Shown here: positions 1 to 64,000 of the stretch, piece after piece
Numbering within the stretch: position 1 is the first letter of the stretch
Layout of the letters: every line of letters starts with the position of its first letter
Program-made: the position numbers and the translations under genes
The notes under the pieces: model-generated
The model's input: only the letters and a program-made list of their open reading frames with translations
The model's database searches: none
Told to the model about the DNA's origin: nothing
Assembly (NCBI RefSeq): GCF_020745735.1
Contig: NW_026867863.1
Span: 862,504-926,503 of the forward strand
Source of the DNA: Hemiscyllium ocellatum
Lineage: Eukaryota
DNA: 64,000 bases
Direction: 5' to 3'

Positions 1-120
1 CTGTGTTACGATCGAGCACTCCACAATCACCTGATGAAGGAGCGTCGGTCCGAAAGCTAGTGTGCTTCCAATTAAACCTGCTGGACAATAACATGGTGTT
101 GAGTGATTTTTAACTTTGCT
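1..120 (+). mobile_element. Penelope-like element (PLE) terminal/pLTR fragment
   Basis: Hammerhead-type motif (28-62) followed by ttccaattaaacctg-tggac-ataac-tggtgttg-gtgatttttaactttg. The same tail occurs in reverse at ~8350-8400. Boundaries approximate. Confidence 0.6.
28..62 (+). ncRNA. Minimal type I hammerhead ribozyme motif (family A)
   Basis: CAC-CTGATGA-A-GGAGC gtcg GTCC-GAAA-G-CTA-GTG. Stem I is CAC/GTG, the core is intact, stem II has 3 pairs plus a G-G mismatch, stem III is palindromic AGCT, and the triplet is CUA. Confidence 0.65.
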
Positions 121-130
121 TTCCTAGTAT

Positions 131-1680
131 ATGCTTATAGAGTTAAAATCGCCTATCATATCCATCCTATTATTCTTACATATAGCTGAGGTATCCTTAC
201 ACGTTTGTTTCTCAATATCCCTCCATCTATTAGGGGGTCTAGAATACAAAACCAAAGCGCATAATCATCCCTTTCTTAATTCTCAGTTCCACACAAACAA
301 CTTCCCTGGATGTATTTCCGGGAATATCCACCCTCAGCACAGCTGTAATGTTATCCCTTATCAAAAATATCAATCACCCTCCTCCCTTGCCCCCCTTTCT
401 ATTCTTCCTGTAGCATTCGTATCCTGGAACATTAATCTTCCAGTCCTGACCATCCCTGAGCCATGTACCTGTGATTGCTATGATATCCCTGTCCCATGAT
501 CCTAACCATGCACTGATTTCACCTGCCTTCCATGTTAGGCCCCTTGCAATGAAATAAACACTGTTTAATTTATTCGTCCTACTTTGTCCCTGCCTGCTCT
601 GACTGTTTGACTCGCTTCTGTTTTCAATTGCACTAGTGCCAGATTGACCTCTTTCCTCACAATCTCCCTGGGTCACAACACCACCCCTCTCCCTACCTTA
701 CTAGTTTAAATCCTTCCGTTCAGCTCTAGCAAATTTCCCGGTCAGAATATTGGTCCCATCCAATTTAGGTGCAATCCGTCCTTCTTGTCCATATCACTTC
801 TAACCCAAAATAAATTCCAATGATCCAAAATTATGAATCCTTCTCCCATACACCAGCTGCTCAGACTCGCATTCATCTGCTCTATCCTCATATTCCTGCC
901 GTCTGTAGCTCGTAGCATTGGGAATAATCCAGATATTACTACTTTCCAGGACCTCCTTTAATATTTTCTGCCTAACTCTCTGTAATCTCCCTTCATAATC
1001 TCAATCTTTTCCCTTCCTTTGTCCTTGGTTCCAAAGTGGACAATGTCCTCTTGCTGTCCCCTCTCCCCCATGAGAACTTTCTGCACTCTCTTTGAGACAT
1101 CATTGATCCTAGCACCGGGGAAACAACACACCATTCTGCTTTTTCGCTGCTGGTCACAGAAAGGTATCTCTGCACTCGGATTGCAGAATCCCTGAACACA
1201 ATTGATCTCTTTGAAGCCGATATAACCCTCATTGCATTAGACCTAGTCTCAATACCAGAAACTTGGCTGTTCGTCCTATGTTCCCCTGAGATTCCATCAC
1301 CCCCTACATTTTTCAAAACAGCATACCTGATTGAATCGGTACAACCACAAAAGACTCCTGCACTAGGTGCCTACCTATCTTACATTTCCTGGAGTTAACC
1401 CATCTATGTGACAGTATCTGAGACATCGCCCCTTCCTATAACTGCCATCCATGAGATACTGTTGCTTCTAACTGTCTCTCCAACCGATCCATTCGATCTG
1501 GTAAGATTCGCATCAAACAGGACCTATGACAGATATAATCTGCAATAATGCTTAATCTCTCTTTAAACTCCCACATCTGACAAGAAGCACATACCACTCT
1601 ATTAAAGCCAATTTTTACTCCTTCGTAAGTTACAGAGCCAGAAATTAATACAGTCTTATTCCTCGAGAAAACACTGCCCC
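131..1680 (-). mobile_element. CR1-clade LINE, degenerate 5' part (ORF1 plus APE endonuclease N-terminus)
   Basis: ORF 374-676 has APE motifs (YFIARGL..DIIAITGTWL..GYECYRKNRKGGKGGG). ORF 993-1316 resembles the CR1 ORF1 esterase (SIVFRDSAIR). ORF 1436-1696 has CASCQMWE..DRLERQLE. Confidence 0.8.
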
Positions 1681-4645
1681 ACACAAACTTTAGCAATTCA
1701 AGTCAGTTGATGATGATTTGTTTCTCAAGGAAAAGCCTGACACTTCCACGCTTGTCTAGAGATGCAGATAATCACTGGAGGCATTGAAAAGTATTTACAC
1801 GAATTGCGAATGGTTTCTTTCTGTGTAGTTTGGCTTCTTTTTCTCTGAACAAACAGTGTTACTTCTTAATCATATTGTGGGAATGAAGATTGCCTCATTT
1901 TTTAAAGCAGAAATCACACATTATACTTCCCTGGAATAAAGAAATATAATCTAAACTTAATGGAATATGGTGATTGGGATGTTTAAATTGTAAGTTATCA
2001 GAGATTTAAAGCTTATTTTCACGACCAATTAATTCCAGCCTCAATGGGTCACTTTAACTTCTCACAGAAATGTCTTTAAACAACGGTTTATCCCTTTGTT
2101 AAGGAAAGTAAAATCATTGAACTATGGATAGGTTTTACTTGCTAGTCAAAGATGGAAAAGAGTTTTAGCCAAAGAGAGGCCTGAGAAAATAGTGCGCGGA
2201 TGCACCCTGATCTAAGTAATGGGGGAACAGCTCGAGGGGCTGAGTGCCCTCCTCCTGCACTTTCCTATAATTGTGTCCTTCATTAGGCTAGCACTGACAC
2301 TGAACAATTTTTATTAAAATATTTTAACAAATTAATTGTTTCACAAATTCTTAAAACATCTTTGATTATTTGGAACGCGAGCATTGACGTTCTATGTTTG
2401 AGTGATCAAAACAACTCCCACCCAATTACAGCAGTCACTGCAATCTGGAGTGTGTTGTTACTTCACGAAACAGTTTCTTGTGAAAATACAGCTTGAAATC
2501 AGGGTTCTCACATTCAATGATTTTCTGATATTAAATATCTCTGAACATTCTCAATTTCTTCAAACGCATCTTCTCTCTGTACAGCTTGTTTAATCGAACA
2601 GAACTTCTTTTTAATGAAACAACAAACTTTGATTGCTAGCAAACCAAAATAAAGACAGAAGTTTCTGAAGATTCTCAGTAGGTCTCGTGGCGGCTCTGGA
2701 GAGAAAGTAAGGTTGACATTGCGCGTTCCGAGATCCCCCTTCAAAAAATTGTTTTCATGTTTTTGGCACCTGTTGAATTAGACAGCGATTACGTTTGCTT
2801 GACTGCTGTTGCAAAAAGATTCTTAGCAAAGGTACTGGAATGCGTAAGATAGCAACTGATGACTAGTTGAAAGGCTATCACCATCTGCTGGAAGTGTTGG
2901 ATTCAGCGGAACCCCCACTGCACTGAACAGTCAAATTCAACCACAGCACTGGTTAAATATAAAATAAAACAACCTAGGCATGATCTCAACAAAAATGCTT
3001 CAAAGCAATTCATTCTGGAATAGTTATACATGTTATTGTTAGAATGGTAATTTAAAAGCTGGGATTTATTTGAGGGGTTATTCCATTAACCCCAGCTAGT
3101 GATGTCCAAAAGCTTGTGAACAAAAATGGACTTGGAAAGAGCTGCTAACCGCCAAAGTTGTTTAATATCTAAGAGACACAAATCAGGATTGCGATTGAAT
3201 AGATTTCAACGGCCTCTGTGAATGGAATTCCAAAAAAACTCCCAAACGACTCGATCTGGTTTTTTGCCCCGAATGAAACTGATTAGAGATGATGTTACAT
3301 ACGTCTCTAACAGGTTGTAAGTGAACACAGGCCACGTGGCATGGAGTCAGGGTCACTACTACAATATCACAGCAGACCTGAACACAATGAGCTCGACACT
3401 ATATCGGAGAGCACAGCCCACCTGTTTTACAGTGCATAAACCATGTTAATTATTAACACATTCCAACAAATAAGGATTGTTCCAGAATGTTTATGCAATG
3501 AAATTAACATTGCAACAATTTTCCAGGAATACTTTGACTGTAAGTCTGAATTGTCCAAAGTCTGTGGGAACTACAGAGGAATAAAACTATGAATTGCACT
3601 GCCATAAATTCACTGTCACTGGACTTCAACGTTGAACTCCCTTCCTCTTACTCATTAATGTTGATGCACCAGATGGTCTACTTAGTTAGAAATAGATTAA
3701 AACATTTTGAACTGTATTATGACATTTTCCAGTGACATTAAAAGCTGGCAAAATGTTTTCAAATAATACAATGCAAATTAATTTCTGATCCTACATTGTG
3801 TCACTAAACACGTCCCGGACAATCGAGGCACAACGAAAATAAGCAGCATATTTTCCTCTGCCTCGCTCAATTATATATCCCTTGTTGCCAACAACCAATT
3901 GAAACACTCTTGCAATCTGCCTTTTGTTACTGATGTGTTCGTTCTGATACTAAAACATGACCAGGGCTCTCAATTCAGAGGCACCTAATCAAATATTCTA
4001 TTTCTGGCAGATAAGCATGGTTTTGAAATGGGATATGAAATTGAACTGTCGGAGATTCAGGTATTGGAACCGGACAACTTACAAATGGTCAGGATCAGTT
4101 GACAAGTTAGTCGGAGATAGCACCGAAACATATTGTACAACAATCTTGGTCTTTCCAATATATCTGCTCAATTCCTCAGGTCCAATATGTTCACTGTAAT
4201 TGAACATTCATCGTAGGAATGAAAAAGATAATACCCATTAATGTGAACGAGAATGGGTTCACAATGAACATAGATAATCACCGATTTAATCAACTAAATA
4301 AGTCATTGTAATTAACAACATTATTGATGTAGGACATATTGCAAATTTATGCACAGGTGCAAAGGAAATGGATTCTTCTTTAAATTATTTTTACGTATTC
4401 TGAAAACATTTCTTGTACTCGAAGATTTTACATATTCTGGACAAAGCCAATACTCCATTCCAGTGTGGCAATGCGTTTCTGTTGAAACAAATAGGGCAAG
4501 TATTTACTATCAGGTTTTCTTTACAATGGGTGGGTCAGTTTCTTGTTAGCTGTTTTGCAACATACGAAAATGTTTTAAAAAGGTATAAATTGAAAGCTTG
4601 CTTCTGTCTGGAGTTGCCCACTTTAAATGAGGTCTAAGTAAATAT

Positions 4646-4960
4646 GGGCGGCGTGGTGGTTTCGTGATGAGCACTGTTGACTTTCAGATTCAGATTCCCG
4701 TGCTTGGTTCCAGCCTCAGGTGACTGTCTGTGTGGAGTTTACACATTCTCACCTGTGTCTGCATGGGCTTCCTCCCACAATCGAAAGATGTGCTGGCCAA
4801 GTGAATTGGTAATGCTGAATCATCCATAGTGTTAGGTGCATTGATCTGGGGTGTATATAGGGTAGGGTAATATGTCTGTGTGGGTTAGTCTTCAGAGAAT
4901 CGGTGTGTAATTTAAGGGACAATGACCCGTTTCCATAGTGTAGGAAATCGAATCTAAATG
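4646..4960 (+). mobile_element. HE1-type tRNA-derived SINE
   Basis: gggcggcgtggtgg head, then ggtgactgtctgtgtggagtttacacattctc, gtgaattgg and an aatcgaatct tail. Positional paralog of 31125-31435. Confidence 0.85.
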
Positions 4961-5164
4961 ATCGCCACACTTAACTAATGCTAAGTACATTGCAAAAATT
5001 GGTCAAGTACATTAATTAAAAAACCCTCTATTTTCAGTCTGAATACACAACGTGCTCTGATATCCTCTCGTTCATGTCTTCTGCAAATTTATGAACTCTG
5101 CATATGTCTGAACACGTCGACGCAGACTACGTTCTCTGCATTCGCAACAAGCATTCCTACTGTT

Positions 5165-5543
5165 TTACAGTAGATTTCCAACAGTATGGAAAAAGGCCAC
5201 TGTACTCAACAATTCCACACCGACCCTCCGAACAGTAAGTAACACATTCCACCTACGCTATATTTACTCCTGTCTAATGCACTATAACCTACACATCCCT
5301 GAATTCAATGTTTAATTTAGCACAGCCAATTCACCTAGCCTGAACACCTTAGTGACTTTGGGTGGCGGGGGGTGGGGGGGGGGGTTTGTGGCGGGGGTCG
5401 GGGGGCGAGGTAACTGGAGCACACAGAAGAATCCCGGACATGGGGAGAATGTGCAAATTTTACACAGGTAGTCACCCGAGAATGGAATCGAAATGCGGTC
5501 CGTGGTGCTGTGCAATGCTCACCACTGAGCCAGCATGCCGCCC
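5165..5543 (-). mobile_element. HE1-type SINE with internal G-rich expansion
   Basis: Ends in ccactgagccagcatgccgccc (reverse SINE head), with a G-run tract at 5361-5410. Paralog of the split SINE at 29111-30860. Confidence 0.85.
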
Positions 5544-7284
5544 TATGAGTTAATGCGTGAATTATTTTAACTAATTAAAAATTTGGCCTTGATCACATAA
5601 TTCCACATAGCAGTTGTTTCCGAAAGAATGACTTCAATTGAAATTTTGTTGTAAAATGTAACTATTCATTTAAAACGCATGGATTGGGAACACCTAAAGC
5701 ACTGTGCAGATTAAATCATTCAGTCACTGTTTTATGTTTTTCCTGCAATTCCAGTTTAATCAGCGACATAAAAATTAATTGACTCGTTTTACTTGTGCAA
5801 CTGATCAAAGCAGTGAAACTGGTCTGTTCTTCATCGAATTGGGCAGAATTTCCAAATGGTCTTTGCCAATGATCTTTTCCAACCAGAAAACTGTGTGTAG
5901 TGTACAGCGGAATTGAAAAGTGATTCTTGACTAATTACAACATAGTCATGGCATCTTTGCTCAAGAGCAAGAACTATTAGAACAACATACTTTTGAAATT
6001 TTATTTACATTTCTCTATGACTTCCAAATGTTTGGAAGACAGAACTTGTGATTCAACTGGATAGTTGAGTTTTGACTTTGGATTGTAAATAGTGGACTAG
6101 ATTAATCCTTAGTTATTACTTCTCATTACATTTAAGTCATCATTGTTCATGGAATAGTGCAGGTTAGATGGGCTTCAGATTGGTGTGATAATCCGGTGCA
6201 ACATCGAGGGCCGAAGGGCCTGAACTGTGCCGTAACTTTCTATGTTCTCACTAAAACTCGCACCCTAAGGTATCGTTTTTTCCTTCATTTCCAAAAACAT
6301 TGCGATTTGCCTTTCACGTAATACTAGGCTTTATGAAGATTCAACTGGCATGCTGATTGCATCGAATGAGATAACTGGAGCAGTTCACTGACACCAACCA
6401 TGTTAACAGTGCAATAACAATGTAGAAACCAGAAACAGTTTCCCAAATGTAACAAAATTAATGTTACAGTCCCTACCCCTCATTAGAGCAAAGATCAACA
6501 AATGACAACACTGAGGAAACCGATGGGATTGCAGCAGAACGGGCTCTGCAAACATTTCCAACCAAAAACATGATGTTACCTCACAAAAAAAAGAAATCAA
6601 AACAAAGTTGTACAGATTCCAGGCAGAGAATGATCAAATTGAATAGAAATACCAAATAATAACAGCAGCCTTGTTTGTGAGGTGATTTACTTAATACTTT
6701 AAGCTGTAAAGCTTTCGGAAACAGTTCAATTTATTTCCAATCTGTACACCTTTTGCGGTCATGCCATTCTTGTGTTGTGCACAGTACAGCAGTTGAAGTC
6801 ATATAATGATTAATCAGATTGAGATCAAAATAAAGTTAGTTCAATAGGCAAACATTATGACATTATTATTTTAAATTATAGCAAGTTCATTTCAATAACG
6901 TAACCTGATCAATTCTGCAGTTTCAGATTTTAATCCCAAATTTTACTTTGAAAGATGTAACTCGAAACAAACTTGACTTAGTTTACAATTAGAGCTGAGG
7001 TTTTTTTTTAAAAAAATAATGCACTAAAATACTTTTTTCTCATTTCTTTCACTTCCGTGTTTCTGCCTTAAATTCGTTTTCAGACAGTTACAAACAGACG
7101 TAATGTTTTCAATCAAGCAGCAAAAAAAATGCCAGATGAATTTAATAAATGTAGCAACGGTTCAGCAAAAACAAAGAACCTCACAAAAATTCGTAATTAA
7201 AGTAATCCAGAGAGACCATCTCCTCACCAGAAAGAAAACACGAATTACTGAAAGTATGAAAACGCAGATCAATTTCACAAAATG

Positions 7285-7500
7285 AATAAGAATCCAATCA
7301 ACTCACTGCAACTGAATCATAAAATAAACTCATAATAAAATCAACTGAAAACAACAGATTTAAATGAAAGATAATCAGAATCCAACCAACTCAATTCAAC
7401 TGAATCTTATAAAACAATTTAAAAAAGGTAATCAGTGTGATTCAACAAAACCAAGTAAAAACAAAGTCGGAATCCAAGTCAACTCAATTCAACAGAATCA
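7285..7500 (-). repeat. Degenerate ~29-nt repeat 3' of the minus-strand JH
   Basis: gaatccaa(t/c)caactca(c/a)t(g/t)caac(t/a)gaatc units near 7290, 7378 and 7470. Mirror of 27245-27540. Confidence 0.7.
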
Positions 7501-8038
7501 AACAAGAAAAATCAGAATCTAATCCACAGAAGGAAACATAGTATCCCAAAAAAATACATTTTATAACCAGCTTGTCATCAACAAAACTTACAAAATAAAG
7601 GAGAAAATATAATCATGGTAAGAACATTATGTATACAGAAAATATATTCAAGAAATGAATAATGATATTTTCGCATATTTTAATCATGTTTGTTAATATT
7701 TCAAAAATCTTTTAATTCTGAGCATTTACTGTCGATAATAAAACTCACAATTAGAGTGTCACTGACATTAAACATTATTTATACCTGACCGATGAAGCCA
7801 AATTAGGTGTTTCTCACAGAATGACCACCTGATTAAAAAAAAGATACACCGAGCAACTGACTCCGTCATCATCATTTTAACTATTTGCTGAACCTTAACT
7901 GAAGTCTATAATCAGCCTGAAAAAAATCAATCCGAACCAAATCACCTCAGCACAGAATGTGAGTTTCACTTAATTCAGAAATTAGTCACACGAATAGAGA
8001 GTTTTAAAAAAGTCTCTAAGAAAGTTCAAAGTTCTTAC

Positions 8039-8084
8039 CTGAAGTCACTGTTACCATGATCCCTTCGCCCCAGTAATCAAGTTA
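8039..8084 (-). pseudogene. IGHJ: IgH JH segment, minus cluster: (TAA)LDYWGEGIMVTVTS with GT donor
   Basis: The reverse complement reads TAA CTT GAT TAC TGG GGC GAA GGG ATC ATG GTA ACA GTG ACT TCA G|gtaag. It has a WGxG motif and an in-frame TAA at the 5' edge. Confidence 0.9.
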
Positions 8085-8122
8085 GCCAGTGTTACAGTCT
8101 CTGGACTGCTCACACCATAACT
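8085..8122 (-). promoter_or_regulatory. Damaged JH recombination signal (22/23-spacer class)
   Basis: Nonamer-like AGTTATGGT, a 22-nt spacer and CACTGGC instead of CACTGTG. The coding-proximal GTG is lost. Confidence 0.7.
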
Positions 8123-8349
8123 AGATCTGCATTAAAAAAAAACAAAAATCAACCATTATTTTAAATTTTCGGACCCACGGGCAAAATAAAGTCACGATAT
8201 ATCTTAATCACATAATTGTGCTAGTGGATTCTGATCATTTTGACAAATTTTAATGTTGTTTTATACTTCACAGTGTAACATATGAGCTGATTCTGAAAAT
8301 CACCAAATGGCGTATCAATACTTAGCAGCACTTATACAAATTAAACAAA

Positions 8350-8465
8350 GCTAAAAATCACACACCACAAGGTCATAGTCCAACAGGTTTAATTGGAAGC
8401 ACACCTTTGTACCTTTTTTTTAACCTTTGTACACCCCAGTCCAACACAGGCATCTCCAACTCATG
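8350..8465 (-). mobile_element. PLE terminal fragment inserted in the D-J interval of the minus cluster
   Basis: aaaaatcacacaccacaaggtcatagtccaacaggtttaattggaagcac is the reverse of the tail at 60-120. It is absent from the paralogous + interval near 26460-26480. Confidence 0.65.
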
Positions 8466-8580
8466 ACAAATAAAACAGTGATACTTTCATAAAACCCCTC
8501 AGAACTAATACTGCACTGTAAGTTAAGACGATTTGTACAAGTAACCATTTAATAAATGCAGAAATAATGGAGGCTGAATA

Positions 8581-8608
8581 CGGTTCTGCATTGATCATAA
8601 ATGCCGTG
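8581..8608 (-). promoter_or_regulatory. Degenerate 12-RSS directly after the minus V/D remnant
   Basis: The reverse complement reads CACGGCA, tttatgatcaat (12 nt), GCAGAACCG. It aligns to the + copy CACTGCA-attatgatcgat-ACAAAAACC. Confidence 0.75.
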
Positions 8609-8892
8609 TACCAACTGCACAGTCTTAAGGTTAATCATGTCCAACGCAAAAATGTTGTTTGAACTGCCTATGGAAGCAGTAAATCGTCCTTCAATCGTTG
8701 GTGCACAGTTATTGTTGGATGAAGTTTGGTACCAAAGCAGCCACTCCAGGCCCTGCTCGGGAACTTGTCGGACCGAGTGCAGGTAGCAGCTGCAAAGATT
8801 GAATTTGCTGGTTTTACAGGTCAGTCTCAGGGTGCCTCTGGAAAGGCCAATCCCTGCCTCTGGATGAGTCAAAATAACCTTTTACTGGACAT
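8609..8892 (-). pseudogene. IGHV: IgM-type VH exon pseudogene fused to a D-like remnant
   Basis: ORF 8549-8872 reads [29 protein letters not shown]. There is a TAA at 8882-8884 (for TCA), the FR2 Trp is Ser, and the DTAIYYC segment is deleted. It ends in CAGTTGGTA before the 12-RSS. Confidence 0.92.
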
Positions 8893-9020
8893 CTTTAAAA
8901 AAGAAAATAAATAAACCTTGAGCATGAACGCTGATGAAATGATGGCTGAGTCGTTGACATTCCTGCAGTAGACTGATATTGAGACAGTCACAAAGAGAGA
9001 CTCGAACAAAAAATACTGAC

Positions 9021-9069
9021 ATGTTAAGACAGTCAGTAACAAGCTTAGAAAAATTGTCGACCTAATCGT
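9021..9069 (-). pseudogene. IGHV: VH leader exon with start codon mutated to ACG
   Basis: The reverse complement reads ACG ATT AGG TCG ACA ATT TTT CTA AGC TTG TTA CTG ACT GTC TTA ACA T|gtcagt. It is 49 nt, the same as the + leader. Confidence 0.9.
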
Positions 9070-9149
9070 TGTGATAACTTGTGGAAAACGGTTCTGTCAA
9101 GGTCTTTCTAAACAAAGCCGATCCAGGAGTGTTGAATTATGGTCCAGTG

Positions 9150-9280
9150 CCCAGGATTAATATGACCATCAGAAGGCTCAGGCTTACAGTTTCCACCTAT
9201 TGGTTTCCTGCTGGATGCTGAGACCGGATCCTGGTATCAGCTTGCACAGCCCGAAGAGATGGACTCATGTATTTACATGA
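9150..9280 (-). promoter_or_regulatory. Putative VH promoter (minus cluster)
   Basis: ATGTAAAT at 9271-9278 (minus strand) and an AT-rich CATATTAAT near 9155-9165. Positions match the + promoter. Confidence 0.45.
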
Positions 9281-11061
9281 GGATATGCATTAACATGGAG
9301 ATATACACATCTTGGGATATTTGTTTTGCTGAATAGCTTCTTTAGACGTTTTTTTTAAATGGTGGAAGTAAATTTGAGTAGCTTCCGGTCTGCTTCAGAT
9401 ATAGTCGCAAGTATTTTGTTTCAAAAAAACAAAACGAATTAAATTGAAATTTAGCTCCCTTTATTTCAGCGTTCATCCACAAGCAGATAAAACTAAAACT
9501 AAAGTTCAAAGATGTTGCTAGCTAATTAAATAGTTGAGTCTTTTTTCCTCTGGACACTGAAATTCTATGTTGCACTACAAAATAGCATGTAATTCATGCG
9601 AAACATTTCGAAATTCACTTTAGGCAATTGAATACAGAGCGTGTCCAAAGTGATTATATTTACAATATTCAATTAGAAGTTAATTCCCTTTAATTCTGCA
9701 TTCAACCACAAGCAGATAAAACTAAAAAGAACTTCAATAATACTATTAGCCAACAAAGTAGTGACTTTATTTTTGCTGTCCCTCAAAGTCTCTCTGACAT
9801 TACAAATTAATATTTCATTACAAATCAGCGTTTCTAAATTCAATGTAGGCAACATAATATGGAGCATGTCTGAAGTGATTATGTTGAGAATGTGAGTACA
9901 TGTCACGAAACAGTTTGGACCCCGAGATTAGAAGTACCTCCTTACATTGCAGAATGTCTCTCCTTGCATCTTTTCTTTCTAATTGCTCCGACCCTAAAAT
10001 GCATCATAAAGGAAAGCTGTGTGCCTGAGAACCAAAAAATGATTTGGCAGTGATACCAAACACCCAGGTAACCTTTTGACAGAGCATCTAATGAACTGGA
10101 ACAGGCCAGTCCATGAGTTAAAAGTAAATCATCAACATGTAAACCATTGTAGGTAACTGTCTTGTACGTCAGGAGTGTTTGGTTAATTTAGATAGTATTA
10201 CAATAATTATTACCATGAATGTAGGTTATAAACAGTACATTAATCTGTTCACTGGAGGCTCTGACATGGGCAGTTAACTCGTAAATATCAGCAATAACTC
10301 GCCGTTACACTACATTAGTATTAACCATGTATAACGGGTCCTTCTAGTTTTAAAGAGATGCATGAATCAGAGGATGGTGCAACGAGCGATGTGAGTTTTA
10401 ACCAATTCAAGTGTGTTAATTTACTTTGAGATGATAATAAATGATACTGCAATGTGCGATATGGGATTCATTAACTTCATATTCAGGAGCTTTTAAGATA
10501 CTCAATAAACAGGCTGAACTAACCAGAACGTCATTGCATTCAATTTCCTGTTTTCTGGCAGTCTTACATTGAATGCTGTATTCAGTGACTTTCCTTTTTA
10601 AAGAAGAAATGCTACATGAAATTTGTCCATTGGGAGTAAACGGGCAAATATAATTTGTTCGGTAGAATTTTATCTTGGTTGATTCATTTTCCCTTTAATC
10701 AGCCAGATACAACGGTTGGCAGCAATTAAGCTGACTGCAGAAAAGGTCCTAGAGTTCCCAGGTTTATTTCCAGGAAGCATCTGAGTTTTTGCAGTGGATC
10801 AAAGATATTTTTGTCTCACTATTGACCAGTTGGTGGAAAGCCAACTGCGAGCCATAACCACTGCCTTCGCAGAAACAAATCTACACAGCAACAATGCTGG
10901 AGAAAATTGTCTTTTTCAATTTTGTACCTTGGAGAACTCGTCCCACCTCTCATTGAATGAAATATTCGCAGAGTATCGGACACAATCTAAACATCATCAG
11001 GTCATTCGAGGATCACTACAGCACTATTTAATATTGAGAAAATCGTTAAATCGTCTCAGAG

Positions 11062-11300
11062 TCATGGAGTGATACAGCATGGAAACAGACACTTCGGTCT
11101 AACCAGTCCATATCAGTGATAATCCCAAACTAACTGATCCCACCTGTGTGTTCTTGGGACATATTCTTCCAAACATTTGTTACAGGTTTATTTATCCAAA
11201 CGTCTTCTAACAATTTTAACAATACCCATCACCAAATCATCCCACATACAAACCATTCACTGTGAAAAAAGTTGTGTCCGTTATCTTTTTAAAAGTTTTT
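11062..11300 (-). mobile_element. CR1 3'-end / SINE-tail fragment
   Basis: gtcatggagtgatacagcatggaaacagac..ccagtccat is a typical CR1 3' tail. A paralog at ~23640-23880 shows it predates the duplication. Confidence 0.6.
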
Positions 11301-11354
11301 CTCCTCTTATTGTAAAAACATGCCCCCTACTGTTGAAATCCCCCACCATACGGA

Positions 11355-13505
11355 AATAACGCCAATGTCTCTGTCAAAAATTGAAAACAATCCCAGCTCC
11401 AAACATTTACAACATATCACTATGGGTCTTGCATGAGTCCAAAAAGGATTGCCCCCTTCGAACAATGATTTCTAAACTTTGCTTGCGTATCTGTTGTGAA
11501 GGACGTTTTCCAATAACTTCTGAAGTGCAAATTTTTCACATCAATCGGATGAAAGTAACATTTCGTGTGTTACCCCTCACAAAAAAACAAGCACGTTTGT
11601 TGACACGAGTTGCTCTGAGGAAGTTTATGATTGATACTTTTATATAACAAAAACATTTCCAATGTTGTGAGGGCTCATCTATCATCTGTGCAATGGTCTG
11701 AATTTTAACTTTCGTCCAACTGCAGATGAAACTGACTGATCTGTGTAAAAGTACAGTCTGTGCCTTTACATTGTCAATATTTATTGCTGACTTTAGTTGA
11801 ATAAATGGATGCTGTCCCTAGCATCGTCTGCCACCATGAATTACACCAGTAATTTCCACATCGCTAGCTGGAATGACAGGTGGAGTTTATTGATATGTGA
11901 TATTTTTGAAACGAAAGCTTTAAAAATTTCCGGAATGAATCATGCCAATTAGATCCATTCAACTTTCCACTCATAGCTTTATAAACTTATATGAGGTCAC
12001 CCCTCGAACTCTCACCTCCAGTGAAAAATGTTCCAGTCTATCTGGATTTCCGACGTTGACTCTGTTCCCTCACATTCTGCTGCTAAAGATCCTCCCGCCA
12101 CCCCAGGTCCATAGAGTGTATTCGTTGTTACTAGTTCAAAGAAAAGAAAGGAAGTTGTCCCAACATATTGTTCAACTTTATTTGGCTTCGAATACCATAA
12201 AAAATAAATGTTCATGTTATTGCTGCTTGATGGGAGAATGCCATGTACACTGAATCTGCTGAAATACCTCCAGCACCATCCTGAATCTGGTTCGCAGATT
12301 CACCTGTTGCTTACAAATGAAAGTACATATCAAGGAACAGTGAATATCGTCCACCAGCTACATACGCCCCCAATCCTCCCCGACCTGTACTTTGCACTTT
12401 GGAAATCCGTATTGTAAATAATCAGTTAGAAGAAGTGTTTATTTAAATAAAACTTGCTTAATTCATGTTGCTGATCTTGGCTGAATAAACGTATGCTGCT
12501 GTCAGCATTTCTGGGGAAATTATCTGCATTTTTTTCATGTCGGTTTACATTGATGTTAAGTAACGAATCGTCAAAATGTCTTGAGAAACAACGTTTAGAA
12601 ATGGGCCCATATGCTCCCCAGGCATGCACCAACTGTTTGAATGTTGATACAATTTTGCCCCGACTTTTTCCCCAAAAAACATGATTTACAGCATTTGAAA
12701 TCATATCTATGTTGATATTGGATTAGACCCTAAGCAATGTTCACGAATCTTTATTTCAAGTGCTACCACCTGCAGGGTTACAGACAAAATGCTACAAAGT
12801 GAGTGTCGGCTGGAAGGGTCTGTTTTCAGGTGGCACAGGTGCGATGGGTGAAGTGATCCCTCTCTGTCATGAAAGCTTTCTACAACTCTAAATCTATCTT
12901 TCCTCCTTTGTCTAATTAAGAGGATGCAATTCACATGGTTTATACCGGAAACAATCCAAGCCTTCGTTTCAATTATATCACAAATCAATAAACACCACCT
13001 GATACTCTGGCTTGCGATGTGGATATTAATGGTCTAATTAATACTGACAGATGATGCCTGGGACAACATTCATTTATTCAACCAAAGGCAGCATTATAAA
13101 TTAATAATGTGAAAAGCACAAACTGTAATTTTACCCAGTTTCCCCTGCAGTCAGACACACAATTCAGACCATTGCACAAAAGGTAGATGAGCCCTCACAA
13201 CATTGGAAATGATTTTGTTTGATAAAAGAATCAATCTTAGACTTCCTTAGAGCAACTTGTTTCAAGAAAGTTGCTTGATTATTTTTATGTGTGGTAACAT
13301 ACGAACTGTTACTTTATTCTGACTGATGTGAACCATTTGCACTTCAGGTTATTTGAATATATTCACAGCATATACGTGAGCAAATTTTAGTAATCATTGA
13401 TTCAAAGGGGACTATTTTTCTTTGGACTCAAGCAAGATCCATAGTGATATTTTGTAATGTTTTGAGCTGTGATTGCTTTAAATGTTTGACTAAGATATTG
13501 GCGTA
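11355..13505. other. Unclassified ~2.1 kb element with ~590 bp inverted arms (11355-11945 / 12930-13505) around a ~1 kb core
   Basis: The reverse complement of 11860-11945 matches 12930-13030, and that of 11521-11720 matches 13140-13340. The termini acgccaatgtc.. and ..gatattggcgt are inverted. Confidence 0.75.
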
Positions 13506-13834
13506 AAGTACAAAACCTCACCATTTACTCTAACATGAAACTAGCAACCACTGTGAACCAGGAAGACGATGGTTCAGAATTTAACAAGGCCCTAGCAAGG
13601 TTCGTGTAATGGACAGACAAGTGATACATGACATTTACCAAAAGCATTTATGAAATGATTAATTTAGATCGGAAGAATGCAAGAACACAAATACACGGCT
13701 CTGGCTGCATTTCAATATACTATCAATTACTTTTCGACTACAAATTAAAATAATTGTGTCTTTGTTTATACTTAATACACCCTATCTTGTTCCGGGGCTA
13801 AGATAGTTTTTTTTAAAATTTATTTCACTCAAGA

Positions 13835-13840
<6 letters not shown>

Positions 13841-13864
<24 letters not shown>
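13841..13864. repeat. (AC)12 microsatellite
   Basis: Direct reading of the sequence. Confidence 0.95.
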
Positions 13865-13872
<8 letters not shown>

Positions 13873-14064
13873 GCTGCATTTTGCCTCTGTTTGGACCAAA
13901 CTTGGTTTGGTGTCAGCTTGTATCACTCGAGCTGCTTTTTCAGGAAGTGAATCTCTCCATCTGTTATGTCAAAATACACTGTTCCTGCTTTTATCGAAAT
14001 AAATCCTGACCATACCATTTAAATTCAGAACCAGTTATCTTGTATTTATTCAGTGGAAATGAAC

Positions 14065-15115
14065 AGAATATGAACAGCCTGTTATTGATCGGTGGGAGAG
14101 GGAGTTAAAGTGTTCAGAAAAGGGGCCGTGGGGTTGATTGGCGCAGGTGTCTCAGAGATGTTCTTTGAAATGATCCACAAGTTGACATCCTGTCTCCCTG
14201 ATGTAGATGACACCAAATCTGGTGGTACAGACTCAGACGGAGGTGAGGGGGAGGCGTAGGCGCAGGTTTTACACTTCCTTCGGTGGCAGGGGAAGATGAC
14301 GGGGTGGGGAGTGGGCTGGTGGCGGGCGTGGACCTGACGAGGGAGTCGTGGAGGGAATGCTGTCTGCAGAATGCAGATAGTGGTAGGGAGGGAAATATAC
14401 CCCAAGTAATGGGGTCTGCTTGCAGGTGGTGGAAGTGGTGGAGGATGATATGATATATGCAAGGTCATTGCGGTGAAGGTGACGACCAAGAGGGCTCCCT
14501 GCTGCGATTGGAGGGGGTGCGGGTTTCCAGGGCATTGTCGACCAGGTGGGAGGGGAAATTGTAGTCTTTGAAAAATGAGGTTATCTAGTACGTTCTATGG
14601 TGGAATTGGTCCTCCTGGGAGCAGATGCGGTGGAGGCAAGGGAATTGAGAAGAAGGGATTTTTTTTACAGAAGGTAGGGTGGGAGGAGATGTCGTCCAAG
14701 TAGCTGTGGGAGTCAGTGGGCTTGTAGTAAATGTTTAGTCGTTAATTCGTGATGGAGATGGAGTGGTCTAGGAATGGGAGGGAGTGTCCCAGATGGTCCC
14801 TGTGAAGTTGAGGTCAGGGTGGAATGTTTTAGTGAAGTTGATGCACTGTTCAAACTCCGAGATGAAATGGCGCTGATACAGTCATCAATGTAGCGGAGGT
14901 AAAGGTGGGCAATGGTACCGGTGTAGCTGTGGAAGATTGACTGTTTCACATATCCGACGAAGAGGCAGGCATAGCTTGGGCCCATCCGGGTGCCCATGTC
15001 TACTCCTTTAGGTTGGAGGTAATGAGAAGATTGGAAGTAAAAGTAGTTGACAGTTGAGCTGTTCAGCCAAGTGAATGAGAGTGTGAGAGGCAGGGTACTG
15101 CTTGCGTTAGTGTAA
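14065..15115 (-). mobile_element. Penelope-like retroelement fragment (RT and start of GIY-YIG region)
   Basis: ORF 14713-15345 contains QPKGVDMGTRMGPSYACLFVGYV..YLRYIDDCI. ORF 14082-14489 contains FPCHRRKCKTC. Same family as 60840-63030. Confidence 0.85.
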
Positions 15116-16379
15116 CAGGAAAAACTGGTGAGCTTCAAGGCCTGTGTCATGGTGTTTGCATGTGTACAAGGCCTTGTCATTCTGTTCATTCTGGGGCTTA
15201 TCAATAGCTCGCACTTTTTATGGAACTGCAAGGACAATGGCTGGTAACTCAGAAAAAACAATGTTTTAGACTTCCGCTTGAAGCAAATTTTGACCAGAAC
15301 GTTAAATACCACAAAGCTCACTGTGGGAAATGTCAGTGACTTCAAATTTTAAGAATATTTGAAACTCTGTTAAAACTAGGCATTTTCAATCATAGTTTCT
15401 GAAATAATCGAGAAAATACTTAGCCGTTAGAATTAGCCCTTTCAACTATGATTTGCAAAGTTTGAAGCTATACAGTGCTGTGCTTTATTTCAATTCAATG
15501 TCGGTCAGCGTTAGACAAGACGAGGTGATCTCTCCATATATGGATTCTGTTAATCGGACACACCGACATACCTGTCTCTACGAAATTGTTTGCTTAATTG
15601 ATGAAAATCTATTAATAGATCAAACAGAATGTATTCAGCTGGGGAGGTGATAGATACAGAAAACAGAATCTAAAACTGGGAACATTAAATCTGAAGTGAG
15701 AGTAACAAGAAGTTCCTCAAAGACAGGAATAGGTGCAGTCGATATGTTCCAGACGGTGGTGATTCGAATGGGTTTGTTACATAGTCGGGAGACTCGTCCA
15801 ATGACGTCCTGGTATCGGACCACAAAACAGCGATTGAAAGGTCGTTTCAATGCACATTTTACACTTTGTGCCCTGATATAGGCCACATTGGCAGATGTTT
15901 CCGCCAGATTGTGTCCCCTGAGTTTATTTTCTGATGATAAGTGAGATGTTTGCTAGCTGCTGGCACATACAAACAGGAAGTTGTGTGTCAGCTGAGAATG
16001 ATACACCAGGCGCTACATTCTGTATTATCAGCACAAACAGTCATCTTGCCTCTGTGGGTGAACACACAGACAGTATCAAGAACAAACGGCTGTTGGCCTC
16101 AAAATTACATTCAATTCGATTCCCTTTTTCCAGAATAAAAACGAAGCGTCAAAAGATTATTTAAGTCATAATAAATTACCTATCTGAGAGATACGAAGAG
16201 TTACCATTGGGCCAAAGGAGGTAAACGACAATATGTAGTTTCGCTCATAAATCTATGTTTAAAAGTAGAAAGCATGAGGGAAGTTAATAAATAAATCTAA
16301 GAGACAGCATTCATTAACAGTTGGAATTGCAAGTTGTAAACATTAAAATTCAGCATGTCTTTGGTGGAAGTGATATCAT

Positions 16380-16950
16380 ATCGGACATGGTTGATTCTGC
16401 TTTCCGAAGAGGTAATGAGATTTGTCAACGAGTGTCAAAAATGAATGAAATGCTTCTTGACTTCAATGAGGTTTTTGACAAGAGCTTGTATCTTCAGTAA
16501 AGTAAAGAGTTCATGGGATCTTTTGCAGTTTGGCAAATGCATCGAAGGTTTAGTTGGTGGCAGAAGGTCGAGGGTAATGGTCGACGGTAATCTTTATGAA
16601 GACATATCTTGTCCAGTGGCTTGTTATAAGACTTTGTGTTGGATTCTTTGCTGTTTGCAGTGTATATTAATGATCTCGTCAAGAATGTAGCAATTTTGAT
16701 GAGTAAGATCAAAGATAAGGTGAAAAACGTTTAGTTTTGCAATTGAGGAGGAGGAAATCCTTGGAATACAGTATGACATCGATGACTTGCCTTTCCGACA
16801 GAAGAATGAATTGAAAACGAAATATTATATCCTGAGGTCTGTGAAATAAAGCATTTTCGAGACTAACAATTTAAGCAAATATACGATGCACAGTTGGAAC
16901 CTACAAAACACAAAAGGTAAGCGATCTCTTGTTGTGCATAGCCACATCAT
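16380..16950 (+). mobile_element. Degenerate CR1 RT fragment
   Basis: cttgacttcaatgaggtttttgacaag (DFxxxFDK-like) and a GVPQG-like stretch near 16615-16640. Many disablements. Confidence 0.55.
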
Positions 16951-17229
16951 GTGGTGAGTTAGGTGTGGACGATAGTTTCCAGGTATTGTGGTTTGACTAT
17001 TAATTCAGGAAACTCGGGTCTCAGACCGCAGTGCTGCCACATCAGGTCGTGAATTATGGTTTTTAATTAAACAACTCATTCGAGGAATAGGTTCCACAGA
17101 TATTCCCATGCTCTGTGATAGATAGCATAACATATCAGTGCAAAAAGTAAGGCTGCAGCATTCACAACAATCTTTAGCATGAAGTGCCAATTGTATTATC
17201 CATCTTGGCATCTTCCAATGACCACCAAT

Positions 17230-18750
17230 ATTACAGATACCTGTCTTCAGGGAAATTGCTTCCCTCCATGTGATTTCAAGACATTGTTGGGACTCTCGTT
17301 ACTGCAAATGCTATGGAGCCTGACAAAATTATTACAATAATACTGTTGACTTCTGCTAGCCAAGCAGTCCCAGTACAGCTACTACACTGGAATCGACTCG
17401 ACAACATGGAAAATAGGTCAGGCATGTCCTGTGCACTGAAAATAGGACAAACCATCCTGACGAATTACTGCCCCATCAGTCCAAGCCCAATCTTGAGTTA
17501 GGTGTAGGAAGGTGCTATCAACGATGCTATCAAGCAACAATGGCCCAGCAATAATCTGCTCGGTGATGCTCAATGTGGATTAGAAAGGCCAACTCAGCTC
17601 TTGTCTGAATTACAGACTTGATGCAAACATGGAGAAAGAACTGAATTCCAGAAATGATGGGAGAGTGACAGCCTTTGATAATCAAGTCAAATTTGACAGA
17701 GTAAGGTATTATGGAGCCCTGGCAAAACTGGAATCAATGGATATTAAGTGACAAACTCCCCGCTGCCTGGACAGACATTGGACGATGGTTCTGGTTGCTG
17801 AAGGTCACTCAATTCAGCCGAAGCAAATCTCTGTCAGAGTTCTTCAAGAAAGTGTCCTCGGGCCATCCATCTTCAGCTAATTCATCAATGACATTTCCTC
17901 CATCAGATGGTTAGAAATGAAAAGTGCACTTTTTTTGACTCCTCGCACACGGAATTAGTCCACAGTCAAATGCCAGAAGATCTGTACAATATCCATACTT
18001 GTGCTGACAATTGGCAAGTAGCATTCACACCACAAAACTGCCAGACAATAATCAGCGACCATCAGAGACAATCTAACTAAAACCCCATGATATTGTTACC
18101 ATTATTGAATCTCTCACCATCAACATCCTGGGTTTTTTTGTTGATTAGAAATTGAATTGGAAACTTCATATAAATACATTGGTTGTAAGAGCAGGCCAGA
18201 GGCTAGGATTACTGCAGCGAGTAACTCACCCTCCTGACTCGCATAAAGAATTGACTGTAGAAAAGACAGAAGTCAGGACTGTAATAGCACAGCTCTACCT
18301 TTTATTGGATAGGAGCATGTTTAACTGCTGTCAAGAAGCTTGGCAATGTCCAGGACAAAGCATCCCACTTGATCAGCAGCATGTTCACAAGCGTCCATTG
18401 CCCCAGATCTGATGTTCAGTTCCTGCCATATGCATTATCTAAAAAACTACACTGCAGTCATTTGGCCACTTCCTTAGAGAGTAACTTCCTACTCCCAATT
18501 GCAACTCGAAAAACAAGAGCAGGAGATACATGGGAATAACAGAACTGTAAGCTCCTCTCTAAACCACTCTGCATCTTGACATGGAAATATATCATCTATC
18601 CTTTACTGTAGCTGGGTCAAAATCTGGCATTCACTTCCTCAGGGCACGTTGAACATGGTATTTCAGAAACGCAACTTAATGCTATCTTCTGAAGGATACC
18701 GACAAACGGCTAATAACAACCACCACATCCCATGAGTCAATAAAATAACT
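17230..18750 (+). mobile_element. Degenerate non-LTR (CR1/L2-like) RT fragment
   Basis: aattactgccccatcagt (NYCPIS), a KAFD-like stretch near 17675-17700, and gagttcttcaagaaagtgtcctcgggcca (GVPQGSVLGP-like). Confidence 0.6.
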
Positions 18751-19074
18751 ATTCGTCGCAAACATGATAGCTCGATTAAGTGTTTGAGGGGGCATTACGA
18801 GTACTTAATAAACAATCAAAAAGCTTGGAGTAAAGTTCCAGAATCAAGATTTCAACCTCTAGCATGGCAACTTTAATTAATGAAAGGATTTGAAATGAAA
18901 CTGCTGGTGTAATGAACGATAATCACAGACTTACCACAGTTTTGATGCACATTACATGTTCCAGTATTGTCCTTCAGAGGGGAACGTCTGCCCTGTCGAC
19001 TTGGCCTGGCCTACCAGTCCAACAATAAGATGACGGTTCCTTTCCTGTGCCAAATCTGACTCAGAAATCCATTA

Positions 19075-19250
19075 GCATAAAGTGAGGACTGCATATGTTG
19101 GAGCTCAAAGTCGAGAGTGCAATGCTGGAAAAGCACAGCAGATTAGGCAGCATTAGGTATCCTAATTAAGGGATTATGCCCGAAACATCAATTCTTCTGC
19201 TCGTCGGATTGTGCCTGATCTGCTGTACTTTTTAAGCACGACACTCTCGA
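19075..19250. mobile_element. PLE terminal fragments in fold-back arrangement with decayed hammerhead
   Basis: aaagtgaggactgcatatgttggag..ctggaaaagcacagcag followed by cctaattaagggattatgcccgaaacatcaattc..gcctgatctgctgtac. Confidence 0.55.
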
Positions 19251-21479
19251 ATAAGAAGTCAATCAGTTGTAATAAATCTTCTTCAGAAAGATCAACCATA
19301 ATTACCCAAGCAAGATGGTAGGCTTTCAAAAAAGTAGCTGATGACCACCTTCTTGAGATATGTGACTGACATTTTCATATTTCAAACAAGAAGTCAAAAA
19401 GTGGAATTTGTGGTGGAGTATGGAAATCTGAAAGAGAAGCAGAATACAAATGTGGGAATTATGTAGCAAGGGAGTCAGGCTGCTCAGACAGTCCGATAGA
19501 GATTTTAAGATAAATGATTGGATGAATGGTCTCCTGTGACGTTGCTGTAAACAGAAATATAACTCTTGCCAGTATTCCAGTCCAATATTGGTTCATTATA
19601 CAAAGTGTCCGTATTATTGCATTTCTGTTTGTGACCGCTTTCCGTGCATGCCTCCTGCATTTCCAAAATTAGGAACACAGTGGTGATATCACGAGACCAG
19701 TTTTCCCAAACTCAATTTTGATGCTGAATGGACAGGGTTTGGAATACCATCGTTTTCCCAGGGTGAAATTCGAATTCAAAGAAATCATGGAATCAGAAAA
19801 AAAGCCGAATGGTGGCAATGTTATCAAAGTCAATGGAAAAAATACAAAATCAGCTGGTTCACTAATGAATTAGGAAAGTCGTCTATCGCCTTTACCTGAT
19901 CTGGCCGACATGAGATTCCGGAGCAATCGGGAAGTAATTCATTGCGTTCTGAAGTGGCCTTCACAAGCTATACAATGGGCGTTCGGGGATAGGGACTCAT
20001 TGCTGACCTTGCCAGCAATGTCAACATTTTAGGAAAGAATATAAGAAAATATATGCGTGATGAAACCTAGCAACAACTATATCAATAATGCTTGATGATG
20101 TCTCGCAACAACTACATCAATTAAATGTAGTTGTTGCGGCAGTTCCTGATGTCACTTCAAATATTTTACATGAATATTCTAAAATGCACTTTGAGCTGTG
20201 TTGCACCTTTTGATATTTTCCTGTCTAAACGGACTACAATATAAATCAATGGGACATTCAGAGTAGTTGGACAGAGACGTTTAATTGCAGAACTTTCAGA
20301 ACGGAATTCTTAATCTAAATAAAAGTGTTAAATTGTGTTTAATTTCCTGAAATAAATAGCATCTCTTACAATTAATGTTCATTAATTTGTATTCCTTTCT
20401 GCAAACTGTCAACATTCTTAAATAAACTTGTTTCGAATTAAAACTTACCAGTAAATTATTTCGTTCATCTGGCTTTGCTGTCATCAACACTTCCATGAAA
20501 CCAATTAAGCATTTCTGTAACTTAACACAGAAATAGAACTCTCAGAATAGATTACAGAACAACAAAACCCCAATTTGTATTTCCCCACAAACACAAAGCA
20601 CGATTATTGGCAAAAAATGCAAATAACTGAATGCATTCCAATAGTAATTTATGTTGGACCGTTTTGATACATAGGATGTATGATTCTTAAATGACAGAGG
20701 TATCAATTGTCATGTTTAGTCAAAAAAAATTAAGAGATATATTGGCACAACCAATGTTTCAGTCTCTCTCTTTCTCTCTTCCCCTCCTGCCTTGCCCCCT
20801 TTTGTCTTTAAAGCTGATGTCTTGTTTTGCCTCTCCACAGTCAGTCAAGGTTTTCCTCAATAACATGAAGTCAACACCTCATCAACATATCCTCTCAGCC
20901 AAATTCATCCTTTTCTTCACAGTGATTTGAATCAGTAGGGCAAGATGTTCTCGAAAATCTGTCTGAGTATTGAGTGACCTGTAAATGGTTGAGGCTGCAA
21001 AACTTTACTGTGTTAGTGTTATCATTTTATCTCACCAGTATAATTCTTGGCTGAGGAATGTTTAATGGCTCAGCGTAATGCATATTTAGCCTATATTTAA
21101 CCTTTTCTGCATATCTCATGGAATGTTTAATATTCTACAAGGCGATTTATTCTGTATCGATTCTGTGTTGTGCCTGCTCTGGGAGGATTTTTTTCAGGGA
21201 ATCCTGGATGCAGTTCTACTATAAACCAAAATGTATTTGATATGATGCATTGGACAGTGCAATATGGAGGGAGATTTACCCAGCACATACATCGACTGTA
21301 CAATCATGGAAATCATTTGATGTAGCAGTGTAAAGGGGCTTGAACCCCTACTCTTGTCTTTCTGATTTTGTAATGTTGAGTAGCTTATAATGAACAGGCA
21401 CACTCATGCACACACACATATGCAAAATATCTTTGAACAACCGTTTCAGTGTTGAATGGATGAGTGCTGTGAGAGCTTT

Positions 21480-23295
21480 AATGGTTTGAATTTTGGGTCT
21501 GACTGCAGGTGAAACTGGGTAAAAGCACAGTTTGTGCTTTTCGATTTGTTAATTAATATTGCTGACTTTAGTTGAATAAAGGAATGTTGTCTTAGGCATC
21601 ATCTGGCACCATTAATTAGACCATTATTTTCCACATCGCGAGCTGGAGTGTCAGGTGGAATTTATAGACATGTGACATCATTAAAACGAAGGCTTGGAAT
21701 GTTTCCGGAATGAATCATTTGAATTAGAGCCTCTGAATTAGACAAAGTAGGCAAGATGAATTTAGAGTTGTAGAAATCTTTCACGACAATGAGAGACCGC
21801 TTCGCCCATCGCACCTGTGCCACCTGAAAACAGACCTTTCCAGCTGACACCCACTTTAAAGTATGTTGTCCACAAACCTGTTGGTGATAGCACTTCAAGT
21901 AAATATTTGGGAACATTGCGTAGGGTCTAATCCACTTTCATCATAGATATGATTTCCAATGTTGTAAATCCTGGCTTATGGGGAAAAAGAAGGGGTAGAT
22001 GTTTCTCAAGACGTTTTGAGTATTCTTGACTTAAAGGAGAAAAATGCAGACATTTTCCCCAGAAATGGTGATAGCAACGTACGTTTGTTTAGCCAAGATC
22101 AGCAACATGAATCAATGGAAATGACATGTGAAAAATGCAGACATGCTCTCCAGAAAAGCTGACAGAAACATACGTTTATCTTGCCAAGATCAGCAACATG
22201 AAGTAAATAAGTTTTAAAAACCACTTCCGATTAATTGATTATTAAAAATATGCAATTCACAAAGTGCAAAGTACAGGGGAGGTTGTGTGTGTCGGTGGGT
22301 TGTTGTGGGGATGGGCAATGTTCACTGTTCCCTGATGCCCACTTGCGTATGTGAGCAGCAGGTGAACCTGCAAATCAGGTTCAGGATGGTGCTGCATGTA
22401 TTTCAGCAAATACTGGCACATTGCATTCTCCAATAAATCAGCAATAACATGAATATTTATTTTTGAAGCCAAATAAAATTAAACAATATAGTGGGACAAC
22501 TTCCTTTCACTTCTTTGAACTCGTATCAAGGGACGCTGTCTGTGGACCTAGGGCGGCAGGAGGATCTTTAACAACGGAATGTGCGGGAACAGAATCAATG
22601 TTGGAAATCCAGATAGACTTGAACATTTTTCACTGGAGGTTGAGAGTTCGGGGTTGGGAGTGACTACATGTAAGTTTATAAAGCCATGAGTGGAATGGCG
22701 AATAGCTCTTCTTGACATGATTCATACCGGAAATTTTCAAAGCTTTCGTTTCAAAGCATCACATATCAATAAACTGTACATGACACCAGCGATGTGGAAA
22801 TTAATGGTGTATATGATGGTGCCAAACGATGCCTGGTACAACGTCCCTCCAATCAAATAAAGTCAGCAATAAATATTAACAATGTGAAAGACTCAAACCA
22901 TACTTCTACACAAATCAGTTTCATCTGCAGTCAGATCCACAACTTACAATTTAGACCATTGTACAGAAGATAGACGAGGCCTCACAATATTGGAAATGAT
23001 TTAGTTTGATAAATGAATCCATCGTACACTTCCTCAGAGCAACTCGTTTTAACAAATTTGCTTGATTTTTTTTGTGTGTGGGGTAATTCACGAAATGTTA
23101 CTTTAATCCGATGGATGTGAACAATTTGCACTTCAGAAGTTTAGGAAAACGTCCTTTACGACAGATACACAAGCAACTTTTAGAAACCATTGATTAAAGG
23201 TGAGATCTTTTTTGGGCACAAGGATGATCCAAATGATATTTTGTAAATGTTTGGAGCTGGGATTGTCTTCAAGTTTTGACTAAGATATTGGCATA
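21480..23295. other. Second copy of the inverted-arm element, left arm truncated
   Basis: 21480-21720 is the reverse of 12930-13190, and 22720-23295 is the reverse of 11355-11945. The core ORFs 22257 and 22463 are paralogous to 12208 and 12012. Confidence 0.75.
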
Positions 23296-23588
23296 TTACA
23301 TTACGTACAGTGTGGAAACAGGTCCTTCGGCCCAACAAGTCCACACCGACACACACCCACCCAGACCCATTCCCGTACACCTAACACGAAGGACAAGTTA
23401 GCGTGGCCAATTCACCTAACCTGCACATTTTTGGACTGTGGGAGGAAACTGGAGCACCCAGAGGAAACCCAAGCAGACACGGGGAGAATGTGCAAACTCC
23501 ACACAGTCAGTCACCTGAATCGGGAATTGAACCCGGGTCTCTGGCACTGTGAGTCAGCAGTGCTAACCACCGAGCCACCATGCCGCCC
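23296..23588 (-). mobile_element. HE1-type SINE, well preserved, private to the right arm
   Basis: cagtgtggaaacaggtccttcggcccaacaagtccacaccgac...gctaaccaccgagccaccatgccgccc. Absent at the paralogous point near 11355. Confidence 0.9.
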
Positions 23589-25600
23589 ACTGTATTTTCA
23601 CTCTGTTGGTGGATTTCAACAGTAGGTGACATATTTTTATTATGAGAGGAGAAACAATGTAAAATATATAACGGAGACAGCTTTTTCACAGAGAATGGTT
23701 TGTGGCGGGCACTGTTAAAACTTTCAGACGACATTTGGATAAGTAAATGAATATCAAACATTTGGAAGGATATGGGCCAAGTACACACAGGTGGGATCAG
23801 TTTAGTTTGGGATAATACTGGCATGGACTGGCTGGACCAAAGTTTCTGTTTCCATGCTTAATCACTCCATGACTCTGCGACTATTTATCTTTTTTTCTCA
23901 ATATTGAACAGTGTTGTCATGATCCTAGAATGAACTGTTGACGTTTATATTGTGTCTGAGACTTCGCGAATTCTTGTTTCAATGAGAGGAGGGACGAGTT
24001 CTCCAAGACACATAACTTAAAAATAAAATGTTCACCAGCTTTGTTGCTGTGCAGAATTGATTCTGTGGAGATAGTTTGCAATTGGCTTTCCACCACCTCG
24101 GCAACAATGAGTCAAAATATCTTTGATCCACTGCAGAAACTCCAGTAAATGAAACTGGGAACTCAAGGACCTTTTCGGCAGTTAGGTTATTTGCTGCCAA
24201 GTATTGCATCAAAAGACGAAATGAAGCAACCAAAATAAGATCCTACCAAACTATATTTTCCCATTTTCTCACAATGGACACATTCCACTTTGCATTTCTT
24301 CTTTTGAAAGGAAAGTCACTGAATACAGCATTCACCGTATGATTATGAGAAAACAGGAAATTGAATGCAATTACGTTCTGGTTAGTTCAGCCCATTTATT
24401 CAGTATATTTAAAGCTTCTGAATATGAAATTAATTGACCAAAATCCCACGTTGCAGTAACATTTGTTATTTTTATTTCAAAATAAATTGACAAATACGAA
24501 TTGGTTCAAACTCACATCACTTAATGCACGATTCTCTGATTCATGCACCTCATTAAAACGAAATGGGCCCTTTTATACTTGGTTAATACAGGTGTAATGT
24601 AACGCCGAATGTTTGCTGATTGTTACGAGTTAACTGTCCCTATCAGTGAGCAGAGAAATGTACTGTTTATGACCAACATTCGTGGTAATTATTATTGAAA
24701 TACGCACTAATATAACAAAACACTCCTGATGTACCCAGACAGTTACCTGCAATGGTTTAGATTTTGAGGATTTTGCTTTAACTAATGGACTGGCTTGTTC
24801 TAGTTCATTAGATGTTCTTTTAAAAGGTTACCTGGGTGTTGTATATCAGTGCCAACTCACTTTTTGTTTCTCAGGCAAACAGCTTTCCTTTATGATGCAT
24901 CTTAGGGTCGAAGCAATTCAAAAAAGAAGATGCAAGGAGAGACATTCTGCTTCTAATCTCAGGAACCAAACTGTTTAGTGACATACAATCACATTCTGAA
25001 TATAATCTCTTCAGACATGATCTATATTAGGTTGCCTAGATTGATTTCAGAAACGCAGATTGGAAATGATGTATTATTTCGTAACATCAGAGAGACTTTG
25101 AGGGACAGTAAAAATAACGCCACTAAATTTGATGGCTAATAATATTAGTGAAGTTCTATTTAGTTTTATCTGCTTGTGGTTGAATGTAGAATTAAATTGC
25201 AATTGAATATTCTAAATATAATCACTTTGAACACGCTATATATTCAGTTGCCTAAATTGATTTTTGCAATGTCTAGTATGAATTACATGTTATTTTGAAG
25301 TGCGACAGAGAATTGCAGTGTCCAGAAAAAAAAATGCTCAATTGTTTTATTAGCTGTTAATATCTTTGAACTTTGATTTTAGTTTTATCTGATTGTGAAA
25401 GAATTTAGAAATACAGGGAGTTAAATTCCAATTTAATTCGTTTTGTATTTTTTAAAACAAAGTACTTGCAACTAGCATTTGAAACAGACCTGAAGCTACT
25501 CAAATTTACTTCCACCATTTAAAAAAAACACTTCCAAAGAAGCTATTCAGCAAAACAAATATCCTAAGATGTGTATATCTCCAAGTTCAAGCGTAATCTC

Positions 25601-25723
25601 ATGTAAATACATGAACCCATCTTTTCGGGCTGTGCAAGCTGATACCAGGATCCGGTCTCAGACTCCAACTGGAAACCAAGAGTCGGAAGCTGTCAGCCTG
25701 CCCCTTCTGATGGCCACATAAAT
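25601..25723 (+). promoter_or_regulatory. Putative VH promoter: octamer variant ATGTAAAT (25601-25608) and TATA-like CATAAAT (25717-25723)
   Basis: These lie 209 and about 90 bp upstream of the ATG. ATGTAAAT is retained in the minus copy. Function is inferred. Confidence 0.45.
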
Positions 25724-25809
25724 CCTGGGCACTGGACCGTAATTCAACACGCCTGGATCGGCTTTGTTTAGAAAGATCTTGACAGAATATTTTCTCACAA
25801 TTTATCAGA

Positions 25810-25858
25810 ATGATTGTATCGACAATTTTTCTCAGTTTGTTACTGATTTTCTTATCAT
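25810..25858 (+). CDS. IGHV: VH leader exon MIVSTIFLSLLLIFLS(C)
   Basis: ATG, 16 hydrophobic codons and one nt, then a gtgagt donor. It joins the AG acceptor at 25985 to give [11 protein letters not shown]. Confidence 0.93.
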
Positions 25859-25985
25859 GTGAGTGTTTTTTGTTCAAGTCTTTCTTTGATACTGTCTCAA
25901 TGTTAGTCTACCTCAGGAATGTCAAAGACTCAGCCATCATTTCATCAGCGTTAATGTTGCAATTTAATTTGTTTTCTTTTCAAAG

Positions 25986-26307
25986 GTGTCCAGTCAGAGG
26001 TTGTTTTGACTCAGCCAGAGGCAGAGACTGGCCCTCCTGCTGGTAGCCTGAGACTGACCTGTAAAACCAGCGGGTTCAATCTTGGCAGCAGCTACATGCA
26101 CTGGGTCCGACAAGTTCCCGGCAAGGGCCTGGAATGGCTGCTGTACTACTATACTTCAGTCGACAAAAACTATGCACCAGCGATATTGGGCCGATTTACT
26201 GCGTCCAAAGAGACTTCAGACAACATTTTTGTGTTGAACATGGGAAACCTGAAGATCTAAGACACGGCCATCTATTACTGCGCAAGAGCAGTGGGTAGGT
26301 GGATATT
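25986..26307 (+). pseudogene. IGHV: IgM VH exon fused to D-like sequence; one in-frame stop
   Basis: [105 protein letters not shown]. Both Cys and the FR2 Trp are present. Confidence 0.95.
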
Positions 26308-26335
26308 CACTGCAATTATGATCGATACAAAAACC
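26308..26335 (+). promoter_or_regulatory. 12-spacer RSS
   Basis: CACTGCA (26308-14), attatgatcgat (12 nt), and a perfect nonamer ACAAAAACC (26327-35). Confidence 0.88.
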
Positions 26336-26643
26336 TTTCAGACCCTATTGTTTGCAACACGTCAGTGATTATTTCTACAAACCGTCTTAACTTGCAGTGC
26401 AGTATTAGTTCTCTGGGCTTCTGTGCATGTTTAATTTGTAAAAGTGGTGATAATTATTGATACACCAATTGGTTATTTTGAGAATCAGCTCAAGTGTTAC
26501 TCTGTGAAATATAAAACAACATAAAAATTTATTAAGAATGATCAGAATTCACTAGCGCATGTGATGTAGCTTCATTGTGACTTAATATTGCCAGTGGTTC
26601 CGAAAATGTAATGGGAGATTTTTGGATTGTTTTATGCAGAGCT

Positions 26644-26682
26644 AGTTATTATGTGGCCCAGTGCAGACAATGTAACACTGTG
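26644..26682 (-). promoter_or_regulatory. JH 23-spacer RSS
   Basis: AGTTATTAT (nonamer, 3 mismatches to GGTTTTTGT), 23 nt, and a perfect CACTGTG (26676-82) abutting J. Confidence 0.8.
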
Positions 26683-26730
26683 CCTATCTTGATGACTGGG
26701 GCCAAGGGACCATGGTGACAGTGACTTCAG
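26683..26730 (+). CDS. IGHJ: JH segment YLDDWGQGTMVTVTS with gtgag donor
   Basis: TGG GGC CAA GGG ACC ATG GTG ACA GTG ACT TCA G|gtgag. Confidence 0.95.
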
Positions 26731-27244
26731 GTGAGAATTTTAACCTTAACTGTGATTTTTTAAAAACTTTCCATTCATGTGATTAATTTCTGTATTAAAT
26801 GAAACTCATATTCTGCCTTGAGTTTGGTTTGGTTCGGAATAATTTTTGTTCAGGCTGATTATAGACTTCAGTTAAGGCTCAGCAAGTGGTTATAATGGTT
26901 GTGACGGAGTCAGTTACTCTGAGTGTCTCTTTGTTTCGATCCGATGGGCTTTCAGTGTGGCTGGGTTACTTAATGTCTCTTAATCAGTCAGGTATAAATA
27001 ATGTTTAACGACAGTGACACTGGGACTATCGGTTTTCTTATCGACAACAAATGCTAAGAAGTTGAAGATGTTCAAAATATTACCAAACATGATTAAAAAT
27101 GCTAAAATATCATTATCCATTTCTTGAATATATTTCCTGTACACATTATGTTCTTACCATGATTATATTTTCACCTTTATTTTGCTAATTTTGTTGATGA
27201 CAAGCAGGTTAGAAACTGTCATAATTTTTTGCAGGGCTATGTTT

Positions 27245-27540
27245 CATTCTGTTGATTGAGATTCTAAGATCGTTTGACTTGATTCTGTTGAATTGAGTTG
27301 TTCGGATTTTAAATTTGTTTCAGTTGATTCGGTTGAAATGAGTTGATTGGATTCTGACTGTGCTCTTACTTAGTTTTGCTGAAGTGTGTTGATTGAATTT
27401 TGAAATTGTTTTATTTGGTTCTGTTGAATTGAATTGGTGAGATTCTGATTATGTTTCATTTAAGTCTGTTGTTTTCAATTGATTGGATTCTGGTTTTATT
27501 TTCCTCGAATCTGTTGAATTGAGTTGATTGGATTCTTATT
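27245..27540 (+). repeat. Degenerate ~29-nt repeat in the proximal J-C intron
   Basis: ATTCTGTTGAATTGAGTTGATTGGATTCT-like units near 27282, 27327, 27419 and 27508, plus partials near 27246 and 27475. Confidence 0.75.
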
Positions 27541-29339
27541 CAGTTTGTGCAATTGATCTGTGTTTTCATGCTTTCTGTAATTGGTGTTTTCTTTCTGGCG
27601 ATAAGATGGTCTCTCTGAATTACTTTTAATTGAAAATCTTTGTGAAGTTCTTTGGTTTTCCTGAATCGTTTCGGCATTTGTTAAATTTGTATGCCATTTT
27701 TAACTCAGCTTGATTGAAAAATTTGCATCTGTTTGTAACTGTCTCAAAACCAACTTAAGGCAGAAATAAAGAAGCACGAGGAATGAAAAACTTGACTTTT
27801 TAATACAGTGGTGATTTTTTTTAAAAATCGCATTTCTAATTGTAAATTAACCGAATTTTGTTTTCAGTCGGTTCATTCAAAATAAAATTTGGGACTAAAT
27901 TCTGCAACTGCAGAATTGCTCAGTTCACAAAATTGAAACTAACTTACTACAATATTAAATTTTTTATATTGTCTTAATATTTTTCCATTAGAGAAATTTT
28001 GTTTTGTCCTTAAAGAGATTAATCATTATATGCCTAAAAATGCTGCACTAGATTGTCATGATCATCAAGGGTGTACAGTTGGGAAATAAATCTAACCTTT
28101 GCCGGAAAAGTTACAGCTTTAAATGTTACGTCCCCTCACAAACAAAACTGATGTTATGACTTGTTACTATTTGTTCAATTTAATCATTAATTTACTTGAT
28201 TCTGAGCAGTTCTGTTAGACTTCAGTTCGGGTTTTCTTGTGAGGTTACATCATGTTCTTGGTTCTGTTGAAACTGTTTGCAGTGCTAGCTCTGCTGCAAA
28301 CACATCGTGTTGTCATTTGTTGATCTTTGCTATGTTGAGTATTCTACATTGTTATTGCACTGTTCACATGATTTCTGTCAGTGAACCGCTCCAGTTTCCT
28401 CTTTCTCATTCAATGCAATCAGCATGCCAAATGAAACTTCACAAAGCTTGACGTTACGTGAAAGGTAAGTCGCAGGGTTTTGGAAATGAAGGGAAAACAG
28501 ATACCTTCAGGCGCGATTCTTAACGAGAAGTAATAATTAAAGATTAACCTAATCCACTCTTTACAATCCACGTTCAGAACTCAACTACATAGTTAAACCA
28601 CAATGTCTATCTTTAAACAGTTTAACAAGTCATAGAGAAATATAAATTGAATTTCAAAAGTATAATATTCCAGAAGTTGTTACCTTTGCAAACAAAATCC
28701 TTAACTGTGGTTATAATTGATCAAGAAATGCCTTTCCATTCTGCTGTATATTACACACAAGTTTTCTGGCTGGAAAATATGATTGGCAAAGACAATTTGG
28801 AAATTCTGCTCAATTCGATGAACAACAGATCAATTTCACTGCTTTGATCGGTTTCACAAGTAATCTGAGTCCTGAGTCAATTAATTGTTCTAGCCCTGAT
28901 TAAACTGGGTTTGCTGTGAAAAATGAAACCTGAGTAATTTAATCTGCACAGTGCTTTAGGTATCCCCAATCCCTACTTTTTAAATAAATAGTTACATTTT
29001 ACAGCACAATATCAACTGAAGAGTCATTCTTTTGGAAACAACTACTATAGTGAATTGGTGACCAAGGCCAAATTTCGAATTAATTGAAATAATCCACTTA
29101 TGAACTCGGAGGGCAGCATCATGGCTCAGTGGTTAGCATTGATGCTTCACATCGCCGGGATCCCAGGTTCGATTTTACCCTCGGGTAACTATCTGTACGG
29201 ACTTTGCACATTCGCCCCGTGTCTGCGTCGGCTTTCTCCAGGTGTTCCGGTTTCCTTAAGTAAAAAATGAGGTCTGCAGATGCTGGAGATCACAGCTGCA
29301 CAAAGCACAGCAGGTTAGGCAGCATCTCAGGAATAGAGA

Positions 29340-29375
29340 ATTCGACGTTTCGAGCATAAGCCCTTCATCAGGAAT
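29340..29375 (-). ncRNA. Minimal hammerhead ribozyme motif (family B)
   Basis: Exact reverse complement of 30551-30586. Confidence 0.75.
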
Positions 29376-30550
29376 AAGAGAGAGAGAGCCAAGCCGGCTG
29401 AGATAAAAGGTAGGGAGGAGGGACTAGGGGGGTGGGGCGATGGAGGTGGGATAGGTGGAAGGAGGTCAAGGTGAGGGTGATAGGCCGGAGTGGGGTGGGG
29501 GCGGAGAGGTCAGGAAGAGCATTGCAGGTTAGGAGGGCGGTGCTGAGTTGAGGGAACCGACTGAGACAAGGTGGGGGAGGGGAAATGAGGAAGCTGGAGA
29601 AATCTGAATTCATACCTTGTGGTTGGAGGGTTCCTGAATCGTGTAATCCAAGGACCTGCATGTCTCGGTGGAGTGGGAGGGGAGTTAAAGTGTTGAGCCA
29701 CGGGGTGATTGGGTTGGTTGGTTCGGGCGCCCAGAGGTGTTCTCTGAAGCGTTCCGCAAGTAAGCGGCCTGTCTCACAATATAGAGGAGGCCACATCGGG
29801 TGCAGCGGATGCAATAGATGATGTGTGTGGAGGTCAGGTGAACTTGTGGCGGATATGGAAGGATCCCTTGGGGCCTTGGAGGGAAGTGAGTGTGGAGGTG
29901 TGGGCGCAAAGTTTTACATTTCCTGCGGTTGCAGGGGAAGGTGCCGGGGGTGGAGGTTGGGTTGGTGGGGGGTGTGGATCTGACAAGGGAGTCGGTTCCT
30001 TAGGCAGGTGCTGAGGAAGGAGATGTGGCTGTGGTAACGGGTCTGTTTGAGAACGTGGCTGAAGAGCTTCTGCCTTAGGCAGGTGACTCCCTTGTCAGAT
30101 CCACACCCCCCACCAACCCAACCTCCACCCCCGGCACCTTCCCTGCAACCGCAGGAAATGTAAAACTTGCGCCCACACCTCCACACTCACTTCCCTCGGG
30201 GGAAGGAAGAGGACATGCAGGTCCTTGGACTCCTCCACCGGCAGAACACAACTACACGACGGCTGGAGGAGGAGCGCCTCATCTTCCGCCTGGGAACCCC
30301 TCCAACCACAAGGTATGAATTCAGATTTCTCCAGCTTCCTCATTTCCCCTCCCCCCCACCTTGTCTCAGTCGGTTCCCTCAACTCAGCACCGCCCCTCCT
30401 AACTGCAATCCTCTTCCTGACCTCTCCGCCCCCACCCACTCCGGCCTATCACCTCACCTTGACCTCCTTCCACCTATCCCACCTCCATCGCCCCTCCCCT
30501 AGTCCCTCCTCCCTACCTTTTATCTCAGCCGGCTTGGCTCTCTCTCTCTT

Positions 30551-30586
30551 ATTCCTGATGAAGGGCTTATGCTCGAAACGTCGAAT
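30551..30586 (+). ncRNA. Minimal hammerhead ribozyme motif (family B)
   Basis: ATTC-CTGATGA-A-GGGC ttat GCTC-GAAA-C-GTC-GAAT. Stem I is ATTC/GAAT, the triplet is GUC, and stem III is palindromic ACGT. Confidence 0.78.
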
Positions 30587-31124
30587 TCTCTATTCCTGAG
30601 ATGCTGCCTAACCTGCTGTGCTTTGACCAGCAACACATTTGCAGCAGTTCCGGTTTCCTTCCACAGCCTGAAAATGGGCAGGTTAGGTGAATTGGCAGTG
30701 TTGCTTTGCACATAGTGTTCAGGGATGTGCATATTTAGGGTGCATTCGGTGGGGTAAATATGGGTTGGGTAAATGGGTTTTCGTGGGCTCCATATTGCTC
30801 GGGCGATCGGTGTGGAATTGTTAGGCCAAATGGCCTGTTTCCAATATGTTGGAAATGTACTCTAAAACAATGGAAGTACTTGCTGCAAAAGCAGAGAATT
30901 TATTTCCCATCGATGTATTTAGACATATGCGGAGTTCATAAATTTGCAGAAGACATGAACTAGAGGATAACAGAGTACATTGTTTGAACTAGAGGATAAC
31001 AGGGCACATTGTTTATTCAAATGCTGAAAATAGAGTAATTTCTTTTAATCAATATACTTGACCGATTATTGCAATGTAGCAATCTGAAGGAGACTGCTCA
31101 CGTTAGTTAAGTATGATGATTATT

Positions 31125-31435
31125 TAGATTTGATTTCCTATAGTATATATTGGGCCATTTGACCCTACAAGGCCACACCGATCCTGTGAAGAGCAACCCA
31201 CCCAGACCCATTCCCCTACCCTATATTTACCCTTGAGTAATGCACCTAACACCATGGACAATATAGCACGACCAGTTCACCTGACGGGCACATCCTTGAA
31301 TTGTGGGAGGATTCCCACGCAGCCAAAGTAGAAACTGTGTAAACTCCACAGAGACAGTCACCCGAGGCTGAAACCGAACCCCGGTACCTGGATCTGTGAG
31401 GCAGCAGTGCGCAACACAAATCCACCGCTCTGCCC
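31125..31435 (-). mobile_element. HE1-type SINE
   Basis: cccacccagacccattcccctaccctatatttaccc...aaactccacagagacagtcacccgagg...tgccc. Paralog of 4646-4960. Confidence 0.85.
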
Positions 31436-34400
31436 ACATTTACTTAGCCACTCAGTTAAAGCGGGCAACTCCAGAGAGAAGCATGTTTTCAATTCACACT
31501 TTTTTAAAAAAAAAACATTTTCGTACATGAAAAGCTGCTAACAAGAAAATGAATTTGCCCTAATTTCTTCAACAGACATGCATTTCCACACTGTAATGCA
31601 GGACTAACGTCATGCAGTTCATGTAAAATCTCCACAGTTCAAGAAATGCTTTCAGATATGTAAAAACTATTTGGAGTATTATCCATTTCCTCCGGAGCTT
31701 TGCATTAATTGTTGACATATCTCACCATTGCTAATTACAACGACTTATTAAGTTTATTGACTCAGTGATTATCTATGTTCATTGTGAACACGTTCTCGTT
31801 TGCATTAATCCTTTGGTTAGTTCCTCTGATGAATGTTCAATTGCAGTGAATACATTGGATGTGAGGAATTGAGCAGATATATCTGCTAACATACAGATTG
31901 TTGTACATTTCGTTTCAGTGTTATCTCCGACTAACTTGTCAACGGGTCCTGACCATTTGTAAATTGTCTGGTTTGGGTACCTGAATTTTCGATAGTTCAA
32001 TTTTATCTTGCTCTTCAAATCGACTTTTATCTGCCAGAACTGCAATATTTGATTGGGTGCCTCAGAACTGAGTGCCGTGGCTAAGTTATTCCAATCAGAA
32101 CGAATACCACAGTAACAAAAGGCAGGCAGATTCCAAATGTTTTGATATTGGTTCTTGGCAATAAGGGATACTTGATTGAGCGATGAAGAGGGAAACATGC
32201 TGATTATTTCCTTTTGTGCCTCAGTTGGTCATGGACATGTAGCACAATGTAGAATCAAAAATTATTTTGCATCTTACTATTTGAAAACCTATTAGCGTTT
32301 AATATCACTGGCAACGGTCATAATGCATTTCAAAACATTTTCATCTATATCAAACTAAGTAGACCACGTGGGGCAGCAACATTCATAGGGGTTCTAGGGA
32401 AGGGAGTTCTAGGTTAAAATCCAGTGTCAGTGAATTGATGGTAATGTAATCCCACTTTTTATTCCTCAGAGAATTTGGACAATTCGGAGCTGCTGTCAAA
32501 GTATTCTTTGATAATTGTTGCAATGTTACTTTCGTGTACAAACTTTCTGGAACAATCCCTTGTTGTTGGAAAGTATCAATACTTAACATCATGTATGTAC
32601 TGTCAAACAGGTGGGCTGTCTTCTCTGAGATAGTGTGAAGCTCATTGTGTTCAGGTCTGCTGTGATATTATTGTAGTGTGCCTGACTCCATGGCAAGCGG
32701 CCTGTGTTCACTTACAGCCTGGTTGAGAAGTATAAAATACCAACTCTTATCCGGTTAATTCTGGGCAAAAAAGCAGATTGAGTTGTTAGTGTGTTTGTTG
32801 GAGTTCCACTCACAGAGGCAGGTGAAATCTATTTCATCTCTGTCCTGACTTGTATCTCTTAGATATTAAACAAAACTTTGGCGTTTAGCAGCTTTTTCGA
32901 GATCAATATTTGTTCACAAGATTTTGAGCACATCCAGCTGGGGTTAATCGAGTAAGTCCTTTAATAATTCCCAGCTTTATAACTGCTGTTCAAATAATAT
33001 CACGTATAACTAATCCAGAATGTATTGTTTTGAAGCATAATTGATGAGATTATGCCTAGGTTGTTTTACTTTATATTAAACTGGTGCTGTGGCTGAATAT
33101 GATTGTTCAGTACAATGGGGGTTCCGCTGATTCCAACACTTGCATCATATGGTGATAGCTTTTCAAGTGGTCTTCAATTGTTATCTCGGCTCATCCACTA
33201 CCTCTGCTAAGAATGCTTTTCTCACTGCAGTCAAGCAAACGTAACCGCTGTCTAACTCAACAGGTGTGAGTTCTTGTGCCAATAGCATGATAACAATTTC
33301 CTGAAGCGGGAGGGGATGGGGTAGGGGGGTGAGGGGTGTCTCTCGACGTGAAACGTTAACCTCGCTTTCTCTCCACAGGAGCTGCCAGACCTGCTGAGTT
33401 TCTTCAGAAATTTCTGTCTTTATTTTAGTTTTCTAGTATTCCAAGTTTTTTGATTCATTTCTAAAAATGTTCTGTTCGATTAAACAAGTTCTTCAGAGAG
33501 AAAATGCACTTAAACAAATTGAGAATGTTCAGAGATATTTATTATCAGAGAATCATGTTTTACAAGAAAGCATCATGAAGTAACAGCACACTTCAGAGTG
33601 CAGTGCCTGCTGTATTTGGGTGAGAGTTATTTTGATCAGTCAAGTAGTGAATGTCAGTGCTCCCATTCCAAATACCTGTAATCAACAGAATTACTTTTTA
33701 AAGAATGTGTGAAACAATTAATTTGCTAAAATATTTTAATACAAATTGTTCACCGCCAGTGCTAACCTAACGACTGACACATGATAGGGATGGGGAGGAG
33801 GACAGCACTAAGCCCTCGAGCTGATCCACCACTAACTTATATCATGGTGCATCTGCGCACTAACTGCAGACGCCTCTCTTTGGCTAAAACTCTTTACTAC
33901 CGTTGTTTTGCAAGCAAAGTCTATCCCAAATTTAATGGTTCGACTGCCCATAACAAAGGAAGACACCGTTTTTGAAAGGCATTTCTGTGAGTATTTAAAG
34001 GGACACAATGAGGCTGTAACATCCCAGTCTCGTATTCCACTAATGGTACTTCTTTATTCCAGGAAAGCATAATGTGTGATTGCCGTGCTAAAAATGAGGG
34101 AATCCTCATTTCCATTATATGATTACGAAATAGCTCTGTTAGTTGAGTGAAAACGCAGTCAAACCACACAGAATTAAACCATTCAACATGTCATCTTGTG
34201 TGGGCACGCAAGTGCCTCAAATACTTTTCAATTCTTCCGGCGGACAGGTGTGGAAGTATCAAACTTTTATATCGCATTGAAAAACCAGTTGTCCTCAGCA
34301 TACTTGAATTGCTGAAGCTCGTGTGGTATTAGCATTCACAGCACTGTTAGAAAGTGAGTCCCATGGCTGTGATTGAGGAAAAGTAAAACGGCAGGGAAAT

Positions 34401-35084
34401 AGTTGCAAGTCAAGGTGGAGTCTAATTTGGAGGTAATCATTCAGATGAAGCATTTTCATGCATGCACGCCCTTATCCTCAAAGATCACAATTTTGAAACA
34501 TGTTGCCAGGGACATGTTAGAATACAAATTAGAAGCTGAATTAGGCACCTCGGTCACTTTAGAATGCTATTGTATTCATGGGATCATCATAAATCCTGCT
34601 GCTCACCAGTCTTTCCAACACCCGATAAAATTGAGCCCGATTCTTTACTGTTCAATGAACGAATGGTGAACCATTGGAATTCTCCGCCACTAAATTGCTT
34701 GAGGTTAAAACATTAAGTGATTTCAAGAAGGAGATAGATTCCTTCAATTCTGAAGATATACTACGAGTATGTGGAAAAAAAGACAAACAGGGTACAATAT
34801 CGGTTGAAAGTCATGAGAACGACGAATGGGGCATGGTTTGTAAATTTGCACATGAAACCAAAATTGGTGCTATAATTGGCAATGAACGTTATCTAAAAGA
34901 GATCGTGATCAATTGGGCAATTGGGCAAATGGGCTGAAGAGTTGCAATTGGAGTATAGATTAAATGAAAACGACCTTTAAAGAAGATAAAGCAGGTCACA
35001 ACTTGCAGAGATAATTGTAGGGCACTGGATCGTGTTGTCCAACAGAGAGACCTGGGAGTTCAGAAGCATCGATTCTTACAGCGT

Positions 35085-36965
35085 CATATAGTCATAGAGA
35101 TGTAGAGCAAGGAAATAGACTCTTTGTTCCAACTCGTCCATGCCGACCAGACATCCCACCCCAATCTAGTCCCACCTGCCAGCACATGGCCCATATCCCT
35201 CCAAACACTTCCTATTCATATAGCCATCCAAATGCCTCTTAAATGTTGCAATTGTACCAGTCTCCACCACTTGCTCTGGCATCTCATTCCATACACGTAC
35301 TACCTTCTGTGTGAAAAAGTTGTCCCTTATGTCTTTTTGTGTCTTTCCCCCTCACCCTAAACCTATTCCCTCTAGTTCTGGACTCCCCGAACCCAGGAGA
35401 AAATAAACTTTGCCTATTTACTCTAACCATGTCCCTCAGGATTTTCTAAACCTGTATAAGTTCAAGCACTAAGTCTCTGAAGTTCCAGGGAAAACAGCCC
35501 CAGCCTGTCCAGCTTCACCCTCTAGCTCACATCCACCAATCCTGGCAACATGCTTGTTAAATCTTTTCTGAACCCTTTCAAGTTCCACATCATCTTTTCG
35601 ATAATAAGGAGACCAGAATTGCACACAATGTTCCGACAGTGGCCAAAACAATGTCCTATACAGCCACAACATGTCCTCCCAACTCCTGCATTCAATACTC
35701 TGACCAATAAAGGAAAGCATAACAAACGCCTTCTTCACGATTCAATCTACCTGCGACTAGACTTTCAAGGAGGTATTAATGTGCACTCCAAGTTCTCTAT
35801 GTTCAGCTACACTCCCTCGGACCTGACCATTAAGTGTAGAATTTCTGCTAAGATTTGCTTTCATAAAATGCAGCACCTCGCATTTATCTGAATTAAACTC
35901 CATCTGCCACTTCTCAACTCATTGGCCTATCTGGTCAACGACCTGTTGTTTAATGAGATAACCCTCTCCGTTGTCCTCTACACCTCCAATTTGGTGTCAT
36001 CAACAAACTTACTAACTGTACCCCTTATGCTGGCATCCAAACCAATTATGTAAATGACAAGAAGTAGAGGCCCCAGTACCGATCCTTGTGGCACTCAACT
36101 GGGAACTGGCCTCAAGTCTGAAAAACAACTCTCCACCAAGACCCTCTATCTTCTACCTTTGAGCAAGTTCTGTATCCAAATGCTGAGTTCTCCCTGTATT
36201 CCGTGAGAGCTAACCTTGTTAATCAGTATCACATGGGGAACCTTGTCAAACGCCTGCCTGAAGTCCATATAGATCACATCTACCACTCTGCCCTCATAAA
36301 TCCTTTTTGGTAATTCCTCAAAAAACTCAGTCAAGTTTGTGAGGCAGGCTTTCCCATACACAACATCATGTTGACTATCCCTAATCAGTCCTTGCTTTTC
36401 CAAATCCAGGTACAGCCTGTCCCTCAGGATTCCCTCCAGCAACTTACCCACAACCTACGTCAGACTCACTGGTCTATAGTTCTATGGCATTTCCTCCATA
36501 AACAGTGGCGACACGATAGCCAACCTCCAGTCATCCGGCTCTTCACCTGTAACTATCATCGATACAAATATCTCATCAAGGGTCCCACAATCACTTCTCT
36601 AGATTCCCACAGAGTTTTAAGCTACACCTGATCAGGTCATGTGGATTTATCCATCTTTACCCGTTTCAAGATATCTAGCAATGTCTTTAATAACATGGAC
36701 ATTTTACAAGATGTCACTATGCATTTCCCTATGTCTTTATCTTCAATATCCTTTTTTACAGTAAATATTGACGCAAAATACTCTCGCCATTTTCTGCGGC
36801 TCAACACAAAAGCCACCATGTTGATCATTGAGGGGCCCTACTCTCTCCCTCGTTACTTTTTTGTCCGTAATGTAATTTTAAAAACTCTTCTGATTCTTCT
36901 TAATTCTATTTGCCAAAGCTGTCTCATGTCCCCTTTTTGCACTCCTGATATCCCTCTTAAGTATA
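35085..36965 (-). mobile_element. CR1-clade LINE, RT and 3' end, degenerate
   Basis: ORF 36146-36451 has DSQH..CLTNLTEFF..VDVIYMDFRQAFDKVPH. ORF 35469-35738 has EHCVQFWSPYYRKD..LERVQKRF. The CR1 tail gtcatagtcatagag lies near 35087. Confidence 0.9.
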
Positions 36966-36974
36966 CTCCTACTT

Positions 36975-37400
36975 CCTTTATACTCTCACTGGGTAGTAAT
37001 GTTGAATACAGGGACCAGGGGGTTCAGATACATAAATTCTTGAAAACATTGCCTCAAGTAGACAGTGTGTTGAAGGTTTGGCACATGCTCCTTCATTGGT
37101 CAGAGCATTGAGTGCAGGAGTTGAATCTTCTTTCTGTAACTGTACCAGACATTGGAATGAAATGCCGGAGGAAGTGGTAAATGCAGAGACAGGTACAACA
37201 CTTACAAGACATTTGCACAGGTATAGGAATTGGATAGGTTCTGATGGATGTGTGCTAATAGCAGACAAATGGAATTAGTTTAATTTGAAAACTCTGGTCA
37301 GCATGGACAAACTGTACTCTGACCAATAAAGGAAAGCATAACAAAGGAAATGTTCTGTGCTATGTGGCTTTATGACTCTATGGCTTCATTGTGCAGTTTG
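36975..37400 (+). mobile_element. CR1 3' fragment in opposite orientation
   Basis: cagggaccagggggttcagatacat..ccttcattggtcagagcattgag..tggaatgaaatgccggaggaagtggtaaatgcag, with a tatgactctatg tail. Confidence 0.7.
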
Positions 37401-37494
37401 CTCAACGTTGGTAAGCAAGTGAGGGGATAGATTGGGAGTATGAGATTGTTTGAGTTAGTAGGCTTTGGCTGGCCATTTACCAGTACGGAAAATT

Positions 37495-37672
37495 TAGCAT
37501 TGCCAATTCACCTATCTGCATATTATTGGATTGGGGGAGGAAACCGGAAGAAACCCACGCAAACACGGGCAGAATGCGCAAACACCACACAGAGTCGCCT
37601 GAGGTGGGAATTGAACCCGGGTCTCTGACGCTGCGAGGCAGCAGTGCTAACCACTATGCCACCGTGCTGCCC
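37495..37672 (-). mobile_element. HE1-type SINE, 5' half
   Basis: ggtgggaattgaacccgggtctctgacgctgcgaggcagcagtgctaaccactatgccaccgtgctgccc. Confidence 0.85.
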
Positions 37673-38094
37673 ACAGTTTCGTCAAATTGTGCTTGGTAAA
37701 TGAGGGACCGTTTGAGTTGAAATACAGGAGGTCTATCTTTGCCAAGCTTGTTAGCGGAGAGATCAGCAGAGTGCCACGCTGCTGATTGGAGAGATGTGCA
37801 GGATGCCAGGCTCTTTCGAGAGCAGAAGGTCACTGTAATGCAGTGGCAGGTGGACTTGATGTCAAAATGCAAAGCTCAGAGTCTGGAGAAATGGAATGAG
37901 GTAAAGGACAAATGCGAAAGGAGCTAGGATGCAGTGTGCACACGTTGACTTGGATAAGATGAGAGATCAGTGACCAAGGGCTGAGGTCATGCCTGGGTAG
38001 TGGGGTTCTGACAGAGGTTGTAAAAATGAGGGTGCCATGTCCAGTCAGGGCCAAATTCAACATGGACAGACGCAGGGTGGCAGCAGTGGAATTA

Positions 38095-39200
38095 CAGGGT
38101 CATATAGATGTACAGCATGGAAACAGACCCTTCGCGCCACCAAACCATGCCGACCAGATATCCCAACCCAATCTAGTCCCACCTGCCAGCACCCGACCCA
38201 TATTCCTCCAAACCCTTCCTATTCATACACCCATTAAAATTTCTCTTAAATGTTGAAATTGTAACTGCCTCCACAAATTCCTCTGGCAGCTAATTCCATT
38301 CATGGATCACTCTTTCCATGAAAAAATCCCCCCTTAGGTCTCTTTTACATCTTAGCCCTCTCACGTTAAACCTATGCACTCTTGTTCTGGATTCCCTGAA
38401 ACAAAGGAAAAGACTTTGTCTATTTATCCTATCCATGCCCCTCATAATTATATAAACCTCTGGGATTGACATTATGTATCAATCTAGAATGTAGAACATG
38501 GAACATTAGACTGCAGTACAGTCCCTTCAAGCGTCTATTTCATGCCAACCTGTGAAACCAATCTGAAACCTTTTATCCTCCACTATTTCATTTTCACCCA
38601 TATGTTCATCCAATGACATTTCACATGTCCTCAAATTTCACACATATACTATTGTTGAGACAGTGCCGTCCACACCCTTACTACTCTCTGATTAAAGAAA
38701 CTACTTCTGACACCTGTCCTCTACCTATCAGCCTTCAATTTAGGGCTATGTCCCCTCCTGCTAGCCATCATCATCCAAGGAAAAATACTCTCTCTGCTTA
38801 CCCTATCTAACCCTCTGATTATCGTATATCTCTCAATTAAGTTACCTCTCAAACTTCTCCACTCAAACAAAAACAGCCTCAAGAACCTCGTGCTTTCCTC
38901 ATAAAACCTTCCCGCCACAGGAGGCAACATCATGCTTTTGAAACACAGTCCCTCTACTAATGAAAGCCAACTCAATGTATGCCTTCTTAGCAATCCTATC
39001 AACCTGACTGGCTCTATATACATGGACACCGAGGTCTCTCTGCTCATCGACATGACCGATATGGATTGTCTTGGATGTGTTTCTTGTGATAGGGGTGGTG
39101 TATTCCGGGGATGAATGGGTGAGTAACCGGAAGGATTTGGCAATGTGAGTGGAAATTTAGGTCTAGACAGCGAGGGAGAGCAGGGCTCAGTCTGAGACAT
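38095..39200 (-). mobile_element. Two adjacent CR1 3'-end fragments (~38095-38460 and ~38480-39200)
   Basis: ORF 38290-38472 has YIIMRGMDRINRQSLF..SRTRVHRF. ORF 38721-39200 has RSLRGNLIERYTIIRGLDRV..RGHSPKL. Confidence 0.75.
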
Positions 39201-39639
39201 GATGGTTTTGGTGGTGAACTGCGTGTCAGTTTGAAATGTATTAAAGTTAAAGAGTACTTGTTAATTTTTCAAATCATATTTACGTAAATAGTCAACTCAG
39301 TTAGTTGTAACCCTTCAAAGCCTTTGAACCCTAATGCTCTTCCATTTTTCAGAGTCCTCCAGAATTCAGATAATTTTAAATTAGAAGTTTCAACTTTCAG
39401 ACAATTGACATGAGTCCAGCTATGATAGACTTCCTCCAAGTCCCAGTGCTCAGCTCCTGCCCATGCTGCTGCTGCAGTGACCATCTTTCCTGAGAGAACA
39501 TTCTGCCTTGATAAATGAGAAAGAGTCACTGGACCTGAACTGTTCACTCTGATTTCTTTCTAGAAATACTGCCAGCTGTTGGGTTTTTCCAGCAATATCT
39601 GATTTCGTTTCTGATTTCATGCAGCACGGTACCTAGTCG

Positions 39640-39990
39640 AGTGGCACACTGTTTCCGTGGTTAGCATTGCTACAACAAAGCACTTAGGACTCGGGTTCTA
39701 TTCCATCCTCGGGTGACTGTCTGTGTGGAGTTTTCACATTCTCTCTGTGGCTGTGTGGGTTTGTTCGAAAGGTCTATAGATGTGCAAGCTGGGTAAATTA
39801 GCCATGCTGTGTTCAGGGAGAAAGTGAGGTCCGCAGTTTCAGCATTCTGTGTTCAGGGATTGGCATGTTAGGTCCATTAGTCAGAGTTAAATGTAGAGTA
39901 TTAGGGTAGAGCAATGAGCCTGGATGGTTACTTTTCAGAGTGTTGGTGTGGATATGTTGGGCCAAATGGCCTGTTTGCACACACTGTAGA
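39640..39990 (+). mobile_element. HE1-type SINE
   Basis: ggttagcattgc..ggactcgggttctattcc..gggtgactgtctgtgtggagtttt..ttgggccaaatggcctgtttgcac. Confidence 0.8.
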
Positions 39991-40341
39991 ATTTTGATGA
40001 ATGCGCATTTCCTTGGTTTGTATTTTGTAAAACCTCTCTGCTCTTCACTTGCAACCCAGTGAAAGTGTCAGTTGGTAAGATTTTAAAACAGTTACTGGGG
40101 TGCGATCAGCATGTTCTTCTTCCTAAATTATATGGTAATGGTAAAGATAGAGGGCATGTTTATGAAGAGGAAACATATAGATCATGATCAACATCTGTTA
40201 AGAAGTAAAAATAAACTCCAGTTATACTGTGGACTTCAGCAGGAGGATGCTGGAAAACGTTTACAAATGAAGATGCATTTGAGTAACTGATATGGACAAA
40301 TTAACAGAAACTAATGTGCTCAATTGATCTTTCTATCGTAG

Positions 40342-40647
40342 AGACACCGTCTCCCCCCACGCTTTATGGCCTGGTCTCCTCCTGTGAGGACCACAACACC
40401 GGTTCTCCGATCTTTGGTTGTTTGGCAATGGACTATTACCCTGATGTAACCAAGGTAACCTGGAAGAAAGGTGGGGAGTTAATCACGACTGGATTGAAGA
40501 CTTACCGATCAGTAAGAAACAAGAGTGGAACCTATACCCAGAGCAGCCAGTTAACCCTGCCCGGGTCAGCAGTAGATTGCCCCACCAAAATCTACTGTGA
40601 GGTTCAACACAACGGGTCACACAAGAGCAAAGAAATGCCATGTCCAG
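40342..40647 (+). CDS. IGHM: Cmu1 exon, open
   Basis: (E)[45 protein letters not shown] acceptor at 40340-41 and gtaag donor at 40648. Confidence 0.95.
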
Positions 40648-40719
40648 GTAAGTGTTGTGGGAACTGAGATCAACAGAACATCTGTGATTAACATGAATGA
40701 GGCATTATTGATAACCATT

Positions 40720-41880
40720 CTCACAGAAGCATTTTATACAGCACAGGAAAAGGCCCGTTGGTCCATCCAATCCACACCTAAAAATAACAGCCACCTAACT
40801 GTGCCAGTTTCATGTGCCAGCACTTGATCCGTTGCCTTGTGTGACATGCCTTTGCAAGTATGGATCTAAATATTTCATACATATTATGAGGGGCTCAATC
40901 TCTACATAACTTGTCAGCACTGAGCTCCAGACTCACATCACCCTCTGTTTGAGATTGTTTTGACTTGAGATCCATCCTAAAACTCCTGGCCTTGCCTTCA
41001 CCCTGTGCCCCTGAGGCATTGATCTCTCCCTCAAGGGGATTGTTTTTGTCCAGTTCAGCCTGCCTGGAATTATTTGAGGTATAGACATCGCAATCATCTT
41101 CTCCTTAATTCTCTTCTGCTGCAAGGATATCCCCCGTCTGTCTAATCTTTTCATAAATAAAATACTTCAACCCAGGCAAAATCCTTGCAAAGCTCATTAA
41201 TGCTGCTTTCAGCGTAATCAAATTCTGTCGATAGCATGCACACAGCACTTCAGTATGGCCTAATCAATGTGTTATTAAGTTCCAGCATCATCTCCCTACT
41301 CTTCATTGTCAATGTCTCGCCTAAAATGAACAAATATCCTCCCGAACTTCCTCGCCTCTTTATCCATATGACGCATTAATATAGGGGATCAGTGGGTGCG
41401 AACACCAATGGCCCTCAGCTATTTCCAGGTTTCCACCATTCAAAACGTAATACCTCGCAGTTTCTTCTGCCGCAGTGCAATACTTTACTCTTATCTAGAA
41501 TGATTTCCATTTGCAACTTCTCTTCACATATAATCAATCCTTGTATGACGTCCTGCGCTCTAAAACTATCATGCTCATGACTTACCAACATGACAATTTT
41601 CCTTTCATCTCCGAAGTTGCTGATTAACCTTCCTACATTCCATTCTCAATCATTGGTATATAAGAGAAACAGCAAGGAAATCAGCACTGATCCCTGCAGA
41701 ACATCATGAGACATAGATTTACAGTCACGCAGACACCTTATGACCATTATCCTCTGCTCCCGACCACTCAGCCAATTCTCGATCCAATTTGGAAATTTAA
41801 CTCTGATCCTATTGGCTCTGATTATTGCTGTCATTTGGTCATTGATTTATCTGTCTGAAAACTACCACCAAATTGTTAAG
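40720..41880 (-). mobile_element. Degenerate CR1 fragments
   Basis: ORF 41646-41834 has NWIENWLSGREQRIMV..VLQGSVLISLLFLLYTND. A CR1 3'-like piece lies near 40730-41000. Confidence 0.65.
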
Positions 41881-43699
41881 ATATGATTTTCTCTCAATAA
41901 AACCATGCTGGAAGTTGTTGATTGATCTTGCAAATGAAGACAAATTCTGCTCCTCAATAGTTCCAATAGTTTCCCTACCACTGAGACTAGCTTGAAAGAT
42001 CTGCATTTTCATTGTTTATCCCTTCCTTCCTCCTGCATAACAATGCAACGTTGACTGATCTGCACTCACATGTCAGACAGTAATTCTAAACCATTGTCAG
42101 CGACACAACTATTGCATCCTTTGCATCACTCAACAGCTTGTTATATATTTCATCTGCCCTGGAAATATAAGCACGTTTCATCCAGCAAGACAACAAAGAA
42201 CATCACATCGTCTGACCGAACTTTTGAAAGTACATTACAACACTCCTCCATGATTTCTATCCCCACATTGTTTCTCTTACTGTTGAAAACTGACACAGCA
42301 CATTTGTTTCGACTGCAACGTAATCCTCTGGCTCATGCCAATAATATCATCTAATGGGTATTACTGTTCCCCAAATTATTCTTTTATGAATGAACCCATA
42401 ACTTATTAAAATAGTTTTCTTTATTTTGACTGTTATTATTTTCTCATGGTCCCTTTTCCTCTCCTAATACATTTTTTTTCTTGCAAATACCCATTTGCAC
42501 ATTCTGTCCTTCATTCTAATTTCTATTGTTTTGAGATTTCAGTATAGAACGGAAGTCTCCCTTGTTTCTGTTCATCTCACCCGCTATGTCCTTTTACGTT
42601 CCAGGCTCGCTGCATTCTTGGTCCCACGCTGTGGATTCATGGGAAATGTTCTCCCTGCGCTTTTCCTATTTCTTTTATTTTAAATGTGCCACAATGCTCT
42701 GATTTAGATTTACCAGGAAGTTTCAGATTCCAGTCCACTCTGGTCAAACCATTACCTTATCTTATTACCATTGTCCTTCCCCTTTCAGAACTTTGGACCC
42801 ATTTCTATCCTTTTCCAGAACAATCTGGAATCCAACAGATTGAAGATCACCATCTGCAAAGAGCTCCACCATTGATTTTTACCTACTCGATCGATTTCAA
42901 TCTCTAAAGTAAAGTCCAGGTTCACCCCTCTCTTGCAAATTCTGGATTAAAATGTTCTGTATTAAACACTAACTTTGCGAAAATATTGTCCTGGGGGCAT
43001 TTTCAAAATTCTGTTCCCTCTAAATTTTTGGCAAAATGAATATCCAAGCCTACGCTGAGGAAGACAAAATCCTGTTTTCTCATTTAATTTACGTTTAAGA
43101 TAATTTACGTTGCTCTGACATTTGCCCATGTATCTGCACTTCTCAGCCATTTGGACAAAACAGTAAGGTCTATCGTGCTCTGCCAGTGGTTATGTTTGCT
43201 GTATTCTGGTTTGGAAGTACTGTTTATTTGCCTTCGTTTCTCTTTCCAGTCTAAAATACTCTTGTCAGAATTACTACAGAACGGACATTTTCGACCACTC
43301 ACCCACTCCCCCATTTTTCCCATCATTCCCTGTCTCGCCTGAAGGCACTAAATTGTGGAATATTGAATAGTCACTTCTGCCCCTCTCTCAACATGTCACC
43401 ATGAGAGCAATCGCATAATTTCCTCGTTTAAGCCATTAATTCATCCGCCTTGTTCATCAAACTCTTTCATTATAACGAATACCATCAAAAGTTTTTACGT
43501 CACTTCTGATTTGACCAGCCTATCATTTCTATGCCTCTTAGATTCCCTTGCAGAGTCCTCTAATTTTAGCCCATCACATTGTCCTGCTGATCTTTCTGTG
43601 TGGATCTCAGCTTCTCTAACACTCTGCAAATTATGATTCTGGTAATATCGGGGTTAGTATAATATATAAGATCTGTTTGCGGAGCTGGAAGTTTTTGTT

Positions 43700-43739
43700 G
43701 CGAACGTTTCGTCCCCTGGCTAGGAGACATCATCAGTGC
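43700..43739 (-). ncRNA. Minimal hammerhead ribozyme motif (family C), one stem I mismatch
   Basis: The reverse complement reads GCA-CTGATGA-T-GTCTCCT agcc AGGGGAC-GAAA-C-GTT-CGC. Confidence 0.65.
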
Positions 43740-45450
43740 TCTGGAGCCTCCTGTGAAGCGCTTCTTTGATGTTTCTTCCGGTATTTATAGTGGTCTGTCC
43801 TTGCCGCTTCCGGGTGTCAGTTTCAGCTGTCCGCTGTAGTGGTTGGTATATTGGGTCCAGGTCGATGTGTTTGTTGATGGAGTTTATGGATGAATGCCAT
43901 GCCTCTAGGAATTCCCTGGCTGTTCTCTGTCTGGCTTGCCCTATGATAGTAGTGTTTTCCCAGTAGAATTCATGTTGCTTGTTGTCTGAGTGTGTGGCTA
44001 CTAGGGATAGCTGGTCGTGTCGTTTTGTGGCTAGCTGATGTTCATGGATGCGGGTTGTTAGCTGTCTTCATGTTTGTCCTATATAGTGTTTTGTGCAGTC
44101 CTTGCATGGTATTTTGTAAACTACATTAGTTTTGCTCATGTTGGGTATCGGGTCCTTTGTTCTAGTAAGTTGTTGTCTGAGCGTGGCTGTTGGTTTGTGT
44201 GCCGTTATGAGTCCTAAGGGTCGCAGTAGTCTGGCTGTCAGATATGAAACGCTTCTGATGTATGGTCGTGTGGCTAGTCCTTTTGATTGTGGCATGTCCT
44301 CGTTCCGTGGTCTATCTCTTAGGCATCTGTTGATAAAGTTGCGCCTCACTACACACTTCACAGTCAACAATCAGATATACGAACAAATCAACGGAACACC
44401 CATGGGATCACCAATCTCGGGACTCATAGCAAAGGCAGTTATTCAAAGGTTAGAACAAACAACCCTACCACAAATTCAACCCAAACTCTGGGTCAGATAT
44501 GTCGATGACACTTTTGTAATCATCAAAAACACAGAAATAGAAAAAATACACCGGATCATCAACGCCACACTCACAGGAATCCGATTCACGAGAGAAGAAG
44601 AAAAGGATAGCCAACTCCCATTCGTGGACGTGTTAATACAGAGAACACTGAACGGAGAATTCACCACAAGGGTACACAGGAAAACACCACACACAGACCA
44701 AGTCCTAAACTATGAAAGTAACCACCCCATCACACACAAACGAAGCTGCATCAGGACACTATTCAAAAGAGCCACAACACACTGCAGTACACCAGAACTG
44801 CGAAAAGAGGAACACCTATAAAAGGTATTCGCCAAAAACGGATACCCGCGCAAATTTATCAAGATGCCTAAGAGATAGACCACGAAACGAGGACATGTCA
44901 CAACCAAAAGGACTAGCCACACGAGCATACATCAGGAGTGTTTCATATCTGACAGCCAGACTACTGCGACCCTTAGGACTCATAACGGCACACAAATCAA
45001 CAGCCATGCTCAGACAGCAACTTACTAGAACAAAGGACCCGATACCCAACATGAGCAAAACTAATGTAGTTTACAAAATACCATGCAAGGACTGCACAAA
45101 TCACTATATAGGACAAACAGGAAGATAGCTAACAATCCGCATACATGAACATCAGCTAGCCAAAAAACGACACGACCAGCAGTCCCTAGTAGCCACACAC
45201 TCAGACAACACGCGACAAGAATTCGACTGGGAAAATACTACTATCATAGGGCAAGCCAGACAGAGAACAGCCAGGGAATTCCTAGAGGCATGGCATTCAT
45301 CCACAAACTCCATCAACAAACACATCGACCTGGATCCAATATACCAACCACTACAGCGGACAGCTGAAACTGACACCCGGAAGCGGCAAGGACAGACCAC
45401 TATAAATACCGGAAGAAACATCAAAGAAGCGCTTCACAGGAGGCTCCAGA

Positions 45451-45490
45451 GCACTGATGATGTCTCCTAGCCAGGGGACGAAACGTTTGC
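45451..45490 (+). ncRNA. Minimal hammerhead ribozyme motif (family C)
   Basis: GCA-CTGATGA-T-GTCTCCT agcc AGGGGAC-GAAA-C-GTT-TGC. Stem I is GCA/TGC, stem II is 7 bp, stem III is palindromic ACGT, and the triplet is GUU. Confidence 0.75.
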
Positions 45491-45636
45491 AACAAAAACT
45501 TCCAGCTCCGCGAACAGAACCACAACAACGAGCACCCGAGCTACAAATCTTCGCACAAACTTTCAATAATATATAAGAGCTGACTGCATTTGTTATTAAA
45601 TTCGTCAGATAATTTATTCATATATATTTCCTTAAG

Positions 45637-45947
45637 GTCCAGATGTTTTCCCTCCAACTCTTCTCCTGACTGTGAGTCCCAATGAAGAAATCACAAGCAA
45701 CAAGTATGCCACTCACGTCTGTTAATATTCGATTTCTATCCAAAGTCAACCTCAGTGATTTGGTTGAAAGATGGCCTACCTTTGGATTCTGGCTTCTTCA
45801 CGTCTCCTGTGTGTGAGGCGAGCGGGAACTTTTCGGTGACGAGTCGCCTGATGATCCGTTATAGTGAATGGTTCGACAGCGCAGTCTATACCTTCCAGGT
45901 CACTCATGGAGAGAACACTCAAAGTAAAAATATCACCGCATTCCAGG
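45637..45947 (+). pseudogene. IGHM: Cmu2 exon with -1 frameshift and loss of the second Cys
   Basis: [28 protein letters not shown], then a 1-nt deletion at ~45723 gives TAA in frame. The shifted frame reads [24 protein letters not shown] (TTC at 45893-95 for Cys). Splice sites are intact. Confidence 0.92.
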
Positions 45948-46099
45948 GTAAGAGGCACATACTAAGAGGGTTACAAATCATTTTGAACTCGCCTATGAAT
46001 CAAACACACAGTTTTATCAGGCTTAGTAAACAAATCTGTACAGCTTCTCATTTCCCAAAGTGTCATGTGCCTCGTATTTCTGTTTGAGTGTCGCATTAG

Positions 46100-46630
46100 C
46101 ATTGCTCATAATTCATTATTTTAGCTCATCAGAAAAGCATGTTTCCTCTTTGTTGAAGACGAGTAGACAGTGAACTTTGTTAAATAGTTTTTTGGCTGAC
46201 CATGCTGGGAGAGGCATTCAGAGTGCCGAGCCCTTGCCTGGTAGCGGCCAAAAGGATAATTTGTGGTCAGGGGTGTCTGAGAGGCATCTGATTGAAACCT
46301 GACAGTCCAAGTTAGAGTGAACGTGTAGTAGATGTTTTGACCAGTAGGCGATAGTAGGGTCCACGGGCACAGTCTCAAAGTCGAAGGGAGCACCATCTGA
46401 TACTAAGATGGGGAGGAATTTCCTCTTCCAGAGGGTGATTTATCTATGGAGCGAATTGCTGCAGAGTGCTGTGGAGCGCAGGCCATTGTCAGCCTTGAAA
46501 CAGAGATGGATCAGCTCTTGCTTAGTACGGGGAGAAGGCGGGAGAATGGGGTTGAGAAACATATCAGCCATAATTGAATGGTGGAGAAGACTTGATTGAC
46601 CGAATAGTCTCATTGTGATCATCTATCTTA
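46100..46630 (+). mobile_element. CR1 fragments
   Basis: ORF 46408-46599 has GRNFLFQRVIYLWSELLQSAVE..ALKQR (CR1 C-terminus) and a tail-like tctcattgtgatcatctatct. Confidence 0.6.
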
Positions 46631-47864
46631 TATTTTGTGGTCTCAAAGTGACATGGTAAAAATATGCAGTAAACCTTACTTGCAAACAAATGAAAACGTC
46701 CAATACTTCATTCCATGCTCAAGAATGACGTATTGCCTTGTTCATTGTACGACACAGACTTTTATTTTATATCTGGTACTAAGCTATTCGACTTCATTTA
46801 TGGGATGTGACCACAGAACAAGTGGGTTTCACATTTGATTAACTAGGATAAACGCAATCTCACTGAACTTCTTACAGACGTTCTCTGTAATTAGCGAATG
46901 AGGCAGGAAAATAAATTCTGGTGGGAACGCTCAATAGGGATGAATGAACTAGGAATTAGAGCCCGGCTGATTCAGTCTGATTTGGCATGGAAATGTTTAC
47001 ATAATGAATATAAATCTGAATAAAACTAGTGCAAATTTCCATCGAGTTTGTAGATTAATTTAAGAAGTTTCTACTTGTTTTTTTTTCAATGAATAAAGTA
47101 AAAAATGCAGCCTGGTAATTAAAGTGAATCTACAGACCTGTCATTAACTCCTTGAATGGAAGGAAAGACTTGAGGGGATGGGTGTTCTTCACGATGTCTG
47201 GTGCTGTACTCAGTGCCTTGTTTTCAGGTTAACTCCAAATTCAACCCACAAGGAATAATGACATAAATTAGAGAATTGTCTCACACCAATATTGCCAAGT
47301 ATTTTCAATCACGTTAAATATAATGATCAGAATTTCCATGGCCATTCACCGTTCCAGTAACACTTTAAAACCTCTGCAAATGCATGAAGACAAAGAGAAT
47401 AATTATGTTGAAACACAATTTGTCCGAAATTCGATAACTGATTTGGCAATTCGTGTGACCAGCAGCATTTGCACGTAACGTTCATGGACATAGAAATGAA
47501 CTCATTACATACAGATTACTCTTGTCCCAAGTATCAATAGATGGTGTTAAGTAAGAGACCAACTCTGAAAGAAAGATAACTCCGGGAATTACATTATGGT
47601 ATCTTCGATGATTTTACTTTTTTCTCAGGTTTCACTTTTTACAAAGCCAGTGTTCTTTAGGAATTATTACACAGATTACGTTATAGGTAATCACGAATTC
47701 TTTCACAGATCAAAATATATGAACAATAGTAAGTATCGTTTCAGCAAGAGTTAGAAGTTGCCATTTCGAAGGTGGTTACTTCACCTTGTGACGACATAAC
47801 CTGAAGAGTGGGTGTACTGAATCTGAAGAGGCATTTTACATTGACTTTGATTGCTGTTTCATAG

Positions 47865-48173
47865 GAGATACTGTGCGCCACGATTACACAGTTAAAATCC
47901 TCCCGCCACCAGTAGAACAGGTCTTGCTGGAGGCGACGGTGACTTTAAGCTGCCTTGTGTCCAATCTTCCTTCTGGAGTCAACGTCACCAGGATACAAGA
48001 AAAGAAGCCTCTGAAATTAGAAATTGCTGACCAGTCTGGACAGAATCCTGGCAGTGCGATTAGCAAATTAGAAATTTCGACTGAAGCCTGGCTGAGTGGC
48101 ATTACTTTTGAATGTGTGGTGTACCATCAGAATCTACCAACTCCGTTGAGAGACTCCATCCACAAGAAGAAAG
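47865..48173 (+). CDS. IGHM: Cmu3 exon, open; conserved Trp replaced by Arg
   Basis: [36 protein letters not shown][R][34 protein letters not shown] at 47990-92. AG and gtgag sites present. Confidence 0.93.
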
Positions 48174-48630
48174 GTGAGCGGTGGGATTAAAGCACAAAGA
48201 ATTCCGTGTGTAATTGAGATCCAGGCACATCAATGGTAAGCTTTGATTGGTAATGAGCAAACACTGTTGGGAGCATAAATCATGCACTTGATAGCAGAAA
48301 AGCTAAGTATCTGATTAAGAAAGAGACAGACCAAAGGCTATTCTATTCCGATTAAATCAGATAAGGTGGGAAGGAACCTAGGTTGTTACGTCACCATCAG
48401 CGATGACACATGGACAGAATGTCCTTGTTGTGGGCTGGAAACATGGACACGACTTTCAAATTAAACTTTTTACATCTTTTATTGAACATAATGTCTACCA
48501 CTCTGCTCCTATTAGAAAATGAATGTGAATAAATCCCAAATTAAGAATGGCATATTTTAATATTTAGTGAAATCGTGATATTGATTTTGGTTTTTATAGT
48601 TGATTTATATTTGTCTCAAATATTTTGCAG

Positions 48631-49022
48631 TGATTAATGCACTGGAGCCATCAGTGTCTGTGCTCCTGCCACCAACAGAAGAAACCTCCGTTCAGAGGTT
48701 TCTCTCCCTCACCTGTTTAGTGAGGGGTTTCTTCCCCCGAGACATCTTCGTCAAGTGGACAAACAATGACAAGTCGGTGAATCCCAGTAACTACAAGAAC
48801 ACCGAGGAGATGGTGGAGAGCAACAACACCTCCTTCTTCATCTACAGCCTGTTATCCATTACTGCGGAGGAGTGGGCCAGCGGTACTTCTTACTCCTGTG
48901 TGGTGGGACATGAAGCGATTCCATTGAAGATCATCAACAGAACAGTCGATAATTCGAGTGGTAAAACAAGTTTTGTAAACATTTCACTTGCACTGATGGA
49001 CACTGTTAATTCATGTCAATAA
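48631..49022 (+). CDS. IGHM: Cmu4 exon plus secretory tailpiece; internal donor after 48960 for the membrane form
   Basis: [51 protein letters not shown]|[19 protein letters not shown]. The tailpiece has an NIS sequon and a penultimate Cys. Confidence 0.95.
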
Positions 49023-49063
49023 AAATCTCAACGTTGATTCAATAATTCAACAAAAGTAATAAA
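49018..49063 (+). terminator. Secretory poly(A) signals
   Basis: AATAAA at 49018-49023 (overlapping the stop) and at 49058-49063. Confidence 0.7.
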
Positions 49064-49171
49064 GCATTTTTTTTCGTCCAGTTGTGAGCTAAATATACAA
49101 CTGCTGAATGAATTGATTCTCATTCTTACCTCTATTCCATCTGTGCAGTTTAAATGAGATGAGATTCCCTT

Positions 49172-49400
49172 CAGTGTGGAAACAGGCCCTTCGGCCCAAC
49201 AAGTCCACACTGACCTTCCGAAGAGCAACGCACCCAGAACCATTCCCCTTCATTTACCCCTGACTAATGAAATCAATACTACGGGCAATTTAGCATGGCT
49301 AATTCACATAACGTGCACATCTTTGGACCGTGGGAGGAAACTGGGGCACCCAAAAGAAACCCACGCAGATGCGCGGACAATGCACAAACTCCACAAAGTT
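49172..49400 (-). mobile_element. HE1-type SINE, 3' part
   Basis: cagtgtggaaacaggcccttcggcccaacaagtccacac..gggaggaaactggggcaccc..tgcacaaactccaca. Confidence 0.85.
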
Positions 49401-49739
49401 AAATTGGATCTTTAACAGGTCTGGGAAGCGTGTCTTGTGCAGTTATGTTCCCTGCTCCGATACACCCTGGGTGAGAGACTGAGTAAAGCTTACTCATTGC
49501 ACGATTCCGCCAAGTACCTCATCCATCCTAAATCCCACTGTGATGGAATCTGACAATGTCCATTCTACATCAAGGGGAGAACACAAGTTTTGATCTTGGT
49601 GTTCCTGATTCCCCGATTGGCCATTCTTACAAAATTCACGTTTCCTACAAAACAAGGTCGATGTTATGTTATCGTGGGCAATCAGTTAAAATTAGAACCA
49701 TCAACTTAGAATAATAAAAATTGCAGTTTGGTATAAGAG

Positions 49740-51000
49740 CAGAAGCACACACAGATACAGAGAGATGCTCACAAATACGCACGTAAAGACATTTATACAG
49801 ACTCTCACATAAACATAAACAGTTATGCACATCCACTCAGATGTGCATATAGATAAGACATCACATACGCGTACACGCACAGAACCACACATGCAAATGG
49901 TACTTGAACATTCATCTGAGCTTTTCCAAAAACTCACATACACCGAAAGAAAAGCTCATACAGAAATAAACAGGGGTACTTATACATAACCATGAAAAAC
50001 ATAGACACACGGTAACACATAAATGGACACAAATTCATATGCATTCATGCAGCACAGTGCATTCCTGAAGAAGGGCTTATGCCCGAAACGTCGATTATCC
50101 TGCTCCTTGGATGCTGCCTGACCTGCTGAGCTTTTCCAGCAACACATTTTTTCAGCTCTGATGTCCAGCATCTGCAGTCCTCACTTTTTCCTAGCACAAC
50201 GCATTCAGGCATACATGCATGAACACAGATATAACATACCAAAAATGCCCTCCTGCATGTCGACACACACAGGCACGTAAGTGCACAGAGAAAACGTAAA
50301 TTTCATTATTTTCCTATTTTTCATTATCACAAACATATGATGACAGAGGCAGCTTTTTTTTATATTTAAGCCACGTTGATCAGCACGTATACGCGGTCAC
50401 ATGCACACACAAATTCAGAGTCTCACATGCAGACACGCAAGTGCACAGATCAACAAAAAGTGGGGCATTTATTAAACAAGGATAATGGCACAAGCATCAG
50501 CAAGCATCCACACACAATAACACAAACAAGCTTATCAGGATATGATTTAGGATAGATTGCCACACAAGCAGACATCATCACATAAATATAAACATCCATC
50601 AAAACATGATTTTATATGCTAACACTTATTAAGCATAAACATGAAAATAAACTAGTGAAGCGAGAATCTGAAATTGATACATGAACACACATTTTAGATA
50701 GCACTAACGAATAATGAACAATCACAGGGACATTATGAGATAAACATAGGCATCAGTGAAATGGCATATTTGCATAAAGATGCTTATGCACTGTGAATTG
50801 AACAAAACTTACGTGCACAAACGCATGAACACACCAGCAATAAAGGAGCATGAATATGTTTATTCGTGCACAGACTCAAACATGGGTAAGAATGAAGTCA
50901 GAGTAAATCATAACTACATGCAGAAACATTAAATGAAAACCATACACATCAAGCAGTAGATCAAATAAATTAAGGGATACATGCACAAAAACATATTCCT
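49740..51000. repeat. AC-rich low-complexity tract between Sec and TM exons
   Basis: Dense cacatac/acacag/catgcac motifs, probably a decayed microsatellite. Confidence 0.5.
50060..50195 (+). mobile_element. PLE terminal fragment carrying a family B hammerhead (50061-50096)
   Basis: ATTC-CTGAAGA-A-GGGC ttat GCCC-GAAA-C-GTC-GATT followed by gatgctgcctgacctgctgagcttttccagcaacac..cagcatctgcagtcctcac. Confidence 0.75.
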
Positions 51001-51488
51001 TAAAATAGAGACCCTACAAACAAAAATATGAAGCAAAGTTGTAATTGTGTATGCAACGTATATTCATAATCTGCCAAGCAATTTCTCACCAATAAATAAA
51101 AATGAGAATCACATTTGAACTTTTATGCAATGATGGCTACGATTTTCAACTAAACTGCGGTCACAAACTATAATTAAAATATCATGACATAATTAAAATA
51201 CTCATTCCTAATAAGCGTTCCTCAAATAATAATATCCTTCAATAATAGATGAAAAGAAAAAGTAATTTAAAATGTTGCTACAGACAGCGCAGAAGGAACA
51301 TGTGCATTTATTTTTTGCAAGTTCTTGCCAAGAGTGAATAATGCACTAAGAAATTCAAATAGTCACAATTGAGAAACATCTGCCTGTTTATGAAGATGCA
51401 ATGGTCTCTAGTTTCTGACTTGGATATGGATAGATCGGACTGGATCCATAAACATTTTAAATGCGTTCTCTCGGATTTATATTCATAG

Positions 51489-51616
51489 ATTCAATGAATT
51501 GCACTTGGATTGAAGACTATGAGGATGATAATGGCAACATCTGGACAACTGCTTCCACGTTCACCACCTTGTTCTTCCTGAGTATTTTCTACAGCGCTGC
51601 TGTCACTCTGGTGAAG
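51489..51616 (+). CDS. IGHM: TM1 exon
   Basis: (D)SMNCTWIEDYEDDNGNIWTTASTFTTLFFLSIFYSAAVTLVK|gtgag, with the Ig CART-type TM residues. AG at 51487-88. Confidence 0.95.
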
Positions 51617-51752
51617 GTGAGAATAATCACATCTTTCACACGCCAAGAAGCCCAATACGTTTTGTAAAATCTCTAAGTGTACCATTAAATTAAAAAAAAT
51701 GAATGTCCCTGATCATAAATATCTGCGTCATTGCTTTATCTCTCTTTTCCAG

Positions 51753-51761
51753 GTTAAGTGA
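51753..51761 (+). CDS. IGHM: TM2 exon (VK-stop)
   Basis: Polypyrimidine tract tctctcttttccag|GTT AAG TGA, which gives the KVK cytoplasmic tail. Confidence 0.9.
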   Translation, partial: VK

Positions 51762-52165
51762 ATGAGTTGTGGACCCCTTTGCTTTTGCTGATCTGCTTAT
51801 CAAGGTCTATGAATTCCCAATCTCTAATCTGTCTTGTTGCTGACTCTAACAGTGAGATCATTTCAGCTTCTCAGCGTGTGACTGAAACAATTAATCATGG
51901 ATTTTCCTTTTTACTTTGGTATCGTCGAGATGATTGTAGTTGAAAAAAATTGTAGCTGCCCAGTTGTTTAAAACCCATTTGTTTTTTCTTTGAATTTGTT
52001 CCTCATTCAGAATGGTTGCCTACCCTTTATGATGAGCTATTGTATTCCTTTTCTGTTGACAGTTACGGATGTACAGAAACTCACAGCTCCGAGTGCACAC
52101 GATCTCATCTCAATGTGGCATCCAGCCATTGTATTCACGTCTGTTAACTTTAATATTAACGTTTG

Positions 52166-52206
52166 AATAAATTGCTTTCTGAAATGGTTAATAAATCTCG
52201 AATAAA
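52166..52206 (+). terminator. Membrane-form poly(A) signals
   Basis: AATAAA at 52166, 52190 and 52201. Confidence 0.65.
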
Positions 52207-54439
52207 TGTGCACTAACCATTCGTTTGCTTAATTCTTTCTTCAAGTCTAATCAGTAATAATACATTTTCTTACGTCCCTCTCGTTTTCCAGCTAAATACT
52301 TTCACTTGTTCTGTTTGCTTGTGTTTCATCCAGTCATTGAGGTTAATGCTGGGCTACCATGCAGCCCTCTAATGTAAATGCATCTTCCACACGATATGCC
52401 TGATGGAACACTCCAGAAGCAGAATGACCCGAGAACATTTCCTCTTATGCACAAAGGGTTACGGCCTCGGGTCACATAATGATAAAAATGAGGTGCTTCG
52501 CTCCACCTAAGCAGATAAAAGGCAGGCAACGGAGTTTGAAAGTTTACTCTGCTCTGTCTAAACTAAAAGTACTCCCAACGTCGGGACAGTCTGAGTTCGT
52601 AATGCACAATTAACCAGCTAAAGCGCCCAACAAAATATTCATCAGCCAAAAATGTCAACGTTCAGTCAGGTATTCAGGCACAACACATGTATAATCCAAG
52701 GGCAGATTCTCAGAACTGGAGTTTGTCTTACAAATAAAACTCATGGAGCATAATTCCTGGGATCTATTTGACAAACACCTGTCAAATCCAAGGAAATCAG
52801 ACTGAGATCTATCAGATACACGAATATTATTGAACAGCAACACTCAAAAATAATAAATCAGAGGTCGATGTCGATCAGGCAAGGCACAGCTCAAAAGTAC
52901 TGGAAATATTCAGCTATTTGGATCTATGTGACGCAAGATAGAACTGAGAACCAATCATAGCAACTATTCACAGCGTCTGGAATCTATCAGCAGAGGTGAA
53001 CAGTCCCAATTTCTCAGAGTCGGCGAGGTACATCATCCCGGGAACAGTGTTGTGAATCAGTCATGCATCCTATCTCATAACTTTACATTTTTCCCAAAAT
53101 GTGGCTTCTGAAACGAGATGCAATATTCCAGGTGAGACAAGCGACTGTTTTATTTCTGTTTAACATAATTGCTTTGCGTTTGTTCGGTACAGAGTACTTG
53201 AAGCAAGGTTTCTTTGCTTTTCTGTTCACATGTCATGGTTCATTCTCTGATTTGTGCAGATATACATGGAGGACCCTGTGTTCCTGCACCCCTTTGGGTT
53301 TACACCCTTATTATTGTATATTCCACTGAGTTCATCACAAAGTACAGAGGCATGTCACACACCCCTGACACTGAGATCTATCTGGCACACCAATATGAAT
53401 GAATAAGAATCCTCAAAATTATAAATCACAGATTGATTTCGATCAGGAAAGGCAGAGATCAGACGTACTGGAAAATCTGCTGTTCTCCATGTCATTTCCC
53501 ACAAACCCTCTGCAAAACGTTGAACCTCTGAGTTGTTCTTCCAATATCCTAACATTTTACCTTAAATTGCTATTAATATTTTCTGTAATTTTGCCTTATT
53601 GATCAAAGCACAGGTTAAAACTGCAAGCACTCCAAATACTGAATTCCGAGAGCGTACACGATACGGCGACCTATATTCTGAAACGGCAAACACCCGTTAA
53701 CAAAGGGCTGACAAGTACAAAACAGCAGGTGATATGAATTTGAAATAATCAAAACGTATGGAAAATAGCCTGAAGGTACAACGGTGTGAGCAAGACCTTA
53801 GCAGTCAAAATGGAGTTCGTTTTTTCTAAAAATAAATGTTACTTATATCCATAACTTACCTTCCACACAATGTTACTTTTTATTTCCCATCACCAAGTCA
53901 CCTATAGTATTTTTATTTTCAGCTACTAACCATCATCAGTAAATTGAATAATTTATGTTCAAAGCCCCTCAAAGACAACTGACACCATCAAAGGTACGGC
54001 AGAAGTAGGAAGACCTAAAAGGAGATTGGAGTCAATTTTTCTTGTGGTGAAATACTAGTGCTGTTCTGACAGAAGGTATTTCTGAGGGATGGTCCAGTAA
54101 AGCTATGTTGGTAGAACTCAAATAAGAAGAGCATGATTATGTTGAGGCAATTGTAATAGTCTCCCCAGTAGTCAGAGTGAAATTAAGTAATAAATATTTT
54201 GAGAGATCTAATTTGTACCTAAGAGTAATAGGGTTGTAATAATAGTAAATTTTAACCTTCCAACCATAAAGCGGGACAGTCATGGTCTTAAGAGTTTGAG
54301 TGATGAGGAATTTGTTCAGTGTTGAAGGAATTCTTTTCATTAATATGCAAAAGAAGCTACCGCAGAAGGAGCAAATCTGTTCTCCTCTTGTGAAATAAAG
54401 CAGGGCAAGTGACTGAATGGTTAGTAGGGGAGCAGTTTG

Positions 54440-56270
54440 GGCAAGGGGTCATAATTCGATTAGTTGCAAAGTACCTATGGAAAGGATTGGCATTATATAC
54501 AAGTTAAAGTTCTGAATTAGACGAGGGAAAATTTTGACAGTATAAGACAAAAACTTTCAAAGATTGATTGGAGTAGACTGTATGCAGCTGGAGGGAAGGC
54601 CAGCAAAAGCGAGGCTTTCAGATGTGAGATAACGAGACTTCAGAGGCATGATATTCCTGTTAGAGTGAAGGTAAGGCTAGGAAGAGGAGGGAACAATGGA
54701 GGAATAAAGATATTGAGGCTCTGTTTAAGAATAAGGACAAATCATATATTAGATATAGATAAATGAGATGAAGTGAATCTCGAAGAGTACACGAGGTGCA
54801 CGGACGTTCTAAAAAGGGGAATGAGGAGGGCAGGAATGAAAAAAATGAGATAACTTTGGTAGATAATGTTAAAGATAATCCAAAGAGATTCTACTCGTAC
54901 ATTAAGAGCAAAGGAGTAGTGTTATGGAGTCATAGAGATGCACAACATGGAAACATTCCCTTTGGTCTCATTTTCCCATGCTGACCAGATATCCTCATGT
55001 AATCCCATTTGCCAATACCTGGCCCACATCCCTCTCGACCCTTCCTATTCATATACATACTAAGACGCCTTTTAAATGTTGAAATTGAACCAGCGTTAAC
55101 CACTTTCTCTGGCAGTTCATTCCATACACACACCATCCTCTGCATGAAATGGAAAACAGCAATTGCAGTCCGGATAATCTCACTATATCATTTGTGAAAA
55201 AATAGTTCCCTGCTTTGACCTTGCAGTTAATAGAGCCTATTAATTAGTCCTGTGCTTGTAATAATTCTCCTTTATCTGTCATTCTACATTTATTTGCTAT
55301 AGTTATCATGTAGATTACTGCACCTCTCCAAGTGTTTCACCAAAAATTCAAATCAAACAAAATAAAACTGGAAATTAAATATTGTCTCTAATTATTAAAA
55401 AAAAGCAATTCAATGACACCAAATTGGAAGAGGAATGTTGAAAGATAGTCAACTCTGAGGACTACAAACGTTGCAAGAGATTATTAATTAATTTACTGCA
55501 TGGTCAAAAAATTAGCAAATGAAGATCCACACAGATAAACGTAAGGTGTTACACCTTGGTCGGAATAGTGTACAGGTCACATATTCAAAAATGCGTATTT
55601 AAGTGTGGGAGACAAACAATGGGATCTCAGACAATTACATTCGTCACTAACCATTTCATCACAGATTCTGAAGGGTATAAAAATGCAAACAAAGCACTGA
55701 GCCTTATCTCTAAAGGGGTAGATTTGAAAGTAGAGTCCCTATAAAAATTTGATTGACTATAATTAAGAGTATTGCCTGCAGCTCCAATTGACATATTATA
55801 GAATGTGCGAGAGAGAGTGAGGAGAAGATTTATAAGAATGATAAACAAATTTCTGACTGTGTATATCAGGGAAGAATTGTGCTGTTCACTTCTCTCTTGA
55901 AAAGAAGGCTGACAGTTCTGAAATTATGAAAGGTTTTGAAAAGAAAAGGTACAGATAAAACGTTTCTCAATGGGGTGGAACATAGCTAGAGGCTGACAAT
56001 GGAAGTCAGTAACTCAAGAAATCCAAAAGGGAATTCAGAGGAAACATCTTCACTGATAGAATGATGAGAACGGGGAATATGTGATCAGCCAGAATAGTTG
56101 AAATTAATAGTTTAGATGTATTTCAAGGAGAGCACTTACAATGGATGAGAGTAGAGAATTACAATGGGCGACTTACAAGAAAAAAGATGTGAAACAGCTT
56201 GAGTGGAACATAAACACTGGCATGAACTGATTGCGCAAAATGGTCTGTATCTCCTCTGTAATTCTATGTA
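54440..56270 (+). mobile_element. Degenerate CR1 fragments, with an opposite-strand CR1 3' end nested at ~54930-55150
   Basis: KDNPKRFYSYIKSK (ORF 54796) and minus ORF 54930-55145 QRMVCVWNELPEKVVNAGSISTFKRRL. RT C-terminal-like sequence at 55400-56270. Confidence 0.6.
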
Positions 56271-57139
56271 GAAAAGCACAGTTGTATGAAAAAATCAGAT
56301 CATTAAGATCATCTAGAGGAATTATAAAATTTCTCACAATAAAGTCTCAAGCATTCAGCCCTGAATATAAATGATTTTATCACATGCCCAACCTTCACTA
56401 TTTGCTTGATATCACTGAAACAGCAGCAATCACAATAATCTTATTCGGATTAGGAGTAACCCATTGTCCATGCACCAATTGGGGGATTTTAATGACTCAT
56501 TAATGGCCTCATTGGATGTCCCAACCTGGTTCTGGAAATGTTCAGTACACTCTAGCCCTCACGACTTCTTTCACTCACCTACTTTGATTTCCAGTTCCTG
56601 TATTGATCGCCACCATGGACAAGTGACTGTTCCAGTATGCAGGTGGGATACCCTGTTGTGAGTCGTGAGGTACTTCTTTAGGAGGGACATCGAGCAAGCG
56701 TGCCTCTAGAATGCAGGAGGAGGTCTACCACACAATGGAGGACCCGTCTGCTGCTAATAAACTGCCAGAATTGGCGGGAATTGACTCTACATTGACTACC
56801 TGCATAGCCATCCATTCCTTAATTTGGGATCAATAAAATACTACGGACGTGGAAATATAAGAGTCACTCAAACTTCTTCCTTACCTGGTCATCTTCCACC
56901 GTATTATACACCTATTCCCCTTGCAGCCTGTCCCTAAAGGACTGATAGAACCCAGTTCCTATCCAATATTCCAGCACAAGAAGGGCTGGCAAACTGGTCA
57001 AAATTGATAAAGCTCAACATAGAGCAATCTTGACCTGTCAAATTCCAAAATGTTACTTGAGATGAGTTCACCAAAATGACGGAAGTACAGAAACAGGAGA
57101 CGTTTGTTGTTATGTCTCAGAAGAGTTAGGACTAATGAC

Positions 57140-58110
57140 CAGAAACACGAAACAGACATTTCTGCCCATCCAAGCGGACCCAACTACAGGGATATATTTC
57201 CCTCCCTATCCCTTTCTGTCTTCTGCAAAGAACATTCCCTCCGTGATTATCTGGTCAGGTCCACGAACCCAACAACCCACCCTCCTGTCCTGACACCTTC
57301 CCTTGCCACCGCAGGGATTGCAAAACCTGCGCCCACACCTCCTCCCTCACCTCTATCCAAGACCCCAAAGGAGCCTACCACATCCGTCAAAGTATTACCT
57401 GCACATCCATCAATATCATTTGCACCCAATGCGTTCTGCTCTACATCAGGGAGACTGGACACCACTGAGCAGAGACCTTTAGAGAACATCTCTGGGAGAT
57501 CCACACCAATCAACAACACCGCCCTGTAGCCCAACATTTCAACTCCCCCTCCCACTCAGCCGTGGACATGGAGGTCCTGGGCGTCTTCACCGCCTCTCCC
57601 TCACCACAAAACGCCTGGAGGGAGAATGCCTCATCTTCTGCCTCTGAACAATTCAAACCCAGGGCATCAATATGGACTGCACCAGTTGTCCCATTTCTCC
57701 ATTCCCCACCTCACTACCGTTCCAAACTTCCCCATAACACTGTCCCCATAACTTGTCCTACTTTCCTGTCTTCCTTTCCATCTCTCTACTCCACCCTCCT
57801 CTCTGACCTATCACCTTCATCCCAGCCCTATTCACCGATTGTGCACTTTGCTACCTTCTCCCACCCTCCTCCTGACCTATCATCTCCATCCCAACTCCCA
57901 TTCACCCATTGTACTCCATGCTACTTTCTCCCCAGCCCCACCCTCCTCTCATTTATCTCTCCACCATGCAGGCACTCTGCCTCTATTCCTGATGAAGGGC
58001 TTTTGCCTGAAACTTCCATTTTCCTGCTCCTCGAATGCTGCCTGAACTGCTGCGCTTTTCCAGGACCATCTAATCTAGAATCTGGTTTCCAGCACGTGCA
58101 GTCCTTGTTT
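57140..58110 (+). mobile_element. PLE 3' fragment (GIY-YIG region plus pLTR with decayed hammerhead at 57985-58020)
   Basis: SLRDYLVRST, catcagggagactggac..agagaacatct (YIGET..EH-like), and a C/T-rich 3' UTR. The motif is ATTC-CTGATGA-A-GGGC tttt GCCT-GAAA-C-TTC. Confidence 0.8.
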
Positions 58111-60199
58111 TTACCTTTTTCGTGAGTGCTCAGTCTGTGAACGTGCAATTGATCAATAACCACAAAATTAATGTCAAATTAAAATGGTTGCTGGGTCTTT
58201 AACTTATTGTCAGGCATTAAAATTACAGAAGTCTCACAATACTGCATTTCAAGTACTGAGCAGATTATTTAATGAAACAAGGTCATACTTCAAATGACAA
58301 ACTGCACAAGATGGTGAATATTTCTTTAAAATTCCTCAATACTTTTACATGAAATGACACTGAGCGCCAAAGCAAATTGCCAACTGTGGTGGCAGCAGGA
58401 GGCAACAGAGAAAGTAGCAGGCACAAGGAGTGAAACCATTTCTTCAACACTTTGCATTTGCCACACAGTCTAGAAATTTCAGTCTGAGATAAACTCAACA
58501 ATTTAACGCTCTATTGCTGCTTGTCCTCCACTAAGTACTCAGCATTTCTTGTTCCAAGGGAGAAGGGAGAAAATGTGTCAACAATTGAGAAGCCATTTCT
58601 TCATGAATGTACTGTGATTGGGAGTTGTGTCCATGCCATTTTTGTGTGATATGTCTTATCGAGTAGCATAAAGCACGGAAACATTGAAATCTTCATGAAA
58701 CGAATTCTGATGATCAAACATATGACCACCCTTTGTCGACTTGTTGTTTCGCAAATGAAGCATAACATGGTCATACACTGGAGCAAACTTACTTTTTGAC
58801 CGTCACTTTCTTTTCTTTTGAATTTAAATTGCCAACTTCCTCAGAATTTAGACAGAGTTTGGACTCCATGTTTGTCTCACAGCTTCAATTGAACGCAAGA
58901 ACAAATTTAGAAACTTCAAACAAGCATTTTCAACTATAATTAAAGAGGGGGCTTGATATAGCACTTGTGGCAAATGGGATCGAATATTATGGGGAGAAAG
59001 CTATTGAGTTGGACAATCAGCCATGATCGTGATGAATGGCACAGCACACTCGAAGGATTGCATGGCCTCCTCCTGCTCCTATTTTCGATGTTTCTAAACT
59101 GGTTTAAATACTCAAAAAAAACTGAAGTTTAAGAATTATAGGCCTTCATCACATGATTTAGGTGAACGGGTTACACACGAGATATTTTAGTCAGCATATA
59201 AAGTTAGTCCATATGATCTCCTAGTATCGTTGCTTGAGGCTGAGATTACAGTAGATTAGAAGCTTTCCTACCACTAAGATGAATCTGTTTGTTGGACTTA
59301 TCCAGACAACTTTGAACAAAAATATTTTAAATGTTGTGATTCTCCAGTCTCTGATTCCATACCTGTATTTGAACTGGATTAGGTTGTTGTGGACATTACC
59401 ACTGTAGCTTCAATATTACTTTTCCCTATATCAGAAGTTGTCTCCAATTCAGTTGTTATCAGTTACCAACACTCTATAAATATCAGCCTTTCTTATTGAA
59501 GAAGAAATTGCAGCAGAATTCTGCTTTCTCGCCACAAATGCTGCCAGACCTGCTGAGATTCTCCAGCAGTTTCATTTTTGTTTCAGATTTCCAGCATCTT
59601 CAATTTTATTTTATTTTAGCCTTTCTAAAATTCTGTCAAACTTCATCTCATCTAAGTATCAATTGCATATTTTTTTCACCATGAATTTGACATCAACTTC
59701 CTCTTCATAATGCCTTAGCCAGGTCCCTGCCTCTATGAAGTTTAAACAGGGTATGTATGATCATTGGCCACAATCATTGTTTTGCTACGCTTTCACTGTT
59801 TGTGACGAAGGATGACTTTTGGATTCCCTTTTAATTTTAGTTGCCAGTCTCCTTTACTCTTCACGTCCCCACTGAACTGTCTATATTTCGCACTGGGGTT
59901 ATCAACAATCCGTATCCATTGCAAAATAATCCAGACAATTAGAGTTTTGTTTTTGACACCATTTCCTGCTGGTGGAAATGATAAGCTGCACTGTAGAACT
60001 GTAGCTGAACATTTCCCAAAATTTGTGCTCAAATGTCCTTGTTCAAATGCCCTCTTGCAGTATTGAAATCAGGCCCACTCCACCTCAGAATTATTCTGGA
60101 TTGTTCTTTGTTCATTTTATACACAAGCTTATATATTTTCATACAATGATAAATGCTTCCTGAACTGATCCCAGTCTAATATTTAATGCAGTTTATGCA

Positions 60200-60760
60200 T
60201 ATTGTGTGCATGCGCACAGGTTATGAACTTGGTTGTGCGGATTGAAGATATCATTAGGATTCTAAACTTTTTAAATAGGAAACGTCACATGGAAAATAAG
60301 GAAATTGTGACAAAAGTTTATTAAAAAACCTGCTTTTCCATCACAGCTAGTATCCATGCTGCATGCTTCAGGAAGGGACTTGAGAAGGTGCACAAAAGAT
60401 ACACAAACATGTTACCAGAGATGAACAACTGGACAACTGTGTGGCTAGTTTGAAGAAGCTCGGACTGCTTTTTATGGAGAAGAGAAAATGAAGAAGACAT
60501 TTTATAAGTGTTCAAAGTTATGAGGGATTTCGACAGAGCAGAGTAAAAGGGTTTGGGAGTGCATCTGGATTGGTTACTATTTGAAGGGTTGGTGTCGACT
60601 TGTCGGGCCAAGTGGCCTGATTCCATACTGGATGCATTCTTCTTTAAAAAGCCCTGAGAAGAAAAGGACACGGTTAAAACGAATTATTTTTCGAAAGAAA
60701 CAACATAGTTTGGGAACTGGATTGTTCTGCCTAATAGTGTAGTGGTGGAGGCACCTTCCA
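60200..60760 (+). mobile_element. CR1 3' fragments
   Basis: gagaaggtgcacaaaagatacacaaacatgttacc (ERVQKRFT-like), agagaaaatgaagaagac..ttcaaagttatgaggg, and tttgggaactggattg..gtggtggaggca. Confidence 0.6.
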
Positions 60761-60839
60761 TGGAGTTGTTCAAAAGAAATCCGCAATTTTCATCAGGAGA
60801 AGTTTTGCAGTATAAAATAGTAAAAGGACTTGGTAGCGA

Positions 60840-63030
60840 ACGTACCATGTCCCCACGCCGATCGCCGCCCCCACGCCTAACCCCGTCCCCACACCTAATC
60901 CCGCCCCCACTCCCAACTCCAATCCCACACCCGGTCCTAGCTCCTAGCTCCTAGCCCTGCCGTATTTTCACCATCCCTCCAGACCTCCCCCTCTCTGAGG
61001 ATGAAAGATTAGTCATCAGCAGAGACCTCACCTTCATCCCCCTACGCTCCCAGATTAACAAATTCAACACGCGGCAAGACATCGAGCATTACTTCTGCCG
61101 CCTTCGCCTCCGTGCCTATTTATTCAAACAGGACTCCCGCCCACCCTCTGACGACCCCTTCTCCCGCATCCAACACACCCCATCCACCTGGGCACCTCGT
61201 CCTGGCCTCTTACCCACCCTCGATCTCTTCATCGCCAACTGACACCGTGACATTTACCACCTCAACCTGTCAACCTCTCTCACCCAGTCCAACCTCTCAC
61301 CCTCGCAAGATGCATCCCTCCACTCCCTCCGCTCCAACCCCAACCTCAGCATCAAACTGGCATAAAAGGGAGGCACGGTGCTTGTTTGCTGCACCGATCT
61401 TTATATTTCTGAGGCTAAACACCAGCTCACGGACACATCCTCCTGCTGCCCCCATGACGATGACCCCACCTCCCACCACCAAACCATCATCTCCCAGACC
61501 ATCCATAACCTCATCACCTCAGGCGATCTCCCATCCACTGCCTCCAACCTCATAGTCCCACAAGTCCCGCTACCCCCTGCCCAAAATCCACAAATCTGCC
61601 TGCGACGACTGACAAATTGTTTCAGCCTGCTCCTGCCCCACCAAACTCATTTCTGTGTACTTTGAGACGGTCTTGTCCCCCTCAGTCCAAGAACTCTCCA
61701 TCTACAAGCCCTCTATCTCCTCCATAATTTTCGCTTCCCCGGCCCCCAATGCCATATCTTCACCATGGACATCCAGTGCCTATACAACTCCATCCCCCAT
61801 CATGAAGGCCTCAGAGCATTCTGCTTCTTCCTTTCCCGACGAACCAACCAGTACCCTTCTACTGACAACTTCCTTTGACTGACTGAACTGGTCCTCACTC
61901 TGAACAACTTCTCTTTCCAATCCTCCCACTTCCTCCAAACTAAAGGAGTAACCATGGGCACCCGCATGGGCTCCAGCTATGCCTGCCTCTTCGTTGGATA
62001 TGTGGAACAGTCCATCTTCTGCAGCTTCACTGACATCACCCCCCACCTTTTCCTCCGCTACATCGATAACTGTATCGGCACTACCTCGTTCTCCCACGAG
62101 GAGGTTGAACAGTTCATTCAATTTACTAACCCCTTCCACCCCGACCCCAAATTTACCTGGACCATCTCAGACTGCTGGCTCCTCTTTCTAGACCTCTCCA
62201 TTTCTATCTCGGACGACCGACTCTACACGGACATTTACTATAAACGGTCTGACTCCCACAGCAACCTAGTTTACACCTACTCCCACCCTGCCCCCTGTAT
62301 CAATGCTATCCCATATTCCCAATTCCTTCGCCTTCGCCGCATCTGCTCCCAGGTGGACCAATTCCAATACCGAAACACTCAGATGGTCTCCTTCTTCAAA
62401 GACCACAATATCCCCTCAGACGTGGTTGACGATGCTCTCAACCACATCTACTCCAATTGCCGCTCTTCCGTCCTTGATCCCCGCCCCTCCAATCGCCACC
62501 AGGACAAAACCCACTGGTCCTCACCTACCACCCCAAAGCCTCCAGATACATCGTATCATCCTTCGTCATTTTCGCTACCTTCAAACAGATCCAACCACAA
62601 AGAATATATTCCCTCCCCACCACTATCAGCATTCCTGAAAGACCACTCCATCCGCGACTCCTCATCAGATCCACACACCCCACCAACCCAACCTCCACTC
62701 TCAGCATCTTCCGCTACAACTGACCAGAATGCAAAACTTGCACCCACCCCTCCCCCCTCACTTCCCTCCAAGGCCCCAAGGGATCTTTCCATATCCGTCA
62801 GAAATTCACCTGCACCACCTTCCGTCTATCGTATTCCCAATGCCCCTCTCTGAAGTCCCTCCTCCCTACCTTTTATCTTAGCCTGCTTGGCAAACCCTCT
62901 TCATTCCTGAAGAAGGGCTTATACTCGTAACGTCGATTCACATGTTCCTTTGATGCTGCCTGACCTGCTGCGCTTTTCCAACAACACATTTTTCAGCTCT
63001 GATCTCCAGCATCTGCAGTTCTCATTTTCT
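60840..63030 (+). mobile_element. Long degenerate Penelope-like element (N-terminal domain, RT, pLTR with decayed hammerhead at 62903-62938)
   Basis: ORF 61954-62853 reads MGTRMGSSYACLFVGYVEQ..FLRYIDNCIG..FLDLSISI..NAIPYSQFLRLRRICS. Upstream is a degenerate IKPADKGG motif. The ribozyme core has GTAA for GAAA. Confidence 0.88.
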
Positions 63031-64000
63031 CTGATTAGCGATCGTAGGCAAGCTCCTCTTCGAGAGCTGATACGAACATGATCAAATCATTGTCTCCGTG
63101 TTGTTAACATTGATGGTTATTTAACATTGCACAAACTGCCAGCTCTCCAGTGATTTCCTAATGGTTTGCCATATTCTGAAATAATGACTATCTTAGTCAT
63201 GCAGTCAACTTAACTTACTTTGCAATTACTTCACTTGATCCAGGAGAACCCGCATTCCCATTTTCCTCACCGTTTGCACTGACAATGTCTCCAGAATTGT
63301 AATTCATCGAAGTGCACAGATTAATCATTTAACATAAGTAAACTTATCCAGAATTAACTCCAAAACAATTCATCAAAAAAAAATCGCAGACTTGATAGTC
63401 AGTATTCTACGCCTGGGTAACGAGTTTTATTAAGTTAGTCAATGACTGTGCAAGATAATCGTGTTGGTATAGGGTTCTTTTGATTTCCACAGGATGGCGA
63501 CAGTACACCATAATGAGGCAATACTGCGGTTGTGATGTGGAAGAGACAGCACAGAGGGAAAGGAAGAGAAAACCATTTCTTCAGCATGTCACCCTTGTTC
63601 ATAGTAATTTCTGGGCAATGCAAGACCTTCATACTGAAATACAAGCAAAATTCAAGCGACCACTGAAAAACTTTAGATGTTTTGTGCTGATTCAAAATTG
63701 ACCTCTCAAAATGAACCAACATTTCTGAACTAGTCAAGCAGTTGTTTTCTGTGATTGTTCTCATCTGTGCTGGTGTTCACCACGCTGCCATGTGATGCCT
63801 TCGTGAGGCAATCCTGACATAATCTTAGAACGACTGCCAGAACTTTCCATTCACATTATTGATACTAAATATAGCAGATTTCATCTGACCTCAGAACAAA
63901 CGTACTTGCCAACCCATTTCCTTTAGCTTCTGGCAAACGCAGGTTTCCACCTAATTCACGGTGTGACTTAACAACATTTTCACAGCTGCAACTGGTCATG

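Follow-up and report, generated by a model that had tools for sequence, protein, structure and literature searches.

Organization of the locus

The window, which is the whole 64,000-nt stretch of Hemiscyllium ocellatum DNA that was analysed, carries two IgM gene clusters lying head to head as the arms of an inverted duplication. Comparison of the window with itself by blastn revealed five collinear inverted blocks, each with E=0 and 73.6-79.3 % identity:

1808-5342 / 34184-30679: inverted block 1
5437-6128 / 29223-28521: inverted block 2
6245-8347 / 28529-26428: inverted block 3
8493-11356 / 26420-23596: inverted block 4
11361-13173 / 23292-21480: inverted block 5

Global alignment with MAFFT showed 1808-13173 and 34184-21480 to be collinear reverse complements, with 80.1 % identity over 10,728 aligned columns and a K2P distance of 0.23. 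The left arm measures 11.4 kb and the right arm 12.7 kb, and 8.3 kb (13174-21479) lie between the two matching segments. The locus was divided as follows:

1808..13505 (-): left arm, a putative pseudogene IgM cluster (self-blastn and arm alignment)
11361..13505 (unstranded): element E, 2.1 kb with inverted termini of about 590 bp, in the V upstream flank
13506..21479 (unstranded): middle ('spacer'), TE-rich, with an RT-like ORF at 14716-15348 and a repeat at 17361-18624
21458..21480 (unstranded): inner-right rearrangement junction, the start of the right copy, common to Chiloscyllium punctatum
21480..34184 (+): right arm, with the parts of the left arm mirrored (self-blastn, arm alignment and C. 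punctatum comparison)

Both arms contain an octamer-like/TATA-like promoter, a leader, a V exon, a D-derived remnant with a 12-RSS, and a J. The J-C intron follows, with about 6.2 kb of it inside the homologous arm on the left and 7.5 kb on the right. The leaders start at 25810 (+) and 9069 (-), 16,741 bp apart, and their directions of transcription diverge. A first-pass annotation of this DNA had described head-to-head IgM clusters in an inverted duplication, with arms roughly 75-85 % identical around a spacer of about 8.3 kb, and our alignments bear this out. Its leader positions, pointing apart over about 16.7 kb, were exact, and the promoter, leader, V, D, J and proximal J-C intron that it placed in each arm were all recovered, the D segments as D-derived remnants.

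The outer end of the homology (1681-1808/34184) is set by a LINE-like insert in the left arm, and not by the limit of the duplication itself. Towards the middle, the left arm has an upstream flank of about 4.4 kb, which matches the right arm as far as about 13173-13205. The right arm has gained lineage-specific inserts at 23296-23591 and 29258-30683. Searches of the spacer and insert ORFs against Pfam gave weak RVT_1 matches only, and the TE classes are named loosely here.

Gene content and inactivation of the two clusters

The right cluster, read on the plus strand, comprises the following features:

25810..25858 (+): leader exon, intact ATG, GTGAGT donor
25986..26287 (+): V exon 2 (V-set), interrupted in FR3 by an in-frame TAA (26258-26260)
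26288..26335 (+): D1-D2 remnant (26288-26307, fused to V) and D2 3' signal
26308..26335 (+): D2 3' 12-RSS, with CACTGCA at 26308-26314, a 12-bp spacer and nonamer ACAAAAACC at 26327-26335
26683..26730 (+): J, YLDDWGQGTMVTVTS, preceded by heptamer CACTGTG at 26676-26682, a 23-bp spacer and a weak nonamer
40305..40664 (+): Cmu1 (open frame bounds), C1-set, intact
45686..46084 (+): Cmu2 remnant, in-frame TGA just 5' at 45683-45685, second Cys->Phe at 45893-45895
47792..48187 (+): Cmu3, conserved Trp->Arg at 47990-47992
48600..49019 (+): Cmu4, mu-type secretory tail ending SCQ*
51489..51616 (+): membrane exon TM1, NIWTTASTFTTLFFLSIFYSAAVTLVK

The right V matched the Pfam V-set domain (1.5e-9) and was 91 % identical to a C. 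punctatum VH and 71 % identical to Heterodontus HV01. Its J reads WGQGTMVTVTS, with a GTGAGA splice donor and a 23-RSS. Only for the right cluster do the Cmu1-4 C1-set exons, the mu secretory tail and the membrane exon fall downstream within the window. The V-set match, the 71 % identity to a Heterodontus VH and the right Cmu1-4, tail and TM1 uphold the assignment of the pair to IgM; as genes, however, neither cluster appears functional in this species, and in-frame stops interrupt both V exons, a point absent from the first-pass annotation. The right cluster is read as a pseudogene in the H. ocellatum assembly because of the TAA in V FR3, the TGA and Cys->Phe change in Cmu2 and the Trp->Arg change in Cmu3, single-base lesions that are taken from the assembly. 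The codon at 26258-26260 is TAA here, whereas the bamboo shark (C. punctatum) orthologue has GAA. A crude count over V exon 2, which is not a formal dN/dS, gave 12 synonymous-codon and 13 amino-acid-changing-codon changes between the two species.

The left cluster, on the minus strand, is more degraded:

9021..9069 (-): leader exon, ATG replaced by ACG, donor GTCAGT
8623..8892 (-): V exon 2, TAA at codon 3, Trp41->Ser, end of FR3 deleted
8581..8622 (-): D remnant, GCAGTTGGTA, with a decayed 12-RSS (CACGGCA, 12-bp spacer, GCAGAACCG)
8039..8086 (-): J remnant, WGEGIMVTVTS, heptamer short of 2 bp by deletion, 5' end of J interrupted by an in-frame TAA

The left V was found by DNA alignment only, with no Pfam match, and its 3' end and the J signal sequence are damaged. 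As no ATG is left, and as V and J contain stops and deletions, this cluster too is read from its sequence as a pseudogene in the assembly. Any C exons that it has would fall to the left of window position 1. A protein search with Cmu1 returned no candidates for them, and a Cmu4 protein search matched no protein on the C. punctatum contig that carries the pair.

The same pair in the bamboo shark

A C. punctatum locus (L001) was found to be collinear with the window at 86-89.5 % identity, with both arms, at about 88 % identity, inverted as they are here, so that the head-to-head arrangement put forward in the first-pass annotation is also seen in a related shark. The inner-right junction at about 21458-21480 is present in this locus as well. 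The bamboo shark contig does not contain the equivalent of window 10343-18278, which may reflect a deletion or a collapse in that draft assembly. The right V of the bamboo shark is an open frame (P0007). Its left V has a stop codon and junction deletions in common with the left V of H. ocellatum, codon 3 being TAA here and TAG in the bamboo shark.

Immunoglobulin regions are rich in repeats, and the contiguity of this one is based upon two assemblies and the presence of k-mers. A contig that was falsely joined or falsely inverted could therefore be suspected, but we regard such an artefact as extremely improbable. Arms that differ by 20 % are not a collapsed or duplicated haplotype, and the C. 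punctatum assembly reproduces both the arrangement and the junction. In addition, k-mers of the middle and junctions were found in several independent samples: the runs of at least four samples from two studies contain 82-94 % of the 31-mers drawn from the middle and from the two inner junctions.

Germline joining of V, D1 and D2

In both arms and in both species, V is fused to D-derived bases with the core 'G CAGTKGGT A', followed by the same D2 3' 12-RSS. Two further bamboo shark clusters, Cp2 (L002) and Cp3 (L003), have unjoined V-D1-D2-J segments that lie 300-450 bp apart, with a D1 ending in CAGTGGGT; the D2 3' 12-RSS is intact in Cp3 and deleted in Cp2. Compared with these clusters, the arms keep the D1 core CAGTGGGT and the D2 3' RSS (CACTGCA-12-ACAAAAACC), and about 700 bp of intervening V-D1-D2 DNA is gone, together with the V 23-RSS, the D1 RSSs and the D2 5' RSS. 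On this comparison of sequences, both arms appear to descend from one ancestral cluster that was already germline-joined as VDD-J.

Relationship and age of the arms

In a tree of clusters rooted with a whale-shark cluster (L004, from a distant subfamily and without a mirror partner within 10 kb), the two arms were sisters (aLRT 97.4, UFBoot 99), and the AU test rejected both other rootings (p=0.017). The tree sampled four other clusters, and its sister branch is short (0.013) and its outgroup branch long (0.33). On this basis, the two arms are each other's closest relatives among the sampled clusters. By branch length, the duplication is ancient, at about twice the depth of the split from Chiloscyllium.

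The arms might instead be members of a dispersed family that unrelated rearrangements placed head to head, with each arm joined independently by RAG in the germline. Cp2 and Cp3 match both arms cluster-wide at 78-86 %, which is about equal to the identity of arm to arm, and without a root the tree approaches a three-way split. The V-D junctions of the two arms are also unlike, with 6-bp and 10-bp gaps of a kind that independent joining could give. However, this origin would have to accommodate the rooted tree and AU test that make the arms sisters, an identical D1 trimming point with the same flanking G and A in both arms, and the physical adjacency of the two clusters, and we consider it very unlikely. 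Taken together, the sister relationship and the derived VDD-joined state that the arms have in common make local inverted duplication the best reading.

Gene conversion that keeps the arms alike was also considered and rejected, as 225 quartet-informative sites support orthology between the species compared with 10 and 7 for the alternatives, which indicates that the arms have not exchanged sequence by conversion since the two species separated.

The middle and the probable origin of the right copy

Window 17355-19868 is collinear with the upstream flank of bamboo shark Cp2 (L002 15-2415 = window 19868-17355). The match has the orientation of the left cluster and a matching distance to V, measured across an N gap of estimated size. 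Part of this stretch, the repeat at 17361-18624, also occurs in a whale-shark J-C intron, and the argument for a native flank is therefore based mainly upon 18624-19868 and the spacing across the N gap. The middle is probably the native upstream flank of the left cluster, in which case the right cluster would be the derived copy; from this comparison we infer that the left cluster is the original.

Element E is also found upstream of bamboo shark cluster Cp3. The inner-right junction falls inside its inner inverted terminus, and the right copy of the element (21480-23295) lacks the outer ~330 bp of that terminus. Any microhomology at the junction is hidden by a divergence of about 20 %. A fold-back centred on the inverted termini of element E was rejected, because E occurs once per arm and not once at the centre. 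A palindrome from a replicated RAG hairpin coding end was likewise rejected, because the axis of symmetry is not at a signal sequence but 4-12 kb upstream of V.

The history that we favour, and think probable, is that a joined IgM cluster was copied locally in inverted orientation, with the left cluster as the original, which died early, and the right cluster dying later. The V, D1 and D2 of an ancestral IgM cluster would have been fused in the germline before copying. An inverted copy would then have been placed about 12 kb upstream of the V of the original, giving two diverging clusters, well before the lineage of H. ocellatum separated from Chiloscyllium. The left cluster would have kept the ancestral upstream flank, which is now the middle. 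Its death would have preceded the species split, because its stop codon and junction deletions are held in common with the bamboo shark. The right cluster, open in the bamboo shark, would have been disabled later in the present lineage by stops in V and Cmu2 and the loss of a conserved Cys and Trp.

We further infer a one-step event, by replication template switching or fold-back, rather than two steps. The same present map would result if the VDD-J cluster had first been duplicated in direct tandem and the right unit had then been inverted. The order left V - upstream - E - flank - truncated E - upstream - right V is that of a tandem pair with its upstream member inverted, and tandem duplication is the usual way in which multigene families grow. 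However, this route takes two rearrangements where one is enough, and the window showed no sign of a second breakpoint, the outer end of the right unit lying beyond the comparable range. We hold the two-step route to be unlikely. The first-pass annotation had proposed cluster birth by local inverted fold-back duplication. Of this proposal, the local inverted origin stands as the best reading, but the event is not a fresh one, and fold-back is one candidate mechanism among others, since tandem duplication with inversion would yield an identical map and divergence at the junction prevents any microhomology from being read.

Comparison with known systems

Fold-back priming and template switching make inverted duplications with a single-copy spacer, as in human inverted duplications and yeast palindromes. 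The present pair resembles these in its mirror arms, in a spacer of several kb that is apparently the native flank of one arm, and in an inner junction that is sharp on only one of the two sides. It differs in being interstitial and very old, with microhomology unreadable after about 20 % divergence, and it has no known terminal-deletion context.

IgM genes in cartilaginous fish such as nurse shark and horn shark are organized as multiple clusters, or V-D1-D2-J-Cmu1-4-TM miniloci (PMC2435157, PMC5192425). Like them, the locus described here has a split leader, a shark-type VH and one J, from which a long J-Cmu1 intron leads to four C1-set exons, with a mu tailpiece and TM1. In sharks, Ig genes that are joined in the germline (VD-J, VDD-J and VDJ) have been attributed to the action of RAG in germ cells (Lee et al. 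2000, PMC2193156). As in those genes, V is here fused to D sequence, and the D2 3' 12-RSS and J 23-RSS leave one join remaining. In contrast to them, the joined gene was later duplicated, and its joining can be placed before both the duplication and the split of two genera. Nurse-shark IgM pseudogene clusters (G6-G8 and G2C) have also been described (PMC2435157), and like these the present clusters keep their architecture while carrying stops and decayed signal sequences. Unlike them, they form a pair whose members died at different times, the left cluster earlier than the species split and the right cluster later, in this lineage only.

The pair is an example of well-documented, ordinary gene-family evolution and does not reveal a new mechanism; its value is as a dated, two-species case of growth and decay in the multi-cluster IgH system of sharks. 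No description of head-to-head shark IgM clusters was found in a literature search of incomplete coverage, which is a weak sign of novelty. It is conceivable, but doubtful, that mirror duplication (head-to-head and tail-to-tail) is a recurrent means of IgM cluster multiplication in orectolobiform sharks, with germline RAG breaks as seeds and this pair as an old, species-conserved case. Germline VDD joining and duplication on one short branch would hint at such seeding.

Neither cluster should be counted among the functional IgM genes of H. ocellatum. Functional nurse-shark IgM genes are reported to lie 120 to >200 kb apart, with unknown relative orientation (PMC2435157, PMC5192425). In contrast, the V promoters here diverge at a spacing of 16.7 kb in H. 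ocellatum, where both clusters are dead, and of 8.4 kb in the bamboo shark, indicating that the promoters of neighbouring IgM clusters can be as little as 8-17 kb apart, far less than the at least 120 kb of functional nurse-shark genes.

Mirror structure of the two arms

The head-to-head pair of IgM clusters is real and represents an ancient pair of dead genes. Self-comparison of the window revealed five collinear inverted blocks, all with E=0, between 1808-13173 in the left arm (left cluster, - strand) and 34184-21480 in the right arm (right cluster, + strand), and no comparable inverted match was seen anywhere else in the window. Global alignment over 10,728 aligned columns gave an identity of 80.1 % (K2P 0.23), ranging from 72 to 87 % per 500-column step. 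The first-pass annotation had described inverted arms with leaders at 25810 (+) and 9069 (-) pointing apart. This description was accurate, the matches being collinear arms and not merely dispersed repeats, and the leader starts were borne out exactly, with divergent transcription and 16,741 bp between them.

Gaps between the arms
29258-30683, right arm: 1.4-kb palindromic insert
23296-23591, right arm: ~300-bp insert
Near 8343-8490, left arm: ~145-bp insert

V exon 2 was no better kept between the arms (79.3 % identity, K 0.244) than the introns (K 0.25), while J, at 91 % identity, was better kept to some degree. The 300 bp before each leader (25510-25809 and 9070-9370) were 87.9 % identical between arms, compared to ~79 % for V and introns, and contain an octamer-like ATGTAAAT with no difference among the four copies (two arms in each of two species).

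Between 80 and 94 % of the 31-mers sampled from 21000-27000 and 12500-22400 were present in runs of one organism, which came from two studies and several samples; runs of two other organisms contained ~5-6 % of those from 21000-27000. No RNA run was among the runs listed as containing these 31-mers.

Composition and lesions of the clusters

Parts of the right cluster (all + strand)
25601-25608: octamer-like ATGTAAAT, conserved
~87 bp before the ATG: TATA-like CATAAAT
Leader exon of 49 nt, then a 127-nt intron
After the V exon: twenty D-derived bases
After the D-derived bases: 12-RSS (CACTGCA, 12-bp spacer, ACAAAAACC)
From the 12-RSS to the J signal: ~340 bp of intervening DNA
J signal: weak nonamer, 23-bp spacer, CACTGTG heptamer
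J: YLDDWGQGTMVTVTS, with donor GTGAGA
40305-40664: Cmu1, C1-set match
45686-46084: Cmu2, C1-set match
47792-48187: Cmu3, C1-set match
48600-49019: Cmu4 with mu tailpiece, C1-set match
51489-51616: TM1

The right V exon matched the Pfam V-set (1.5e-9) and was 91 % identical to the Chiloscyllium punctatum VH protein P0007 and 71 % to Heterodontus HV01. Based upon these parts, and upon top Cmu4 matches that were C. punctatum proteins (82-86 %), the right cluster is of IgM type and from an orectolobiform-like shark. It is a pseudogene in the H. ocellatum genome, with an in-frame TAA in FR3 of V (26258-26260), a TGA in Cmu2 (45683-45685), replacement of the second Cys of Cmu2 by Phe (45893-45895) and replacement of a conserved Trp of Cmu3 by Arg (47990-47992), the last confirmed against the homologue P0002.

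The left cluster is likewise a pseudogene. Its leader has ACG where the start codon is expected, and V exon 2 has a TAA at codon 3, a Trp41 to Ser change and loss of the end of FR3. Its 12-RSS is decayed, the J heptamer carries a 2-bp deletion and J contains a stop.

Germline joining and the sister relation of the arms

Two other bamboo-shark IgM clusters, Cp2 (L002) and Cp3 (L003), are both unjoined V-D1-D2-J.

Elements of Cp2 and Cp3
V: 23-RSS
D1 (ATACTACAGTGGGT in Cp2): 12- and 22-spaced signals
D2 (Cp3): followed by CACTGCA, 12-bp spacer, ACAAAAACC
J: 23-RSS

A deletion in Cp2 (L002 11280-11310) has removed the 3' portion of D2 along with its 12-RSS and ~190 bp, so that a normal D2-J join cannot be completed, and in Cp3 the V heptamer has decayed to CCGCAGC.

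In all four copies of the pair (two arms, two species) the bases after the V end are G-CAGT(G/T)GGT-A, which is the D1 core with the same trim base and the same two flanking bases, and the D2 3' signal as in Cp3 comes next. Relative to the unjoined clusters, the four copies lack ~700 bp of intervening V-D1-D2 DNA. This indicates that the ancestor of both arms was already VDD-joined and, as joining is irreversible, left and right share the joined state as a derived character.

Sister status could not be taken for granted: Cp2 and Cp3 also match both arms across the whole cluster (78-86 %), and pairwise distances were near a three-way split. A tree of 1,927 gap-free columns, rooted with a whale-shark cluster (L004), recovered left and right as a sister pair (SH-aLRT 97.4, UFBoot 99); both alternatives were rejected by the AU test (p=0.017). 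The sister branch is short (0.013), and therefore divergence from the unjoined lineage, joining and duplication came in quick succession. The node uniting left and right lies about twice as deep as that of the species split.

The bamboo-shark orthologue and the timing of inactivation

Synteny in a relative was found in C. punctatum (BEZZ01001741.1:120444-142208, L001), on the contig encoding P0007. This locus is collinear with window 5009 to 40725 in direct orientation at 86-89.5 %, both arms included, and its own arms are inverted and 82.5 % alike. The inner-right junction at ~21458-21480 is the same in both species.

Window stretches absent from the bamboo-shark locus
10343-18278
23296-23591
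29258-30683
34505-37681

The last three are insertions in the H. ocellatum lineage or losses in the bamboo shark. The first (7.9 kb, covering most of the middle together with the left arm's inner part) can only have been lost, or collapsed during assembly, in the bamboo shark, because it has a paralogous counterpart in the right arm with the usual degree of divergence; its absence leaves the bamboo-shark promoters ~8.4 kb apart. At the breakpoint, L001 4008/4009 corresponds to window 10342 and 18279, as would follow from a deletion or the collapse of a short-read assembly.

Quartet-informative sites grouped left with left and right with right in 225 of 242 cases, and there has thus been no arm-to-arm homogenization since the species split. 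In a four-way alignment the two species have the left V stop at one and the same codon, as TAA in H. ocellatum and as TAG in the bamboo shark, and the 6-bp and 10-bp gaps at the left V-D junction and the GTCAGT donor are common to both. These shared lesions indicate that the left copy was already dead in the common ancestor. The right V stop (TAA) aligns with GAA in the bamboo shark, where the frame is open (P0007), which means that the right copy was disabled later, only in the H. ocellatum lineage. A crude count in right V exon 2 between species, as opposed to a formal dN/dS, gave 12 changes in synonymous codons and 13 in amino-acid-changing codons.

The right-arm branch (24560-31000) was much longer than that of its bamboo-shark orthologue (L001 9906-14960), at 0.117 compared to 0.047 in a six-sequence tree and 0.071 compared to 0.044 in the rooted tree; the left-arm branches were less unequal (0.064 and 0.041).

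Edges and possible mechanisms of the duplication

Window 19868-17355 aligns collinearly with positions 15-2415 of L002, a stretch located 7.6-10 kb upstream of the Cp2 V, in the orientation seen from the left cluster. The spacing of this matching part to the proximal upstream flank is nearly equal (6.4 and 6.6 kb), with an N gap in L002 between the matching parts; 17361-18624 is a repeat that also occurs in a whale-shark J-C intron. From this collinearity, orientation and spacing, the middle looks to be native upstream flank of the left cluster. The abrupt start of the right copy, at ~21458-21480, falls within the inner inverted terminus of element E, 330 bp in. At the outer side, left-arm homology stops at 1681-1808, where LINE-like sequence starts, and collinearity of the right arm with Cp2 extends past 34184 and reaches at least 35084. 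The limit of homology between the arms therefore does not mark the edge of the duplication, and more of the left cluster may lie beyond the window.

Element E (11361-13505; 21480-23295; L003 6613-7834) is 2.1 kb long with inverted termini of ~590 bp and its position upstream of V is conserved in both arms and in Cp3. In the right arm, its truncation point coincides exactly with the duplication junction.

A one-step inverted duplication fits this map. A nascent strand or resected end at ~21479 would have switched to the opposite strand at a point now at ~13173, copying would have run back through the cluster, and 13174-21479 would have been left as a single-copy loop. A tandem duplication with subsequent inversion of its upstream unit fits equally well, and the inner junction is too diverged to show microhomology. 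The local inverted (fold-back) duplication proposed in the first-pass annotation is thus largely right as to local duplication, the arms being sisters, with fold-back as a possible mechanism. Two further origins were rejected: a RAG hairpin, as the symmetry axis is not at a signal sequence, and a fold-back centred on element E, as each arm holds one copy.

Relation to known shark IgM clusters

Multi-cluster IgM genes, germline-joined variants and pseudogene clusters are textbook shark features (PMC2193156, PMC2435157, PMC5192425). [quoted passage not shown] No description of head-to-head IgM pairs was found in the searchable shark immunoglobulin literature, and the pair is a well-dated addition to these already known features.

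Inserts and repeats

The 1.4-kb palindrome at 29258-30683 has 340-bp termini that are 96 % alike, is absent from the left arm and the bamboo-shark orthologue, and has relatives at 14.1-15.1, 57.2-58.1 and 61.8-63.0 kb. The right-arm insert at 23296-23591 resembles a short interspersed repeat, with relatives at ~37.5 and 49.2-49.4 kb. In the J-Cmu1 intron, the 3.2 kb at 34505-37681 that the bamboo-shark orthologue lacks contain a reverse-transcriptase fragment (RVT_1, 36149-36454, - strand). Between Cmu1 and Cmu2 lies an inverted retroelement pair (43672-44344 and 45518-44848, 95.7 % identical) with an RVT_1 domain and GIY-YIG-like motifs (Penelope-like), which ends ~170 bp before the damaged Cmu2 exon.
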